A DNA stretch of 62,279 bases, counting the filler, from Globobulimina sp. (Eukaryota): NCBI GenBank assembly GCA_003354225.1. It is 23 parts of 23 records of this genome, joined end to end, with 100 filler letters (N's around TTAATTAATTAA, not from the genome) between each part and the next. Parts side by side here need not be neighbours in the genome. Positions count along the whole stretch, not along the records: positions 29,847 to 32,458 come from PIVH01005726.1; 22 more parts are not named here. One strand, given 5' to 3'. Below, one piece after another: positions 1-62,279 of the stretch. Numbering within the stretch: position 1 is the first letter of the stretch; each line of letters begins with the position of its first letter. The notes under the pieces were generated by a model, which saw nothing but the letters and a program-made list of their open reading frames with translations, was not told the origin of the DNA and did no database searches. The position numbers were made by a program, and so were the translations under genes.

Positions 1-1
1 C

Positions 2-2614
2 ACGAAGCAACTCTGCTTCATCACCGATATCTTACAGGGCGGCTCCTTACGCGAATACATCCGGCAACGCAAAATCGGTTTAGGTCGCTGCAAATCATGG
101 TGCCGCCAGATATTAGACGCCTTGGACTATCTACATTGCTCCTCGCCCGCCATCATCCATCGCGACTTGAAATGCGACAACATTTTCATCGACGGGCCCT
201 CCGGCAACATCACCATTGGCGACTTAGGGCTATCCACGCAATACGCGAGCACCAATTACCTCGGCCACGAGAAGGGAATGAGCATCGTGGGCACGCCCGA
301 ATTTATGGCGCCTGAGCTGTACGAGGAGCAATATGACGAGAAAGTGGATATTTATGCCTTTGGGATGTGTGTTCTAGAAATGGTGTCCAAGAAATACCCC
401 TACGAGGTATGTGTAATTGTGTGTCTGCTATGCCTCACTCCCACTGTGTGTCTGTGCGTACACAGGAATGTACGAACCAGATCCAAGTGATACGAAAAGT
501 GACTGACAAGAAGCAACCGGACATCCTGCGTAAATTGCATCGCTATGTACGTACATTTATCGAGCTATGTATCGACAATGAGCCCAAGAAACGGCCCTCG
601 GCCAAGGAGTTATTGGCGCATCCTTTCCTTACATACATGGATGATTTGAAAAACAAGCTGCCAGCGTCTGATTTTGTGTTCAATGAGGACCGCATTGTCC
701 AGAGCTACAAGGAAATGGAGCAAATGGAGCAACAGAACACCAAGCAATTGACCACCATTCCAGAGCGGGAAGGTTCTAATTCGCCCTCTCCGTTGAATAA
801 GACCAAGCGGGTCAAGAAAAAGAAAAAAAAGTATGTGACGGGAACCGCGGTCTGCATCGAAAACGGCGGCAATATCAGCGTTCGCCTCAAAATACACCAC
901 GGTATGAATGGCGCTTTGTCACTGAGTGCAAGGATGATATCATAAATCGATTTGACTATGCTTCAAAACATTATACAGATAAAGAATCGCAAAAAGTCAA
1001 GTTCCAATACGATCCAAACACAGAAAATATCTCCAGCGTCGTGCGAGAGATGGTGGAGACGTTAGAATTGGACCAAACGCGCGAATATGAGATCGTAAAT
1101 GCCATCAAAACCAAACTAAACACTTTGGATTCCACAGCGACAGCGCCAACCACAGCCCCTTCCACTCAAGAAATCACACCGCAATTAGTACCGGGTGCGA
1201 ATCCCAAGGCATCGCCGCCATTGTTGCACCATCCCCATCCTACCACACCCGCTCCATTACAGAGCTCACCGCATAGATATCCCCAACAACAACGCTCGTT
1301 ATCCTCGCAAGCACCGAGTAACATGACATTGACCAATACGCACAATACGAGTACGAACAACCCGCATTCTGCCAAACCGTCCGACTCGTCGCCAGTGGGC
1401 GGGCAGAAGAATACAGCTTTTGCGTATACAGAGACGAACAACGTTAGTGTCATGCCGGTGACCTCGATATTGAATCATCATAATGCGTTGGCGGGGAAAC
1501 GTAAATTGGACACAAGCACGCAATCGATCTCTGCGCCAGTAACGCCCGGACATTCGCCGCCGACGGAGAAGAATATTATGAGCAAATTACGACCCATCGG
1601 CGGTGGCTATAGCTCAGACAACACGGAATACCACCCCTCGACCTCTCCGGTGGAACACACCAACTTACCACAGCATGTAGCTGGCACTGAGAGTATCGAG
1701 ATGCCACAGACGAATGTGATCAAAGCAAAACCGCCTAAATTAGTCAGCGATTCCTTGTTGGACCAAATTATGGCGCTGCCCCGGCAAACTATAAAAGCCC
1801 GCATTAAGCAATTTGGTGGCAATGTCGACGACGATGATGAAACGCGCATTTTAGTGACGAAATTGTTTCAATTATTATCCGAAAACACCAAACGGTCCAC
1901 CTCCAACACTGACGACCAAACTATATCTACGTCTGCCTCTGGATCCGCGTTGATGGTCAATCCGCATCACAATAATTTGAATACGGGCAATATCTCGCAC
2001 ACTCATAACAATTTAAATGCGCCTGCCATGACTTTGGGTAATTTAAATCCGAGTTATCCCTCTATTCCAAGCATACATACCACGGCGCCATCGCTAGCTA
2101 TTCTAAATAAAGCATCCTCCACAGATAACGAGGACGTAATTGTACAGCAATCCAATTCCGTGCTCATGCATCACAATATGGGCAGTGTGCCACATAGCGG
2201 TCTCACCGCACACAATAATTCGCTGTTAAATGTCGACATTTTAGGCAATTTGAATCCACACAAATCCGCTTATAACGCGTCCTCTGTGCCCAGCACAAAT
2301 GCGCCGCCGCGCATCAATAACATACAAAGCCAGCCGCAATTACAACTGCAACGCACCAATATCACCAACATCGTCGCTATGTCGCCTACCAACGAATTAG
2401 TATACCAACAGCGGCAAATCTCGCAAGAATCAAACAAATCCGTATCACATCCCACGCATAGCACACATTCGCAGGACTCGCCGCGTTCCAACACCATCCA
2501 TCAACGCGCGCAGAATACCGCCATCTCAACGGTATTACGTGATCACAACGTGATTGGCTTTAACACCTACGGTGAACAGTTCAACGGCATGCACCTCAAC
2601 CAAACCTTCACCGG
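2..2614 (+). CDS. WNK: WNK-family Ser/Thr kinase, partial at both ends, 2 introns (407-465, 902-978)
   Basis: WCRQIL..LDYLH, IIHRDLKCDNIFIDG, IGDLGL, GTPEFMAPELYEEQYDEKVDIYAFGMC, YPYE|EC are WNK-typical. A CCT-like segment (KVKFQYDP..ENISSVVREMV) is followed by a long low-complexity tail. Both GT-AG introns restore the frame. Confidence 0.92.
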
Positions 2615-2714
2615 NNNNNNNNNNNNNNNNNNNNNNNNNNNNNNNNNNNNNNNNNNNNTTAATTAATTAANNNNNNNNNNNNNNNNNNNNNNNNNNNNNN
2701 NNNNNNNNNNNNNN
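2615..2714. other. Artificial contig linker (first of 22 identical copies)
   Basis: N44-TTAATTAATTAA-N44, 100 bp. Further copies start at 5329, 8043, 10757, 13471, 16185, 18898, 21611, 24323, 27035, 29747, 32459, 35171, 37883, 40595, 43306, 46017, 48728, 51439, 54150, 56860, 59570. Contig lengths fall monotonically from 2614 to 2610 bp. Confidence 0.99.
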
Positions 2715-2987
2715 AATAATAAGAAAGCGTATTTTTTAGCATTAATGTTGGATAATAACACTGTCATTCAATTGACTGACTTTTATCAAACAAAATTAAC
2801 AGATGAAAAATAAGTGCTTCTTTCAGTTTGTGTGTGTGTTTGTGTCCCGTTTACATTGTATAAATATTAATTTACATAAAAAAAAAACTTTAATATTGTT
2901 TTGATTGGAATTTTAATTCCGAGCGCGAGGATATATATTATGTGGAAACACATGATAAAACATTTTGTGCAGAAACCTTACTTTTTA

Positions 2988-3690
2988 ATGGCTACAAAAC
3001 AATCTGGAACATGCGTTGCTTACACAGCAAACTCACACACTGCGTTTAATTTTGACTCCATCAAATCTATTCATAAATCTGTACAATATTCTGTTTATGG
3101 ATATGTTCGACGCTGTCAATTACTACTTCCATCAAATAATTCATATTTAATACAATATTCCTGAATTAATTAGTTGCATCATATTGTTTTATTACAACCA
3201 TCCGGAATGTTTTGAGATTAACAATAGCACAATATTTCACTATCTAAGTGCTAAACATCCTTATTGCTTTCATATATTTAGTACAAAACGTATCGAAAGG
3301 AAATATATCAAAGAATATGAATGGAAAATCAAAACTAGCGAATCCTATGAAGGAACCTTGGGAATTATGGATGACACAAAAAATCAAACAAAATCTGTTC
3401 GAAATAAACAATCTCTTTGGAATTGCAGCAAACATTGTACTGCTTTTGCAGGGACAGCAAAAGGAGGATGGAGTGGAGATATGTTTGGTGGTAACCACAG
3501 TGGCATGAGTTGTTTTGTTGAGAGAGGGGATACAATAACAATCCATTTAAATTATACAACCAACAGAATATCTTTTGCATCATTGAAAGCTGACGAAACA
3601 ATATTTGAAACTTTAAAAGAGGACATTGAATGTGTTAGATTGGTTGCAGAGTTTGGTTATGCCGACTCCACCATAGAGCTAATTCAATAA
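2988..3690 (+). pseudogene. SPRY/B30.2-like protein with a frameshift near 3147
   Basis: VYGYVRRCQ..NNSY continues as YNIPELISCIILFYY in another frame. SPRY-like features: YEWKIK, GDTITIHLN..ISF. Confidence 0.55.
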
Positions 3691-3790
3691 ACACTCACAA
3701 TGACCACAAATAGCATATAGTATTCACTAAGCTAGGTTTTTGTTACTGAAGTCAATTAATTACAACAAAGATTTTAAAATGTATAAGCTG

Positions 3791-4924
3791 TTATTTTTGA
3801 CATTGAAGTAACCAAACATCGGTGTATGCATTTTGATAATTTTCACCAAATCCGAGCTGCTTCAATTTCTGTCTACCATCTGGACCATCATCACACCATC
3901 GAATCGATTTTAACAACTCGATATTTTTAGGCTCCATATTCACCAATTTTTTATATAAACTAAATATTTCATCTTTGCTATTAATGGAAAATGGCGATTT
4001 ATATCGCTGTGCTTCATCGCGATCATTGATATCATATCGCTCTGTCACCAATAATATATTGCATTTCCTCGCAATTACATTCTGCATCAAATATAAATAT
4101 TGTTTCCTGCGTTTTGGATTTATAACAGATAATGATTGGTTATCATAAATCGCATCGGCTCGTAATACCAATCGCGGCATTGATGCATCAAAAATATCAC
4201 AATTTATTAAATTATAGTTTTCATGCTTATAAATATGGATTTTGCTAAATACGTCATCGTCAATTTGATACGATGATAAATTCGATGGTCCGAAATTATA
4301 CTCGCCGTTATAATCAATGCTATCAACGTCAATTTCCTTCTCTTTCATATCTACTTTGTCTAAAAACATTTGGATCGCATCTTTGGAGGCCTCCACGCCA
4401 ATTACTTTGAGTCGATATTGTTTTGCTATATCATCTGAATCTGTTTCTGATTTAATTTTGTTTGTTATAAAATCGTTTATAATTTCCAAGTCTTCGTTAG
4501 CTCCGCATAGCGGTACAAATACACGGATACTTTTGACCTGCGCCGGATTGGATAATTTGCACAATTTAGGCGTTAATAGTTTCAAATATTCATCGTTATC
4601 TGAGTGAGTATACCCGTTTAAAACTGGAACTTTGCGTTTTATAAAATTTCAATTTAAGAGCCATATAAAAGCAAAGTGGTTTTAAGCGATATACTTACTG
4701 TCTGTGGTTAAAACACTTTTATTTTTGGGATATTCCCATGGTGGTCTCACCATTGATGGATATTTTGATCTATATTCGGTCCATTTATTATTCCAATATT
4801 CAATATCTGTTGGCTTGTTTTGATAGGAATACATCACCAACAATCCGGCGCCGCCACCCAATAACATGGAAAAAGCAGTGGCGCCAAATATCATGGAATT
4901 CCCTTTGAAAATTGCGGATAGCAT
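3791..4924 (-). CDS. Thiopurine S-methyltransferase-like SAM methyltransferase with N-terminal membrane anchor; intron 4624-4698
   Basis: YWNNKW..PPW, RVFVPLCG, VIGVEAS..AI..F, CDIFD, DAIYD..SL..INP.RR..Y. A GTAAGT...CAG intron joins ORFs 4682-5023 and 3791-4585 in frame. Confidence 0.85.
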
Positions 4925-5428
4925 TGTGGAAATTTCCAGAAAAAGAGTAGCAAACACAATGTTGAAAACTTTGTAGAAAGCACTAGCTGCAATATCGTTC
5001 AATAGAAATATAGATAATAACAATATTCACAGACAACAACAGAAAAGAAACACATGCAACAAAAAACAATTAAACGTTGTTCGCTCAATATACAACAAAC
5101 AAAGAATACGTACACGTACGACTTGTATATTAATTCAAACATTAGCTGATCGAACAACTAATTAATTAATTATGACTAATATAATAAGCAGGCAATGGTG
5201 AAAAAACCGGAGAACGGCCAGTATTCTCGACACCATCATTAATTACAACCAATTCATTCATCGCTATCACATTCATAGTCATTCCAAATTGTCCCTCACT
5301 GACTGGCGTATTCAACATATTTTTCGCTNNNNNNNNNNNNNNNNNNNNNNNNNNNNNNNNNNNNNNNNNNNNTTAATTAATTAANNNNNNNNNNNNNNNN
5401 NNNNNNNNNNNNNNNNNNNNNNNNNNNN

Positions 5429-6104
5429 TAAAAACGTTACCTTTTTGAAATGAACTCTGTTTGTTTGCGGGCTGTCAGAACAAAAGTATAACATATATAA
5501 CAGAAACAATTCAGTTTGCTAGAGGTAATAAGCAGTGCAAAGGGAGCAAAAAATATATATTTAAATCCACGGGAAATATTCATTTAATGATGGTATGGAA
5601 TTAAAACAAACAAAAGTGGTATTATTTCAGTGGTATTATTTTGAATAGATACTGCATATACTTTTGCCACCATAAATCCGTTGCAATATATGACCGGAAA
5701 CTACTTCATATGAGCAACACTTTCGATATGAGCGACAAATAAATATTAATTCAATTAGCTATAGCTAGATAAATACACAAATCTATGGTGATAATACATT
5801 ATATATTGAATAACCATTGAATGTGTACCATCACAATCGATAATTATCAGAAGCCAGCGGGAAATCAATTTGTTTTATGCGCCGTGTTGATGGATAATGA
5901 AATACACAATGAATTAAAATATATTGATGATATCAAATATTTACAATCTGTATTGCATAATATTAAATATATAATCACTTTGCACTGCTTATTGCCTCTA
6001 GCAAACTGAATTGTTTCTGTTATATATTAACACTTTTGTTCTGACAGCCCGCAAACAAACAGAGTTCATTTCAAAAAGGTAACGTTTTTACGAAAAGAGC
6101 CACC
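5429..6104. mobile_element. Non-autonomous element with ~113-bp terminal inverted repeats (left arm cut by contig start)
   Basis: 5429-5542 is the near-perfect reverse complement of 5978-6090, with a few differences near AAAAGTATAACAT. The AT-rich interior has no convincing ORF. Confidence 0.8.
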
Positions 6105-6218
6105 TTGATTTTGCTCATGATCAACTTTTTTTAATCATTTGTGAATTGTTAGAGAAAAAGCTTAAGTAAATGACAACACAAAATATAAAACAAAATGTAC
6201 AAACATTCTTAAATATTA

Positions 6219-7313
6219 TTATTTTTGTGTATTTATTTTATGATTCGGTTTATAAAAGCTAGTTTGTGTCAATATCTCAATTTTTTGGTTTCCAATAATA
6301 TCATTATTATTTACTATCAATGGCCAAACATAGTACAGAATTCGTGGACATTTCATATTTGATCCGGAGACTCTTAAATGTATATCTTGATTAAATTGAC
6401 GATTTTGTATTTCATCAACTCTCCAAAATGAAGGGTAAAATTTTAAATCTGATAAAAGCATCACCCAACAAAAATTACAACATTTATTGATAAATCGCAT
6501 AATTTCAACAATCTCTTCGCTCTCTGATGCCAAATTAAATATATTTAATGCAATCTCTTTATGATAATATTCATTGCAATGCGCTTTTAAAGCACATAAA
6601 ATATCCAATGCTATGTCCTCATTGTTGTTGTCCTTTTGTTTATATCCTTTTTTTTTGGTAGAATTATATGTTTGCATTAAAATATTAAACATGAGTTCAT
6701 GGCAAATCTGATTTGAATAAAATTTATTATATTTATATTTATTTTGAATGAAAGTTTTCAAAACATTTATAGTTTGCGTATATATGTCATCTCTGATATC
6801 GTGAAACATCCATAATGTCTCTTGAAATAACGGTGTTTGTTTTTTATTCATTTTATTCAGTTCATCTAATTTAAGTATTAATTTTTTGCATTGTTCCCGA
6901 TATGGTAATAATGCTTTGATTGTATCATCTTTTCGAGAAATAACATTTTTTAATCGATTTATTTCATTTTTATTGGAGGTTTGTGTATGTTTTAACGTGT
7001 TATAACATTCTTGAACGTGTTGATTTTCATTATGAAGTTCTTTTATTTTTTTTCTGGTTTGATTTGCTAATTTATGTTCATTTAATGTTAATAAATTATT
7101 TCTTTCTTCTAATTCTTGCTTTTCATGTTTTAATTCTTCATTTTTACGGCGTAATTTACCATTTGCGATCTGTAGTTTGTTACATTTTAAATTCTTTTCG
7201 CGTAAAATCCGTCTTAAATGTCTTATTTCGTCCTGGGGGTTGGTCAAATGAGAATGTTGTCGTAACAGATAGGCTTCCGGTTCAATTGTGTCACCAAGAC
7301 ATTTAAAATTCAT
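6219..7313 (-). CDS. Coiled-coil protein with Mieap/SPATA18-like C-terminal domain
   Basis: Long heptad-rich N-terminus. C-terminal FINKCCNFCWVMLL...FNQDIH...GS...ILYYVWPLI resembles the Mieap C-terminal domain. Confidence 0.55.
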   Translation of the reverse strand: MNFKCLGDTIEPEAYLLRQHSHLTNPQDEIRHLRRILREKNLKCNKLQIANGKLRRKNEELKHEKQELEERNNLLTLNEHKLANQTRKKIKELHNENQHVQECYNTLKHTQTSNKNEINRLKNVISRKDDTIKALLPYREQCKKLILKLDELNKMNKKQTPLFQETLWMFHDIRDDIYTQTINVLKTFIQNKYKYNKFYSNQICHELMFNILMQTYNSTKKKGYKQKDNNNEDIALDILCALKAHCNEYYHKEIALNIFNLASESEEIVEIMRFINKCCNFCWVMLLSDLKFYPSFWRVDEIQNRQFNQDIHLRVSGSNMKCPRILYYVWPLIVNNNDIIGNQKIEILTQTSFYKPNHKINTQK

Positions 7314-7421
7314 ATTAAAAACACATGTAAGTAAGCTAAAAACTTAATAGCTCACAGCTTCATGGGCTTCTTAACAAAAAGTAGAGGCAAAAAAAGGAAA
7401 TTCAAACCTCCCAAATCAATC

Positions 7422-8042
7422 ATGCAGGTTCTGTATTCATTATATTCTAAGAATTAATTAGTTGGAAACCAAACAAAACAAACAACAGTCCGCTAATTCT
7501 TCATCAATTGGCAATGATACAAATCCATGTCAACCACCGTTAAAAAAACAAAAAGCATCTACCAATCCACCAAAAAATAATAATAATAAAAATTCCAAAG
7601 AAAATTTCAATCCAAACCGTTCAAATAAATCACCGCCAAAAAAACGCCCATTATTTAAAAAACCGCGCAGAAATTCGGACGAATCGCCATTGGAATTTGC
7701 CAAAAAGCGCCAAGAAGCAGCAAATGATAAATATGGTGGGCCACGGACTTGGACAGTATTTCATTGTAAACGGTCAAATAAAAAACATAAAAATTACTTG
7801 GATGGCATATTAAGACATGACGGTAAAAAATTATATCTTTTTGACGTTGATTCCGCCAAACAAATAACCACTGCTTTATGGACCAAACACTTCCAACAAA
7901 AAATCGACAAAGATGAACCAATTTATTTTGGCTCCTTTCAAGTTGAAATCGACTCAAAAATTCCTGAAAATCAATATCAATCTGGACAGTGTTTCAACCA
8001 ATCAATAATTCCCGCAAATACATCGATATCCGCTGTCAATCG
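7422..8042 (+). CDS. DUF2439 (ZGRF1/Rad54B N-terminal-like) protein, 3' truncated; intron 7428-7461
   Basis: WTVFHCKRSNKKHKNYLDGIL..LYLFD..FGSFQVEID. ATG CAG|GTTCTGT...TAG|TTG supplies an ATG start for the TTG-started ORF. Confidence 0.7.
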
Positions 8043-8182
8043 NNNNNNNNNNNNNNNNNNNNNNNNNNNNNNNNNNNNNNNNNNNNTTAATTAATTAANN
8101 NNNNNNNNNNNNNNNNNNNNNNNNNNNNNNNNNNNNNNNNNNCATGTTTGGATTTACCTGTCAATTTGTGAACAGCAAATCA

Positions 8183-9529
8183 ATGGACACAAAGAATGAC
8201 CAAACCAAAATGCCATGGAAGTCTATACAAGAATTATCCAACTTGCTTCGTAAAATAGGCAATGGATTCCGAACTCTTGATGAATTTGATGGTTCTGTAA
8301 ACAAACTAAATAATGTTTTAAAAATACTGAATGAAACAGATGCATTGAACAAATGTATTTGGCTCATACACATTAATGAGAATAAAATGTGCATTCGAGA
8401 TTTAATATTTGTCCACATCCAAACTATTGGACATGTTTTCCTGCAAAATGACCAACAAAACGCCACCAAATCACTGAAAACAGACATAAAAAATTACCAA
8501 AACTTTTTCAAATATTTATCCAAATTATTATCATCCGATTCATTTAATTTATTCACTAGAAAGCAAATAAAAAAACTTAAACAAATTACAGAATCAGTAA
8601 GAAATTATAAAAAAGATAATCAAATGTCAATCATTGAAAAACAGCATAATTTATTAAAACAGAAACAGAATGAATGTAAAATGGATACTGATGTTATTCA
8701 AAGATTGCAAGCAAAGCTTACTCCAAAAAGATTGAGTCGATGTGAAATGGTATTAAAACAAAGAACGGATCGAATTATTTTAGTATTGGACCAATGTTAC
8801 GATGTTCGCAATCAATGCGCTATGTTGCGGACTGCGGAGCTATTCGGAATACAAAATATTTGGATGGTTAAACCTGTAAATTATAAAAATATGAAAGTGC
8901 ATAACTCTGTTTCCCGCCATGCACAGTTATGGTTAACATTGAGATATTTTAATTCTTCATTGGAATGTATTCATGCTTTAAAAAAGGAAAAGGAAAATAT
9001 GAAAATCTGGGTCATGGATATTGGCAAAGGTGCATTGGAATTATCTACGGAAATAATTGATGAATATAGAAATAAGAAACGCATATTTCCACAGCATTTA
9101 GCTGTTGTAATGGGCAAAGAAGCGGAAGGGCCAAGTGCGGAGTTTCTAAAATGTTGTGATGGAAAAGTATATTTGCCACAGTTTGGGTTTTGTGAATCAT
9201 ACAATGTCTCTGTGGCCTGCGCATTGGGATTGCAATGTATATTTTCAATGGATGCAACCATCAGAGGCACAATGAGTGAAATTGAAAGGAATAAATTAAG
9301 ATATTTGTGGTATTATCAGTTAGTGAATGATAAGGAAATAAAACAAGAAATGGGAGAGTTAATAAACAAAACAATTGAATTGAATGGAAATAATAATAAT
9401 ATGAATAATGATTTTCGAAGGGATGGATTTGAACATTGGGATTCAAACAAAATAAACTTTAAATTGAGAAAGAAACTCGAACAACAACAAACACTCAATT
9501 TCTTGCAACAAGCGAATGATAATGACTAG
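8183..9529 (+). CDS. SpoU/TrmH-family RNA 2'-O-methyltransferase with N-terminal extension
   Basis: SPOUT motifs: ILVLD...N..AMLRTAELFG, AVVMGKEAEG.S, VYLPQFGFCESYNVSVA. Confidence 0.9.
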   Translation: MDTKNDQTKMPWKSIQELSNLLRKIGNGFRTLDEFDGSVNKLNNVLKILNETDALNKCIWLIHINENKMCIRDLIFVHIQTIGHVFLQNDQQNATKSLKTDIKNYQNFFKYLSKLLSSDSFNLFTRKQIKKLKQITESVRNYKKDNQMSIIEKQHNLLKQKQNECKMDTDVIQRLQAKLTPKRLSRCEMVLKQRTDRIILVLDQCYDVRNQCAMLRTAELFGIQNIWMVKPVNYKNMKVHNSVSRHAQLWLTLRYFNSSLECIHALKKEKENMKIWVMDIGKGALELSTEIIDEYRNKKRIFPQHLAVVMGKEAEGPSAEFLKCCDGKVYLPQFGFCESYNVSVACALGLQCIFSMDATIRGTMSEIERNKLRYLWYYQLVNDKEIKQEMGELINKTIELNGNNNNMNNDFRRDGFEHWDSNKINFKLRKKLEQQQTLNFLQQANDND

Positions 9530-10008
9530 CTCGTACATAATTAAAGAATCACATATCTGAGCCGGTTGATCTCGAGCAAAGCTCTCGACGACGGATAGAA
9601 AATGTTTTTTACACAATTCATCAAAGACAGTCAATACCACTCTGATTTAACTTGTCTCGGTATTATCCTCAGTAATTTGGCGTACATATTATGAATGGTT
9701 ATTCTCGAACCCTTTGGGTTCTCGAACATTTTATTATTAGTATTAATTATTGTATTTTATTTTGTTTTGTTTCGTATGGTTTGTTTTGTTATTTTGTTTT
9801 TGTTTCATATGGTTTTTAATATACAAAAAACAAAATTCCCATAAACAAACACATTGTACACAGAATACACAAATAAATCTGCTTCGCCTCGGCAAATAAC
9901 TTTTAAATTTCAGAAACCTCAGGGATATTATATAATTTGCTGCATTTTCCATACAAATGCAAATACATAACTATTCGCCTTTAATGATCCATTACTGGCG
10001 TAATTTGA

Positions 10009-10165
10009 GCACTGCAATCAGTGCACAACTATTGAGCTAATTTTAATTTTGGTGCTTGGACTTGTTCTTAGTTCCATTGCATGACTTGTGGTGATCGGAC
10101 TTCAACTTTTGGAGTTTAAATAATCGCTCACCACAATAAATTAGCTCAATAGTTGTCTGCAGTGC
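10009..10165. mobile_element. Palindromic MITE-like element (family shared with 60916-60979)
   Basis: Perfect 19-bp inverted repeat ACAACTATTGAGCTAATTT (10025-10043 / 10138-10156). Inner pair TTGTGGTGATCG / CGCTCACCACAA and outer pair GCACTGCA / TGCAGTGC. Confidence 0.75.
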
Positions 10166-10222
10166 AAAGTTTAGATGATTTAAATGTTGAAAACTAACAG
10201 TTTTGGCTTCTGAAGTCTAATA

Positions 10223-10756
10223 ATGGTGTCACAAGAGACAGTTTACATGACGGTAGCTATCAGTCTGACTGTATTTGGATCTATAGGTAATGCTCTGGGA
10301 TATGTATGGCAGAAAAGAGGACATTTGTTGCTCATTCAAGAAAATGAAATACGTAAAATACAACACGAAGAACTTAAACCATTAATAACGCATAGAATAT
10401 GGCTCATTGGATTCATTGTATGTCTTATCGGCTCTATTTCGACTGCGGTTGCATTTAAATTTGGGGCTCAATCAGTCTTATCACCACTGAGTGCACTGGT
10501 TTTAGTGTGGAATGCAATTCTCGCAAATAAAATTCTAGGCGAGTCTTTCACACGGAATAATTTATACGGAATCATATTGGTTATCATAGGAACAATTGTT
10601 GCTATTATTTTTGGGCCCAAATCTAGCACTGCGCCCATTACATTGTCATACATTGAGTCATGTTGGAGAAATCATATTTTTTTAATCTTTTTTATTGTAT
10701 TGAGTCTATTGCTGTTGATTGACTATGTTTTGCTGAATAGATTTGAAAAGAAAAAC
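10223..10756 (+). CDS. NIPA-family magnesium transporter, 3' truncated
   Basis: GNALGYVWQKRGH, IWLIGF, AFKFGAQSVLSPLSAL.LVWNAILA...LGE, FGPK. Confidence 0.88.
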
Positions 10757-10857
10757 NNNNNNNNNNNNNNNNNNNNNNNNNNNNNNNNNNNNNNNNNNNN
10801 TTAATTAATTAANNNNNNNNNNNNNNNNNNNNNNNNNNNNNNNNNNNNNNNNNNNNC

Positions 10858-11055
10858 ATCACAACTTACGTTATATTTATGGCTGAAAATAATTTGATAT
10901 CGGAAATGTTTGAGTTGAAGCAATTAATTATGCAATCCACGCATCAAGAAAAATTTAAGCAACTTATCAATGTATTAAGTGATGTTGACTACGAAATATA
11001 TCTGCAACAGGACTCCGCATCGCAGCTCTACCAACGTATTAAGTCTGTTGAATAA
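10858..11055 (+). CDS. C-terminal fragment of an unknown protein
   Basis: Open frame from the contig start (ITTYVIFMAENN...RIKSVE*). Confidence 0.4.
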   Translation: MTTYVIFMAENNLISEMFELKQLIMQSTHQEKFKQLINVLSDVDYEIYLQQDSASQLYQRIKSVE

Positions 11056-11283
11056 TACAATAGTGATACTTTGATTACTTGTGTATATGTTTTTAGATAT
11101 AGTACTTACTGCTTAACGATATATTCAGAAACTGTTTGCTATAGGTTTGTCTTGGGTTTGTTCTGTGTTTGTTATAACTTTGCAAATCGAGAACAAAGTC
11201 AGAACAAATTTATAATCCAAACGTTTAGTGCTTTCTATCAAAAAAGATGACAGTAAACGAAAGTGTAGCAACTTATGCACGCA

Positions 11284-12930
11284 TTAGATATAAGCATCCT
11301 CGTATGGAATAGCATGGCCTATAACATTTTGCCAACTATCTTGGTTATCTTCCACATATAAATCCATGTAGGTATCTCTTGTTATTAACACCTCACATTC
11401 ATCACTGAATTTACTTATCCACGATACGTCTGCACAAACAATACCGCCTCTACTTTTTCTTTCCATTTCAATTATCATTCCACCGTTGTTATTCTTTTTA
11501 TCATTATTCATATATTTGATTGCAACATCCCTTTTCCATGATGCACTTACAAATGTTTTAAATATTCCTCTTTGTTTCTTTTCCACTAAATTTGTTGTTC
11601 GTAAACCTGTATAAATTTTATATTCACCACATTCCTTTATGTGTAATTTGCAAATTGCTGAATCTAAACAATATTCCATCCACTGCCATTTATTTTTAAT
11701 AATAGCATTAGAATTAGGATTAATTGTTTTATTTCTTTGATACTCTGATAAATACCAATTACATTCACATCCCGTATATAATATAATTGCTAACATCTCG
11801 CCACGGTTTAATGGAGAACCTAATGCTTTATGTCGGGAATGATTTATTTTTTCATCCACAATGCGTAATATTCCATATTGTTTTTTATTTTTTATTTTAT
11901 TATTTGTAGTCGTATCATCTTCTGGAATAATTAAGTCATTCTCAAATCCATTTTTTTGCATTTCCGCAATCAATGCATTCAAACAACCATCTTTTTCTGA
12001 CCAACTCCATTTTATTTTAGCCATACTCGGTATTCTCCTCTTATTCATTAAAAATGGTTTGTTCTTTGATGTGATTTCAATCTCTCTATTTCTGGGAGGA
12101 TGTCTATATATTTTCATATGACATCTATCATCCAACCGATTCCCTCCTTTTTGTAACCTTAAATATTTGAAACATTCTTCATCGTATTTCTTATCATCCA
12201 TATATTGACACAATTCTTTGTCATAAATATCTTTGTAATGTGTAAATTCATTTAAATGTTTTAAATATTCCTCTGTGTATTCATAATCTTCTTTTACTTT
12301 CGCAAAAATAGGACATTTCCCACTATTTCTAATATATTGACATGTGATTTGCGTTCCAGCGGCGGATACATCATGTTTTAACTTAACAGATACTGTTAAT
12401 GTGTTATCTTTACTCTTCCACCAATGACAGACACTAAATGTTTGGGGGTAATATTTTTTTTGCATTTCTCGTTCAATTTTCGCTTTTATTTCTTTTGATT
12501 TTGCGATTTGCAGCAAAAGACTGCCAACTGATAAATCAACATTGATTGTGATTTGTGTATTGTTGAAATCAGGGTTACCACCACAAATAACTATAATATT
12601 TGCTACAGCATGAATCTTTGGAGGAGGTATTTGTGCTTTGTTTTTCTTACTTTTCTTATTGGTTTTAGGTTGCATTGTTTTTTTGATTTGATATTGTTTG
12701 TTTTTTGCATCATATTTAAATTTTTTTAAATTGTTAGCCAATGTACTGTTAAATCTGCTTCCTACACAAATCTTGTATTGTTTTGCAGAATAATTAGTTT
12801 TGATATATTCTGAAACTTTCTTTTTTGATGCTTTTCCTGGCAACGAATTTATAGCTTCAGTTATCATTTTGGTCCAACCAGGATGACTCTTTTTTGTTAT
12901 TGCTAAAGCTTCATTTGTTTGCTTAGTCAT
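11284..12930 (-). CDS. Linker-histone(H15)-like + tandem PBZ-like zinc finger + R-S-E-clade ADP-ribosyltransferase domain protein
   Basis: N-term SHPGWTKMITEAINSL..ASKKKVSEYIKTNY, then a Lys-rich linker. Two C..C...H-x5-H motifs (HLNEFTH, HMKIYRHP). C-term LAIILYTG, KIYTGL, FVSASW...VA, ADVSWISKFSDECEVL. Confidence 0.75.
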   Translation of the reverse strand: MTKQTNEALAITKKSHPGWTKMITEAINSLPGKASKKKVSEYIKTNYSAKQYKICVGSRFNSTLANNLKKFKYDAKNKQYQIKKTMQPKTNKKSKKNKAQIPPPKIHAVANIIVICGGNPDFNNTQITINVDLSVGSLLLQIAKSKEIKAKIEREMQKKYYPQTFSVCHWWKSKDNTLTVSVKLKHDVSAAGTQITCQYIRNSGKCPIFAKVKEDYEYTEEYLKHLNEFTHYKDIYDKELCQYMDDKKYDEECFKYLRLQKGGNRLDDRCHMKIYRHPPRNREIEITSKNKPFLMNKRRIPSMAKIKWSWSEKDGCLNALIAEMQKNGFENDLIIPEDDTTTNNKIKNKKQYGILRIVDEKINHSRHKALGSPLNRGEMLAIILYTGCECNWYLSEYQRNKTINPNSNAIIKNKWQWMEYCLDSAICKLHIKECGEYKIYTGLRTTNLVEKKQRGIFKTFVSASWKRDVAIKYMNNDKKNNNGGMIIEMERKSRGGIVCADVSWISKFSDECEVLITRDTYMDLYVEDNQDSWQNVIGHAIPYEDAYI

Positions 12931-12966
12931 GATCAACCCAAGTGATATCAAGAAAACACTTTTTGC

Positions 12967-13470
12967 ATGATGGCAAATCCATTTCCAAGTAGATACGAAT
13001 TAAAATGTTCAGGAATTTCGTTTATTTTGTCTCAACTTTTAATACTTTGTGCATTCTTTCTGTATGCAATTGATTATGATTCGTACTCTGTGCAAAATGA
13101 AGAACAAGTGATTGAACTCCATAACGTATTATCATCAAAAGAGCATCGAACCGAAGTTGAAATTGCAGTTTCATGCATGTGGTGCGCCTATCCGTTATTA
13201 TTAATCGGCTTATTTGGTTTTTAACAACAATACATAAGGAAACAGGCGAAATGTTTTTATTTGCAGCAGTTCAATCGTATATTATTTTTATTACAATAGT
13301 TTGTGTAGTAATACCCGCCATTGCTCTCACCACCACTTCATTTGAATGGTCCTTTCATGAATATACGCCAGAACCTGATTTTGTAGCCACTGGCTATTAC
13401 ATCCAATTATATCTCCAAGTATTTGCCGCGGAAATGGTAGACTGTGCTGCCGTGGCCGATGCTGTATTTA
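12967..13470 (+). CDS. Multi-pass membrane protein, frameshift at 13218-13222, 3' truncated
   Basis: Hydrophobic helices are split across ORFs 12967-13224 and 13173-13470 at a T5 run. Confidence 0.5.
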
Positions 13471-13570
13471 NNNNNNNNNNNNNNNNNNNNNNNNNNNNNN
13501 NNNNNNNNNNNNNNTTAATTAATTAANNNNNNNNNNNNNNNNNNNNNNNNNNNNNNNNNNNNNNNNNNNN

Positions 13571-14668
13571 AAACAACTATTGACAGTGCCTGAATGGTTA
13601 ATTGGTTGTTTTAAGAGAGAATATATTCTCGACAGCGATGGAACAATGGATGAATATTGCAATGGGACAAAAGTAGTGTACATGCAAAGACAATCAAAGT
13701 ATATTGATTTTCGAATTCCGTCGTCCATCACATCTTCACTCGATTTGTTTCTTAATAAATCACAAACTCTAAACAATCCGTTCAGTAATTACACTCAGCA
13801 CTTATTTGATTTATTGTGTACTCAATTATGTGATTCCGGAGTATGTAATGTCGAATACAAACATGTCCTAAACGATGACATCAAAGTATCCGACATTGTA
13901 CGCCAAGGCCATAACATCATCATTGATTTGGGACAATTGGAACAAAATAAAAATGTTAGTGATTGTTTTATGTTTCCCATTGCTGAATGGAGCGCAGACA
14001 CCAACTATCAACTAAGTACAAACTATCCGGAACCAGGCATATTAACGCAACATGAATCGCGTTTGGATTGTTTCTATGAACAAGCACCGTCTAATCAATA
14101 TTTAGAACTGTGGCAATACCAAAATGACTGTAATGGACCTTGTATTTATTTGGAATTATTGCAAGAAATTGATATTAAAAACGAAGATGATATATACAGA
14201 ACAAATGGAAGAATGATCATTATGGGAAACCATTTTATGATTACAAGGGATCGGAAAAGTACGTGTTCAAATATTAAACAGTTGGTTGAAAAGTTTGGTG
14301 TCGATCTGGCGTTACTTGAGAATGAAAGCAATGTAAATGATTTGAAATCAATTGTAAAATATATGGATAATATGGAATTTTGTAAAGAAATTTTAGACGT
14401 GGAATATTCATATGGTACTATAAAAAATGGATATAATGATTGTATAACGAATGAGTTGTTTTTTAAGGAGATTGATTCAATGATATTTGAGATCGAGTTA
14501 TCGTCGATTCCTTTTTATGTTGGACGGGAAATCAAAATATTTGATGATGAAAATTGGAGAATAGAAAGTGATCAAATCTTAAGCGAAATAGATCATGCCA
14601 TGGAAGTAAAAAGATATTGGCAATTAAAACATTTTGGGATTAATAACAAGAATAAAGTATTTACCTAA
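13571..14668 (+). CDS. Hri1-like protein, 5' truncated
   Basis: VPEWLIGCFKREYI...VVYMQ...YIDFRIP, YLELWQ, IIMGNHFMITRDR, DVEYSYG resemble the Hri1-like family. Confidence 0.5.
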   Translation, partial: KQLLTVPEWLIGCFKREYILDSDGTMDEYCNGTKVVYMQRQSKYIDFRIPSSITSSLDLFLNKSQTLNNPFSNYTQHLFDLLCTQLCDSGVCNVEYKHVLNDDIKVSDIVRQGHNIIIDLGQLEQNKNVSDCFMFPIAEWSADTNYQLSTNYPEPGILTQHESRLDCFYEQAPSNQYLELWQYQNDCNGPCIYLELLQEIDIKNEDDIYRTNGRMIIMGNHFMITRDRKSTCSNIKQLVEKFGVDLALLENESNVNDLKSIVKYMDNMEFCKEILDVEYSYGTIKNGYNDCITNELFFKEIDSMIFEIELSSIPFYVGREIKIFDDENWRIESDQILSEIDHAMEVKRYWQLKHFGINNKNKVFT

Positions 14669-14756
14669 ACCCGTCAACAAACTCCGAAATTTGAAAAAAA
14701 AAACATTTTTGTAGTTAAAAAAAAAGGTTTTAGAGTGAGATAGTCAGAGAGTAATA

Positions 14757-15324
14757 ATGAGACGACATCCTAAAACGAACGAAAGATATGATTTTGATGG
14801 GAATGACTATGAACACAGACAAAAGGTGGAATCCAAATACAAAGAGATAGCTGAGGCCAAACAAACAGTACGAATGTATGCAGGAATATCAGCATCCATT
14901 GGATTTATGTTATTATTATTAAATCTCATAACCTATAAATTTCGCATTGGACAGATATTCAATGAAATAACATTGGGCGCAATTGGACATGTCATAAATA
15001 TATGGTTGGTCTTGACATCGGCGATTGTTTCTTTTTTAAGTGTTCAGGGCAGATCAAACCCCACCTTGTTAATTATTGCTACCACGATTTGTTTTGTTTG
15101 TATTATATCCTTTATCATTGTGATTGTATTCTGGGCCATCGATTTAAGGAATATGGTGTGGTATCAATCATTCTTTTTATTAGGATTTATTATCAATATC
15201 ATACCTCATGTATTATGTATGTGATCTATTAATCCGTCTAAACACACAACACACTCACACTCACACAGTGACATTAAATGTATCTGAGTTGCATTCAAAA
15301 CTGGACACTACGCGAAGACGATGA
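14757..15324 (+). CDS. JAGN1: Jagunal (JAGN1) homolog, ER membrane protein; intron 15217-15268
   Basis: DGNDYEHRQKV..KY matches the Jagunal GTDGSDF.HR.RV..HY motif. Four TM segments; spliced C-terminus ends ...DTTRRR*. Confidence 0.72.
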
Positions 15325-15516
15325 TAACAACAATACAAAATTACCAATATAATAGACATAGAGTGTAATGTGGTGTTTTGTTCAAACATTCTTTGCTTTT
15401 CTTATAAGTATTTGTGAGATTTCTTCGATTCAAAACTATAGATACACAGCGCAAACAATATTAAAGATAAAATAACAATAAAAGTCAGTCACAAGTGCAA
15501 GGATAACAACATTGTG

Positions 15517-16184
15517 CTACATTTGTGATCCATAATCAAAATCAACGTCTGGATCTTCCGCGTCATCTTCTAGTATGTCGGTGTTTGTTTTTGGGTATGA
15601 ACCAAAAGCTTGCTGATTGACATGGATCTGACTCCGCGAATATTCCGAACCATGGCCATGCGCAGATGTCTGGCTCTCCATTTGTTGCACTTGGGCATAA
15701 TAATCCAAATCACTGTCTAATACGAATGAGGTTTGTTGAGCATGTTTATTCCTTGCAGTCGCAGATGGATTATTTATAGTGTCCATCATCACCATCCCTG
15801 TATTATTGGCCTGTGTGTCTTTCATCATTGGTGTGGATCCATGCCCATCTTTCGAGTGTCCGTATATCTTTTTATATGGTTTACTTTGTACGCCATTATT
15901 TTCATGATCCTCACTTTTCATTACATCACTCGATAAATCCAGAATATGATGTCTTTGGCCTTGACTCTATATTTTAGATTGATTTTATATATATAGCAAT
16001 ATGAGGGAGTGAGTAAGGAGTAACTGGTGGTTTTGGCTTTGGATTTGGATTAAGATTTCTATCGTTAAATTGCTGTTTATTGTCTTCTTCTTCTTCATCG
16101 TCGTCTTCGTCGTCATTTTCATCAGATTCCTCAGCTACATTTATCATCGTAACAGATTTCATTCGCATATTGGCCCGTCCTGTT
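15517..16184 (-). CDS. Low-complexity C-terminal part of an unknown protein; intron 15967-16024
   Basis: A GTTACT...TAG phase-0 intron joins ORFs 15974-16168 and 15517-15921. Confidence 0.55.
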
Positions 16185-16451
16185 NNNNNNNNNNNNNNNN
16201 NNNNNNNNNNNNNNNNNNNNNNNNNNNNTTAATTAATTAANNNNNNNNNNNNNNNNNNNNNNNNNNNNNNNNNNNNNNNNNNNNATTATTAAGATATTTA
16301 TGCATTCAGGTGTACGGAGGGATATTATTCGATACGACAAAAAATGATTCAACAAAAAATTTTGAACTAAATTTTTGTATTACACCATGGTACATAGAAA
16401 TTTTGATCATATGACTACATATTGCGCACATATGATATGCCCTATCAATAA

Positions 16452-17633
16452 TTAACGGAGATCCTCAATGTCTATTTTACTGTTCTTACAATCACGATCC
16501 CTGGCATAGCATTGGAGAGGTTTACCACCATGAATAATACAGCGATTTTCATGATCGCACAAAGAAATATGACTCGGATTTTGTTGGATTTTATCCAAAA
16601 AATCTGGTTCTCTCAACAATGCTCTCCCAATTGAAACCAATTCAAATCCAGATTCGAATGCCTTATTTATATCATCCAATGATGTAATACCACCCAAATA
16701 ACATACAATAGCTCCATTTTTATTTTTACTTTTAGCTAAATCCAATCCATTCAATAATTCCAACGAAGTTTGCAACAGAAACATTGGTCGAAATTTAACC
16801 TTTGGAATCCACCATGGCCCAACCAAAGCAATCCCGATTTTTTTAATCCACGACACAGACTCCATCGCCATTCGGTAAATCGGCACACTCCCTCTCATCT
16901 GAAATATTCCATTCGATGAAATGAAGCCAGCGGTAGGAATAACAACATCTGCTCCATTTTGTATTAAAATTTGACAAAATTGTATTGATTCTCCAACAGT
17001 AACACCACCATCTACCCCATCATGCGAATTTATTTTGACAAATATTGGAAACGAATCGCCGCATAATTCACGTATCTTTTTGACGATATCTGCGGCAAAC
17101 CGGCTTCGGCTTTGCATGGATTGTGCGCCATATTCATCATTGCGATGATTGGTCAACAAAGATAAAAATTGACTGATTAAATATCCATGGCCACAATGCA
17201 AAGTTACTGCGTCGAATCCACATTGTTTGCATAACAACGCTGCTTTGCCAAACTCCTTTATCTTTGTTTTGATATCAATGATACTCATTTCCTTCGCAAA
17301 TTGAAATGCGGCCCAACTCCATACACGTGAGGCACATACACGTTGATGATCCGCCATGAAGCCAGCATGTGTTAACTGGATGGATATTGCAGCTGCAGTT
17401 TGTTGATGAATAGTTGATGTTAATTGTTTTAAGCCTGCTTTGTTTTGTGGTAATAGTAGTAATTGGAAACATCCATAAGAGACTGTTACCATTCCTGCAT
17501 TGTATGCTTGTTCGACATGAAATTGTATCAATGTATCACTTACTTTGCCATTCAAGGATGCTGACTCAAAAGTTGCTGATTTAATGATTCTATTTCGTAA
17601 TACAACGCCACGAATTTGAATGGATGTATTCAT
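16452..17633 (-). CDS. NADH:flavin oxidoreductase (Old Yellow Enzyme family)
   Basis: LRNRIIKSATFE, IQLTHAG, GFDAVTLHCGHGYLISQFLS..TNHRNDEYG, GRALLREPD, C-terminal C.H.N.C. No introns. Confidence 0.92.
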   Translation of the reverse strand: MNTSIQIRGVVLRNRIIKSATFESASLNGKVSDTLIQFHVEQAYNAGMVTVSYGCFQLLLLPQNKAGLKQLTSTIHQQTAAAISIQLTHAGFMADHQRVCASRVWSWAAFQFAKEMSIIDIKTKIKEFGKAALLCKQCGFDAVTLHCGHGYLISQFLSLLTNHRNDEYGAQSMQSRSRFAADIVKKIRELCGDSFPIFVKINSHDGVDGGVTVGESIQFCQILIQNGADVVIPTAGFISSNGIFQMRGSVPIYRMAMESVSWIKKIGIALVGPWWIPKVKFRPMFLLQTSLELLNGLDLAKSKNKNGAIVCYLGGITSLDDINKAFESGFELVSIGRALLREPDFLDKIQQNPSHISLCDHENRCIIHGGKPLQCYARDRDCKNSKIDIEDLR

Positions 17634-17848
17634 ATAATCTGACGAAATTGATCGCTTTTTGATATTTGTAAGTGATGCTCTCTCTGCATACTATTCAATT
17701 TGTATATTTGATTATTGATCATAAGTAATAACCCAAAACATCGAGGGAATATACGGAAAAACAAAAAAGCAATGAAAAAGATAGTAATTGCAAATCAGAT
17801 CAATGGAACATTATTGCAATTGTTTTCATATGAGAATGGTGATCGTTT

Positions 17849-18044
17849 TTATGATTTATTTGGTGCTATGGGTGGAGTAAGTAATGCATTTTGTAATAAA
17901 TTATGGAAATATAGGTATACATTCCTTGTCCCATTTAGTTTTCGATGGTAATTCGCGCTGATATTGATATGCATACAAGACGACATATCCAATAGCTGCA
18001 CCAATGCCAATTTGCCACCATTTATTCTCTTGGAAAAAAGACAT
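17849..18044 (-). CDS. Small (46 aa) single-TM protein; intron 17866-17920
   Basis: MSFFQENKWWQIGIGAAIGYVVLYAYQYQRELPSKTKWDKE|SPNKS* after a GTATAC...TAG intron. Confidence 0.4.
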
Positions 18045-18475
18045 TACCTTTAGCTTGGTTTTAAAATAAAAAAAAAACTGGAACAATTTGAATTTTGCAA
18101 ACAAATTATGATTCAGCGGACATGAATTTTGCAAACCAAAATCAATAAACTGTTGAACACGCTCTTTCATTTTAACACTTACAAAAAAATAATACGAACA
18201 AAGAAGCTTAAGAATAAATTGTATGGAAAATACCGATAATTTGAAGCAATACGCAATGCAAGTTTTTTTTTTATATTCATTATAAGATGATTGGCATAGT
18301 AATGCTATCTGGAGAGCTATTATTATTGGCAAAGAAATCGCAAATTCTAAGAGCGGATTACTACCATGGTCTTCAACACAGATTACTAGCATGCCAGTTG
18401 TGGTGCTATCATTGCACAATTTCGATTGCTATTTAGTTATATCATGACATGGTTATATACATCACAACATTCGAT

Positions 18476-18897
18476 TCATCTCACACACACATTGGAGACA
18501 ATACAACTGTCATTCTTAGAATACAACGAAACACAATGATACCAATGGGTAATATAGTTTTCTTCTGGCAATGACATGGAATAAAATTGACGCTTCTTAG
18601 GTTCCTCAAAAAATATTAATTTTGCATTTTCGATATCGTAATCAATAGTAATTGCCACATCTTTTACAGGCACTTTATAAGTGTTATCCTTTGTGCTTCT
18701 TTTTGGATCACCACTATATACATAACCACTACGTCCTGATATACCAAATGCATCTATTAATTCCGTACCATATTGGCCTTGTGAAAAATTTATTGTTCTG
18801 TTCGATACCACACCAACAAAAAAATGAGTAGTTGTGCCCCCATCGCTTTCCTTTAATATTCATAGTCCATGATATAAATGAAAGGTTATATTCGTTG
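18476..18897 (-). CDS. SPRY-like domain, C-terminal fragment
   Basis: FFVGVVSNR, DAFGISG, ITIDYD...LIFF, WYHCVSL. Confidence 0.55.
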
Positions 18898-18997
18898 NNN
18901 NNNNNNNNNNNNNNNNNNNNNNNNNNNNNNNNNNNNNNNNNTTAATTAATTAANNNNNNNNNNNNNNNNNNNNNNNNNNNNNNNNNNNNNNNNNNNN

Positions 18998-21518
18998 GGT
19001 ACACGATACGCGACGGCTCAGCCTTTATAAATAATTATTTATCAAATTGGGATTTTGAAGCAAGTCAAGATGGCAAAACATGGCAAACTATCCATTCAAT
19101 CGAAGATAACCATGCTTTAAAAGGTAAATATAACAAAGAATTTCCTTCTGCTTCGTTTGAAGTTAAACAATGCGAAGAATTTTATTCTTCGTTTCGAATA
19201 AAAATGAGTGGTCCAAATAATTTGGCAAAGTATTCATTTTTTTTATGTGGTTTTGAAATTTATGGCAATGTCCGCAGAGTGAACAGTTTGTATTTATGGG
19301 TTTTGGGACAATGGAAATATTGGCTGAGGATTTTTGGATGGAGGTCGTTGGAAGTTACATCGCGATTATTTATATTAACGATGATATGGTTGGTATTGGG
19401 TGGCATCGCATTTATTATCGCAGTATGTGTGGATATATGCATTGCTATATATGCTGTAAAAAAATCGTATATGAAAGATATGGGATATGACTTTGGATGG
19501 ATTAATTGGTTCATTTATATAACACACACTGATATGAACAATGAATGGCTGCCCTTTGAATGGTTAGCACAATGTTGGAGCCATAAAAACCCCGAATATG
19601 ACGGATTGATCCAAGAAAATGCTGAGAAACAAAGAAAAATTGAAGCAGAATTAAGAAAAGACAAAGAAGATCAAAATGAGGACGAATTACAACAAAAACT
19701 GGCCGAATTGGAAGAAGAAGAGGAGGAAATTTATAAAATTGAGAAATTAACACGTTTTAATAATGCTTGTTGTAATCGTTTCTGGTTAGATGATGATTTG
19801 GATCCTTTACATGAATTTACAGAAAGATTCAATACAGAAATGTTTCGCTGGAGAGTTATTTCACACATTATCTATTTGATATTGATTACAATTTTTGTGT
19901 ATTATCCATTAGGTCTACCAAACGATGATGCCATTGTACCTCGCTTTGAATTGCGAAACGAGTTCGCATTGAACAATAAAACAGCACCTACAGATTTACC
20001 TAAATATGTTTTTATTTATACGTGGATGGCAACAATATTGTGGCCGATGATATTCTTATTTTTAAAATACCAGAATTCTGATAATTTATTAATTGCATTA
20101 AACAGTTCGGAGGATGTGGAAAGAAGACCAGATTCATTGTATACGTCGGAAAATGTGCAGCCAATTCGAGAAATGGTATATCAGCGCGCAAGGTTGGACT
20201 GGGAAAAGTTTTTAAGTGGGATAGATCCTGGCAATTCAAATAAAATTCAGTTATTTTATGAGTGTTTTATTATTCGGCCGGAAATAAAAGAATTGGTAGA
20301 ACCGATGACGAAGATATTTGAAGAACACTTAAAATGTCAAGATATGCATTTAGCGGAATATATGTTGAAAATCAAATGTAAGATAAATCATTATGGATTG
20401 GATAGAGGATTAAGTTGGAAACAAGAACAAGATCATACTGAGTGGAGTACCACCATTTCATTTTTAATGTATTGTATAAAGGGATACTTTTATCCAAATG
20501 ATATGATTTATGCTGCGAAAATATTGTGGAAATATTATGATTATGAAGAAAAAATAAAACAATTACAATGGAAAGATGACAAAGGAAATACCATTGATAA
20601 TATAAATATTTATTGTGTTACCAATGAAGGGAGGGAGTTGGTACAATCGTGGCGAAAAGAAGTTGATTTGTCGGAATTGCCGCATTTAAACCAAAAAACG
20701 AAGGGTTATCCACGTCGTCAATCATATGTTATGTGTTATATGTTTATGTTTATATGTTTATAAGTTATGATTTATATATTTATATTCAGAGTGAATCGTG
20801 GTTGGAAGATTTTGATTTAAATGATTACAAAGAAGAGGAAGAAGAAGAGGCACAAATTAAATTAAAAGAAATGCAGAAACGTTCTGCCAATTTATCGGAT
20901 CTAATGTGGGAAGAACAATGGCATCCAAATATGCATATAAATGATGGCTGGCCATTGGAGAAATTAAATATAAATGAATTAGAGAATAAATTAAGAAATT
21001 TATGTAAAGCATATCCAATTTTTATGAATACAAAAAATGAAAAAATATTAAAATATCTTAAGGATTATAAAAAAGAACATGCTCAAAACTCTCTATCAGA
21101 TAATTATAAGAAAAAACAAGCTGAAATTAAAAAAATTTTAATTGCAAAATACAAAGAAAAAAATGTAAAATTTGATTTAGATAAAAATGAATTTAAATTA
21201 ATTACAAATGCAAAAAAAGAAGAACCAGAAGAACCAGATTTGGATTTGGATGACTTAGATTTGGATGTCGAAGATTTGGATTTGGATTTGGACTTAGATT
21301 TGGAAATAGATTTGGATTTGGATTTGGAAGAAGAAAAAGAAGACAAAGATAAAAATAAAGAAGAAAAAAATAAAGAGGAGAGTGATTTGGATTTAGATGT
21401 GGATTTAGATTTGGATTTGGATTTGGACTTAGATTTGGACTTAGATTTGGACTTAGATTTGGATTTGGATTTGGATTTAGATTTAGATTTATCGGATAAT
21501 GACGATATAAATTTATGA
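18998..21518 (+). CDS. XK-related membrane protein with F5/8-type (discoidin) domain and poly-(Asp-Leu) tail, 5' truncated; intron 20728-20789
   Basis: NWDFEASQDGKTWQTI...FRIKMSGPN...LCGFEIYG (discoidin-like) is directly followed by WRSLEVTSRLFILTMIWLVLGG (XK-like). The GTTATGT...CAG intron joins ORFs 19204 and 20733. Confidence 0.65.
21237..21491 (+). repeat. Hexamer microsatellite-like coding repeat (GATTTG/GATTTA/GACTTA) encoding (DL)n
   Basis: Two tracts of alternating Asp-Leu in the C-terminal exon. Confidence 0.95.
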
Positions 21519-21710
21519 TTTTGTGTGTATTGATATTTTGTTTGTAATTTTTTGACTTTTTTGTTTGTTTGTGTGTTTTTTAGACTCGCTTATTTTTACT
21601 GAATTTCTTANNNNNNNNNNNNNNNNNNNNNNNNNNNNNNNNNNNNNNNNNNNNTTAATTAATTAANNNNNNNNNNNNNNNNNNNNNNNNNNNNNNNNNN
21701 NNNNNNNNNN

Positions 21711-22962
21711 CAATAAATTGTTTGCATTGCGAATGGTTTTTCATATTTAAGCAGGCTTTGATATAAAATGTATTTAATATTTCATTCTCTTTATATATTT
21801 GCCCATTATGTTTGTCATATAATTCCAATGCAAGCTCACTTTTATTATTATTGATGAACACTTTCATCATTGTTCCAATGGAAACATCATTAAACATATT
21901 ATTGTTTGATACTAAAATATTAAATATGTTAAATGCAGATGAAACATCACCAATTTTGCCATAAAAATCCATTAAATTGTTCATAAATGCAATGCAAGGA
22001 ATGTTTCCTGTTTTGATCTCACTCATTTTTGAATGGATTAAATCTTTGCACTGATTGTAATCATAAATATTGCCACAAGCTCGCATAAATAGCATATTTA
22101 AGATATCATTTGTTTCGCCGCATAATTTATAGAATACAATAGCTTTTTCATTCTCTTTGTGCTTTATCAAAAACTTCATCATTAAACCAAGTAAATGCAA
22201 ATTATTCTTCTTCTTATTCTTATTTGTAATATCTGTAAATATATTCAGTATATCTTTGATGTTTATGTCTTTACAAAGCTTTAAATCTGTAAAATTTAGC
22301 AATGCTTTAATAAATAAGTTATTTGCTATTTCATTATCTCTTTTATGTTGTTGTGTATATAAAAGGACGGCTTCATTATTTCTCTCATTATTTATCAAAC
22401 ATTTCATCATAACACCAATAATAAAGATATCTTTCCTATGATTTGGAATTGAGTTAAATACATTTTTTGCTTTTAATAATTGTTGGCAATCGGAATAAAT
22501 CTCAATTAATAATGTTTTACTACGAATACCATCAAAGTCATTGTTATTTGTTAATTGTTGATTTATTTTATTAACAATCGTCATTATTTTATTACAATCT
22601 GTTTGATTGTCTGCCATTATTTGTTTACAACATTTTAATAATATGGTCCATGAAATATTTTCGATTTTAAAGATATCGTCATAAATTTCAAGAATTTTAT
22701 AGCTTTGATTGGAAGCAAAGTAAAATTTTAATAATGTATTCACCACAAAATGATTCTTTTCTATTACATTGAGATTATTATATACTGTCAATATTTTACC
22801 ATTAATATCAAGAATATTGTTTGAGTTTATTTGTTGTGATAAACACTTTATTTCTCGAACTGCGCCATGACTGTCATAACGAGTCTCCAATATTGAGGTT
22901 GCTTTATTACAATATGAATGTTTAAGTGAGCTTGTTGCTGTTTTGCATCTTATTTTAATCAT
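21711..22962 (-). CDS. Pentatricopeptide repeat (PPR) protein, 3' truncated
   Basis: Degenerate ~33-35 aa repeats (NTLLKFY, LLIEIYSDC..AKNVFNSI, MLFMRACGN, NNLMDFYGKIGDVSSAFNIF, YIKACLN). N-terminus is basic and Ser/Thr-rich, presequence-like. Confidence 0.88.
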
Positions 22963-23004
22963 AAAGTTAGAGACATAAGAACGAAAATCTCTTTCCAAAT
23001 CAAC

Positions 23005-24114
23005 ATGTTCAAGAAACGCTACAATGTGGTTGATGATGAAGAAGAAGAGCAGCAACAACAACAGGCGAAAGTACTTAGACATGGTTTTAAATTGATGTTA
23101 TTGTTAATTGTAACCACCATATTATTTGCAACATCGTTCTCATTTGGACTGTTATACGAAGGAAAGAAAGATTCAGAAGATAAGATGGAGGAAAACGATT
23201 CAGAATATTGCGAGTCCGTTACATTTTTGGATGCTATATTATCCTGATGATAAAAATGAATATCAAAAGCATCCATCAGTACAGAAAGCAATGATGTTTT
23301 TTAACACATGCTTTTATTTCGGTGGTGAATTTGACGAAGAAGGGCAGAAACAATCATTTGATCAAATATTGGGTAAAGTTGACTTTGCAAACACAGATTC
23401 AGAATGGACCGACGTATGTAAACTATATTTTATATTTTCAAAACTGTGCTGTAATATTATATTTATATTTTTGTACTGTTTAATTACATAAAGGACGTAA
23501 TTGATGGTTTTCATTCCGCATTGGAGCATTTCTCAAATGTTAATTTTGAGATTTTATTTAAAATCGATGCAGTCAACCAAGGTGTTGTTAAAATAACACA
23601 AACAAAAAATTGGATTATTTATCCTGTTCTAATGCAAGATGTTAGATCTAACGTGTTTTTTAGAAAGTTGGCTGTTTTGGTTGAAGAAACACCACCTTTT
23701 GTGGTACAATCATTTATAATTAATTCTGTTATTTTAAATGATATAATATTTTCTGAGAAACACAAAGCCTATGGATATGCTATGAGGGACGCAAAGTATA
23801 AGAGTTTGGTGTTGATTTAACAGAGGAACAGTTGTTTTTTGTTGGATGGGCACGAGGTACATCCATATTTTATATCATATCCATGTATACAATATATATA
23901 ATTATGTACATCGAGTCGTCCACATTTTGATTCATTGAAAAAAAGTACGTATGTTGAAGGGAGAGAAACCGATCCCGGCGCCTATGACAGCGTACATGCT
24001 CCAAGATATTCGCGAGTCGTTGGACCGTTGCAAAATATGCCTCAATTTTCAGAAGCATTTAATTGTAAAGTTGGATCGATGATGAATCCACAAAATAAAT
24101 GTAAATTATGGTAA
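23005..24114 (+). pseudogene. Neprilysin/M13 peptidase pseudogene (frameshifts, large internal deletion)
   Basis: Type II TM N-terminus; DLTEEQLFFVGWAR; C-terminus HAPRYSRVVGPLQNMPQFSEAFNCKVGSMMNPQNKCKLW*. No HExxH found and the locus is far too short. Confidence 0.8.
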
Positions 24115-24422
24115 TCTCTTCTGATAATTCTCTATATATTATCTTAAGTAAGTATTTATTATTTTATATTAGGAACACCGATCGCTAGTCATCATTACTT
24201 CAAATTCATCCTCGCCGGGCTCACAGGGTTGTTCCAGCAAAATTATGTTAGATTTTTCGTATACTTTTATTCCATTTCTTTTATGTATGCTTAGCACCAA
24301 CAAAGCAACTGATTTTGATCAANNNNNNNNNNNNNNNNNNNNNNNNNNNNNNNNNNNNNNNNNNNNTTAATTAATTAANNNNNNNNNNNNNNNNNNNNNN
24401 NNNNNNNNNNNNNNNNNNNNNN

Positions 24423-25024
24423 TTTCAAGTTCAGACATAAATTCATCAATATTTGCAACAACGGATGAAAGTTCTGCTTATTATGTTATTTGCGGATTTG
24501 TGATGATTTCACTTTGTTGTTTATCGGTCACTGTTGGTGCAATCACAAAATATAAAAAGAGGCAATTTTTAAGGAAGAGAAGAATAGAAATTGGCGCAAA
24601 TGAAAGGTATATTTTATATATATTTGTAATTTGTAATATAATAATTTGTAAATTAAGGATGGAATATGACGGCGTTGGAAGCGATGACGCAGACAATGTG
24701 GTAGTAAATGAAAGTTTTGGTGAAGGTGGAGAGGAAATGCTTGATTCTGAAGTTGAAAGAAATATGATTCAATATAATGTGAGAGGACATTTGATTGTCA
24801 GTGATGATGATGGTAATCCACCGGTTGCTTTTGGTGGTGTTGGTGTATCGAAAATGGACAGAATTGATGAACATAAAGAATTGGGAAGACGCAAGAAAGT
24901 CCGTCAAATTCCAAAAAGTTTCGAATTGATACACCATGAATTTAATCCATCTATAATAAAAAGAAAAGCTGACCAGGATATATCCACTGACAGCACTGAC
25001 AGCACCGATACCGAAGCCCTTTGA
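24423..25024 (+). CDS. TM helix and cytoplasmic tail of a single-pass membrane protein, 5' truncated; probable intron 24607-24657
   Basis: YVICGFVMISLCCLSVTVGAI followed by basic residues. The AT-rich in-frame GTATAT...AAG segment looks intronic. Confidence 0.55.
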
Positions 25025-25076
25025 TTTTGTTTTTCTTTTCTTTCATATAGAAAACGCTTTTTTTTTGTAAAGTAAC

Positions 25077-25991
25077 ATGCTTAAACTAAAACAATTGCTC
25101 TCTTCCCGCTCGCTGTCTTGTAATTCGCGCTGTTTCAACAATGGTATAAAACAAGAGTCAGTGTTGACTGCATCACCTCAATCATTTTCAAAATTGGTTC
25201 AAAATCAAAATAGAAATTGGTCAATACATGAAAAATTGGCATTATGTTCCAGAATATTGGCATTATTTGGTCATGCAAACGATTTGTTAGCTGGTCAAAT
25301 AACAACCAAATGCAGCAATAGTAGTAATTTGGAAATATGGACGCAACCTTTTGGATATGGTTTGGATGAATTAAACAGTAATTCGTTTCTCAAAGTTGAT
25401 ACAGATTTAAATGTTTTGGAAGGTGATCAGAATGAAATGCCAAATCCCGCGAATAATTTCCATTTCCATATTTATAAACATAGAGCAGACATAAATTGCA
25501 TTATTCATTGTCATTCCCCAAATGTTACTGTTTTGGCAATGATGAAAAATATTGAATTAATAATTTCTCATTCGGATGCAATGAGTTTGTATGACGATAT
25601 AACGTATTTATATGAATGGGAAGGTTTGCCCTTTGGTGATAGAGAAGGAATAATTATGGCAAATGCATTGGGTCAGAAATATAATAATATCTTATTGGCA
25701 AATCATGGATATTTATGTGTGGGAGATACAATTGAAAGAGCTTTGTATCGTTCATATTGGATTGAAAAAAGTGCAGAGATTCAATTAAAAGCAATGCAAG
25801 CAGTTGGTGGTGATTTAGATAATGTATGTCATCGGTATTCAGATCGTATTAAACAAGTAAATCAACGATATGCGAGAGATGCAAATCAATTCAAGTTAAC
25901 TGACAGTTTTGTGCAGTTACATTTCAATTATTGGGCAAGAAGAGCAATTTCTAAATATGGTGATGCATTCTTACAAAAACATTGCATATAA
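25077..25991 (+). CDS. Class II aldolase/adducin-family protein with mitochondrial presequence-like N-terminus
   Basis: LALCSRILA..GH..LAGQIT, NPANNFH..IY..R.DINCIIHCHS, ILLANHG (Zn-binding His). No introns. Confidence 0.9.
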   Translation: MLKLKQLLSSRSLSCNSRCFNNGIKQESVLTASPQSFSKLVQNQNRNWSIHEKLALCSRILALFGHANDLLAGQITTKCSNSSNLEIWTQPFGYGLDELNSNSFLKVDTDLNVLEGDQNEMPNPANNFHFHIYKHRADINCIIHCHSPNVTVLAMMKNIELIISHSDAMSLYDDITYLYEWEGLPFGDREGIIMANALGQKYNNILLANHGYLCVGDTIERALYRSYWIEKSAEIQLKAMQAVGGDLDNVCHRYSDRIKQVNQRYARDANQFKLTDSFVQLHFNYWARRAISKYGDAFLQKHCI

Positions 25992-27325
25992 ACGTTTACC
26001 GACAAGGCACCAAAATCCGCTCTACTTTTGTCTTCACCATCTTTCAGAAATTTTCCATACTCCATATTATATATCTTTTTTCCAGATTCCGTCCAGTTTC
26101 AAACTATATAAGGATAAAAACAATATTATCATAAATCCGTAAAAGTCAGAAACAAAAAGAAGTTTCAAACTAGAACTGCATTAATCAGAAGCATGCGACA
26201 GTGTTTTTCAACAAAAAATGTTTTGCAAAAGTTTTTCAGTAAAGCACCCTGTTTGTTCATCATATGTCAGATAAAACAGTTTTTTTGTCATGAAAACAAA
26301 TACCTTGATTTTGATCGGACTTTTCTGATTTATAAAACGTTGTATTTTCACTTTTAACTCCAGGCCTCTGATACCTGTTCCATTAAAGCACATCGATCAC
26401 CGCATATCCTTTACGTTGTCACTGTATAAAAAACAATATATTTTATCAAATGGGTTAGATGCAAAAAAAAAATATGGAAAAATAGTTTGTATGATTTATG
26501 AATAGAATCAGATGGATGCAGATTGTACATAAAGTCTTCTACACTAAAATTTGTGGCTTAGACAAATTCAGAAAATCTTACCGGTTACTTTTAAAAAGTC
26601 ATCATTGTCAATACAGATAATATAAAATAGAAATATATACAACATACGATATTGCAATCCGCATTAAATTGTTATTGATTAACATTGAGCTCCAGGCCGA
26701 TTTCTGTCTATTTTTTAGCAAAGCAAATATAAACTGCAAATTCATACTATTTGATATAATAAAATAAAATAAATAATGTGTAATTGTTGGAATCAGAATG
26801 TGTTGGAATCACGGTTTGATTCATAAATTAAAACATAGCATAAATAAACATCATTTACAACACAATCCAGAGAATAATACAACACACACCGATAGAAATT
26901 ACAATCTTTCATTTTCCACACTGTTGGCCGTGCACTATGTATTGGATAAGCAATATATTTATATCCACCGTCGGAGTTGAAGGCAAAACATAAATTTGCG
27001 ATTGCATCAGTTGTGTATTTGCGTAATCAGCACANNNNNNNNNNNNNNNNNNNNNNNNNNNNNNNNNNNNNNNNNNNNTTAATTAATTAANNNNNNNNNN
27101 NNNNNNNNNNNNNNNNNNNNNNNNNNNNNNNNNNTTGTTGTGTGTATACCGAAACGTTTTTGGTACTGTTTCGTGTTATTACGGATTTCGAAACGATGGA
27201 CCCTTTTTTATTTGTCCAAAAGCCGTAAAAGTTAAAAATGATAAAATGATAAAATGTTAAAAATCATGAAAATGTACTGAATGATTATTACGGATGTAAA
27301 GGGATAAAACAGTAAATACAGATCG

Positions 27326-28003
27326 TCAATTATAAGCTTGATATTCCATCAATTGAAGCGTTTGTCGTCTTGAAATGGTAGCAGCAGCTTTATATTCATT
27401 TTTATCCACATTAAATGCTACACCATGATGCTTATCATTCACTGCAAAGCTTAATGTATAGGCATCTAAATCCAAGTACATATCAATCACATCATTTTGA
27501 ACACAACGCACACCATAATCTGTTAGCCAGGCTCTGCTTTTTGTGGGGTCACACAGTTTTTGATTTGTACACGCATAAACATAGGAAGTGTCTGCTTCAG
27601 AATTTAAAAATGCATCCACTTGCATTCTTTTACCACATTTCCAAATCCCTATATCAATTCTTGAGTGGCGTCTCAATAATTTAAATTTCCAATGATGTTT
27701 ACCATAATGTGCTACATTCGACAAATATACAGATTGTGTAGACCCCTGTGGTTCATGTGTTGCTAAATCACCGTCTATTGTGATAAGTGTCCCTTTATTA
27801 TTTGGATCCCATTCATCAGTCTGATAAAAATAAAATTCAAAAATCAAATCAATAATCTCTATTGGCACATAATCCGCAAAATAATTCCTTACATATCCAG
27901 CGGTACAAAATTTGCTTTCATTCTCATGTAAGATTCTTCGATTTACCTTGGATGTCATTTGATGAAAAAAATGGATCATTTGATGAAAAAATGGAGTTTT
28001 CAC
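27326..28003 (-). CDS. SPRY/B30.2 domain protein
   Basis: GYVR..VPIEIIDLIFEFY, GKHHWKFK, IDIGIW, YGVRC.QNDVIDMYLDL...LSFAVNDKHHGVAF. Confidence 0.8.
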   Translation of the reverse strand: MKTPFFHQMIHFFHQMTSKVNRRILHENESKFCTAGYVRNYFADYVPIEIIDLIFEFYFYQTDEWDPNNKGTLITIDGDLATHEPQGSTQSVYLSNVAHYGKHHWKFKLLRRHSRIDIGIWKCGKRMQVDAFLNSEADTSYVYACTNQKLCDPTKSRAWLTDYGVRCVQNDVIDMYLDLDAYTLSFAVNDKHHGVAFNVDKNEYKAAATISRRQTLQLMEYQAYN

Positions 28004-28060
28004 TTTATTATTTTGTTAACTACAATGACAATAACTCAAGCTAGCTATATACGTTTATAT

Positions 28061-28585
28061 TTACCATGGTTTAAGAGTTAGTCCATCCTCATCCGGAATA
28101 TCATTGATTGCAAACAATATAATATCAGCAATTTGGAATGCACATAAACCAACAAAACAGGCAATTAATAAACATATACCAACACATCCATAGATTCCAC
28201 CACAAAGCGTAAAGTCTGAAGAATTATTTGTTTCTTCAGCAAATACAGTGGTAATGCATATAAATAATATCAATATACATGAACCAATCAATATGCATAT
28301 AAATAATATCAATTTGAATGAAGCGAAACCATATGAACCAACATACCATCTCCCACCACCTGCTTCGCCCAGAAACTGTTTTTTATCTGAATATGTATCC
28401 TCAACATCCTCATCATCATCCAATGAATCACCGACATCGCCTTTCGTTGCGAAATGGTCATGATGTGCATCATGAAAATCCTCAATATGTATCATGTCAT
28501 GTTCTTTGCGGTCAACAAATGGAGCTTTTCTTTTCCTTTCATTGTATATTTCATCATTGATCACCGTCGATGAACCTGGATCCAT
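28061..28585 (-). CDS. Hypothetical two-TM protein
   Basis: 174-aa ORF with acidic N-terminus and two hydrophobic helices. Confidence 0.6.
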   Translation of the reverse strand: MDPGSSTVINDEIYNERKRKAPFVDRKEHDMIHIEDFHDAHHDHFATKGDVGDSLDDDEDVEDTYSDKKQFLGEAGGGRWYVGSYGFASFKLILFICILIGSCILILFICITTVFAEETNNSSDFTLCGGIYGCVGICLLIACFVGLCAFQIADIILFAINDIPDEDGLTLKPW

Positions 28586-29218
28586 TAGTTGGTTATCATA
28601 ATTTTTATTCGTTTTTCCATCGTTATATTTATTGCCTAATTTTAGTTGGATGGATGGATGAAAATCATTATAATTACTGAATTGTTTATATGCAAATACC
28701 TATGTGTTGCCTTAGTGATTGTCCTCTTCTTAATAAAGCATGATCAGTTTGTTAATTAATGTTAATTAAAATAAGCAACAGCTGAGTCAGTGCCATTTTT
28801 GTAAAACCTTGAAAAATTTGCTTAAAAAAAAACTTTAAAAATAAAAAGTACATTGTCATTTTCTGACTCTTTGTTTGTATGTAACAACAGTACATGACAA
28901 CTCAACTGTTTCTACAGATGTACATGCACAATAATTAAACACGAAACAATCTAAAAAAAACACACAAATAGCAAAACAATGGGAAAAAATGTATTTGCAT
29001 CAAAAAGAACTTTAATAATTATATTGATAAAGTACCTAATCCAATTGACAAAAATACAAAGTGCATACACACAAAATAATTTTTATTCATTCTCTTTACA
29101 ACACAACAACACACAAAATAATAAACAAACAAAAAACAAAAAACACACAAGAAAGATCGTAAGTAATTTACAAGAAAAAATATACAAAAATCATACTAAT
29201 TAAGAAAATACAATAACA

Positions 29219-29746
29219 TTATTTAATTGGCGTTGAATATGTTGATGATGATTGCCCCGATTGTAATGAAGTAGAGGTCGGAGGATATAAAGCAAATATT
29301 TTGTCATAAGAATCCTCGGAATGAATAGCTTCTAAATTAAAACTCGCAGAAATTGCACTTATTCCTATTTTATGTTTAGTCGTTGATTTACTTTTATTAA
29401 TTTCCTCCTCAACTTCTTGAAAAGAAACCGTTTCTTTAAATCTTTGAAATGAATTAAAAGATAATTTTAATACTTCGATTGCTGCTTCATCCAAAATATT
29501 AAATATATCAAACTCATCATCAATATGTGCATTTAAATCATTCTCAAATAAATTAGTTAACCCAACTCTTTGTTTATACCCAATATTTAATTCATGTTTG
29601 CTATTATTTTTAATATATTTCTCATATAAACATCTCATTTGTTTACAGAAATCAGCCGAATGTTGATTTATTATCGCACTTTGTGGTAAATGTAGCGGTA
29701 AAACTAGTTTACAAAATATTGAACCGGTTTCATTAAAAAAATATGT
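29219..29746 (-). CDS. RGS domain C-terminal fragment
   Basis: LPQSAII, LYEKYI..S.HELNI....R, DEAAIEVLKL..NSFQRFK. Confidence 0.8.
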   Translation of the reverse strand, partial: TYFFNETGSIFCKLVLPLHLPQSAIINQHSADFCKQMRCLYEKYIKNNSKHELNIGYKQRVGLTNLFENDLNAHIDDEFDIFNILDEAAIEVLKLSFNSFQRFKETVSFQEVEEEINKSKSTTKHKIGISAISASFNLEAIHSEDSYDKIFALYPPTSTSLQSGQSSSTYSTPIK

Positions 29747-29846
29747 NNNNNNNNNNNNNNNNNNNNNNNNNNNNNNNNNNNNNNNNNNNNTTAATTAATT
29801 AANNNNNNNNNNNNNNNNNNNNNNNNNNNNNNNNNNNNNNNNNNNN

Positions 29847-32045
29847 TATGGCAAAGAATATTCCATAAATATTTCGAAACTTATATCCAAAGCAAAAACT
29901 ATCACAAAGTTGCAACATATCCACTCTTTGCTGATTATAAAGGATGATATATTTATAAGCACTGCTTTAATAAAACAATATGGTAATTTGAATGATATCG
30001 AATCAGCACTGAATATATTTAATTCAATGCTGTTGACAAAGAGAGATGAAACAATGATCGGTGTCATGCTGCAAACACTGTTAAAGCATGAATGCTACCA
30101 ACAAATGTTAACAATGTATGATTGCTTTGAATATCACAAATTAAATAATGACATTATTAATGCATCAGTGTTGAAAGCATGCATTGAAGCAAATAACTTT
30201 GAAAAAGGACAAGAAATCCATCAACATTTCGCAGCTGTAATCGATTCTGTTTCCATTCAATTAAAAACGTGTTTGATTGGGTTTTATGGACATTTCGGTG
30301 ATATCGATACTGCACAAAAACTATTCAAATCATTTGTGTGCAATAATAATGATATTATAATCGTAAATGCCATGATGACTGTTTTAATCGGCAACAAATA
30401 TTATGAGAATGCACTTTTATTATATGAAGAGACAGCTATGTCCGTAAGGAATATTGTTACGTTTATAGTAGCAATAAAAGCGTGTATTATTAATGGTAAT
30501 TTTACAAAAGGAACGCAGATTCATCAGGCAATTGTTGGTAAAGGCTTTGCGGTAAATGATGATTATTATCATTTATTCAATTTATTGATTGACTTTTATG
30601 GAATGTTGGGAGATGACATGAATGCAATGATAAATATTTACAATGAGATGACTGCAAAGAACATAAATGATATATTGAGTGTAGCAAAAGTAATGAAAGG
30701 ATATATAAATAATGGGCTGATTGATGATGCGCTGATATTTTATAATGAGGAATATTTAAAAGTGAGTATAAATGCAAGAAATGCTTCAAATCCGTATATA
30801 TTAAGCACATTGTTTGAAAACTTTAAAAACATTGGACAGACTCGCAATGTTGAGAATATTTTGAATGATAATAAATATTTATCTTCTTCTGCTTCTTCAT
30901 TATTTGACAGCAGAACTTTGGAATTATTGCTTATTTGTATTCATAGAACATCGAAATATTACCAATATCATCACAAACAAGTCGACCAACAACAAACGTT
31001 TCCCTTTCTGTACAAGGTTTGGAATGAAATTGTGAACAAATTGGGAGTTAAACCAGATTTGAATTGTTATTGCATCGCTATTTTAGCATTGTCCAAATAT
31101 AATATAAATAATAAAGAGTGCAATGATATGTTTAATAGCTTAATAAGTGATATTGTAAATGATAATAATATGATAAATGAGTTACAGTTAAAACCAATTG
31201 AATTCCATCGAATATTAAAAGGTTTAGGAAATGCAAATAAATTGAATGAAATGTGGTTAATGTATAATAAGATTATCTCAGAGGTTCATAACAAGCATGA
31301 TATTGTTGCATTGAATATTTTACTGGAATTTGAAAATAGAAATGAAAAAAAACAAAAAATTTTAAATATTATCCATTCACATTCATATTTGTATCAATGT
31401 TGTCTTTGCAAATCTTTTGTTAATAATCAATGTCTCAGAAAAAACAAAGACGAACGGAATAATGAAAATTGTATTGTTGATAATAATGATAAATTCAAAC
31501 ATTTTGATATAAATAACTTGCGATTATATGAAGTGATTACATTATTTTTAAATTGTCAGAATATTGACAGTAACTTACAAGCATATTTATGGGAAATGCT
31601 ACAAAAACCAAATGTAAATGAATCAAAATTAGAAAGTAACATAATTGCTATGTTTAAATTAAATGGAACAGAATGGATTATACAAAATGGTATTTATCAT
31701 AAATGCAGATTTAAATCAATGGATAAAGTGAATGAGTTAATGAAACAAAGTAATTATTCAATTGATAGCTCAGTTTGTATTGGATCTGTTACAAACAGAA
31801 AAACACGAGAAGTGCATTTAAAATATCATGCCGAGAAAAAAGCATTAGCCATTTTGTTGCATGAAATGAAATTAATGAATAATAAGAATAATAATATTGA
31901 TATTTCTGTTGCAATTTCACTCAAAATGTGTAAAGATTGTCATGCATTTTTTGCAGCTATGTCTAAATATTATAATCAAAGTATTACATGTTTTGATTCC
32001 AATGGAAAACATTTATTTTCTCACGGAAAATGCAGTTGTAATTAA
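29847..32045 (+). CDS. PPR protein with C-terminal DYW-type cytidine deaminase domain, 5' truncated
   Basis: PLS-like PPRs (TALIKQYG..DIESALNIF, VLKAC...FEKGQEIH, LIGFYGHFGDIDTAQKLF). C-term HLKYHAEKKALA...ISLKMCKDCHAFF..SK..NQSITCFD..GKHLF.HGKCSCN*. Confidence 0.92.
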   Translation, partial: YGKEYSINISKLISKAKTITKLQHIHSLLIIKDDIFISTALIKQYGNLNDIESALNIFNSMLLTKRDETMIGVMLQTLLKHECYQQMLTMYDCFEYHKLNNDIINASVLKACIEANNFEKGQEIHQHFAAVIDSVSIQLKTCLIGFYGHFGDIDTAQKLFKSFVCNNNDIIIVNAMMTVLIGNKYYENALLLYEETAMSVRNIVTFIVAIKACIINGNFTKGTQIHQAIVGKGFAVNDDYYHLFNLLIDFYGMLGDDMNAMINIYNEMTAKNINDILSVAKVMKGYINNGLIDDALIFYNEEYLKVSINARNASNPYILSTLFENFKNIGQTRNVENILNDNKYLSSSASSLFDSRTLELLLICIHRTSKYYQYHHKQVDQQQTFPFLYKVWNEIVNKLGVKPDLNCYCIAILALSKYNINNKECNDMFNSLISDIVNDNNMINELQLKPIEFHRILKGLGNANKLNEMWLMYNKIISEVHNKHDIVALNILLEFENRNEKKQKILNIIHSHSYLYQCCLCKSFVNNQCLRKNKDERNNENCIVDNNDKFKHFDINNLRLYEVITLFLNCQNIDSNLQAYLWEMLQKPNVNESKLESNIIAMFKLNGTEWIIQNGIYHKCRFKSMDKVNELMKQSNYSIDSSVCIGSVTNRKTREVHLKYHAEKKALAILLHEMKLMNNKNNNIDISVAISLKMCKDCHAFFAAMSKYYNQSITCFDSNGKHLFSHGKCSCN

Positions 32046-32286
32046 ATATCTTTCACGAGAACGGACCAATATATTATTTTACGATCGAACAATGCTATTT
32101 CTTATCCATATTAATGCCGATGCAAATACAAATATTTCCAGTACATTAAAAATTGATGATTGAGTTGTATCGAGAAGATGATATACCAGAACAGTATAAA
32201 ATATATGGAATGTGAAATCCATTAATTCATCAAAAAGACACTTTTTATACTTTGTTTGTTTGAGAAAACCCTTCGTAATCAAGGCA

Positions 32287-32458
32287 ATGGCTCTGTCAAC
32301 TGGAATGGTCGTCAGTATGGTGTATGGGTCTTCTCATCTGTTGTTGTTATTCATTTTAAGCATTTACATTTATATTCAATTTCGTCAATCTGCTAAATCG
32401 TCTTTTAAGAATTTTATTCTTGCTTTATGGAAAGAGAGAGGTATTCCATCATTATACA
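32287..32458 (+). CDS. N-terminal fragment of a membrane protein
   Basis: ATG at 32287 and a hydrophobic helix; runs into the contig end. Confidence 0.4.
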
Positions 32459-32610
32459 NNNNNNNNNNNNNNNNNNNNNNNNNNNNNNNNNNNNNNNNNN
32501 NNTTAATTAATTAANNNNNNNNNNNNNNNNNNNNNNNNNNNNNNNNNNNNNNNNNNNNCGTGCATGAGAACTTAACGTGCTAAAAACTTTAACAAAAAAC
32601 TTTATAACTA

Positions 32611-34417
32611 ATGGATATGAGATTATTGACGGTTAATGGATGGTGTTTTTTATCCATCCAATGGTTATTATTTGCAATTATTCAATTGAAAATGTATGGT
32701 AATAATGCAGCGCAGCTGACATTTAAATGTTGAGTATATATACCATATTATACTCGTTTATCAAATTAAATGAAATTAAACCAAATCAACTTAATTGTAT
32801 ACCATTCAGCGACAGATATACCGGATGAATATTGTGTGGATGAATTTAGTTGGGATGCTACACGTATACATGTTCCATTATATTGTGACGATATTGACAA
32901 TATTTTAGTTCATTACTGTGGCAATGTTACTTTTTTTAGAATAATTGATGCCTCTTATTGCGAAGCACTCGATTCAACACAGCATTTATGCACATTCTTC
33001 CTTCAAAACGGACAAAATATGCAGCAAACATATATTTTATCCGATAATATTCCAATAAATCAAATTAAATTTTCATCAATTTCAAATAATGAAACAAATA
33101 TTATATTATCCAATTCTTTTTTAACGGTTACAACATACGAAGGATCGGTTGATATCACAAATATTGATTTCGCATCAGATGGAAGCATATTTTCCTTCAT
33201 TGACGTAGTTGCGGATGATATTCAGTTATATATTACCATTGAAAATTGCCAGTTCATTGATATGAATGCAACGAATGGATCCATTGTGAATATACCAAAG
33301 AATACGAGGAATAATGAGTATGTGAAGGGAATCCAACTAACATTTGAGTTGAGTGTATACTTATTTATTATGACTATCTTTTTGAGCAAACACAAAGGAA
33401 TTGACACAAACCAAAATAAATAACCCACAAAAACTTGACCAACAAATATTTTTTTTTAGGAATTGTAAAGTTGAGAATGTATTTGCAGAATTTGGCGCAA
33501 TATTATACATTGAAAGGAATAATGTAACTGTGACATTTTCTCATTTTGCTATGACAAATATTATGTCATTTGATGCGGTACATTGGCTTTGCCAAAAAAG
33601 AAATGATGGCGCTGATCTATGCGGTAATTTATTTATAACAAATTCTGATATTTATGGCATAGACTCAAATATATTTACCATTGATTTATCTTTAGATCCA
33701 GCACAAACGTACTTTATTTTAGATGTTGATACGTCAATATTTACCAATATCAATGGCATAATATTCAATTTTAATCGCGCCGATGATAAATTAGCACCAT
33801 CAGCTATGCGCATACAGCAACAAAACGCATTTGTAAATGTCCAAAACTCACATTTCGAGGATAATGGCATTGTCGTAGGCCGGGTATCATTGTGGTATCT
33901 GTATAGCTCAAATTATATTTATTTAATGGAGTACCCACATAATGGGACTATATTTACTATTAATTCAATAACCGTACCAAATATAAGCATTGGAAATAGT
34001 AATTTCACGCATAATGCAGGCTGTTATGGTGCTATATTTTACTGGTATTGTTCACGAAAATTGCAATTGATAACAGATACGTATTGTGGCAGTATTTCAT
34101 TGCAAAATAATATATTTTTTAACAATATGATCGGGCGAAATCGCTACAACGTAGCAATACGATATGGCTCATTATTATATGCCCAAATACATGAAAATAT
34201 GAACTTTTATTTGCTGATCGAAGACTGTGAGTTCATAAAACAAAGTGGTAATTCAATACATTTTGAGAAATCCACTGCAGAGCTCCCAATGGTGGCTGAT
34301 ATCTATTCCAATATTAGTAATATCTCAACATCTAATTTGAAAAGAAAAAGAAAATCCATGAGAGAATCATCGATGCGACATATAAAAATAAATCAATTGA
34401 TCAAAAATTGGAATTAA
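32611..34417 (+). CDS. Secreted beta-helix-like (pectin-lyase/Pmp-like) protein; introns 32729-32809 and 33348-33459; C-terminus aberrant
   Basis: Signal-like N-terminus; repeats I.NC.F..N, FGAILY, YGAIFY, NSHFEDN. Both introns restore the frame (LTFE|NCKVEN). Confidence 0.65.
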
Positions 34418-35086
34418 GAAAGATGCACAGCTTAAAATATTGTGCTCGATGCGGCCATACATACACCACATCGCATGATCGTTGTGAGAAATGGAGAGAC
34501 CGTCCCAGAGATATTCGTGATGGATCGCAAGCAATTATTTTTACCTCCGGATCCCCCGCACATACATCGAAGATTATGTTCACTGAGAATGTAATCATCC
34601 AGAAAATATTGGGTCGAAACCCATATAGTATCTCGGACGCCGCGTTAATGGATTGGCGATTGGAGGAGGCCACAAAACAATTAATTGGCAATATCACATT
34701 GGATGACCAAATATCACATAATTGACTTAGTTGAGAAAAAAGAGGAGAAATCGGCGGAATTGGAGGAGGATTCAACTGTTGGTGTTGTCGTTTGCATGGA
34801 CAAAGTCGACGCATTATTGACTAGGAAGTATTCGTTCGGCTCGGCACCTTTATTGATGCAGGAAGTGCGTTATAGGATCACTGCCACGGTGCCAAGCGAT
34901 ATAAATGATGTAGGCAGTGACATTAATGGCTATTCTCGCATCACTTATGCCACAATATTGCTATTCTCTAGGGATGTTTATCTGTTACGAATTTGGGGGA
35001 CCGGACGTTATTTCTTCCCAATGCTGCGGCGTCCTTTTGTTGTTGTACTTAATTGTTTAAAACGCATAATATATCCAGAGGAATAG
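34290..35086 (+). pseudogene. Degenerate zinc-finger/RING-like gene remnant
   Basis: CARCGH..H.RC, VVCMDK.DALL and HLY*CRKC...LPRC are spread over different frames with stops. Confidence 0.35.
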
Positions 35087-35385
35087 AAGATATATACCTT
35101 TTATGATTGTTTGCTATATTTCTTATTTCTTTTTATCTGATTGACATTATTTCAATCAGATATTTTGTTANNNNNNNNNNNNNNNNNNNNNNNNNNNNNN
35201 NNNNNNNNNNNNNNTTAATTAATTAANNNNNNNNNNNNNNNNNNNNNNNNNNNNNNNNNNNNNNNNNNNNGCTAAATTTGCTATTAGCCCAGGTATGACC
35301 AAAGATTTATTACAAGCAGGTAAAGAGCGCTCTCGAATAGAGCGAAGCCTAAGACGGACCAAGCAACAGTAATTAAGTTGGTTTG

Positions 35386-36676
35386 TTAAAACTGAATAAA
35401 TAAATTCGTATTTTGTAATGGTTTGGTTATCTGCACTGGTATCGATGCAGACTCTTCCTTTAACTCTGAAATATTTCTCGATTCATTTGGTTCAATCTCC
35501 ATATTAATCTCCGTCAAATACCGTTCATACCGCATCCGTTCCTGTGCCACCTGCGGCGTATCGTCGTCTTGCAAGCCTGAGATGATCGTCGTAATCCGCA
35601 GCTTTTCCTTATGCGGATTGGCCAGCTGCCGCGCATTGAAATTCTTGTTCTTCTTCTCCCGCATCAACGCGATGGAATTGGCGTCGTATTTGAAGTTTTT
35701 GTGCCGTTTAATAGCGTTCAAATAAGCAGTGGACAGCTCGTCCTTTGTAGGCAGCACAATGCCGTCATCGCGCATGGTCTGCTTCCATTGTTGGAATTCT
35801 TTTTGAGTGAAGGGGCTGTTGCTGGTTTGCACGATTTTGAACACGCGCTCATTGCGGCCGTGCGCGATTAGGAGGCCGTGGGAGATGGTGGTCCGATTAT
35901 CAGTGAGTGTGTACGCACGCTTCCAGTCCTCAATGGAGATCATTTCACAGATTCGATAGATCGGCTCGCGAGAACCCGACGAGGTCTCTCGATCTCCGAT
36001 ATAGATTCGACAGAATAGACCGGGCAGTTCGTGTTCGTATTCGTCGTCGCCAGGGATCGGGATCCGACTACGGCCGATGAAGTCGGCGAAAAACGGTTCG
36101 GTGCAGATCTTTTCTAACTGGCTGCGCTTCATTTGGGCGGCTCGCAAGTCGTGTAATGTGATTTCAGTTTCTTTGTGCGGCGATGGTAGGGCTTGGGGTT
36201 GTGTTTCTGTCTCGGATTTGCTGTGTTTGGTGTGGTTAGTGCTGTAATCTGATATTTGTTGCTTGTCTTCTTCGTGATAGTCACTTTCGGAGTCGTCGCG
36301 AATATGGCTTGCTGTTTTTGTGTGTTTGGTGTTGTTGGGTTAGTGCAAGGATTGAGTGGTTATGGTTGGTAGTGGTACCTTGGTATTCTTCTCCTTGGTC
36401 GATGTCATCATCTTCGTCTTCGTCGTCTTCGCTTATTGGAGTGCCGAGTTGTATGTTGGAGGAGTTTGTGTTGTTGTTGGTGGTGGTGATGGATGAGGCG
36501 GCTTGTTGCCGTTGTAAGGCTTGTTGAGCGCGGTAAAATTCATCATCTTGTTGTTGTTGTTGGGTTTGTTCGTAGAGCTCCATTTCGCGCTGTAAGTCGG
36601 TTTTGCCGTCATCGTAATTGTGTGATTTGTGCCGTTTGGATTGGCGATCAGTGGCTGTTCTTTTGCGTTTCGACAT
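35386..36676 (-). CDS. RTF1: Rtf1 (Paf1 complex, Plus-3 domain); intron 36312-36378
   Basis: ITLHDLRAAQMKRSQLEK...PFF, FCRIYIG, IYRICE, HGRNERVF....SNSPFTQKEFQQW. A GTACCA...CTAAC...CAG intron joins ORFs 36281-36676 and 35386-36147. The 3' end may have a further intron. Confidence 0.85.
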
Positions 36677-36702
36677 GATGAGGACGGAAAAAAGTTTTTT
36701 AT

Positions 36703-37882
36703 TTAAAACTTAAAATAATATTTGTCATCTTCAACGATCAATTTGTTATTGAATCCAAAATAAAATAGCAAAAAGTTCTTTGCTTTTGCAGGTAATTTGA
36801 GATTTTCCAAAGCAATGGTTTCCAATTTGGTTTCATCAGTTTTTTCCGCCAATATCAAAGATAATTTCTGTGCCAATTTGGTATACTCAGTTTCTTTAAT
36901 TTTTGGCGATCCTGCATTGTGTTGATGTGGCATATACAATTTAAATGAGGTTAAAGATTTTGGCAAATTATCCAATAATTTCAAAACTGGTTCACAATAA
37001 CCCTCATAAATAGAAAAAGTACCCTCGTAAAATAATATATTTATTGCACTTAATTCAAAATTATCCTCAACATTCTTAATAAATGGAATAAAATGAAGAT
37101 CGACAAAATCAGCAAATAAAGTTGGAATATCATTTCTTTCCGTCCATGCACAATCTGTTTCATGTTTTAAATTTGTTAATGATTTCAAAATATGAATACT
37201 GTTCTTATATGGCATACTTTTAAATGCCAATGATTGTAATGTTGATATTGGTGGATTGTTCAGGCAATAAATTCTTTTATTTCTTAACAAATGTTTTAAA
37301 ACTGGTTGCCAATTAATTGGAACTTCAACAAATGAATATTCATAGTCAAACGTAAACATTTTAATACCAATAAAGCATGAAAATAATTTAGTTAATATTT
37401 GTTGAGCATATTTTGCACAGTCTGGCACTGAATATATGGGACTCAGTATGGAGGCAGTACTTCTATCCAATGTTACATTCAATTCTTGTACAGATATACA
37501 ACGGTGAACACTATCAATTGCATTATCCGCATCCATCTCGAGCGGTGATGTAAGACAAGTGATTGAAAATATTTTTAAATTCTTCATTTTTGCTGCAATC
37601 AAAGGAATTAATGCGTGTTGACGGTGCAACACATTCCAATGCCGACAATCTAAAGTCAATGATTCTAATTTATTATAATTGTTAATCACAGGAATAATGA
37701 TAGATTTGCTCAATGTGGATAGTTGTGGTGTGTCCCTCGTCGGATCAGCAAAACCAGGCAAAATAATTCCAAATTGAAAATGTTTTAATTGTGGAAAATG
37801 TGTAATTAATTTTGCTTGAATTTGCATGACAAGTTTCTGTATATTAATATCAAATCTTTCTGATGGTTTAAAAATATCCCTA
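36703..37882 (-). CDS. Leucine-rich-repeat-like protein, 5' truncated
   Basis: Repeated LxxLxL patterns (KLESLTL, NLKIFSI, SLTSFKL, KLETIAL). Confidence 0.5.
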
Positions 37883-37982
37883 NNNNNNNNNNNNNNNNNN
37901 NNNNNNNNNNNNNNNNNNNNNNNNNNTTAATTAATTAANNNNNNNNNNNNNNNNNNNNNNNNNNNNNNNNNNNNNNNNNNNN

Positions 37983-38983
37983 TGGATACCGCACACTGTT
38001 TCCAATCTGGCGCATAATAATTCACGCCCATCTTTGATATGATATTAATATTAAACACTGCCGCCGGGTTAAGCCATTTTGGTAATTGATTCGGTAATGT
38101 TACATCCTCTTTAAAGCTGACCTTAAAAATATTATCATTTCTCAAATCTAATGTATCATTCATGTAATAGACTCTTTGACGGTGGGCCGGGATTAATCTG
38201 CCTTGTGACTGCACTTGTTTTAATGCCACATTTACATCGATTAATTTCTCGTTTTGAGTTGGTTGATTAGTCTCATTTGAGATCTTTTCAATATGGCTGA
38301 TCTTTGCCTTATTATCATAATCTTTTGGTAACATATTAATGCGGGAATGCGATAAGTCTGTATACAATATAGACAACATAACATTTAGTATATAGCACAT
38401 ATTAATATAGAGCGGATGTATTATATCATTTTCATTGGAAATTCTAATGGTAATTATGGGGGAAATTCTATACGGGATTATTTTAAATTGTATATTCATT
38501 TGGGGAGTTTCTATCATTATTTTCGCATCCTAAGGATAGATTATTTGTGCGGAGAGAAATGGCTACCTTGTATGGCAGCAGTATATATAATAAAAAGTAG
38601 TGAAACTAGAATGTAAGATAATGGCATCCAAGTTTGGATGTTTAGGGGGGAGGAATTGATTTCTTAGTGTTTTGAAGATAAGATTTTGCTAATGAGTTAG
38701 TTGAGGCATAATTCGTGCTCTCAATGCCCAAACTAAATGATGTGGTTTGCCCTGTTTTTTGAAAGTTCTCTCGTTTTGGCATTGGTGGAACAGGATTGTT
38801 ATTGATGCTCCAATCTCGAGAATAATCGGTTTTATCACAACCAATCCATGATAGAGTGGTGTGTGACTTGTATGGATCTAATATATCCACATCAACGTCA
38901 ACTTTTCGTTGTGGTTGATACGACAATCGATAAATAGAGTTGTACACTTTCGTTGAATTTGGAACAGGAACAGTTGAAGACAT
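37983..38983 (-). CDS. Hypothetical protein, fragmented by frameshift/introns, 3' truncated
   Basis: Recurrent SFSLG/LSLGC-like motifs across frames; frame break at the G6 run 38645-38650. Confidence 0.35.
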
Positions 38984-39309
38984 TTTATTTTAATATTTGA
39001 TAATAAAATGTCACCACATCATAATGAGTATTCATGACGTTATAATCTTCACATGATCGAAAATAAAGGCTGGACAACCTGATTAGTTATGTATCAAAAC
39101 TCAGCGTTTAGTTTTCTCAGAATAATGGTTTTTTAACCGCAATAATTAAGTAAAGTTTTTCACTTAAAAACAAAAATCTCTCCAAGAAAAACCCATTCTT
39201 TCCTTTTTCTTAGCCTCCGCAGATTGGAAACGCCACACTTTTGTGTCAAGAATTGCAGATTCGAGAACAACAAGAAACTGCTCTTAAATCCTCAAGAACT
39301 TACAACAAA

Positions 39310-40594
39310 ATGATGTATTTAGCCATAATTGCAACATTAATTATTGCGACTCGTTCACAGCCCGTGGCAGAATGTTAGTGCACGTGTACCCAATCTCAAT
39401 TAATTTCTTTTAATTTGAATACTATATAAATTTTCTTTCACACATATCTCTAATTAATGCACAGGTGAAGTCGATTTAGAGTGTGCTACCGGCGAAGTGT
39501 GTGATTTCCCAGGCACTCCCATTGCAACGTGTGCGCCCCAATGCGAAAATAGCACTGTATGTCATGTACGTTATGCCGAGTTTATTACGCCCCCAAATGG
39601 CTTTTTAAATGAGTCTGCGATGTTCTGTGTGAATGATGGATCTGTCGATAAATGTGGTGTTTTGCTCTGTCAAGCTGATTCCGACTGTCCTGATGCCGGT
39701 GCGGGTATTTGTTCCACTTTTTTAGCGCCTGTGGTTCGATTGTGTGTGGAGTGTGAGGAGGACTCTCAGTGTAATTCCACCAGTCCAATATGTGATGCCC
39801 GATTTGAGTCTGATACCTCATTTGAATGTGTACAATGTTTAGCCGACGCAGATTGCGTAGCAGGCGAAGAATATTGCAATACTGACGACTCCTCCTTCCC
39901 GTATTGCGAAACAACCTGTGAGTATGAAGAAAGCTTAGATGCGGCCTACTGTTCGGACATGGTTCGCAACGGTGTGTGTGACCCCGCCTTCTCCAATGAC
40001 TGTGTTACCCGCGACTGTTATCCTGCTGATATTAGTAATTGTAGTGAGACCGTTATAGACGTACAGCCCAATTGGAATGTGTCTTATAATGTGACCTTCC
40101 CCGATGTCTGTAATACCGACGAGAGTTATTTGTGGTGGTGCGAATCAGGTACGTATATGTCTGGTATAATATATTTGTATTGCGAATTTGCGTAATGATG
40201 AAATAATAAATAAATAGCAAGTTGTAGCAATACGGACGGGTATTGTGCGGCTGTGTACCCTCTAGACCCTTATGTATGTAGTCAGTGGGGTGACTGTGAT
40301 TTGCAATACTGTTTAGATGATAGTTATTGTGATGATATTCCATATCCAAATTGTATTCGTGGCCCATGGGGGCCGGACTACGGGTATTGTCTGGATGTCT
40401 GTACGGTTTATGAACATAATTTTTGTTATGAAATTTATGGAGATGACTTGATTCACTGTAATGCCGTGACCGGTGTATGTCAGAACGTGGATTGTAGCGC
40501 AGATGCAGATTGTTCGCCGTACGGGCTTGTCTGTAACGGCGGCACTAATCTCTGTGATTATGGCTGTGCGAATCAGACGCAGTGTGATAATAAT
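39310..40594 (+). CDS. Secreted cysteine-rich repeat protein, 3' truncated; introns 39374-39464, 40149-40217
   Basis: Signal peptide MMYLAIIATLIIATRS; C-x-x-D-x-D-C repeats (CQADSDC, CLADADC, CLDDSYC, CSADADC). Confidence 0.8.
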
Positions 40595-40866
40595 NNNNNN
40601 NNNNNNNNNNNNNNNNNNNNNNNNNNNNNNNNNNNNNNTTAATTAATTAANNNNNNNNNNNNNNNNNNNNNNNNNNNNNNNNNNNNNNNNNNNNCTAGGA
40701 TTCCAAACCTAGGTCAACTTCGAATACTAGGTTGAAAACCACTCTAACTAACCCAAAAACCTTGCCAATCACAAAAGAAGTGTTTAGAAGTTTAAGCCTA
40801 AAAAGTCAATTGTTTAGTGTAAACGAGATTATTACGTTTTTTCAAAGGCTGTGAATCCGTTAGCAA

Positions 40867-42760
40867 TCAAGTTGTCTGTACTTGCATACGCACATCATTT
40901 GTATCAACATTTATATTTTCCTGTTCCTTTAATTTTTTCTGTTTTTGCTCCAATTTCTTCAATCTCCGTTCTTCCTTTCTTTTCTTATCCGATATTTCAG
41001 CTTTCGATCTATCAGAACAATACCAAACCATTATCCATGGTTTATAAGTAATCGGCAAAAAAAACCCAATACAGCCCTCCCAAAACTTCCTTCCTTCCGA
41101 CAATGTCATTAAAGCTTCTCCGAACTCAACAAACTTAATGCAGCCACTCCCATCCTCACACTTATCCAATTCAGCGGTTTTAAAAACCATATCACAAATC
41201 TCTCCACTTGTTAATATGCCAAACTGTGAGGGGAAATATGAGCGTCTTGTAATGAGTGAATCCGTCGTAAAATGCCCAGTTATAATCATATCATCCACCA
41301 ATGCAACTAAATCATTGTATGTTATCTCTGCCTGTTCGGCGTCGATTTGTTGTGTAAAAATACGGAATGCAATCTCTGCTTTGTTGTATAATGTGTCTGT
41401 AGTTATTTGAGATAAGGCAATGAATAATGTTTTCAATGGGATCACATTGGATGATGGCAGCTTATATTCGGTGAAAAATATATTTATATCCCATGGTTGT
41501 AATTCCTTTGTTTTTGTGGTTAGCCGTTTTGTTCTAACACTTTCATATTTTTTTGTCAACCATTTCAATTCACGTTTCTTGTCCTTTGCTGTCAACTCAT
41601 CATCGTATTCACGACTTAAACGAATATCTTTCTCGCTTTCTCCGTCGCCATTCAATTCCTTTGCGAATTAAAAAAAAATGTCCCATAAAACTTATTATGT
41701 TACGTGTCACGCATAAATGCGATGAAAAAGAAAGTTCGAAAGGTTTTTTTTAACGAATGAGGACAACGTTGGATAATTACGTTTTGTATAATTACAACTC
41801 CCCAAAAACCACTGCAGCCACAACTATTGACATAAGTACAAGCACTGAACTTTGCGTTGTTTGAATATATTGGCGGCGTTGACGAACAATTCGCCAAATT
41901 CGTCGACAGTCATTGCAGCATCCATATCATTATTACATTCTTCATTCAATATCCAATAATATAAATCAATTAATTGTGCATTATTTAACATTGCCATATC
42001 TCGTATTGACCGCGCATCGCCACTTGACGCAGAAGAGACATATTCTGCTCTTCGTGTCGCCATTTTTTTGGCTTTCCTATTATCCAAAACATACAACAAC
42101 AGCGGTGTTAACAATAAAACAATGCTATAGCGCTTCCAAAATTTAATCCTCGCTTCACGTTTTTTTTCTTGTTTTGTTTTCTGTTTTTGTTGCACTCTCA
42201 GCGCCGCGGACTTAGCTTCCTCGTCGGCTGATGGCATAAAGGTTTGTGCCGGTAAGCCAGAAAACGTCGTCATTTCATGCATATTCAATGGTTCTGAGGG
42301 CTGTTAGTCAGATATTGATAGAAATTTCATAATTGGAAACAGAGTGTGTACATAGTACCGTTGCTGGTTTACGTGCGAGACGCTTAAAGGGCCATCGGTT
42401 TGGCAATGAGATGGATAATTGCGGTCTTTCTTCATCGTGTATGTGGACTAATGGCCGCCTGGAATCGTCTGGTTTTGGTATGGATGGAGTGGCTGTTTGG
42501 TCTGGCAACTCTTGTTCGGTGGTGATTGGTTTTTCATTTTGAGTGCTTTCTGTGTTGGGTTCTTCTTTGGATTGTATGTCATCTTTGGATGTGGAGAATG
42601 CAAAGGTTTGATGATTGTGAAATGGAGATTTGGATAGATTGTGTTTGGAGTAGCTATAGTTTCGGACTGATATGGTTTTAGAGTGTTGTATTTGTGACAG
42701 GTGCACTTGGTTGTGATTGTGCAATCTGAGGTTGTTTGAGAATCTGCAGATATGTCTCAT
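40867..42760 (-). CDS. Mitochondrial-presequence, single-TM protein with EF-hand-like C-terminus; introns 42301-42358, 41659-41850
   Basis: Arg/Ser/His-rich N-terminus, TM YSIVLLLTPLLLYVL, calcineurin-B-like KAEIAFRIF, ITYNDL, EDGSGCIKFVEF. Both introns are phase 0 and restore the frame. Confidence 0.65.
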
Positions 42761-42875
42761 GATTTATCTAAATGAAACTAAAAAAAAACTCGACTTTTCC
42801 CAAAATGTCACCAGTAATAATAACGAGAACCAGAACATCATTCAAATACAGTATGGGTTGTATTATTGTTCTCAT

Positions 42876-43305
42876 ATGAAAATTCTTAATTTTTCTGTCG
42901 TTACACAACAAGTTATTGGTTCATGCTGTCATCGATATTTATCCTCTTCATTCGAATTCCAATACACTAAACTCTCTAATTTCGAAGCAACAAAACTTAT
43001 CAATGCATTAAAGGTGAAACATAAAAACAACCACAAACATATCGACAACACAATCAAAGAATCATTTGAAATTTATGAGAGAGTGAATAAAAATGAAATA
43101 GATAACTATTTAATCAATGCATTGTTACGCTTATGGTGGGATTATCGAAATGCATCACAAATATTTAAAATCTGGCCTGACATTGAATTATATCACCAAC
43201 AAAACAATTATATGGAAATACAGCTCTCTTATTCGTCCGTTATGAAATGTTTACTGTTCCCCAATGATATCGACATTTCAAAATGCATTCAAACCTTACA
43301 ATGGA
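42876..43305 (+). CDS. PPR-like protein N-terminus, 3' truncated
   Basis: Presequence-like start; DNYLINALLRL, IFKIWPDI, LSYSSVMKC helical repeats. Confidence 0.6.
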
Positions 43306-43508
43306 NNNNNNNNNNNNNNNNNNNNNNNNNNNNNNNNNNNNNNNNNNNNTTAATTAATTAANNNNNNNNNNNNNNNNNNNNNNNNNNNNNNNNNNNNNNN
43401 NNNNNAATCTGATTAAAGGAATTCCTTGCAAAGTGACTTTTGTTTTGACTTTGGACTGGATTTCTATAAAAAAGTATAATTGAATGAAATGTTAATTACA
43501 ATTATTTT

Positions 43509-44897
43509 TCAAAACATTCTCCAAACAGATGTGTATATTTTCTTGGTTTTGAATTTGTGGTACAATTTGCATAGCGGATACATAATAATTACAACAGTAA
43601 TCCATAAAACAAACGTAGATGCAAATGCAATCCATGACGTATGCTTATATTTAATATTTAGAACGCTCCATATCTTGTCGACAGCAATTAAAATCAGAAC
43701 ATGTATGACATAAAAAAACAAAGATGTATTGCCAAATATCCTTATTATATCATCACACCATCCAATAAAATGAACAAAACAGATAATAAATACATTAATA
43801 AATGTGTATAACGTGAGAGTGGACAGGGAAGGACTTGAAAATGTAACATTGAAATAATTAATAACTAGCCATGGCGTTTGGGCCGACCCGTCGCTATAAT
43901 TTCCATTCCATTTATAACCAAAGTTGCCAAAATTGCCAATGCTACGAATAACTATAAACAACAGCATACACAAAAAAGTAAAAATAAACAATATCTTATA
44001 TGGATTTATTTTTCTTATACTCGCATGAATAATAAACCTCGCCATCAGACAACCAATGGCAGTAAATTGCAGCCACGGAATTATTGGCCAATAAATGTAA
44101 AAAACACCATTCAATGACTCATGACCGTAATATAAAATGGTTGCAAGTGCGTGATGTTTGCCATCGGTGCCTTTATCATGCGATGGGATCTCCGTCGCAG
44201 TGGAAAATATTGCTATTATGAGTATGATTAAATACACTAAAAACGATTTGTGATACTCGCTATGTTGATAATATAAGCGAAATTCCATGGATATGAACGG
44301 AGTCATTAACATCATGTTTATGCCCAATGATGTCAAGACATCAATGCCTATTTGATATTTGTTATTGCGTCTATAGAATATAAAGAAAATGAAATCAAAA
44401 ACAAAGCCAATAAGCATTATGAGAATGGATCTGAGTAACAGATATTTCATCAAATATCTGTGTTTCCAGTAGAATTTCATGTATCTGTGTTGGTAGAAAT
44501 AAACCATCCCAAAGCCTAACATCATAAAGAAACCAGGCGCACATAATTTTGTTACGAATCGGATCATGAAAAATACACAATGCGCCAGTTCGATATCGTT
44601 ATTCCCGTAGATTGTGTAGACAGTTTTATTTTGACCAAACCACCATTCGACATCAGTACGGGGTGATATAATGCCCCAGCTATGATCCAATACCATCAGT
44701 ATCATGATTAAACCTTTGAACATGTCGATTGAGGAGAGTCTGTAATTTGAACTTATTTTTGCTTCCAGATCAGGTTTTAATAATGTTTCTGTTTCAACAT
44801 TTATCGATAACACACTCATATGTTTGCGTTGTTTGTTATTGGTAGCAGTGGTTGCAATATTTTGATGTGTGAGTGTTGAAACTGTATCAGTTGACAT
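43509..44897 (-). CDS. DUF1624 / HGSNAT-like multi-pass membrane acyltransferase
   Basis: RLSSIDMFKGLIMILMVLDH, RFVTKLCAPGFFMMLG, WPIIPWL, FGNTSLFFYVIH, MYPLC. No introns. Confidence 0.82.
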   Translation of the reverse strand: MSTDTVSTLTHQNIATTATNNKQRKHMSVLSINVETETLLKPDLEAKISSNYRLSSIDMFKGLIMILMVLDHSWGIISPRTDVEWWFGQNKTVYTIYGNNDIELAHCVFFMIRFVTKLCAPGFFMMLGFGMVYFYQHRYMKFYWKHRYLMKYLLLRSILIMLIGFVFDFIFFIFYRRNNKYQIGIDVLTSLGINMMLMTPFISMEFRLYYQHSEYHKSFLVYLIILIIAIFSTATEIPSHDKGTDGKHHALATILYYGHESLNGVFYIYWPIIPWLQFTAIGCLMARFIIHASIRKINPYKILFIFTFLCMLLFIVIRSIGNFGNFGYKWNGNYSDGSAQTPWLVINYFNVTFSSPSLSTLTLYTFINVFIICFVHFIGWCDDIIRIFGNTSLFFYVIHVLILIAVDKIWSVLNIKYKHTSWIAFASTFVLWITVVIIMYPLCKLYHKFKTKKIYTSVWRMF

Positions 44898-45109
44898 TGT
44901 TTTTTTGCAGTTAACAAAACTCTAACTGAAAAAGAGGATACCTTTGCCACATTTGCAGCGTAAACATGACAGCCGTAGCAAGTGACGATACTATTATTTA
45001 TTGGCAATGTACTCGATGTACCTTGGATAATATAAATACAAAAACGAGCTGTGATGCATGTATGTGATGTACACAAATGCAAAATGCATGTAAATATAAA
45101 CCAAAATGC

Positions 45110-46016
45110 ATGAAACAAGGTGGCGGATTAAATCCTGAATTTAGTTACGATGGCGCCAGTGATGATGGTATTTATGAACCACAGACGCTACGTACCTCAA
45201 TGTCTAAAAAAGATGACCAACGACAAGGAACACCAACATTAGAAGGATATCGAATTCAAGGAATATATTATAAAGTACGTACACTATATGATAGCATGCT
45301 GCATATTTTTATATTTCTATTCATATTTTAACAGAAGCAACGTGCGCATCGATTACAACACAACGGAACAGATGGAGCTAACGCGTTGATTGCTTTATGT
45401 AATTTATTATTTCTGCAAGAAAAAATGAAATGGACCAAGGGTTCAAAACGTGTAAAATTGGAGGAATTACAGGAATTCTTAACAGCGATTATACCCAAGT
45501 TGGTATTAAATAGCCGGTTGAAGGATAAGCTCAGGTCGATAAAGGAACACTATGAGTTGAAGATTTTAGGCGAAATGATTGCCGAATTAGAAAATAATAA
45601 CTCACACAATATTGAGCTATTTAGTGATTTAGGAGTGAAATTATTTGACTGTGACAAAGTTTCACTCTGCAAATTATATACGGAAATGGCTGAAGATGAG
45701 TTATGTATTTTATATAAAAAGGGAGGGTTTTATGCAACCATTGTAAAACACGAAAGTATTTTATATCAATTTGTGACTGAGGAAGAACTGATTGACTGTG
45801 ACCCGCAAATAACTTGGAAAACAATGTTAACTCCGCATCAATGCGGCAATGAGCAATATACCAATAATAAATTTGGACAAACCCATGTCGGTAATAATAA
45901 AATACATTGCGAGACTGATTCGAGTGTAGCTAGCAACTGTAAATTGCCACATGTTGCTAACATAAAACGCGAGTTATCAGCAAAATTATTATCATTAGGC
46001 GACGAAGATGTGGATG
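45110..46016 (+). CDS. MINDY-1/2-like deubiquitinase homolog lacking catalytic residues, 3' truncated; intron 45275-45334
   Basis: YRIQGIYYK|KQRAHRLQHNGTDGANALIALCNLLFLQ and ELCILYKKGGFYATIVKHESILYQFVT...ITWKTM align by eye to MINDY1 NGPCPLLAI.N.LFLQ and ELSVFFRNNHFSTMTKH..LYLLVTD...VVWESL. Confidence 0.7.
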
Positions 46017-46116
46017 NNNNNNNNNNNNNNNNNNNNNNNNNNNNNNNNNNNNNNNNNNNNTTAATTAATTAANNNNNNNNNNNNNNNNNNNNNNNNNNNN
46101 NNNNNNNNNNNNNNNN

Positions 46117-46613
46117 TATTCCGTTTCGTTTTGATAGCCGGTTATCTGATCACCGCAGGTTACAGTATCGAGATAATTGATGTTTATTGTTGGTGTTGGT
46201 GTTGGTGAAGAAGTGGGGGAATATGTATGCTCGCTTGAGGCGTCACGGCCGTCGCAAATTGTTTGCAGAGTATAGGATCCGTAGTGATCTGAATAGCCAC
46301 CAACTCCTAATATGTATGAGCCAGCAGATAATGATGATATCTCCAATTGGCTGTGAACATTGCAACTGCCACAATCGTCGCAATGTGTGATTAGATTATT
46401 GCTTGCATCATAAAAATATAAATATGTATCAAAGTTAGAGCCACATGTATCAAATAATATGTTTTCAATGTAATTGTTTGTTGTAAATGAATAATAATTT
46501 ATGTCGTTTGAACTTGTTGTGTCTCCGGAAATTGTTTGCCCGCAAATAAGTTGGTCATACGTTTGTACGCCGGTTGTTGATACTATGAATAATATGATTA
46601 TTGTAGAAATCAT
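46117..46613 (-). CDS. Secreted protein with pre-peptidase C-terminal (PPC)-like domain repeats, 3' truncated
   Basis: Signal peptide; CGQTISG, FDTCGSNFDTYLY.YD, LSAGSYILGVGGY...GSYTL; P/T/S linker; a second CGDQITG. Confidence 0.7.
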
Positions 46614-46835
46614 TGTCTTTTCTGGGGATTGGAGAATTCAATTGACAAAAAGCATAATAACTCATAATATGAATGTGGATATAAGTTGTAGGTGGCAAAA
46701 TATCTACATCTCTTCAATTCCAAACCACAATTTATAATTATGATGACACATTTGTGTCACGTTTCGTCAAATGTAGTATATAGTATATACACATCAGGTT
46801 TTTCAACACGACACACATTTAGTAGTAATTAAACC

Positions 46836-47839
46836 ATGTGGCAAACATGTAAAGAACTAAAAGACGCTACTTATGTTTCAGAGATGGTAGTGTTGAATCC
46901 AAATGAATTTATTTGCGTTGCTACAAACAATTCTAAAGGAAGATCAAAATTGTTAAAATATAACGTCAACCACGACAAATGGCAACAAATGCTTGTAATT
47001 GAGGGTGAATTACAAGTGCCGAGCTTGTGCTTGAATAGAAACATAAATATGTTATATTCCTATGTGAATGGAAAACTTTCCTTTTGTGATTTGAATGTTA
47101 AACATAAGAAATTCATTCATTATACAATCAATCATGTTTGATTGCAAATTCTGATTTGCATTTGGTCGGCGGCTATACCAACAGAGACCATTTAATTTGG
47201 GATTCTGTTGAAAGAGAATTCGTTTCAAAATACACATTTGCTGTAACTGACTGGCAACGATGTATTGAAGGTGCAGCATTTGTGCACATCCCATCTCGCA
47301 ATATGCTATTATTAATGGGAGGTTATGATGCGGGAATTGTCGAATGTTTGGATGTTATTTGGAAATATTGTTTGAAAGATGCAAAATGGGAAAAAGTAGG
47401 AAAATTACCAGTTAAAATGCAAAGATTTGGACACATTGTAACATCGGATGAGAGATATATGATTATTTTTGGTGGAACCAATGTGCAACAATGTGTACGT
47501 AAAATTACAGATGCGTTTGCAATTTATATTATAAGTTTGGATACGTTTTTAATTCGAGAGAGTAAAGTAAGATGTCCAAATATAGCGCATTTGAATCAGT
47601 CCAACTTTCTAGCAGTACTTATGTGCAACACTAAGAAACACGCTATGTTGGTATCTGGCTTCATTAGACATTGTTGGAGCAATCCTAATTTTCATAACTT
47701 AATGTATCTATCCGAGGATCTAATAAAATTAATACAAACATGGCATGCATTTGACGTTGTTCATTTACTCTCGGTCGACAGTGGTAAACATTGGAGAATA
47801 AATGTACCAGATATTTTTAATATTAATTTAGATAAATGA
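46836..47839 (+). CDS. Kelch-repeat protein with one frameshift (47137-47139)
   Basis: LHLVGG, LLLMGG, MIIFGG, W..VGKLP. ORFs 46836-47141 and 47138-47839 join if one T is added. Confidence 0.8.
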
Positions 47840-48067
47840 CTGTTATCATGAATGAATTGTCTTAACATTTTGTCAATTAATAATTCAACGATGAGTTCCG
47901 ACAGAGAACCACTGTGAAAATCTTGGCTACTCTGACTACTGTATCACTAATGATAAAAATTTATATAAAGTACGAGACAGAGTGAAAACACAAACACATT
48001 GCATACAAAAACACAAATAATATATAAAAATCGAGTAGAGGTAGATAGATAATGATGAATCAATTGA

Positions 48068-48727
48068 TTACATAGGATGCGTTAAAATTATTTTGACTTG
48101 TTCATATCTTTGAGATTTTTTAAACCGGTAATACGAATATAGCAACAAACTATACATTTCCCGTTCACATCGTTTATATAAGTTGTGCATATCTGTTTTC
48201 TTCACATTTACTTTTTTAAATAGCTGTTGATTATCAAATAAATCATCAAATTCTTTTCTTAATTCACCACCGATATTAATCTCAAATTCACAACCAATTT
48301 GAATATATTTTCTATATAATAACATTCCTTTTTGCTTAAAATCAGTCTCTGCATTTGTTATAATATATGATTGTGGCAAACTGGATGGTAACACAACGGA
48401 GCTAACACTGCGTTGTCTCGTTACTGCGAGTTCGGCTTTTTTACATTCAAAACATCGTTCCAAATACTTTAAAAATTGACAAAATTCTATAAATGATAGT
48501 AAACACTCAATTGAATATTCTTTACTTAAATGTTGCATGAAAATATGTATAGTTTCCTTGTTGGTTAATATCTGCGTCATTGTAATTCTTCCTTTTTTAT
48601 TTTGAATTACACTCAATTTACGTGGACCGCCTTGTTGTTTTCTAATGATTTCAGGGTTTTTATTACATTTAACAACAATCACACAAGATAGCACTATAAT
48701 AATTACTGTTAAAATGGTTAATAAATG
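48068..48727 (-). CDS. TM-RGS protein C-terminal part (RGS domain)
   Basis: End of a TM helix, then FMQHLSKEYSIECLLSFIEF, LYRKYI..G.EFEINI, SYYRFKKS. Confidence 0.88.
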   Translation of the reverse strand, partial: HLLTILTVIIIVLSCVIVVKCNKNPEIIRKQQGGPRKLSVIQNKKGRITMTQILTNKETIHIFMQHLSKEYSIECLLSFIEFCQFLKYLERCFECKKAELAVTRQRSVSSVVLPSSLPQSYIITNAETDFKQKGMLLYRKYIQIGCEFEINIGGELRKEFDDLFDNQQLFKKVNVKKTDMHNLYKRCEREMYSLLLYSYYRFKKSQRYEQVKIILTHPM

Positions 48728-48974
48728 NNNNNNNNNNNNNNNNNNNNNNNNNNNNNNNNNNNNNNNNNNNNTTAATTAATTAANNNNNNNNNNNNNNNNN
48801 NNNNNNNNNNNNNNNNNNNNNNNNNNNAAACCTCATTGTTAAATTAATTGCTGATTATTGTTCAAATATCTTTTATTGAATTTTAACATTTAATTTTAAC
48901 CTGAAATAAATTTTTTGTGCCATTGTTCCATTTATCTTGGCATTAACTGCAAAACCCAAAAACTTTTATTCCTC

Positions 48975-49869
48975 ATGCTAGGGTTATTGGCTTTATTCAT
49001 TGGTTGTGGCGTTTGTGTGGCTATAGATAACTATGTCGGTCCAATTAATATAAAAGAAGGTGGACAGAATGTAACCCGATATGTGTTATCAACATATCCA
49101 CCAAACATCCATATTGAAGGTGGATCGACCATTGTCCTCCAACATAACACTGGTGTTCAAATTGCGCAAACAGCAGCACATAATTACAGTGCAGGTGTCT
49201 TTATGGAATACAAATTATGGGGCAAAACACTGTCGTATACGGCAGATTTAAGCACGATTGATTGTTCATGCAATGCTGCGTTTTATTTAGTATCAATGCC
49301 AGGATATGGTTCAAACGGACAACCGAACCCTGGCAAAGATGGAAGTTATTATTGCGATGCCAATTATGTCAATAATGATTGGTGCTGGAGTTCGATATAA
49401 TGGAAGCAAATAAAGTTAATACTATCTATATATGACCACATATATATATAATTAGTATGTAACCCAAGTTACACCGCATGAATGCAGTCAACCGCCAGGT
49501 GGATATATCACTAATTGTGATCGTGGTGGATGTGGCACGAATGGATATAATGTGGACCCTAAAGGGATGGGACCTGACTCAAGCTTTAAAATTAACACTC
49601 AAGCGCCATTTAGAAATTCCGTAACTTTTGGTTCAAATTCATTTCATGTCAAACTTAGCCAAGGTTCAAATACGTTTGAATTTGATTCTTGTGATAATGC
49701 CCAATATGTACAAAATATGGCACAAGCGTTGAATTATGGAATGACGATAGTTATGTCACATTGGGGGGATACTTACAGTACAATGCAATGGTTAGATGGC
49801 AAAACTGGATGTAGGGGAGACTGCAATGGGAAAGGTTTTGTGAGATTTGGTGATATTGAAATAAGATAA
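48975..49869 (+). CDS. Glycoside hydrolase family 7 (endoglucanase-like); intron 49415-49455; one-base frameshift at 49387
   Basis: Signal peptide; LSYTADLS..DCSCNAAFYLVSM, YYCDAN, catalytic [E]FDIMEAN, TPH.C, CDRGGC, MAQAL..GMTIVMSHW, MQWLDG. Confidence 0.88.
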
Positions 49870-49997
49870 AATAATAATAATATTATATGTAAAATAATAA
49901 TATTATAATAAATTATACTTTTTTATACTTTTTTATACGTACAGTGCAAGATATCGTTCCCATCTTTACAAAGTACTAGCGAGTGTTTCTTGAAAGC

Positions 49998-50789
49998 ATG
50001 ACAGAGTATTCTTGGTTGCTTGAACTCATTGATGATTGTATTGATTTTGTCAACAACTATGATATATTGCAACGAGAGCTAAATATTTTATGCTTTGGGG
50101 CTTCTTTAACTAAAGGTTATACTCATTGTGGTTTGGAATATTATCCATATTCTGATACATTGAAAGAACTGATTGAGGATTGGGTTAAAAATAACAATGC
50201 TGATTATCACCAATTTGGTATAAAATATAAAATCAATGTACATAATGTTGGTGTAGATGGTGAATGTATTTCAGATACAATGCATGATCGCTTATTCAAT
50301 ATATTGAATAAATCAGACATTGTCTTCGATTTAATTATAATTACTGGCGGTATTAATGATATTTACTGTGGTTATTCGGTAGATAAAATTTGGAATAATT
50401 TTAATAAAATGGATAAAAACATAAAAGATATTGATTTTATGGAGTCAGCATCTTCAGTTAAACAAATATATGAAATGGTGGAAAAATATGAAGAAAACAA
50501 AGATATTAAAATTGTTTCAGTAACAATTACATCATTTTTTAAAGAGACTGTGTCAATGAATAATGTCAGGAAGAAATTGAATGAACTCATTGTAAATTAT
50601 TGCAATGAATCAGAAAATAAAAAGTGTATGATTTTGTGTGATTTGAACAATGCATTTCCAAAATTTAACAAAGCATCAAAACATTGGGAGAAAGATGGCA
50701 TTCATTTCACTAAAATTGGTTATGAACTGTTCGGAAAAATTATTTTTCAGTGTATCAACAGTTGGCTCCGTTCAAAACTTCAAATGTGA
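49998..50789 (+). CDS. SGNH/GDSL hydrolase
   Basis: ILCFGASLT.G, N.GVDG, GGIND, DGIHF...GY. Confidence 0.88.
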   Translation: MTEYSWLLELIDDCIDFVNNYDILQRELNILCFGASLTKGYTHCGLEYYPYSDTLKELIEDWVKNNNADYHQFGIKYKINVHNVGVDGECISDTMHDRLFNILNKSDIVFDLIIITGGINDIYCGYSVDKIWNNFNKMDKNIKDIDFMESASSVKQIYEMVEKYEENKDIKIVSVTITSFFKETVSMNNVRKKLNELIVNYCNESENKKCMILCDLNNAFPKFNKASKHWEKDGIHFTKIGYELFGKIIFQCINSWLRSKLQM

Positions 50790-50971
50790 CATTCAACCGA
50801 TAGCATGATTTTTTTTTGAAGATTAGAAGTCGCCAAAAGTGGTGCAAGGAGTTGGAAGATAAGAATTAATGTTTAATGCAAAATGGATAATGTTTATTAA
50901 ATAGTTAATACATTGAAGAGATAACAGCAGATAAGCAATGATTCAAAAAAGCTTTAATTTTGATTCGATGA

Positions 50972-51184
50972 TTAATGAGCGGCACTTTTCCAAATATTGT
51001 AATTTAACAATTTTTCAATAAGATCAACATGTGTCAATAACATTCGCCGACAACAATATCTATGTAATTTCAATGCAGACAGTGCTTCTCCTGCTGTGTA
51101 ATCTGCTTGTAATAATTTTAAATAACTTTCCCATTTGTTACCAACCACTTTGCCACATGTAAAGCATCGAACAGGGATTAACAT
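50972..51184 (-). CDS. RPB10: RNA polymerase I/II/III subunit RPABC5
   Basis: [12 protein letters not shown]...[21 protein letters not shown]. Confidence 0.98.
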
Positions 51185-51538
51185 GATTCGAATTTGAGGA
51201 AAGGTTGCTACACTGAAATATTAGTAGGTAAATTCTTACGAAAAAACATTAATTTAATTAATTAATTAATAAGAACAGTTTGATTAATTCACTTTGAATA
51301 TATGTATTATTTTCTTGTTGTTCATCGCAACTTGCATTAAAATAATCCCACATTTTGAATATTTATTAACATAATATGCACATAACAATCCTTAATGTAT
51401 TTGCTACCGTTTTTTTTTTTTTTAGACAGGGGGGTATTNNNNNNNNNNNNNNNNNNNNNNNNNNNNNNNNNNNNNNNNNNNNTTAATTAATTAANNNNNN
51501 NNNNNNNNNNNNNNNNNNNNNNNNNNNNNNNNNNNNNN

Positions 51539-52627
51539 TTAATACAATTCAAACATTAATAAAAAATGAATTGAAAAAATGTGATGACAACAAAATTAAT
51601 AAAATATTCCATGACACTTATCCAATGACTGAGATATTACCAAATGAAATCATACAAAAAATATTGTCATTCGATGAATTTTGTGTAGAAAATAGATTTG
51701 TAAATAAATCATTCAAAGAGGCATCAGAGAAGAATGATAAAATGGAATTAAAACAAAGAAACCAAATAATTAAATATGAAACAAATGTTGATATTAAAAA
51801 TAAATATTTTGCTGACGGAGCGGCTGCGGAATATTGGATTATTGATAAAAATCGTACTCACTTAAACGACAAAGAAATTGCATCAGGATATAAAGGGCCA
51901 ATCAATAATATTATGGATGCGATCAAAAATTGTGAACCTGGAGATACGTTGCTGTTTTGTGATGGAAAATATGAATTTAAAAATGAATTCAGTTATGAAA
52001 TCTATAAATTAAATAGAATATCATTTATTGGAATGGGAGAAAATGTTATTTTTAATGGTACTATTTTTGTGAGAAGTGATGTATATTTCAAAAACATTCG
52101 TTTTGATGATGGTGATTTTGGCGCAATCTGTGTAGCCGGAAACGGTAATATTTGGATGGAACATTGTAAAATCACTAAATATGGTGATGGAATTGTTATG
52201 GGTGAGATGGGGATAAACAACTCCATATATTTAGCATACTGTGAGTTTGAGAATGTAGACATTGCAGTGTCTATATCTCCATTAGGAAATAGCGTAACTA
52301 TCTTAGGATGCAAATTTACAAATTGTGGATACAAGGCATGCGAAGCTCAATTTAAAGGGATGAAACCAACAATTTTTCTACGAACTCTTGGTGACGAATC
52401 AAAGATTTTCAATACCAAAATTAGAATTATTGGTAATGAAGTGATTGATGATGAAATTGGAGAATGGATTGTATTTTGTACCGATCAGAACTTTAACGAT
52501 TGGGGCATATGAAATAAAAAACAATTCAATCAAAGGGAAAAATTCGATATTTACAAATCTAAACAATAAACCAGAAAGGCGTAATCCTAACAAGATATAT
52601 TTGGACGATATCGATATATCACTGTGA
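51539..52627 (+). CDS. F-box-like + right-handed beta-helix protein, 5' truncated, frameshift near 52502
   Basis: ILPNEIIQKILSF...RFVNKSF; I.DAI..C.PGDTL...G.Y; repeats MEHCKI, LAYCEF, ILGCKF. Confidence 0.7.
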
Positions 52628-52829
52628 ATCGATGGCAAAGATGAATAATTACGCAATAAGCGACGTATAATACTTGCATGTTGACCTAATGTTTTTTAAG
52701 TGTCAAGTCAGGTTTTTTCTGTTTCGATGTTAGCAAGCCATGGGAAGCGAAACTAGCCAGGTGTGTTAACGTAAAGACATTAATGCTAAGTCAATGTCCA
52801 TAACAATAAAAATACATAGGATGAGATAA

Positions 52830-54149
52830 ATGAGCAACATAAATATTGCCATATTTTGTGTATTTGTGGTAGTAAATTAGTTGAGATCAAAATCAAATTT
52901 AGTATCATACATTGCGATCGATGTTACAACAAATTTGTGTACGATCATATCGTGTATGAGTGTGTCGAAAAGAATAATAAAGTACATCCAGATGGTTATG
53001 ATATTTGTGAAAAATGCATAACAATCCCCAATAAATCAAAACTCACAACAACACCATACACCACACTCAAAAATAAGCGTTTAGATTATGATGATGATTT
53101 ATTATTGTTGGCATTAGGTGATACAAACGGTGATGTTGTTGGAGCTGTGAAATGGTTGCAAAAGAACGCCATTCCTGGAACAATAATACCAAACAACACC
53201 AAACATAAACCAGTTAAATACAGCTATTTTTTACTCTGAACTCTGATAATGTACATGTGTTAAAATAAAGAAAATACAGAACCAAACAGAACAGAAAGAA
53301 CCCACACAACTTACACAAGACACACAACATAATGTTACAGAACATACAGATGCAGTATCATCAGTATCTTGTGGTGATATTAATTGTCCTTCGATGAAGA
53401 GAACATGCGACATATTAACATACTGTCAACAATGGATTCAAAACAAATCAAATAACATCAACGATAGCATAACCCGTCAATTAGAGAGCATTTATCAGAA
53501 TTCTGAATGCTATCATACTAAATTACTAAATGATTTTCACCATTTAATGTTTTGCCATGAATTTGAAACTATTTATGATTATTTAATGAGTGCTGCGGGA
53601 TTACAGCATATATGCCAGCTAGCTTCGTGCAAAATGTTTGAAAGAAATCATCGCGATCGGTTTGAATGTCCATTGGAGGACACATCGGAGTCAACGGATA
53701 CAGCGGAGTCTGTGCAAGAAATAAATAGTCAACAAATAATTGACAAAATACATTGTTTTTTTTTACATTCATTTGACACTGGAAACAGATTAACTGCAAA
53801 AGAAAGAAAAGTGATTGGCGAAGTTGAGAATGATGAAAAAGGTGAAATTGATAATACATTATCTGAATTAGTTAGAATTGTCCGTTCAAAGAAAAATTTG
53901 ACGTTACCAAATAAAAAAAAATTCAATACAACACACACAATGTTTAGTTTTGGAACACACTTTGTTTATCGTCAATGGAAAGGATATAAGGAGTTATTGG
54001 ATGAAACCAATAAATATGAGGAGAAAATGCGTACATATGTTGATGAAACAAGCAATGTTATAATGCTGCCAATTGATTATAAACATAACTCATTTAAAGA
54101 TGAAATGTTTTTCAATAATACCTGTACAGTGACAATTAAATCAATTTTA
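52830..54149 (+). CDS. ZZ-like Zn finger + UBA-like + lineage-specific domain protein, 3' truncated; intron from 53213 to 53270 or 53279
   Basis: CICG, CDRC, C..H..GYDICEKC; LALGDTNGDVVGAVKWL; LLNDFHHL...RNHRDR...DKIHCFFLHSFDTG. Frame slip near 52855. Confidence 0.55.
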
Positions 54150-54294
54150 NNNNNNNNNNNNNNNNNNNNNNNNNNNNNNNNNNNNNNNNNNNNTTAATTA
54201 ATTAANNNNNNNNNNNNNNNNNNNNNNNNNNNNNNNNNNNNNNNNNNNNTTATTATTTTTTACTAACACATTTTTACTAGCAACAATTAGCATA

Positions 54295-54945
54295 ATGGCA
54301 CAGCCTAAAATAACACCCCAGCAAATGGCTCAAGCGCAAAAAATGATGGCTAAAATGCAAAACGGGCCCAAAGCAGGCAAGATTATTAAAGGTAAAACGA
54401 TTAATGATGAAATTAAAACGTTTCGAATATTAAATTTAAGCAACGAAGAATCAACAATTTCAGACAAACAATTCCCTGCAATCGCAAATATGAATAAAGG
54501 CTTATTTATTGTGTCTGACGCTGACGAGGAGCTGTTGTTTTTGATTGAATTTAAACAGGAAATCCAGTTAGATTCAATCACATTTTTCGCATTTCAATCC
54601 GCAAAAGAAGACGAATACAGTGCTCCGGAAACAATTCAACTTTTCAAGGTCGATTCGTTAAATTTAGATTTCGATGATACTAAAAATCAACAAAGCGATG
54701 TTGACTTCGTTTGCAAGAAAGAGAAATTAAAAAACGGTCAGAAATTTAGTTTAAAGAAAAAAGCAAAGGCCACTGTGAAATTCAGCAAAGTGACCAAATT
54801 ATTAATTTATATCTCATCAAATATTGACCAAACAGAGCAAACATATTTAAATGGAATTCAATTCAGAGGCAATGTGAAGGAAACCACTGATATGGGCAAA
54901 TGGGACGAGGTGGCAGCCGAAGCAAAGAAGAGAGCCGACCAATAA
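54295..54945 (+). CDS. PITH domain protein
   Basis: SDADEELL..IEF.Q.I.LDSI, APETIQLF, LDFDD, VKF..VTKL.IYI.SN, T.L..I.FRG. Confidence 0.9.
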   Translation: MAQPKITPQQMAQAQKMMAKMQNGPKAGKIIKGKTINDEIKTFRILNLSNEESTISDKQFPAIANMNKGLFIVSDADEELLFLIEFKQEIQLDSITFFAFQSAKEDEYSAPETIQLFKVDSLNLDFDDTKNQQSDVDFVCKKEKLKNGQKFSLKKKAKATVKFSKVTKLLIYISSNIDQTEQTYLNGIQFRGNVKETTDMGKWDEVAAEAKKRADQ

Positions 54946-55132
54946 CTTTTTATTTAACTGAAATTTTATTTTTCCGTTTCGTTTTCATTAATTTATTTTT
55001 TTCAAATTCGTTTTGATAAAATTTTAACAGTATATCCTTGCACAACACTCAAGAAACTGAGATACTTTTTTCGTCGCAAGTTGCATATTAAATGAGATTC
55101 TAACAATGTCAACATATAAAAAAAATCAACTG

Positions 55133-56859
55133 TCACTGAGATACTCTTCTTATATCATAAACTTTTTTAAATCCCCACGAATATAAATTAATATGATTAT
55201 TTTTATGCCATCTGACTTTTGCAATAATGCCAGTGACTTGCAATACATATTGCACTGTGGTAACAATTCCCTGTTGTCCTTGGCCACCATCCTCATCGCC
55301 ATACATATCATCACTCCATGAAAACCCTCGACATACGGTATCACCAACTCGTATATGACTATAATCCGAAGCAAACACTTGCCCTCTTTTAAAAAACTCA
55401 ATGTCATATTTGCCATTGTAATTAAATCGAAACGGTCGGTGTGAGCTCCAGGTCAAATATATTTTATCCCCTCTTACATTATGTTTTTCCAATCGAGTGT
55501 CATCCCACTGTTCAAGTGTTAGAACAATGCAAAAATCCGATTTATAATCACCGACGGTCTCATCGACACTAAAATCTTTACCTCTTTTCACTCGATCATC
55601 AATCATTAAATATTCACGATTGGAAGTGTATGCTTTTGCGTCTTCAATTTGCAAATCATAATTATATTGAATACCCCATCGATATATCGGTATTGGTTTA
55701 CTTACGATGCATAACGCAAAAATCTCACATATCATGCAATAGGCACTAATTTGGCATACCATATGGAATGGATACAGTTAAATTAATGCATATTGCATGA
55801 AAAGTGACATTTTATTGCTTTAATTTTTCCTTTAAATATATATATACCTTAATAATTCATCAAAATCTGGCTCTTTCCATTCATATTCATCGTCTGACTC
55901 AAAATCATTCTCATCCATTTTATTATCATCATTCTTTTCTTGTTTGCACTTTCCATATTGACCATGGGTTATATGAACATATTCGGATAAAGGTCGGCTT
56001 TCACTAAATATTTTCATTAATTCTGCTTCTTTTTTTACGACTTTCTGCCAAAAATATAGTTTCTTTCTCTGTTGACCTCCAGGATTTATATTATTTATAT
56101 CCTCATCTGGTGGTGTGGCTGGTGGCAGTGACAGTGGTTTAGCTATAGCTGGCTGGTTATTATTAACCTGTATCTCAAAAGCACCTGGGGCTCCTGGGGC
56201 GGCTGGGGCAGCGGGAGCAGCTGCAGCAGCAATATCATCTTCCTCTTTATCTTCCTCTTCCTGTTGCTGTTGTGGTTCATCATCGTCTGTCAGCAGCTGC
56301 ATACCTTCACCTTCATTCTCTGGAACTTGCAGGTGTGGATTGTTATTATTTTGTAATAAACTTTCATCCATCATTGGAATCTCAAACATTCCAAACGCCC
56401 CAAAATCAAAAGGTTTTGGCGGTGGTTCTTCTTCAAAAGGTTTTGGTGGTGGTTCTTCTTCAAAATTTTGATTATTATTATTGTTGTGAATATTTTTATT
56501 GTTGTTGTTATTTAAAGCAACCGGATTTTCCGATTCTATATTTTGTTCCATTCTATATTTCTGTATTTGATATTGTTCCATTCTATATTTTGCCGCTGCA
56601 GCAAGAGCTTTTGCATGAGCTTCATTAGTAACATACACTTTATCCATCCAAAAACTCATCAATTCAAATTCTTGAAAATGTTGCCCAGTTATATTATTTT
56701 GTTGAATGACATCGCCATAATCATTAAAATCATCATTTAACTCTCGCACCCATTCAGCTGTATTCTCGCTGTCCCATTCCTTATAATCGTCGCGCATTGA
56801 CCACGGATCGTCGGTTTTCACACCGCTGGTTACCATACACGCTCCCTTTCCAGTCTTAG
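55133..56859 (-). CDS. SAM domain + MIB/HERC2 domain protein, probably 5' truncated; intron 55746-55847
   Basis: WDSENTAEWV...YGDVIQQNNITG..F (SAM). VGDTVCRG.SW...GDEDGGQGQQG.V...VRW...YSWG..VYDI (MIB/HERC2). Confidence 0.78.
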
Positions 56860-56959
56860 NNNNNNNNNNNNNNNNNNNNNNNNNNNNNNNNNNNNNNNNN
56901 NNNTTAATTAATTAANNNNNNNNNNNNNNNNNNNNNNNNNNNNNNNNNNNNNNNNNNNN

Positions 56960-58520
56960 ATGGTAAAACCACAATAACTCCCAATACTATATAGCCCGCC
57001 AAATCATACTCACTTAAATCCATATAACTATAAATAGGAATGGTATAACAACCGGTAGAGTCCACATAATATCCCGTATGGAACAATGCCGCACATTCTG
57101 CATCTCTTTGATCTGCATATTCTTCTCCAATTTGCCAGAATCCATAAATTGAACATTCATCAGCGAAATGTTGAAGCCATAAAGTTCCATAATATTCACC
57201 ATCTAATTCAGATTGATAATGATCACAATAAAATATACTGTGTTCATTTGCTTTTCCCGTTGGTGCACAAATACTATCTGCTACAAATATTGTCCGTGCT
57301 TCATTTGCTAAACATGGACGCGTTGGAAATATACTTAATTTTGCAAAGGTATTCTCTCCATCACATACAAACGTATTATCATCTGCCACGACTTCCGATC
57401 CTTCTATACCTTTCGTGCAATCTTTATTTTCATACAATATACTTTTTGCTGTTTCTGCAGCAACACACTCGAATTTAATAAATTCATCACCATTTATCGT
57501 TGAATTCATACATTTTCCAATAGCTGCTGGAAACGAAAAGTTGTTGATTCCAAATCGATCATACATGACATAATTTGTGACGATATCTCTTTTTTTCAGG
57601 GCGAAAGAAGGTGCAGCTGATGGGGAGAAAGAAGGCGCATTGGATGGACTCACAGAAGGGGCATTGGATGGAGCTGCGGAAGGCGGAGAGGATGGGGCGG
57701 CACTTGGACTAAGGCTGGGTGCATTTGTTGGCGATAAAGTACAGTCAATGCGTTCTCCGCCCGGGATTCGAACACTGCCGTCACCCGAAAAAAACATATA
57801 ATCGTTGCTATTACTGGAGCCAAAATCATCCACTTTTGAGTTATTGAGCCATGTGCGATATATATTACATGTTTGAGAGTGCGATTGTCCGCCGCAACAC
57901 ATATCGCTGTAATAGCAGCCCCGCTGAGACGTCGCAGCATTACTCGAATCAGCACAAAACACATCACATTGATAGCTATCCCAAACACACCATACTCGCG
58001 TATTCTCACATCCGCGATCACAATTAATTCTTACTTTATTTTCTGCCGCATTTCCTTCAAACACAAATGTAGCACCTTTGCATGAGTAGGCTCCATCACA
58101 TGTGATATTGGCATCAATTGAAGTAATATCACCTGTTGCAAGTAATGTGAGCCCATCACAGGCTAACTCGCCGAGACAGCTTAATTTGGTATTTGACGAA
58201 GTGGCTATTGTAAAATCTTCACATGGCTGGAAACCTGTACCTGAAATGCATTCTATTTCGCATAAATTATTGGTTCCATTGCATGTGTAGCTGAATAACC
58301 CACCATGTGGTCCGCATGCATTTTTCCCATCACAGATTAATTTACAGTCTGGATCACTATCACCACAGGTTTCTAATGGAGATTCTGTTAAAGAATAACA
58401 ATTAGAGCTATTAACGCCGTGTCCTTCACCATAACAAGTCACAACTGCGTAAATAGGTTGGATAACTAATGTGGTAATGAGTAAGAATGAAACATGGACG
58501 CCATGCACAGTTTGCTTCAT
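56960..58520 (-). CDS. Cys-rich type I cell-surface protein with (SPSxAP)n stalk, 3' truncated
   Basis: Signal peptide; C.G..AC repeats; six SPSAAP/SPSNAP-type units; TM at the contig end. Confidence 0.8.
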
Positions 58521-58999
58521 ATTCTAGATTTGCGATGTTTACTTTATTTGAGCATCCGAAAATTTCCATCGATAAAAACACATCCCACTCCCCCAGATTT
58601 TTGCATAATTATCATCCATTAGCATCATTATTCATTACCATCATGAATGACCTAGAGCCGGTTGAGACATGTTCAACGTCCCGAAAAAGAGAGCAACAAC
58701 TGCAGCAAAACAAAACAAAAACAAAATGCAAAATATAAAACAACACAAATAACGATAACCAATATGTTGAGTTACTACAAAACTATGGAATTTCCAAATC
58801 TATGGAGTTGCCAATATAAACGTACTCCTTCCACCAATATGCCCGTTACATCCACAAATATGTCGGTTTCTGTCTGTACTGTTAAATAGATAGTATCTAC
58901 TTCGGCTCCTTTCGAGAAATGTGCTTGCTGTGTTTTAGTTATATCACTATCGCCGACAATAACAGTTGGCACTAATGCATCATCTCAATACCTTTTCAT

Positions 59000-59569
59000 T
59001 TTAGTTTTTAATTTTTTAACTGTGTCCAATGATCAATATATATATTGGGGACGGATATAATTGTCATAATTATTGCATTCATTACGGATCGATATATCAT
59101 GATACTAATCGACATAATTCTATCCTAATGCCACAATTGCTCTTCTCGTATAACTGCATAATACCAATAACAGTGCACTTTCAATTATGACAAATATGGT
59201 CAAATAGTAACCTCCAACAGCCAACCACACCAACATGGATATAAAAACCCTGCTGGGAACATCCAATATTCTCCATAGACACATGAACATCTTTTAAGTG
59301 CTTCTTTTTTTTAATGAAATGATATATATTTCGCTGATTGAATTGCTATCACTTTATCATCTGATATTATTTTTGATGTTATCGATGCAACAACAATTGG
59401 GGAAGTATTGAATGATCGAGTTTTCACTAAATATACCGTTTGGATGAGAGCTTGTGGAGTGCTCTCAAACGCAGCCTCTAATGAAGTGATAAAACGCTGT
59501 TTATATGCAAAAGCAAGCAATTTAATTTGAACAGTTAAAATTAAAGTAGTTGGATTGTGCCGTTACCTG
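59000..59569 (-). pseudogene. XK-related protein pseudogene fragment
   Basis: RFITSLEAAFESTPQALIQ, SKIISDDK, then a stop and frame break, then LWRILDVPSRVFISMLVWLAVGG. Confidence 0.65.
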
Positions 59570-59669
59570 NNNNNNNNNNNNNNNNNNNNNNNNNNNNNNN
59601 NNNNNNNNNNNNNTTAATTAATTAANNNNNNNNNNNNNNNNNNNNNNNNNNNNNNNNNNNNNNNNNNNN

Positions 59670-60766
59670 TCATTAAAAAAACTACCAACAAAACACTGTG
59701 CCGTTGAGGCAATCAACAATAAATTCATTGACTCCTCGTCATTATCCGCAACAGTTACTAACTTTACTGATTTTATTTTATAATAATCCTCAATCTCTTT
59801 ATAAATATCTTGATTCTCAGCGTCTGCAATCACATAAATAACATTTTTATTTTCAACTTTGTTTAAAAAATAATCAATGTCAACAATAATATATTCCGTT
59901 GCTATCGCAGTCTGTTTTTTATTTTTTATATCAGAAACACATGAAAAATATGGCAACCATTGAATGAAAAATAATTTTGAATGACATTGGATATCACTTA
60001 GATCAATAACTAATGATTTAGATATACTTTGAAATATATCCGAATCGTATTTTGTATTCAGATTCCTATCCATTGTTAGATTTAAATGTTTTGCGTCATT
60101 TATAAGTGATTTACATTTAAAAAACAGACATAAATCTCTCCGTAATTTTGTCCATTCATAAAATTGTTTATTTGGACAATAATTGATATTCACCATTTTT
60201 TCATCAAAATATTTACTTTTTTTGCCATTATTTAAGTTCCAAATATCATAATCATTTGTGATTGTAACTTTTGAATATTCCAATTTCGTTTCTGTTTTTC
60301 TATATTCTTCAATCAATGATGTTATTCGTTGGATTTTTGTTTTATCGCATTCATAAAATGTGCAGATATTATCGTTTTTATTTAGTAAAATATTCTCATT
60401 CTCCATCAGATATTTATCCATGATTTTCCTATCTGATTTTAAATATTTGCGTACATAATATGATGTGGTTAACATTTTAGAAAATGCATCGTTAGAATTT
60501 AGGTTATTATTATTGTCGTCGTTACACGGAGTGAACGATATATATTTACCAGCAAATTTATTATCAAATTCTTGCAGATTATATCTAAAGTCCTGATTTG
60601 AAGAATGGTACGATTCAACTGCTTGAAATGACATTATTAATATAAATAAACCAATTATTGTCGCTGCAACACCGATTGTTACCATTTTACCTCGTTTATA
60701 CCATAGCTTTCGATCTCTTGAATCAATATTCATTGATTGGAACACAATGTTTGCCACACACTCCAT
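59670..60766 (-). CDS. Type II membrane protein, O-fucosyltransferase (GT-B)-like, 3' truncated
   Basis: N-terminal TM; VIYVIADAE and LLIASTAQCFVGSFF resemble POFUT-type C-terminal motifs. Confidence 0.5.
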
Positions 60767-60915
60767 GTGTTGATGGCTTTTTTTTCAATATAAAAACATC
60801 ATAAATAATTTAAAAAATCATAGGATTACAAATTTAAACTAAATGCTACTTTTTATCTGATTATTTGTAAATGTATAGCTGTGTGTTGCAGACACAATGA
60901 AAATTATAGGTCAAT

Positions 60916-60979
60916 GCATTGCAGTCACAACTATTGAGCTAATTTTCATTGTGGTGATCGGACTTCAACTTTTGTAGTT
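60916..60979. repeat. Partial second copy of the 10009-10165 palindromic element
   Basis: ACAACTATTGAGCTAATTT and TTGTGGTGATCGGACTTCAACTTTT are identical to 10025-10043 and 10086-10110. Confidence 0.85.
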
Positions 60980-61192
60980 AATCGGTCACTGGTTGTTGCT
61001 GTTGTACGTGCAGTGATTGCATGGGTTGATATGCGAGATAAGATTAGTTGTTGGTGCAAGTAATAATTATTTTGCAAAAGAAACGTGCACAACGAAATGT
61101 TACAACCATGAACGGAATTGTTGAATTGATCTTGTAACAGCATAAATACAGTTGAAAGTGCAAAATACATTTATGGGAGAAACATAGACAAT

Positions 61193-61341
61193 AAAGAGCA
61201 TCCGGTTTTCAGCGTCAGATTTTTATTGGTGTAAGGTAGATACAAACCGTTTCTGGTGACTGACAAAGGCAAAAATTATATAGGTTTGCCTTCGTTTCTC
61301 AGAAACAATAATAATCTGACGTTGAAAACCGGATGCTCTTT
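61193..61341. mobile_element. ~150-bp MITE with 36-bp terminal inverted repeats
   Basis: AAAGAGCATCCGGTTTTCAGCGTCAGATTTTTATTG (61193-61228) versus the reverse complement of 61306-61341: 34/36 identical. Internal AAGGCAAA/TTTGCCTT stem. Confidence 0.8.
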
Positions 61342-61424
61342 TCTCAATGTAATATATTGCAAGTTATTGAAAGATTTTTGATGTTAACGAAAAACATTCA
61401 AACAAGTTCAGTACTCTTGCAATA

Positions 61425-62167
61425 ATGCTACAAAAAGACGAACAGAAGAAATCAGAAACAAACGATGAAAAATTGAAAAAGTTAAGTTTGGTTCTTTGCT
61501 TTCCCCATAACAATACAGTGAATATACTGATTTTGAACCTCACCCATATCACAGCACTGTGTACGAAATATTTCCATATTTATTTTTATCCGCTTTTCCA
61601 GCAACAAAGCAATATAAAGAATTAAAAGCGATGAAATTAACAAATATTATAAATGTGACAAACAACAAAGTCCCAACAAAAGAACAATACAAATTGTTTG
61701 ACGTATTGTATTTGCCATTGCTTGACAATGAAACCTATGATATTCTGACCGCAATTAAAACATTGGCATTTTATATTGATTCCTTAGTCACAAACAATAA
61801 AAATAAAAAGATTTTAGTCCATTGTTCTGTCGGTGTATCCCGCTCTGTTTCAGTGATATTGGGATATTGTATGATTTATAAAAAGATGAAGTTATTGGAC
61901 GCATATAATTATGTTAAAAATATAAAGTCAAACATTGGACCAAACCCAGGATTTATGAAACAATTAATTAATTTGGAAAAAAAAGTGTTAAATACTAACG
62001 TGCCGAGCTTAAAATATAGAGACTGTGTTATTGCATTCATAAAACAAAAATTCCCCTCCAAAACGAACAAAGAAATCGGTCAAGTTTTAGATAACTGCAA
62101 CGGGGATTATTTTTGGGTACAAAATGTTTTAGTTTCTTCACGGCAGCATACTCAAAATAAATATTAA
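61425..62167 (+). CDS. Dual-specificity phosphatase with CUE-like C-terminus; intron 61481-61518
   Basis: EIFPYLFL, IINVT, PLLD, ILVHCSVGVSRS, PNPGFMKQL; C-term FIKQKFP...IGQVLDNCNGD. Confidence 0.93.
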
Positions 62168-62279
62168 TATCTTTTCGTTGTTATTAAAAGTGTGCTTCTG
62201 TAAATTTTTATTTGTTTGAGATGGATTTTGCTATCAGTCATCTCAAAGAATATTGATGGAACACTATTTTTGGTCATAA

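Follow-up and report, generated by a model that had tools for sequence, protein, structure and literature searches.

Does a foraminiferal genome use two kinds of 5′ splice site, one of which carries its downstream GT a base later than usual? The question arises from the window studied here (the whole stretch of DNA that was analysed, 62,279 nucleotides), for which a first-pass annotation had described donors of the form GTTNNGT as a major intron class across independent contigs. The independence holds: the window joins 23 unrelated contigs of 2610–2614 bases each (~2.6 kb), separated by N44-TTAATTAATTAA-N44 spacers, and in protein comparisons they match foraminifera best (Bolivina, Nonionella). 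To our knowledge, very few foraminiferal genomes exist, and non-canonical U1 registers are known from little besides disease mutations and rare donors in human. In a lineage that used such registers for many introns, one could study how cleavage stays exact despite an out-of-register U1 (later U6) helix, and a possible co-evolution of snRNAs or Prp8/U1C with donors could be followed there too; in practice, foraminiferal genes would be wrongly annotated by gene finders whose training was on GTR donors.

We worked from a set of 18 introns, 8 beginning with GTA and 10 with GTT, obtained by a search directed at GTT sites; those described individually are collected in table 1. All 18 start with GT and end with AG, as major (U2-type) introns do, and their lengths span 34–349 nt. 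Seven were compared with homologues, the other 11 being placed by reading-frame logic alone. For the homology-fixed GTT donors these homologues were EukProt entries of Bolivina argentea and Nonionella stella, which we take to be transcriptome-derived, and a Logan contig whose ORF is uninterrupted. In each of the seven, removal of the intron yields a continuous protein colinear with its homologues, narrowly so at 33348. All 16 donor strings quoted by the first-pass annotation exist at their coordinates; that at 4698 is correct as a string but lies on the minus strand, which had gone unmarked, and the GTA donor proposed at 15217 is unsupported, with a stop two codons on and no downstream exon found. 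Our own gene finder, run without a donor model, predicted 40 introns (17 GTA, 13 GTT, 7 GTG, and 3 GTC), choosing seven of the ten GTT donors and other donors at the remaining three; since it fused adjacent genes and missed the homology-backed donors 407, 33348, and 49415, we count it as a weak independent vote only. A looser test, of GT sites at ORF ends sorted by their +3 base, gave no enrichment (passing: GTA 11.7%, GTT 10.5%, GTG 11.0%, GTC 9.5%), because chance alone makes 40-codon ORFs too frequent.

Table 1. Introns and candidate introns in the window, in order of position.
Feature	Coordinates	Strand	Length	Donor	Remarks
Intron, WNK-like kinase gene	407..465	+	59 nt	GTATGTGT	Canonical register
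Intron, TPMT-like gene	4624..4698	-	75 nt	GTAAGTAT	
Intron	7428..7461	+	34 nt (or 61 nt)	GTTCTGTAT	Shifted type; first exon 22 codons
Intron	15967..16024	-	58 nt	GTTACTCCT	T at +3, unshifted, no G
Candidate intron	20728..20789	+	62 nt	GTTATGTGT	Shifted type; ambiguous
Intron	32729..32809	+	81 nt	GTTGAGTAT	Shifted type; acceptor CAG
Intron	33348..33459	+	112 nt	GTTGAGTGT	Shifted type; acceptor T9-AG; repeat paralogous to the 32729 junction
Candidate intron	39374..39464	+	91 nt	GTTAGTGCA	T at +3, G at +5, unshifted
Intron	41659..41850	-	192 nt	GTTCAGTGC	Shifted type; acceptor AAG
Intron	42301..42358	-	58 nt	GTACTATGT	GTA type, no G at +5
Intron, MINDY-like gene	45275..45334	+	60 nt	GTACGTAC	Basis: tight enumeration
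Intron, GH7-like gene	49415..49455	+	41 nt	GTTAATACT	T at +3, shifted GT absent
Intron	53213..53270	+	58 nt	GTTAAATAC	
Intron	61481..61554	+	74 nt (preferred) or 38 nt	GTTAAGTTT	Shifted type

Half of the ten GTT donors, namely 32729, 41850, 49415, 61481, and, less securely, 33348, are backed by colinearity with homologous proteins. The first of these is the sole GT donor joining both frames; the Bolivina proteins P0001 and P0002 align on either side of the junction, and the model scores 252 versus 195 for the next donor. A contig of run X1 that bridges the junction without 32728–32804 stems from a paralogue (~95%), and additionally differs by an indel lacking GT-AG ends. At 33348 the spliced product is colinear with P0001 and P0002 over the junction, with no gaps, and is favoured narrowly, scoring 524 versus 522 for GTATGTGAA, a canonical donor that lies in frame at 33318; among contigs of runs X1–X3 over this segment (seg13; one contig compared, five pieces in total), none bridges 33348. 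An assembly artefact in the form of an extra T at the two seg13 donors was rejected, as DNA contigs of run X4 carry donor letters identical to the window at both, though X4 is possibly the source data. Across the junction at 41850, P0020 (Nonionella), P0016 (Bolivina), and P0004 run with an equal number of residues, and the model scores 1032, other donors at most 966. The first exon, at 61425–61480, has its homologues in the N-termini of P0021 (82% identity) and P0024, and given this exon 61481 is the only fitting GT donor; for its acceptor, homologues fit 61554 (74-nt intron) better than 61518 (38 nt), which had been annotated. Finally, at 49415, 17 residues separate the segments that align to residues 132 and 150 of PDB 8pof_A, an exact match to the spliced model. 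A metagenome scan with the family on contig 16 (seg16) found no relative.

The boundaries themselves might nevertheless be misplaced: the true donor could be the GT at +6/+7 (GTATAT, GTGTAT, etc.), joined to a frame-keeping shifted acceptor, with GTT forming the end of the exon. Such pairs can be drawn at 20728 (+5, acceptor +2), 7428, 33348, and 41850, and at 20728 and 33348 the gene finder took the donor at +5 or +7. No frame-keeping pair of that type exists at 32729 or 61481, however; at 41850 the +5 models score at most 957 against 1032, and at 33348 at most 506 against 524, where two or three residues, a conserved Cys among them, would be lost. We consider misplacement very unlikely.

The remaining GTT donors were placed by reading frames. 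Those at 7428, 16024, and 53213 are the sole or nearly sole GT-AG solutions joining their flanking frames, each with no homology support: 7428, which the gene finder also chose, is the only solution that keeps the downstream ORF 7462–8040, which has no ATG, and avoids overlap with a minus-strand gene; 16024 is the sole GT donor joining its two ORFs; and 53213 is the sole donor under tight enumeration. Several frame-compatible alternatives leave 20728 and 39374 ambiguous. For the former there are ~12 frame-compatible GT-AG pairs, including one that joins GTGTTAT (+5) to an acceptor 2 nt later, none with a GTA donor, and a search for homologues of its gene, limited to 322–1028 aa, found none; the latter is one among four candidate donors and was the choice of the gene finder. 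A scan of all 32 GTTNNGTRT and 16 GTANGTRT sites gained no further secure donor, and candidate 42972 was dropped, its gene having its own ATG further in.

GTA donors were placed in the same ways. Pfam and PDB WNK1 alignments stop and restart at the 407 junction; the contig that carries it has 48% GC, the others ~31%. The intron at 42358 is colinear with P0020 and P0016 (model score 577 versus 534). Tight enumeration leaves two candidate donors for the TPMT-like gene, GTAAGTAT and, at 4716, GTGTTTTAAC. At 45275 the MINDY-1 alignment begins 12 residues inside the downstream exon, and this intron was kept as class B because its upstream exon had no PDB match.

How, then, does the downstream GT sit relative to the +3 base? 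It stands at +5/+6 in five of eight GTA donors and one of ten GTT donors, and at +6/+7 in six of ten GTT donors and none of the eight GTA donors, in line with the earlier claim that G and T lie one base further 3′ in the GTT class. With classes A and B taken together, GTA donors divide 4 at +5 and 0 at +6, GTT donors 0 and 5 (Fisher P=0.008). Both strands of the window hold 2234 GTT sites, 130 of which (5.8%) read GTTNNGT. Against this background six shifted donors in ten give P=6.6e-6, a figure that the original choice of sites may bias, and three of the four independent homology-validated GTT donors give P=7.5e-4. The sample is small, and two of the six shifted donors are repeats inside one gene. 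Likeness to the GTA class extends further downstream, the shifted donors having R at +8 in five of six and T at +9 in five of six, a pattern that mirrors the GTANGT donors (R at +7 in 6/6, T at +8 in 3/6). At +4, the equivalent of canonical +3, only two of six have A; thus the GTT consensus is not a simple displacement of the GTA consensus.

Alternatively, donors may merely be loose, requiring GT, then A or T, and little else, in which case the small sample or the selection of sites would have produced the difference between +5 and +6. The downstream GT is absent from two validated donors, GTACTATG (42358) and GTTAATAC (49415), as well as from the class-B donors GTATTTTG, GTATATAT, GTTACTCC, and GTTAAATA. 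In the GTT class a shifted GT is missing from four of ten donors, 49415 included; the validated GTA donor 42358, without G at +5, indicates that donors are loose beyond +3 in general. Moreover, class A alone yields no significant offset (P=0.2), and donor-looking GT sites may have been preferred when the introns were first annotated. Yet the homology-fixed donors depart from the 5.8% background as given above, the offset is class-specific in A and B together (4:0 versus 0:5), and the match runs on to +8/+9. Looseness alone is in our judgement an unlikely account. The shifted GTT class looks real, with donor positions established, so far as sequence can fix them, to the resolution of protein colinearity, and with an offset specific to the class. 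Within this sample, where five have protein colinearity, GTT donors appear to be as genuine and frequent as first described; the designation "major intron class" draws on a sample of 62 kb only.

Can an ordinary U1 read both classes? Pairing was scored against AUACUUACCUG, the sequence that PMC4856993 gives for the U1 5′ end, assumed to be standard for this organism. With one U bulged, the six shifted donors would form 9, 10, 7, 8, 9, and 9 of 11 pairs, as opposed to 3–5 in the canonical register, and none has G at +5; 5.3% of 2228 GTT sites reach 8 pairs. The GTANGT donors form 7–10 pairs in the canonical register. We infer both the pairing register and the standard U1 end. At roughly even odds (about 0.5), then, donors come in two forms set by the +3 base, GTA in the usual register and GTT mostly one base on, the latter read by an ordinary U1 through a bulged or shifted helix. 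The introns would be ordinary GT-AG spliceosomal introns of a foraminifer-like rhizarian in which A and T at +3 are both accepted. With A, the U1-complementary part would lie in the usual register (GTA-N-GT-R-T); with T, it would mostly lie one base downstream (GTT-NN-GT-R-T), where, most probably, the U1 5′ end would pair with one U (+2/+3) bulged, a geometry that amounts to the asymmetric loop at +3/+4, or alternatively the whole U1 helix would be shifted by one. Cleavage would stay before the first GT in either register. The first-pass annotation had held that a variant U1/U6 or altered Prp8/U1C may be needed; the data do not demand one.

A second or modified U1, in which the base facing the +3 U is altered or one base is added there, would read a real GTT class without any bulge, through snRNA-donor co-evolution. 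Two coexisting donor classes would suit two U1 species, and excerpts of Roy and Bowser (bioRxiv 10.1101/2022.06.08.495308) provide precedents in Entamoeba and Mastigamoeba; these same excerpts, however, report lineages with atypical donors yet a standard U1, and the 7–10 of 11 pairs in our shifted donors are already explained by the standard end. We deem this quite unlikely. An Rfam search of the 62-kb window for snRNA genes returned 0 matches. Broadening the bulged or shifted reading, Foraminifera might have a two-register donor code, with one-third to one-half of introns GUU, mostly with the U1/U6-complementary G-U one base on, and a bulge or a second U1 in routine use; we put this forward tentatively and with some doubt.

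Among known systems, the minor spliceosome offers the motif [AG]TATCCTT, which occurs in none of the 18 donors. For Rhizaria, the consulted part of PMC11347168 reports no minor-spliceosome snRNAs, and for a consensus of foraminiferal donors, literature searches yielded only mentions of "canonical" introns (PMC6783311 and PMC3079666). The GTA class here (GTATGT, GTACGT, and GTAAGT, followed by R and T) is of the same ordinary kind as the extended GTATGT-type donors of yeasts and other protists, which, unlike the present set, have no +3 T class. Entamoeba, an AT-rich protist, resembles our case in that T at +3 is common and typical of the lineage, and in a possible snRNA link: its donors are GUUUGU and its U1 recognition sequence AACAAAC, with Mastigamoeba having a variant of its own (excerpts of Roy and Bowser, bioRxiv 10.1101/2022.06.08.495308). 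Entamoeba nonetheless has a single near-universal consensus with G at the unshifted +5 in an intron-poor genome, whereas here two classes coexist (8 GTA and 10 GTT) and G is displaced to +6 in the T class only (six of ten).

The closest likeness is found in human. Roca and Krainer in 2009 are said to have described a shifted U1 register at human 5′ splice sites, and Roca et al. in 2012 reportedly added the bulge +2/+3 and bulge +3 registers. Like the GTT class, human donors of non-canonical register start with GU, have U at +3 and no G at +5, and carry G/U one base later; both pair well with AUACUUACCUG only through a bulged base or a shifted helix. Excerpts of Tan et al. 2016 (PMC4856993) give experimental validation, in rare human donors, of asymmetric loop 1 at +3/+4 and of bulge +2/+3, and a test oligo there, GUUUAGUAU, has the layout of our shifted donors, so the parallel with rare mammalian donors drawn at the outset agrees with that source. 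The human registers are there proven by suppressor U1 experiments, whereas ours are read from the donor letters. They also differ in frequency: of 201,541 human donors, predictions in the same excerpts assign 68 to bulge +2/+3, 51 to bulge +3, and 349 to the asymmetric loop +3/+4, with fewer after curation, such that bulged or shifted pairing accounts for well under 1%, whereas shifted donors make up 6 of the 18 introns of our set.

Eighteen introns were tabulated, seven fixed by homology (class A), eight by frame logic (class B) and three ambiguous (class C), and all 18 start with GT and end with AG. Donors were judged against proteins of related species and by reading-frame logic; for three genes the closest proteins found came from Bolivina argentea and Nonionella stella, two foraminifera in EukProt (54-82% identity), and the organism was accordingly taken to be a foraminifer or near to one. 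Because searches were aimed at donors with T at +3 (GTT), the split of 8 GTA versus 10 GTT donors does not estimate the genomic ratio. All 16 donor strings quoted in the first-pass annotation are present where it placed them (4698 being on the minus strand), and its view that the sites lie on independent contigs is borne out, since the window consists of 23 separate pieces of 2610-2614 bases each (62,279 bases with the spacers, N44-TTAATTAATTAA-N44); its GTA donor at 15217 is unsupported. GC content is 28-39% in 22 pieces and 48% in the first, whose origin may be another genomic compartment or another organism. One further piece of gene content, an intronless ORF of the PPR-DYW type, is of the kind that in plants and a few protists drives C-to-U editing of organellar RNA.

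Donors and other features of the window
Position (strand)	Piece	Feature	Evidence or content
407		GTA donor, GTATGT (control)	Kinase intron fixed by WNK1 and Pfam alignments
7428		Shifted GTT donor	Frame logic alone; sole or nearly sole GT-AG solution keeping flanking frames
16024 (-)		Other GTT donor	As for 7428
20728		Shifted GTT donor	Ambiguous; about a dozen solutions, none with a GTA donor
32729	seg13	Shifted GTT donor	Bolivina proteins; sole GT able to join frames
33348	seg13	Shifted GTT donor	Bolivina proteins; product colinear with homologues, gap-free
39374		Other GTT donor	Ambiguous
41850 (-)	seg16	Shifted GTT donor	Nonionella protein, Bolivina fragment, Logan contig
42358	seg16	GTA donor, GTACTATG	Fixed by the same Nonionella protein as 41850
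49415	seg19	Other GTT donor	Structure alignment
53213		Other GTT donor	As for 7428
61481	seg23	Shifted GTT donor	Only possible GT, given first exon from 61425
1-2614		Contig of 48% GC	WNK-like kinase gene with GT-rich intron
11287-12999 (-)		571-codon ORF	NAD:arginine ADP-ribosyltransferase domain (E=3.7e-6); weak linker-histone match near N-terminus
21107-21589	seg8	3' end of gene	Long low-complexity repeats, (LD)n on plus strand, (KS)n on minus strand
29847-32042 (+)		732-codon ORF without introns	PPR repeats and C-terminal DYW deaminase domain (E=4.1e-10)
34250-34800	seg13	Overlapping downstream ORFs in different frames	33386-34414, 34336-34722, 34685-35083
36660-36709 (-)		Rejected intron, donor GTTTTAAATA	Sole GT-AG link of ORFs 36706-37881 and 36284-36709
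49374-49400		Frame change in GH7-like gene	Just before catalytic motif, which lies in frame 2; frame 0 stops after ...NNDWCW

Of the 2234 GTT sites that the window contains, 130 (5.8%) show the shifted pattern, GTTNNGT, with GT at +6/+7 rather than +5/+6; six of the ten GTT donors of the first-pass annotation show it (P=6.6e-6, for sites picked by hand). Among donors fixed by homology, with the two of seg13 (the thirteenth piece) counted once, three of four have it (P=7.5e-4). In class A and B introns together, the next GT stands at +5 in four GTA donors and no GTT donor, and at +6 in five GTT donors and no GTA donor (Fisher P=0.008); for class A only, P=0.2 with n too small. Further downstream, shifted donors have R at +8 and T at +9 in five of six each, and GTANGT donors have R at +7 in 6/6 and T at +8 in 3/6. 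Several observations nonetheless weigh against a clean shifted consensus, as the first-pass annotation had proposed: the base equivalent to the +3 A is A in only two of the six shifted donors, the shifted GT is absent from four of the ten GTT donors (the validated 49415 among them), and G stands at +5 in 39374 but not in the validated GTA donor at 42358; thus, donors are loose overall beyond +3.

In seg13, two Bolivina proteins align on either side of both proposed introns, and X4, a DNA-like sequencing run, shows no difference at either donor heptamer. At 32729 the model scores 252 versus 195 for the next donor. A contig from a second run, X1, which is RNA only by conjecture, matches 32637-32727, continues with 8 other letters and resumes at 32805-32889, thereby lacking the proposed intron (32729-32809); being about 95% alike, it is a paralogue. 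Another 57 bases, of exon this time and not bounded by GT-AG, are missing from it too; it therefore differs by indels and cannot fix the junction. At 33348 there is a rival at 33318, a canonical in-frame donor, GTATGTGAA, which is 30 bases (10 codons) upstream and scores 522 versus 524; because five of the ten residues that its use would remove match the homologue, the comparison favours 33348, but 33318 may be the donor instead, or may serve as an alternative 5' splice site that removes ten residues, both donors then being used. Farther along the same gene, no GT-AG pair joins the three overlapping ORFs, and a contig from X4 has a 3-base gap at 34716 and a 1-base gap at 34722; the likely causes are assembly errors or indels that distinguish copies. 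At 41850 the homologues, among them the unbroken ORF of the Logan contig, cross the junction with equal residue number, and the claimed model scores 1032 versus at most 966 for any other donor. The phosphatase domain ORF of seg23 has no ATG ahead of the domain and three possible first exons; two Bolivina proteins have N-termini homologous to the exon that begins at 61425, and the donor at 61481 thus stands, while the acceptor first placed at 61518 gives way to 61554 (259 versus 246, 194 versus 184). In the GH7-like gene of seg19, splicing at 49415 leaves exactly 17 residues between the parts aligned to residues 132 and 150 of PDB 8pof_A, and the donor follows the Glu-x-Asp-x-x-Glu motif. No intron fits the frame change ahead of the catalytic motif; the gene is either a pseudogene or misassembled there by 1 base. 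Unique frame solutions can mislead, as seen at 36660-36709, where the link is probably false because ORF 36284-36709 has its own ATG (MSKRKR...) and seems to open an Rtf1-like gene distinct from the first.

Pairs were counted in three registers against the U1 5' end given in PMC4856993, a standard U1 being assumed for Globobulimina. In the normal register the six shifted donors form 3-5 pairs out of 11; bulging the +3 U raises the counts to 9, 10, 7, 8, 9 and 9, and moving the entire helix by one base gives 7-9. Among 2228 GTT sites, only 5.3% attain 8 pairs when the bulge is allowed. Since GTANGT donors form 7-10 pairs in the normal register, U1 is offered helices of similar strength, one base apart. 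We suggest that the shifted donors most likely pair with a standard U1 by bulging the +3 U or by a helix shifted by one. By analogy with Entamoeba and Mastigamoeba, where a variant U1 was found (preprint 10.1101/2022.06.08.495308), a variant U1 could possibly read the GTT class instead; no snRNA gene was found within the 62-kb window.

Pairing by bulge or shift of a standard U1 has precedents in rare human donors, for which Roca, Krainer and colleagues showed a shifted register, a bulge at +2/+3 and an asymmetric loop at +3/+4, with predicted counts of 68 (bulge +2/+3), 51 (bulge +3) and 349 (asymmetric loop) of 201,541 donors, and used a test oligo, GUUUAGUAU, of the same layout as the shifted donors here (PMC4856993). 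These registers are thus known, but as rarities. In Entamoeba, +3 T is a common donor base too, yet unshifted and nearly universal. The sections seen of two foraminiferal papers mention only canonical introns (PMC6783311, PMC3079666), and 2.1% 'minor-like' introns are reported for Reticulomyxa (PMC11347168). Two co-existing donor classes one base apart at such frequency were not found in the literature searched, supplementary donor matrices apart. Overall, on the basis of 62 kb of DNA, the kinds of register, bulge and shift, are known ones, and what would be new in Globobulimina is the presence of two classes at this frequency.

What the first reader, a model, noticed from the sequence alone, without database searches (positions are those of the whole stretch)
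11284..12930. Linker-histone-like domain fused to PBZ-like fingers and a toxin-type ADP-ribosyltransferase
Seen: SHPGWTKMITEAINSL..ASKKKVSEYIKTNY plus a Lys-rich tail resembles the histone H1 globular domain (HP.Y..MI.EAI..L...SS...I.KYI..NY). Two C..C...H-x5-H units recall PAR-binding zinc fingers with longer spacing. The C-terminus has the ARTC/VIP2-like layout (LYTG; beta-1 IYTG; S-A-S; E-C-E). The beta-1 Arg of the R-S-E triad is replaced by Thr, while ExE is intact. Established: nuclear ADP-ribosylation normally uses H-Y-E PARPs, and R-S-E enzymes are mostly toxins or ecto-enzymes. Inference: a chromatin-targeted, PARP-independent ADP-ribose writer/reader; I do not recognise this architecture.
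Basis: partly seen in the sequence, partly recalled or inferred. Interest (0 to 1): 0.75.

Follow-up and report, generated by a model that had tools for sequence, protein, structure and literature searches.

The report
Histone-tipped ADP-ribose enzyme in foraminifera
This gene of a shelled marine amoeba joins a piece of a DNA-packing histone to an enzyme of the kind bacterial toxins use to tag proteins with ADP-ribose; it belongs to a large, apparently undescribed enzyme family with swappable address tags and may work on chromosomes, though no activity has been shown.

Summary
A 97%-identical contig from another study bridges the H1 part to the fingers, so a chimera is unlikely. The gene is one member of a large family: 48 contigs in this genome and 485 clusters elsewhere, with named relatives mostly foraminifera. 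The family shares beta-grasp + fingers + ART and swaps N-terminal addresses (PH, ubiquitin, Met-Gly starts). H1 occurs in 0 of 157 relatives. Loss of the beta-1 Arg is family-wide (0 of 117), while Ser, W-x-S and E-x-E are nearly invariant, which points to an active, probably Arg-specific mono-transferase with a remodelled NAD site. The fingers resemble PBZ with an 11-residue insert but fail its spacing. The two closest relatives with a known start begin MxLRS(G), a known nucleosome-binding motif, which suggests a chromatin-addressed subclade. 'PARP-independent' is unsupported: the genome has 61 PARP matches. Activity, PAR binding, expression and nuclear location are untested. New variant of a known kind; interest 0.6.

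The parts
10857..13470 (.). The one real contig (G000:C5719, 2614 bp) that holds the gene; the window beyond it is unrelated sequence
11284..12930 (-). Intronless ORF, 548 aa (P0001)
   Evidence: a contig of run X2 (another study) spans 12064-12902 with 27 differences in 845 letters
12685..12888 (-). Degenerate linker-histone (H1)-derived winged-helix domain, aa 15-82
   Evidence: the H1-guided model ranks histone H5 first (Z 6.8, rmsd 2.7, 68 aligned); the unguided model shows helices but no wing
12616..12684 (-). Lys-rich low-confidence linker, aa 83-105 (possible NLS or DNA contact, inferred)
   Evidence: sequence; pLDDT under 50 at 73-98; 26 K+R against 4 D+E in aa 1-105
12373..12615 (-).
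   Evidence: kindlin-1 N-terminal domain Z 5.5, Par3-NTD Z 5.4, several UBL domains Z 4.7-4.8 (middling Z; the strand/helix order fits)
12238..12342 (-). Cys2His2 finger 1 (C197, C206, H225, H231)
   Evidence: ligands 132 of 133, 132 of 132, 136 of 138, 135 of 138 aligned residues
12085..12219 (-). Cys2His2 finger 2 (C241, C253, H271, H277) with the conserved HPPRxR tail; extended-PBZ-like
   Evidence: dN/dS 0.07-0.10 against paralogs
11299..12033 (-). ARTC-fold ADP-ribosyltransferase domain, aa ~300-544
   Evidence: ART2.2 Z 16.5, rmsd 3.2, 203 aligned; HopU1 Z 15.9
11608..11610 (-). Thr441 at the beta-1 position that is Arg in R-S-E enzymes
   Evidence: Ser or Thr in 103 of 117, Arg in 0 of 117; distant relatives L087/L089 have Arg and L081 has His at this column
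11539..11547 (-). Beta-2 S-x-S motif (S462-A-S464)
   Evidence: S462 in 102 of 106
11392..11415 (-). ARTT loop S506-K-F508-S-D-E511-C-E513 (X-X-phi-X-X-E-X-E)
   Evidence: S506 100 of 100, F508 95 of 100, E511 100 of 101, E513 98 of 101; loop definition from PMC7827354 passages

Best explanation
The protein is an intracellular mono-ADP-ribosyltransferase of a large family expanded in foraminifera. The family core is beta-grasp + two extended PBZ-like fingers + ARTC-fold domain. Each paralog is sent to a cellular address by an exchangeable N-terminus. This paralog belongs to a small subclade addressed to chromatin, and an H1 globular domain taken from the organism's own linker histones has replaced the subclade's MxLRS(G) peptide. 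Shown: fold, domain order, family, H1 origin, conservation. Inferred: (1) the basic H1 piece and linker bring it to nuclear DNA (about 0.6); (2) E513 cleaves NAD+ and E511 positions an arginine of a chromatin protein, with the NAD site remodelled around Ser/Thr instead of Arg (about 0.75 for any activity); (3) the fingers bind ADP-ribose or PAR and gate or focus the enzyme (about 0.4, not needed for this explanation); (4) the genome's ARH-type hydrolases reverse the mark.
For: ARTC fold. Near-invariant S462, W504, S506, E511, E513; among 96 complete cores E511 96, E513 94. ART region dN/dS 0.35 against paralog L003. A Glu at the sixth ARTT position goes with Arg targets (PMC7827354 passages). 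Varied N-termini: PH in 21 and ubiquitin in 3 of 103 relatives scanned; 53 of 158 start Met-Gly. No signal or GPI-like hydrophobic stretch in a crude scan. Subclade P0001+L002+L003+L004+P0002 has support 1.0; its two other members with a known start begin MKLRSR (L002) and MNLRSGR (P0002), and MXLRSG is the LANA/IL-33 chromatin-binding motif (PMC4958301 passage). L002's first 35 residues on this genome's H2A-H2B scored 0.54 against a best control of 0.02: weak support only; at 0.60 or under the mark was reached by 5 of 78 solved complexes and by all 4 passing mismatches; runs agree in at least 33% of contacts; partner pLDDT at least 45; the pass may come from likeness to the solved LANA complex. 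The fusion is bridged in a second study and a second H1-type start exists on C38406. 24 ARH-family matches in the genome.
Against: The beta-1 Arg, important for NAD binding, is absent. The H1 piece is damaged-looking: helix 3 is 6 residues short, the unguided model has no wing and pLDDT near 60 there, no Foldseek match reaches E 0.001 (best: linker histone, E 0.32), Z 6.8 lies within the usual background, and that model was guided by H1 sequences. In the X2 variant, 5 of the 8 changed codons listed in aa 20-67 change the residue. MxLRS is 4-6 letters and the two cases are homologous, so they count once. The fingers fail PBZ spacing, and finger 2 of this protein has a further 6-residue insert. 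No biochemical or localisation data.
Confidence: 0.45

Rival explanations
1. Active enzyme, idle H1: the H1 piece is a recent, decaying passenger (or just a basic patch) and the protein works like other family members without chromatin targeting.
For: H1 is in 0 of 157 relatives and no relative of aa 1-110 was found among 301-959 aa proteins (0 of 74 candidates). Short helix 3, no wing in the unguided model, 5 of 8 listed changed codons non-synonymous. Met86 lines up by eye with a Met in L002 and P0002.
Against: The indels seen in the H1 part of the copies are in frame (6-base insertion; 2-codon gap in L022); dN/dS 0.34 over 34 codons against L022 (tiny sample); Met1 is kept in L022; sister N-termini are also chromatin-type.
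Confidence: 0.2
2. Catalytically dead or nearly dead scaffold: with the Arg lost, the ART domain binds a target or ADP-ribose but transfers nothing, and the fingers do the reading.
For: 0 Arg of 117 at beta-1; the Arg is important for NAD binding; the fingers are under stronger constraint (dN/dS 0.07-0.10) than the ART region (0.35).
Against: E-x-E, S and W-x-S are nearly invariant over sequences 28-50% identical, including distant metagenomic and bacterial members. Recalled, not from a call: ART pseudoenzymes usually lose the Glu.
Confidence: 0.15
3. Conflict or defence effector: the family is an anti-parasite arsenal, and this copy's H1 piece aims the enzyme, or an NAD-consuming activity, at foreign DNA (virus factory, endosymbiont) or at nucleic acid rather than at host histones.
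For: 48 contigs in one genome with fast-swapped N-termini. A Bacteroidota MAG contig carries the same finger+ART core inside a NACHT/pentapeptide protein (L077). Passages of PMC3417536 describe ART effectors of endosymbionts and repeated recruitment into eukaryotes.
Against: No viral member (0 of 32 pattern hits confirmed). Many N-termini point to ordinary signalling sites (PH, Met-Gly). The Glu at ARTT position 6 favours protein Arg over guanine. No expression data under infection.
Confidence: 0.17
4. Assembly chimera of an H1 gene and an ART gene.
For: Fragmented assembly (48,370 contigs); no single piece spans the whole gene in any run.
Against: An 899-letter contig of another study bridges aa ~10-289 at 97%; the H1 piece is 16-31% identical to the 9 free H1 genes aligned and 96% to the second fused-type start; fingers-to-ART linkage is family-wide.
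Confidence: 0.03

Closest known systems
ARTC / R-S-E class mono-ADP-ribosyltransferases (rat ART2.2, HopU1, ExoS/T, Vis, VIP2/C3; Pfam PF01129, PF03496)
   Same: Fold (Z 16.5 to ART2.2), beta-2 S-x-S, ARTT loop phi-x-x-E-x-E
   Different: Ser/Thr instead of Arg on beta-1, family-wide; no signal peptide or GPI-like tail; fused to fingers and a beta-grasp domain; 14-20% identity to solved members
PBZ zinc finger (APLF, CHFR; PF10283)
   Same: C2H2 ligand order, tandem pair, KxxCx[FY]GxxC start and Hxxx[FY]xH end; profile match to this genome's own PBZs 64%, E 6.6e-5 (only 3 template sequences)
   Different: 17-18 residues between Cys2 and His1 instead of 6; this protein's fingers also have 8 and 11 between the cysteines; PAR binding unknown
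Linker histone H1/H5 globular domain (PF00538)
   Same: HP-W-M-AI helix 1, GASxxxIxxYI helix 2, and the G-x-x-FN-x-x-L helix-3 start of this genome's own H1s
   Different: Helix 3 shortened by 6, 5-residue insert, no long Lys-rich tail, fused to an enzyme. Recalled: H15-like winged helices also serve as DNA anchors in KAT6A/B and plant SMH/TRB proteins; KAT6 WH domains appear among the fold hits
AACRN/AACRNL Crinkler-like Ubl-ART proteins (PMC12957317; abstract and sections 6-7 read)
   Same: Ubl-type domain plus toxin-type ART in free-living eukaryotes, with a chromatin-linked role reported
   Different: Those are diphtheria-toxin-like H-Y-Y enzymes; this is ARTC fold with E-x-E and fingers

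Membership tests
R-S-E (ARTC) class ART | ART core fold with helical lobe | tested here: met
   ART2.2 Z 16.5, rmsd 3.2, 203 aligned
R-S-E (ARTC) class ART | Arg on strand 1 | tested here: not met
   Thr441; Arg in 0 of 117; register confirmed by Arg-bearing distant relatives L087/L089. It works like an R-S-E enzyme but is not filed as a canonical member
R-S-E (ARTC) class ART | Ser (S-x-S) on strand 2 | tested here: met
   S462 102 of 106; S/T464 102 of 106
R-S-E (ARTC) class ART | ARTT loop phi-x-x-E/Q-x-E | tested here: met
   F508, E511, E513
R-S-E (ARTC) class ART | NAD+-dependent transfer to Arg | not testable with these tools
   needs an assay
Vertebrate ecto-ARTC | Signal peptide and GPI tail | tested here: not met
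   maximum 11-residue hydropathy about 0.3 at both ends (crude scan)
Linker histone H1 | PF00538 above cut-off | tested here: inconclusive
   19.4 bits and 23.9 bits against a cut-off of 22.4
Linker histone H1 | Winged-helix globular fold | tested here: inconclusive
   guided model has helix-strand-helix-helix-hairpin and ranks H5 first (Z 6.8); unguided model lacks the wing
Linker histone H1 | Long Lys-rich C-terminal tail, stand-alone protein | tested here: not met
   ~23-residue basic linker, then a folded domain
Linker histone H1 | Binds the nucleosome dyad | not testable with these tools
   needs a binding assay
PBZ finger | Consensus spacing C-x5-C-x6-H-x5-H | tested here: not met
   family finger 2 is 5-17-5 in 105 of 138; query 8-18-5 and 11-17-5; consensus from PMC4030884 passage
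PBZ finger | [KR]xxCx[FY]GxxC start | tested here: inconclusive
   38 of 138 strict, 79 of 138 without the Gly; the query keeps KxxCxY, then inserts 6 residues
PBZ finger | Hxxx[FY]xH end | tested here: met
   136 of 138 (finger 2), 118 of 134 (finger 1); both query fingers
PBZ finger | Binds poly(ADP-ribose) | not testable with these tools
   needs a PAR overlay
AACRN/AACRNL | Diphtheria-toxin-like H-Y-Y ART | tested here: not met
   all top fold hits are ARTC type; motif

The most novel reading that the evidence does not exclude
A PARP-to-ARTC relay on chromatin: the extended PBZ fingers read poly(ADP-ribose) laid by the cell's PARPs and switch on an ARTC-fold enzyme with a new Ser/Thr-Ser-ExE active site, which, held on nucleosomes by a borrowed H1 domain, writes arginine ADP-ribosylation on histones. 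It would be a dedicated nuclear Arg-ADP-ribose writer and the chromatin branch of a whole intracellular ARTC signalling system with membrane, ubiquitin and chromatin addresses, shared with a bacterial endosymbiont-like genome.
Probability: 0.15. Interest if true: 0.85.

Novelty: new variant of a known kind. Interest (0 to 1): 0.6.

Why it matters
A review states that ARTCs are ecto-enzymes unable to modify histones, although H1 Arg34 ADP-ribosylation is listed without an enzyme (PMC8027728 passages). A eukaryotic ARTC-fold enzyme with a histone-derived anchor would be a direct, testable counter-example. The larger prize is the family: hundreds of members with an Arg-less strand 1 and an intact E-x-E ask how NAD is bound without the class-defining Arg, the natural Arg/His/Ser/Thr series at that column links the R-S-E and H-Y-E classes, and the fingers may be a new ADP-ribose-reading module. 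It says nothing directly about mammalian nuclei.

Tried and rejected
Expression: no RNA holder listed; X6 and X7 are only guessed to be RNA, are contigs and also cover the flanks, so nothing is concluded. PDB sequence search gave one hit, SiAga1 (E 9.7e-5 on aa 43-130), rejected: it rests on a short YKICVG likeness and straddles two predicted domains. A finger profile against PDB sequences found no PBZ; one CCCH protein at E 4.8. The PF10283 genome search did not list this locus among 5 matches of 9 candidates. The finger region got no row of its own in the whole-model fold search. ESM Atlas: aa 1-105 best 0.76 (H1 cluster second), aa 190-548 best 0.85 (ART clusters); leads only. Genome scan for an MxLRSGR-coding pattern: 14 matches against 23 for the control, uninformative. 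No relative in metagenome contigs with the single protein (0 of 90) or in viral contigs with alignment A5 (0 of 32); viral structures give only generic ART matches at 8-18% identity. The alignment search added 2 proteins to the 21. Earlier findings: none. Literature: 'ADP-ribosyltransferase' with 'Reticulomyxa' (1 paper) or 'foraminifera' (2 papers), and (listings only, top rows) showed no description of this family or fusion. The passages of PMC4245714 concern PARPs and PBZ-PARP fusions. Subscription surveys of ART natural history (recalled: de Souza and Aravind 2012; Aravind et al. 2015) were not seen and may already mention the family. No supplements were opened. The tree was rooted on an Arg-bearing sequence by choice, so it does not prove the direction of change.

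Full report
Setting. The window is 23 unrelated contigs of 2610-2614 bp joined by N linkers. The finding lies in 10857-13470 (G000:C5719). The organism is a eukaryote and very probably a foraminiferan: of 20 relatives looked up, 7 carry foraminiferan labels (Bolivina, Globobulimina, Nonionella), 1 a bacterial MAG label on a 945-bp contig, and 12 no organism. The closest are 52-77% identical.

Observation. The frame 11284-12930 (-) is open for 548 codons. AlphaFold2 with 73 family sequences gave pLDDT 80.9, pTM 0.76. Residues ~300-544 match ARTC-type transferases: ART2.2 Z 16.5 (rmsd 3.2, 203 aligned), HopU1 15.9, a toxin/immunity-pair ART 14.9; Foldseek agrees, with 86 matches at E 0.001 or better. 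The N-terminus is H1-derived: 16.2 bits against at most 7.9 for 2000 shuffles, hhalign 60%, and it shares the G-x-x-FN-x-x-L helix-3 start of this genome's own H1 genes (17 other PF00538 matches). It is degenerate: helix 3 is 6 residues short, 5 residues are inserted before it, and the tail is short. A model guided by 10 rows (9 H1 genes and the second fused-type start) forms a winged helix and ranks H5 first (Z 6.8; Foldseek E 0.32), but the unguided model has no wing, so the fold test is inconclusive.

Is the fusion real? A contig of run X2, from a different study, covers 12064-12902 (aa ~10-289) in one piece with 27 differences and an in-frame 6-base insertion. It links H1, beta-grasp and both fingers. 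A second locus (C38406, 87% DNA identity, different upstream DNA) starts with the same H1-type sequence and runs off its contig. No piece spans the whole gene, but the finger-ART link is family-wide.

The family. The own genome gave 57 matches on 48 contigs from 63 candidates, a lower bound. The 50%-cluster library gave 485 proteins at E 0.001 or better, of which the best 150 were seen. In 158 aligned proteins the eight finger ligands, LYTG, S462, W504, S506, E511 and E513 are nearly invariant, and the beta-1 column holds Ser 64, Thr 39, others 14, Arg 0 (41 gaps). Distant metagenomic members keep both fingers and have Arg (L087, L089); L081, with one finger, has His. That confirms the register. 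Other ART families in this genome keep the Arg (8 of 13 loci read by eye). N-termini vary: PH in 21, ubiquitin in 3 and linker histone in 0 of 103 relatives scanned of 157; 53 of 158 start Met-Gly; my H1 profile picks only P0001 of 158 (E 9e-4, next 0.12). One member lies on a 92.8-kb Bacteroidota MAG contig within a 1658-codon frame with TPR, NACHT and pentapeptide matches; 1 of 15 pattern hits in prokaryote genomes and 0 of 32 in viral contigs were confirmed.

Fingers. Finger 2 is C-x5-C-x17-H-x5-H in 105 of 138. Its two ends fit the PBZ consensus [K/R]xxCx[F/Y]GxxCxbbxxxxHxxx[F/Y]xH (PMC4030884 passage): the end in 136 of 138, the start strictly in 38 of 138. Its profile matches three PBZs of this genome at 64%, E 6.6e-5; finger 1 matches them poorly (3%) and finger 2 weakly (22%). 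They are under strong purifying selection (dN/dS 0.07-0.10). They look like PBZ with an inserted helix-turn but fail the defining spacing.

The subclade. P0001, L002, L003, L004 and P0002 form a clade with support 1.0 among 162 cores. L002 begins MKLRSR and P0002 MNLRSGR, each followed by a basic stretch. MXLRSG is the H2A-H2B-binding motif of LANA and IL-33 (PMC4958301 passage); only P0002 of 158 proteins has such a start. A complex prediction of L002's first 35 residues with this genome's H2A and H2B gave weak support: 0.54 against a best control of 0.02, contacts agreeing in at least 33%, partner pLDDT at least 45; at this level 5 of 78 true complexes and all 4 passing mismatches lie, and a like complex is solved. 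The simplest history (inferred) is that a chromatin-addressed subclade existed and one lineage replaced the peptide with an H1 domain.

Mechanism. The strand-1 Arg serves NAD binding, the strand-5 Glu cleaves NAD+, and the sixth ARTT residue sets the target, Glu going with Arg (PMC7827354 passages). The loop here is S-K-F-S-D-E-C-E. Keeping it across sequences 28-50% identical argues for catalysis with an altered NAD site. I put activity at about 0.75 and functional chromatin targeting at about 0.6, so about 0.45 for both. The genome has 61 PARP matches of 73 candidates and 24 ARH matches of 25, counted by exon or fragment: ADP-ribosylation is broadly expanded, an eraser family is present, and 'PARP-independent' has no support. 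Rivals: idle H1 piece (0.2), defence effector aimed at foreign DNA (0.17), dead scaffold (0.15), chimera (0.03).

Comparison and novelty. It works like an R-S-E mono-ART but fails the Arg criterion; it carries an H1-derived domain but is not a linker histone; it carries PBZ-like fingers that are not PBZs by spacing. The nearest described analogue, AACRNL (abstract and two sections read), uses a diphtheria-type H-Y-Y domain. Seven searches of the held library for this family or fusion showed no description, but subscription surveys were not seen. Verdict: real; a new variant of a known enzyme kind. The H1 fusion is a recent, rare twig, and the family behind it is the more important object. Interest 0.6.

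Noticed in passing
window 11123-11216: A ~95-bp hairpin-like dispersed repeat downstream of the gene: 298 candidates in the genome, 39 other copies scored at 83-89%, inverted arms, depth spike in reads. MITE-like.
   Followed up: partly
window 12958-13470 (+): Head-to-head neighbour starting about 30 bp from the gene's ATG: two hydrophobic frames with no Pfam match, split by a frameshift; contigs of X2, X6 and X7 carry a 10-base insertion near 13216-13220, and depth is higher than over the ART gene.
   Followed up: partly
L077:2020-6993 (Bacteroidota MAG contig, 92.8 kb): The same tandem-finger + Arg-less ART core inside a TPR/NACHT/pentapeptide protein, next to another pentapeptide protein; suggests exchange between protists and an endosymbiont-like bacterium, or a misbinned contig.
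   Followed up: partly
L078-L080 (metagenome contigs, 52-55% GC): Ubiquitin + fingers + ART members from high-GC sources; the family is probably not confined to foraminifera.
   Followed up: partly
L003:816-1673 (-): A close paralog in which the beta-grasp domain is joined in frame directly to the ART, without fingers or the first helices: internal deletion or misassembly.
   Followed up: no
window 29910-32045 (+) and 21655-23082 (-): A PPR + DYW-deaminase protein (E 3.9e-10) and another PPR protein, of the type used for organellar RNA editing (recalled).
   Followed up: no
G000, whole genome: Broad expansion of ADP-ribosylation genes: 61 PARP, 24 ARH and 17 PF01129 matches, plus 18 PF00538 and 90 core-histone matches.
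   Followed up: partly
window 8144-9529 (+), 6219-7313 (-), 10223-10756 (+), 16452-17633 (-): SpoU methylase with a long N-terminal extension, a MIEAP-like coiled-coil protein, a NIPA Mg transporter fragment and a flavin oxidoreductase (Pfam labels only); on other contigs, unrelated to the finding.
   Followed up: no

Follow-up and report, generated by a model that had tools for sequence, protein, structure and literature searches.

Introduction

PPR-DYW proteins are, to our knowledge, the only RNA base editors that are both self-contained and guided by protein, and they are being engineered as tools. Mutagenesis of the plant enzymes has shown the PG dipeptide, a lysine lock, a docking arginine and the D-Y-W cap to be important. 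We know of no report of editing in foraminiferal mitochondria.

Substitution of either the D or the W of the D-Y-W triplet by alanine strongly lowers editing by plant enzymes, according to the accessible text of two studies (PMC7611903, PMC13324415). Outside the plants, mitochondrial C-to-U editing is reported as verified in Naegleria and Acrasis (PMC4202320, PMC4758236), with 11-12 DYW proteins against 2 known sites in each (PMC4202320), and in the paradinids mitochondrial editing of both the C-to-U and the A-to-I kind is reported on a massive scale (PMC11946409; PMC13386178). The accessible text of a 2026 survey already counts 31 DYW domains in Rhizaria (PMC13386178). For foraminiferal mitochondrial genomes, the accessible part of a study based on DNA only reports a frameshift in cox1, not base changes (PMC10127745).

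A PPR gene with a C-terminal deaminase

The DNA analyzed (the window) is a stretch of 62,279 nucleotides from Globobulimina sp. (assembly GCA_003354225.1), in which 23 contigs, each of ~2612 bp, have been chained artificially via N44-TTAATTAATTAA-N44 linkers. Because the window is a chain of short contigs, no synteny can be read from it and adjoining "genes" are not true neighbors. We have studied a long open frame on the contig PIVH01005726.1, whose product is termed P0001:

29847..32045, + strand: P0001 coding frame, PPR / DYW-like deaminase; 732 codons + TAA, 5′ end open

The coding part (29847-32042, + strand) is followed by the TAA stop codon at 32043-32045. The edge of the 2.6-kb contig falls at 29847, and the gene is therefore truncated at its 5′ end; the contig borders and the alignment to the full-length 757-aa relative P0031 place the N terminus off the contig. 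P0001 is collinear with this relative, with 38% identity over 634 aa (E 1e-106). The base composition of the contig predicts stops at 9.0% of codons, giving a probability of ~9e-31 for 732 stop-free codons. The G+C content of the frame is 28%, and open frames on the opposite strand reach at most 84 codons. One contig of run X1 reaches 150 nt beyond the 5′ edge. An Rfam scan gave no match at gathering thresholds.

The locus is a real gene, in which an RNA-binding repeat protein is fused to a plant-type RNA-editing deaminase, and the identity of P0001 as a PPR protein with a DYW-family deaminase is close to certain. The frame, motifs and coordinates of the preliminary description were all recovered, with HAE, CKDCH and the C-S-C-N ending lying where it had placed them.

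Fold and zinc sites of the deaminase domain

The domain and its metal-binding motifs are located as follows.

31638..32042, + strand: DYW-family deaminase domain, aa 598-732 (PF14432, VIA, Foldseek)
31827..31835, + strand: H661-A-E663, Zn1 ligand and catalytic Glu
31929..31943, + strand: C695-K-D-C698-H699 (CKDCH), two Zn1 ligands and the first Zn2 ligand
32010..32042, + strand: H722 ... C729-S-C731-N732 (H..F..G.CSC-N), the remaining Zn2 ligands and the protein end

The match to the Pfam model DYW_deaminase (PF14432) has E 3.9e-10 and scores 39.9 bits against a cut-off of 24, so that the profile check named in the preliminary description gave a positive result. A sequence search of solved structures returned the OTP86 DYW domain (E 4.6e-6) and DYW1 (E 1e-4). 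An AF2 model of 433 residues (pLDDT 82.8) was compared with known structures. In VIA, residues 299-433 of the model matched OTP86 825-957 (7o4f; Z 15.7, rmsd 2.9 Å, 122/136 residues), and 7w86 was matched with Z 14.1; Foldseek returned 7o4e (3.2e-4) and 7w86 (TMt 0.71). The predicted model is a deaminase fold with an inserted gating region.

The set of Zn1 and catalytic residues is complete (H661, E663, C695 and C698, in the arrangement HxE...CxxC). The Zn2 set is complete by sequence (H699, H722, C729 and C731), with ligand roles transferred from OTP86, for which the accessible text gives H924, H947, C954 and C956 (PMC7611903). All four residues of each site are present, and the view that the motif for zinc and the catalytic Glu and the second zinc-site pattern are intact was therefore correct.

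A short-tailed clade of deaminases

An exhaustive search with the deaminase part found 370 proteins, and a word-indexed search found 1 among 261 candidates. Given the former, the near-empty result of the latter indicates a limit of the index and not absence. P0045, P0051 and P0052 have broken CxxC-H or CxC motifs and were left out before tree construction; some members of the family are therefore degenerate.

A careful IQ-TREE analysis placed P0001 in a short-tailed clade of 42 rows with support 98/97, and 41 plant-like rows formed a separate group (100/97). Within its clade P0001 falls successively into groups of 21 rows (99/89) and 5 rows (100/97), and then with P0031 (100/92). The DYW phylogeny called for in the preliminary description separates P0001 from the plant-like rows; it was built without named Naegleria, Acrasis or Physarum sequences, and no DYW:KP sequence was identified among its rows. 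The only organism-named members of the short-tailed clade come from the foraminifer Nonionella stella. Identity between the P0001 domain and plant-type proteins is only 20-30%, and the tree puts the domain outside the plant-like clade. The initial assignment to a non-plant protist agrees with the tree, the nearest relatives being non-plant and the named ones all foraminiferal.

We define this short-tailed, "foraminifer-type" clade by V/I at the lysine-lock column, no Arg at the R945 column (OTP86 numbering), a tail of a few residues and a conserved linker, all of which are found in P0001. The clade is a divergent, little-described branch from foraminifera-like protists. A search of the literature on foraminiferal PPR and rhizarian DYW proteins found no description of it; the supplementary tables of PMC13386178 may list such sequences, and some of the 31 surveyed rhizarian domains may be members.

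The Zn1 ligands (H/C/C), the catalytic Glu and the Zn2 ligands (H/H/C/C) are present in 42/42 short-tailed and 41/41 plant-like rows of the trimmed domain alignment, the pattern of an enzyme under selection. The same positions are invariant or at least 90% conserved in a 31-row alignment.

Plant-type features are missing throughout the clade

The region corresponding to the PG box was located from the alignment columns:

31638..31691, + strand: counterpart of the PG-box β strands, aa 598-615; N-I at the P-G positions, W at the His position

The strands of the box are degenerate but are predicted in the AF2 model. The G column of the box contains G in 0/42 short-tailed rows compared with 27/41 plant-like rows, and the P column contains P in 3/42 compared with 23/41; 34 of the 42 short-tailed rows have V at the G position. 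The earlier statement that there is no clear PG box is thus right in that the P-G dipeptide is missing, but the box itself is not absent, a degenerate strand counterpart being present. A hand alignment of the box (N-G-T-E-W against P-G-x-S-W) was overruled by the register of the multiple alignment and the structure match.

The column of the lysine lock (K915 in OTP86) is occupied by I690 in P0001, and K is found there in 0/42 short-tailed rows but in 37/41 plant-like rows. The docking positions R945, F946 and H948 of OTP86 are G, K and L in P0001, and Arg occupies the R945 column in none of the 42 short-tailed rows. The middle position of HxE is also variable in the clade (HAE 19/42, HSE 18/42, HCE 5/42), and is Ser in 39/41 plant-like rows.

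As assembled, P0001 ends C-S-C-N-stop, one residue past the last Cys, with no D-Y-W. No D-Y-W-like ending was found downstream of the stop in any of the three forward frames, in agreement with the absence of a terminal DYW that was noted at the outset. The tail after the last Cys is one residue in 11 rows of the 21-row subclade, and at most two in 15; it is four residues in 35/41 plant-like rows. The C-x-C of the assembled P0001 is unique in the subclade, where 20/21 rows have C-x-x-C.

On the evidence of these columns, the loss of the PG dipeptide, the lysine lock, the interface Arg and D-Y-W are traits of the clade, not damage. The preliminary description had taken the missing tail to be a peculiarity of this protein, and in this it was mistaken, since the whole short-tailed clade shares it; its reading of the domain's identity, intact sites and non-plant kinship holds, and an organellar editing system of the lineage stays at the level of a proposal.

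The PPR array and its helical linker

N-terminal to the deaminase lie three further elements.

29847..30761, + strand: PLS-type PPR array, aa 1 to ~305, comprising three L-S-P triplets; the contig end truncates the first L
30762..31637, + strand: conserved PPR-like helical linker, aa ~306-597, ~295 residues (AF2, VIA, clade conservation)
31380..31481, + strand: Cys/His-rich insertion in the linker, aa ~512-545; common to P0031 only, pLDDT 44-49

The Pfam models PPR and PPR_2 both scored above their cut-offs in P0001, and the search of solved structures returned the synthetic PLS-type PPR-DYW protein 9kfx (E 4.9e-33; aa 25-320, phmmer) and the PLS9 designer PPR 5iww (E 8.4e-18), bearing out the PLS-like array that had been proposed. 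The foraminiferal PPR relatives of the array reach E 8e-117. By manual reading of the sequence, from which the motif borders were also taken, the code-type residues at position 5 and the last position of the S and P motifs are T/D, T/D, N/N and N/D.

The linker occupies the position of S1-P2-L2-S2-E1-E2 in plant PPR-DYW proteins. The AF2 model contains 17 helices here, mostly with pLDDT >85. In VIA, residues 1-433 of the model matched residues 257-607 of 9kfx_A, a PPR-DYW/RNA complex, with Z 18.0, and PPR10 was matched with Z 13.1 (rmsd 3.3 Å over 201 residues). The Atlas features of the linker also suggest PPR clusters (0.95), as a lead only. A Pfam search up to E 1 listed no E_motif, and in the predicted model on 9kfx PPR-like helices hold the place of E1/E2. 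The linker is conserved among members of the clade, and within the clade only. What had been called a long helical spacer is indeed helical, but it is a conserved PPR-like solenoid and no spacer.

Coverage and the other contigs

Two features outside the gene were also noted.

32300..32441, no strand: repeated element in the 3′ flank; depth 13-144, compared with 0-12 over the gene, in four runs
21711..23082, - strand: P0185, a further PPR gene of the foraminifer-type family, on a different contig; 3′ end cut by the contig edge

Pieces 95-100% identical to the gene contig are present in contigs of runs from three studies. Coverage of the gene is patchy, and each of several bins is empty in some run. 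A single X2 contig (to 32053) spans the last codons, with X4 depth in the same bin, and among the differences listed between read contigs and gene, a list that leaves out 67 substitution and 7 indel rows, none falls at the last codons.

P0185 belongs to the family by its match to P0002 (E 7.5e-30), and its contig is similar in composition to that of P0001. Profile searches within the 23 contigs of the window turned up a single DYW domain, together with two PPR genes belonging to the P0001 family, which supplies, for the window, the copy count that the preliminary description had asked for. At least one contig of the assembly differs in composition, with 48.5% G+C. A class II aldolase open reading frame on another contig has named relatives that are bacterial, at ~40% identity, and is uninformative for taxonomy.

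Proposed function and alternatives

We lean toward P0001 being a nuclear-encoded, probably mitochondrial, PPR-guided cytidine deaminase acting as a C-to-U editing factor, a reading based on its sequence that we would place slightly above even. The host would be a foraminifer-type (retarian) protist and the gene nuclear, with a PPR-guided zinc cytidine deaminase as its product. The PLS-type repeats would read single-stranded organellar RNA, most likely mitochondrial, and the PPR-like linker would deliver to the deaminase pocket the nucleotide that immediately follows the bound stretch. In this pocket H661, C695 and C698 would hold the catalytic zinc while E663 shuttles a proton, converting C to U, and a second zinc (H699/H722/C729/C731) would brace the C-terminal strand. 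The short-tailed clade has lost the Glu-locking Lys, the PG dipeptide, the D-Y-W cap that covers Zn2 and the Arg/Phe/His through which plant domains dock on P2-L2-S2, with its own co-conserved linker standing in for them. Because the plant residues are lost and a clade-specific linker is present instead, regulation and docking probably differ from those of plants. The identity of the domain, its predicted fold, the conservation of its residues and its place in the clade come directly from the analysis; from them we infer the RNA substrate, the organelle, the direction of the reaction and the activity itself. The first 35 residues of full-length relatives contain, in three examples, 7, 6 and 6 R/K compared with 1, 0 and 1 D/E, and such basic, acid-poor N termini appear compatible with mitochondrial presequences. 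The PPR-DYW lineages in which editing has been examined all show organellar C-to-U changes, as reported in the accessible text for Naegleria and Acrasis (PMC4202320) and the paradinids (PMC11946409).

P0001 could instead be a PPR protein with a role in RNA cleavage, stabilization, splicing or ribosome assembly, its deaminase-like domain serving as an RNA-binding, nuclease or structural module. Since substitution of D or W by Ala reduces editing in plants, a protein that stops one residue past its last Cys should be severely impaired unless its clade makes up for the loss, and the lysine lock (K in 0/42) and PPR-docking residues (R945 in 0/42) are absent too. Moreover, DYW proteins far outnumber sites in Naegleria and Acrasis, so that some such proteins may have no part in editing, and the authors, in the accessible text, consider cleavage or splicing roles possible (PMC4202320). 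Yet the catalytic Glu and zinc ligands, kept in 42/42 rows, are hard to explain without catalysis at the pocket, and we regard a non-editing role as unlikely. Activity on DNA or non-organellar RNA, in defense, mutagenesis or as a toxin, would be in keeping with the absence of the plant autoinhibitory Lys and with a match of the predicted fold to a bacterial type VI secretion cytidine deaminase toxin (Z 12.5). This score is lower than those of the DYW matches (Z 14-16), however; a long PPR array is fused to the domain, single-stranded RNA is bound in every solved PPR case listed, and no secretion or immunity context is readable on the 2.6-kb contig. We consider such an activity very improbable.

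HAE is widespread among cytidine and adenosine deaminases that are otherwise unrelated. Its occurrence in P0001 and in 19/42 short-tailed rows, compared with Ser in 39/41 plant-like rows, would suit a reverse or bidirectional (U-to-C) editing enzyme, as plant DYW:KP domains are proposed to be: among plant domains Ala in the middle of HxE is described as specific to DYW:KP, and changing HAE to HSE lowers U-to-C activity (accessible text of PMC9478123). KP and PG domains differ in two further regions, the PG box and the tail, and both of these deviate in P0001 as well. Foraminiferal mitochondrial contigs are reported to be far lower in G+C than nuclear ones (PMC10127745), and restoring C could be useful. 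Against this, the PG-box position does not carry K-P (it is N-I in P0001, with V at the G position in 34/42), and the clade mixes HAE, HSE and HCE in 19, 18 and 5 of its 42 rows. What may hint at U-to-C activity in P0001 is only its variant tail and HAE, and we judge it improbable. A decaying pseudogene, an assembly artefact or plant or rotifer contamination might be suspected from the short, low-coverage contig, from a C-x-C ending unlike that of 20/21 subclade relatives and from the deviating contig of 48.5% G+C. But the 732-codon frame is intact, near-identical pieces (95-100%) recur in runs of three studies, the PPR family has another member in the window on a separate contig of similar composition, and the domain has only 20-30% identity to plant-type proteins and falls outside their clade. 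This reading is largely refuted, and we give it hardly any weight.

Implications

If P0001 is a C-to-U editing factor, foraminiferal mitochondria, whose genomes were first described from DNA only, are predicted to edit their transcripts. The catalytic and zinc scaffold is kept in 42/42 rows without the four features that matter in plants, and the clade therefore provides a natural experiment on essential parts and gating. It also bears on the question whether all non-plant DYW domains derive from land plants. More speculatively, and with considerable doubt, the PPR-guided deaminases of foraminifera and related protists may form a large and old clade whose origin is more than a recent transfer from plants. 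Working without the plant lysine lock, PG box, docking residues and D-Y-W cap, its members would edit ungated or under a different regulation. The clade may drive so far unseen base editing in very AT-rich mitochondrial transcripts, and perhaps U-to-C editing too, with HAE in about half of its members.

Comparison with known systems

The PPR-DYW proteins of Naegleria gruberi, Acrasis kona and Physarum polycephalum likewise form a non-plant nuclear family with lineage-specific expansion. Compared by description, they have an E/E+/DYW extension, with a PG box in Acrasis, which the short-tailed clade lacks. The paradinids (Ascetosporea) belong to the same supergroup, Rhizaria, and carry DYW-type deaminases on PPR proteins; their domains, for their part, are reported, in the accessible text, to group with fungal ones and to share a two-residue deletion. 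Plant DYW:KP domains (U-to-C) have the HAE motif in common with P0001 and, like it, depart from DYW:PG at the C-terminal triplet as well as in the PG box, according to the accessible text of PMC9478123. By the DYW:KP criteria of that text, P0001 differs in having N-I in place of the K-P box.

The land-plant DYW:PG factors (OTP86, DYW1 and the synthetic consPPR-DYW; 7o4e/7o4f, 7w86, 9kfx) share with P0001 a PLS array, helical repeats and a C-terminal deaminase with HxE...CxxC and the Zn2 pattern H...H...CxC; the fold predicted for P0001 is the same as theirs and likewise has a gating region inserted. P0001 departs from them in lacking P-G, the lysine lock (I for K915) and R945/F946/H948, and in having HAE for HSE. 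Its tail is one residue compared with four (35/41 rows), and the conservation of its ~295-aa linker is confined to its own clade.

Identification of the PPR-DYW Reading Frame

The window (62,279 bases) consists of 23 contigs, each 2610-2614 bp long, which were chained artificially in descending order of length and joined by linkers consisting of 44 N, TTAATTAATTAA and 44 N. Gene order across the linkers is therefore meaningless. The gene studied here lies on the contig at 29847-32458, so that the sequence beyond its linkers is unrelated to it and its 5′ end has been lost at the contig edge.

An open frame on the plus strand (29847-32042) runs for 732 codons, followed by TAA. From the base composition, 9.0% of codons should be stops, giving a probability of ~9e-31 that none occurs in 732; the longest open frame on the opposite strand has 84 codons. 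The translation exceeds the Pfam cut-off for DYW_deaminase (39.9 bits, cut-off 24), and those for PPR and PPR_2. In a sequence search of solved structures the synthetic PLS-type PPR-DYW protein 9kfx was matched at 4.9e-33 over three stretches, two in the PPR array and one in the deaminase, with further matches to PLS9 (8.4e-18), OTP86 DYW (4.6e-6) and DYW1 (1e-4). The protein is divided as follows.

Residues 1 to ~305, plus strand: PLS-type PPR array of three L-S-P triplets, in our own segmentation, backed by the solved-structure sequence matches
Residues ~306-597, plus strand: helical linker, kept in relatives
Residues ~512-545 (31380-31481), plus strand: Cys/His-rich insertion within the linker, with a pattern of roughly H-x-H ... 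C-C-x-C ... C ... C
Residues 598-732, plus strand: deaminase domain, with predicted-fold matches to OTP86 DYW and DYW1

The preliminary description had proposed a PPR-DYW deaminase with a PLS-like array. The profile and structure searches bear out both parts of this identity, the array being matched by 9kfx and PLS9 and carrying code-type residues at position 5 and at the last position. The motifs are found in the translated frame where they had been placed, with HAE at 31827, CKDCH at 31929-31943 and a C terminus reading H-L-F-S-H-G-K-C-S-C-N. The reported absence of a terminal D-Y-W also holds; downstream of the stop, none of the three forward frames encodes a D-Y-W-like peptide. We confirm that the feature is real and was rightly described.

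Predicted Structure

An AlphaFold2 model was calculated for residues 300-732 from a 31-row alignment (mean pLDDT 82.8). The linker region, earlier termed a long helical spacer, is indeed helical in the model, forming 17 helices that superpose on PPR-type repeats. The full model superposes on the C-terminal S1-P2-L2-S2-E1-E2-DYW section of the PPR-DYW/RNA complex 9kfx (VIA Z 18.0, 337 residues). The predicted helical part alone superposes on PPR10 with Z 13.1 and rmsd 3.3 Å over 201 residues, a Z of a size that is only moderately specific for helical repeats. The modeled deaminase superposes on OTP86 DYW (7o4f; Z 15.7, rmsd 2.9 Å, 122 of 136 residues, extending to OTP86 residue 957 of 960) and on DYW1 (Z 14.1); Foldseek with the same model returned 7o4e (3.2e-4) and 7w86 (TMt 0.71). 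The Cys/His-rich insertion is common to the relative P0031, missing in other clade members and modeled with low confidence. It may form an extra small metal-binding loop.

Relatives and Source Organism

Searching with the whole protein gave 23 proteins at E ≤1e-3. The best of these (8e-117 to 5e-53) match via the PPR array at ~30-34% identity, with plant proteins far behind (3e-17 and weaker). When residues 586-732 served as query in an exhaustive search without profiles, 370 proteins were found at E ≤1e-3, 48 at ≤1e-10 and 5 at ≤1e-30. Twenty-five matches were checked for an organism name by exact sequence. Ten have one, eight being Nonionella stella and two Bolivina argentea, both EukProt foraminifera; the remaining 15 are from assemblies or catalogues. 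Among the nearest fragments, P0028 (69% identity), P0035 (52%) and P0041 (49%) have a source labeled 'merc'. The two EukProt foraminiferal sets are taken here as transcriptomes and 'merc' as a catalogue of transcripts, which would mean that close relatives are expressed. A contaminant within these data sets is a lesser possibility. We consider a foraminifer-type (retarian) protist to be the likely source.

Of the matches to the domain, 99 passed a coverage filter (query start ≤45, end ≥140). Near-duplicates P0177 and P0027, and P0032 with its frameshifted end, were removed first. Ten further rows were then removed: seven from the P0099 cluster that were nearly identical to one another, and P0045, P0051 and P0052, whose CxxC-H or CxC motifs are broken, indicating that some family members are degenerate. 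The tree (IQ-TREE, LG+C20+F+G4 by PMSF, 88 rows × 148 columns) is unrooted, samples the best 150 matches of a longer list, and has a bootstrap that had not fully settled; a quick tree gave an identical picture.

The DYW phylogeny pairs the window domain with P0031 (100/92), in a clade of five with P0029, P0030 and the N. stella protein P0033 (100/97). This nests in a 21-row clade (99/89), itself part of a short-tailed clade of 42 rows (98/97), apart from 41 plant-like rows with D-Y-W or x-Y-Y endings on the opposite side of the tree (100/97). Far from being a one-off, the window protein belongs by sequence to a short-tailed DYW clade that is divergent, of considerable size and linked to foraminifera.

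DYW domains of the N. stella set (P0011, P0108, P0073, P0033) end in one of three ways, with a plant-like x-D/N-Y-Y, a short C-x-C or a short C-x-x-C, so several deaminase lineages coexist in one organism or one data set. DYW-like domains ending C-S-C-G-x-R-W-R, often with long extensions, were also seen (P0083, P0087, P0091, P0098, P0099, P0111 and others). Those in the tree (P0091, P0094, P0099) form one group (99/79) outside both main clades; P0099 cluster members are annotated only as 'pentatricopeptide repeat protein'.

Active-Site, Docking and C-Terminal Residues

In the available text on OTP86, Zn1 is bound by H892, C920 and C923, with E894 catalytic; Zn2 is bound by H924, H947, C954 and C956; K915, a DYW-only residue, forms an ion pair with E894 when the domain is inactive; and W960 is essential (PMC7611903). 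For consPPR-DYW, the accessible part of the report describes stabilization of the domain by D and W of the tripeptide, coverage of Zn2 by W, and docking onto the PPR tract through R568, R591, R595, F596 and H598 (PMC13324415). We compared these residues in the alignment of 88 complete domains.

Table. Residues in short-tailed (n = 42) and plant-like (n = 41) rows
Eight zinc/catalytic columns: kept in 42/42; kept in 41/41
Lys-lock column (K915): K 0/42 (V 32, L 4, T 3, I 2, A 1); K 37/41
R945 column: R 0/42; R 41/41
G-of-PG column: G 0/42 (V 34); G 27/41
Between H and E: A 19, S 18, C 5; S 39/41

The zinc and catalytic site described as intact is therefore so throughout the clade. The window protein has I at the Lys lock, G at R945, A between H and E, and I at the G-of-PG column, in keeping with the earlier remark that it has no clear PG box.

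Short tails extend across the clade, which makes the lack of D-Y-W a clade trait. Within the 21-row subclade, C-x-x-C is present in 20 of 21 and the window protein alone has C-x-C; 11 of 21 have one residue past the last Cys, and 15 of 21 have two or fewer. The sister 21 rows comprise 17 C-x-C, three C-x-x-C and one unparsed, and among plant-like rows C-x-C is universal (41/41), with a 4-residue tail in 35/41. The window C-S-C looks like the loss of one residue inside a C-x-L-C lineage.

Genomic Occurrence and Neighboring Contigs

Between 5 and 44% of the stretch's sampled words were found in seven runs of three studies. Contigs from four runs cover it piecewise, mostly at 95-100% identity; that run X4 is RNA is a guess only. 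One contig from run X1 extends 150 nt past the 5′ contig end. A second X1 contig carries a copy of 30684-31273, in the linker region, that is ~89% similar and differs by 48 substitutions and 18 gap positions in 590 bases, either a paralogue or a divergent allele from the same sample. Word depth in four runs is 13-144 at the 3′ flank (32300-32441) versus 0-12 over the gene, showing that this flank is a dispersed repeat or very abundant element.

A separate contig carries P0185 (21711-23082, minus strand), the second member of the same PPR family of foraminifer type; it is truncated 3′ at the contig edge and matches N. stella P0002 (7.5e-30). Its residues 1-25 are strongly hydrophobic. The family occurs on two of 23 random short contigs, which points to a large number of genes.

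Other frames were noted in the window.

1041-2614, plus strand: 524-aa frame on the first contig (1-2614), with no Pfam match
6219-7313, minus strand: ORF with a mitochondria-eating-protein (MIEAP) domain (29.4 bits, barely over cut-off)
11284-12951, minus strand: ORF with an NAD:arginine ADP-ribosyltransferase domain (27 bits, barely over cut-off)
25077-25991, plus strand: class II aldolase ORF on an AT-rich contig

G+C is 48.5% in the first 2 kb versus ~27-38% in most contigs, and the first contig may come from another organism within the assembly. Named relatives of the aldolase are all bacterial (~37-42% identity), its top match being a 963-nt NCBI contig (77%). The ORF represents either a protist gene of bacterial type or a contaminant.

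Discussion

The sequence of the window protein is best read as that of a putative cytidine deaminase, directed by its PPR repeats to organellar RNA. The array, with its code-type residues, would guide the deaminase, whose eight metal and catalytic residues are kept clade-wide, to its RNA. Conservation of the linker goes together with that of a deaminase surface from which the plant docking residues are gone, suggesting a docking geometry different from that of plants but fixed. Loss of the Lys lock, together with Ala in HAE, suggests weaker autoinhibition by analogy with plant work, the available text of which calls the Ser of HSE inhibitory and HAE a mark of the U-to-C DYW:KP type (PMC7611903, PMC9478123).

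Outside plants, PPR-DYW proteins have been established in Naegleria, Acrasis and Physarum, with Acanthamoeba, Malawimonas, rotifers and a fungus also listed as having them (PMC4202320, PMC4758236). Within Rhizaria, paradinids are described as having PPR-DYW proteins and massive mitochondrial editing (PMC11946409), and a 2026 survey, in its available sections, counts 31 rhizarian DYW domains and finds the PG box and tripeptide variable in non-plants (PMC13386178). Our literature search turned up no publication on PPR or DYW proteins of foraminifera, and base editing is not reported in the available text of a foraminiferal mitogenome study using single-cell DNA (PMC10127745). The main value of the finding is twofold: it offers a natural 'minimal' DYW deaminase, and it predicts that foraminiferal mitochondria would edit their RNA.

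Compared with plant DYW domains, the short-tailed clade has the same zinc and catalytic columns, but lacks the Lys lock and the R945 arginine in every row. With the plant DYW:KP type, for which U-to-C editing is described in the part of the source available, the window protein has HAE in common (PMC9478123).
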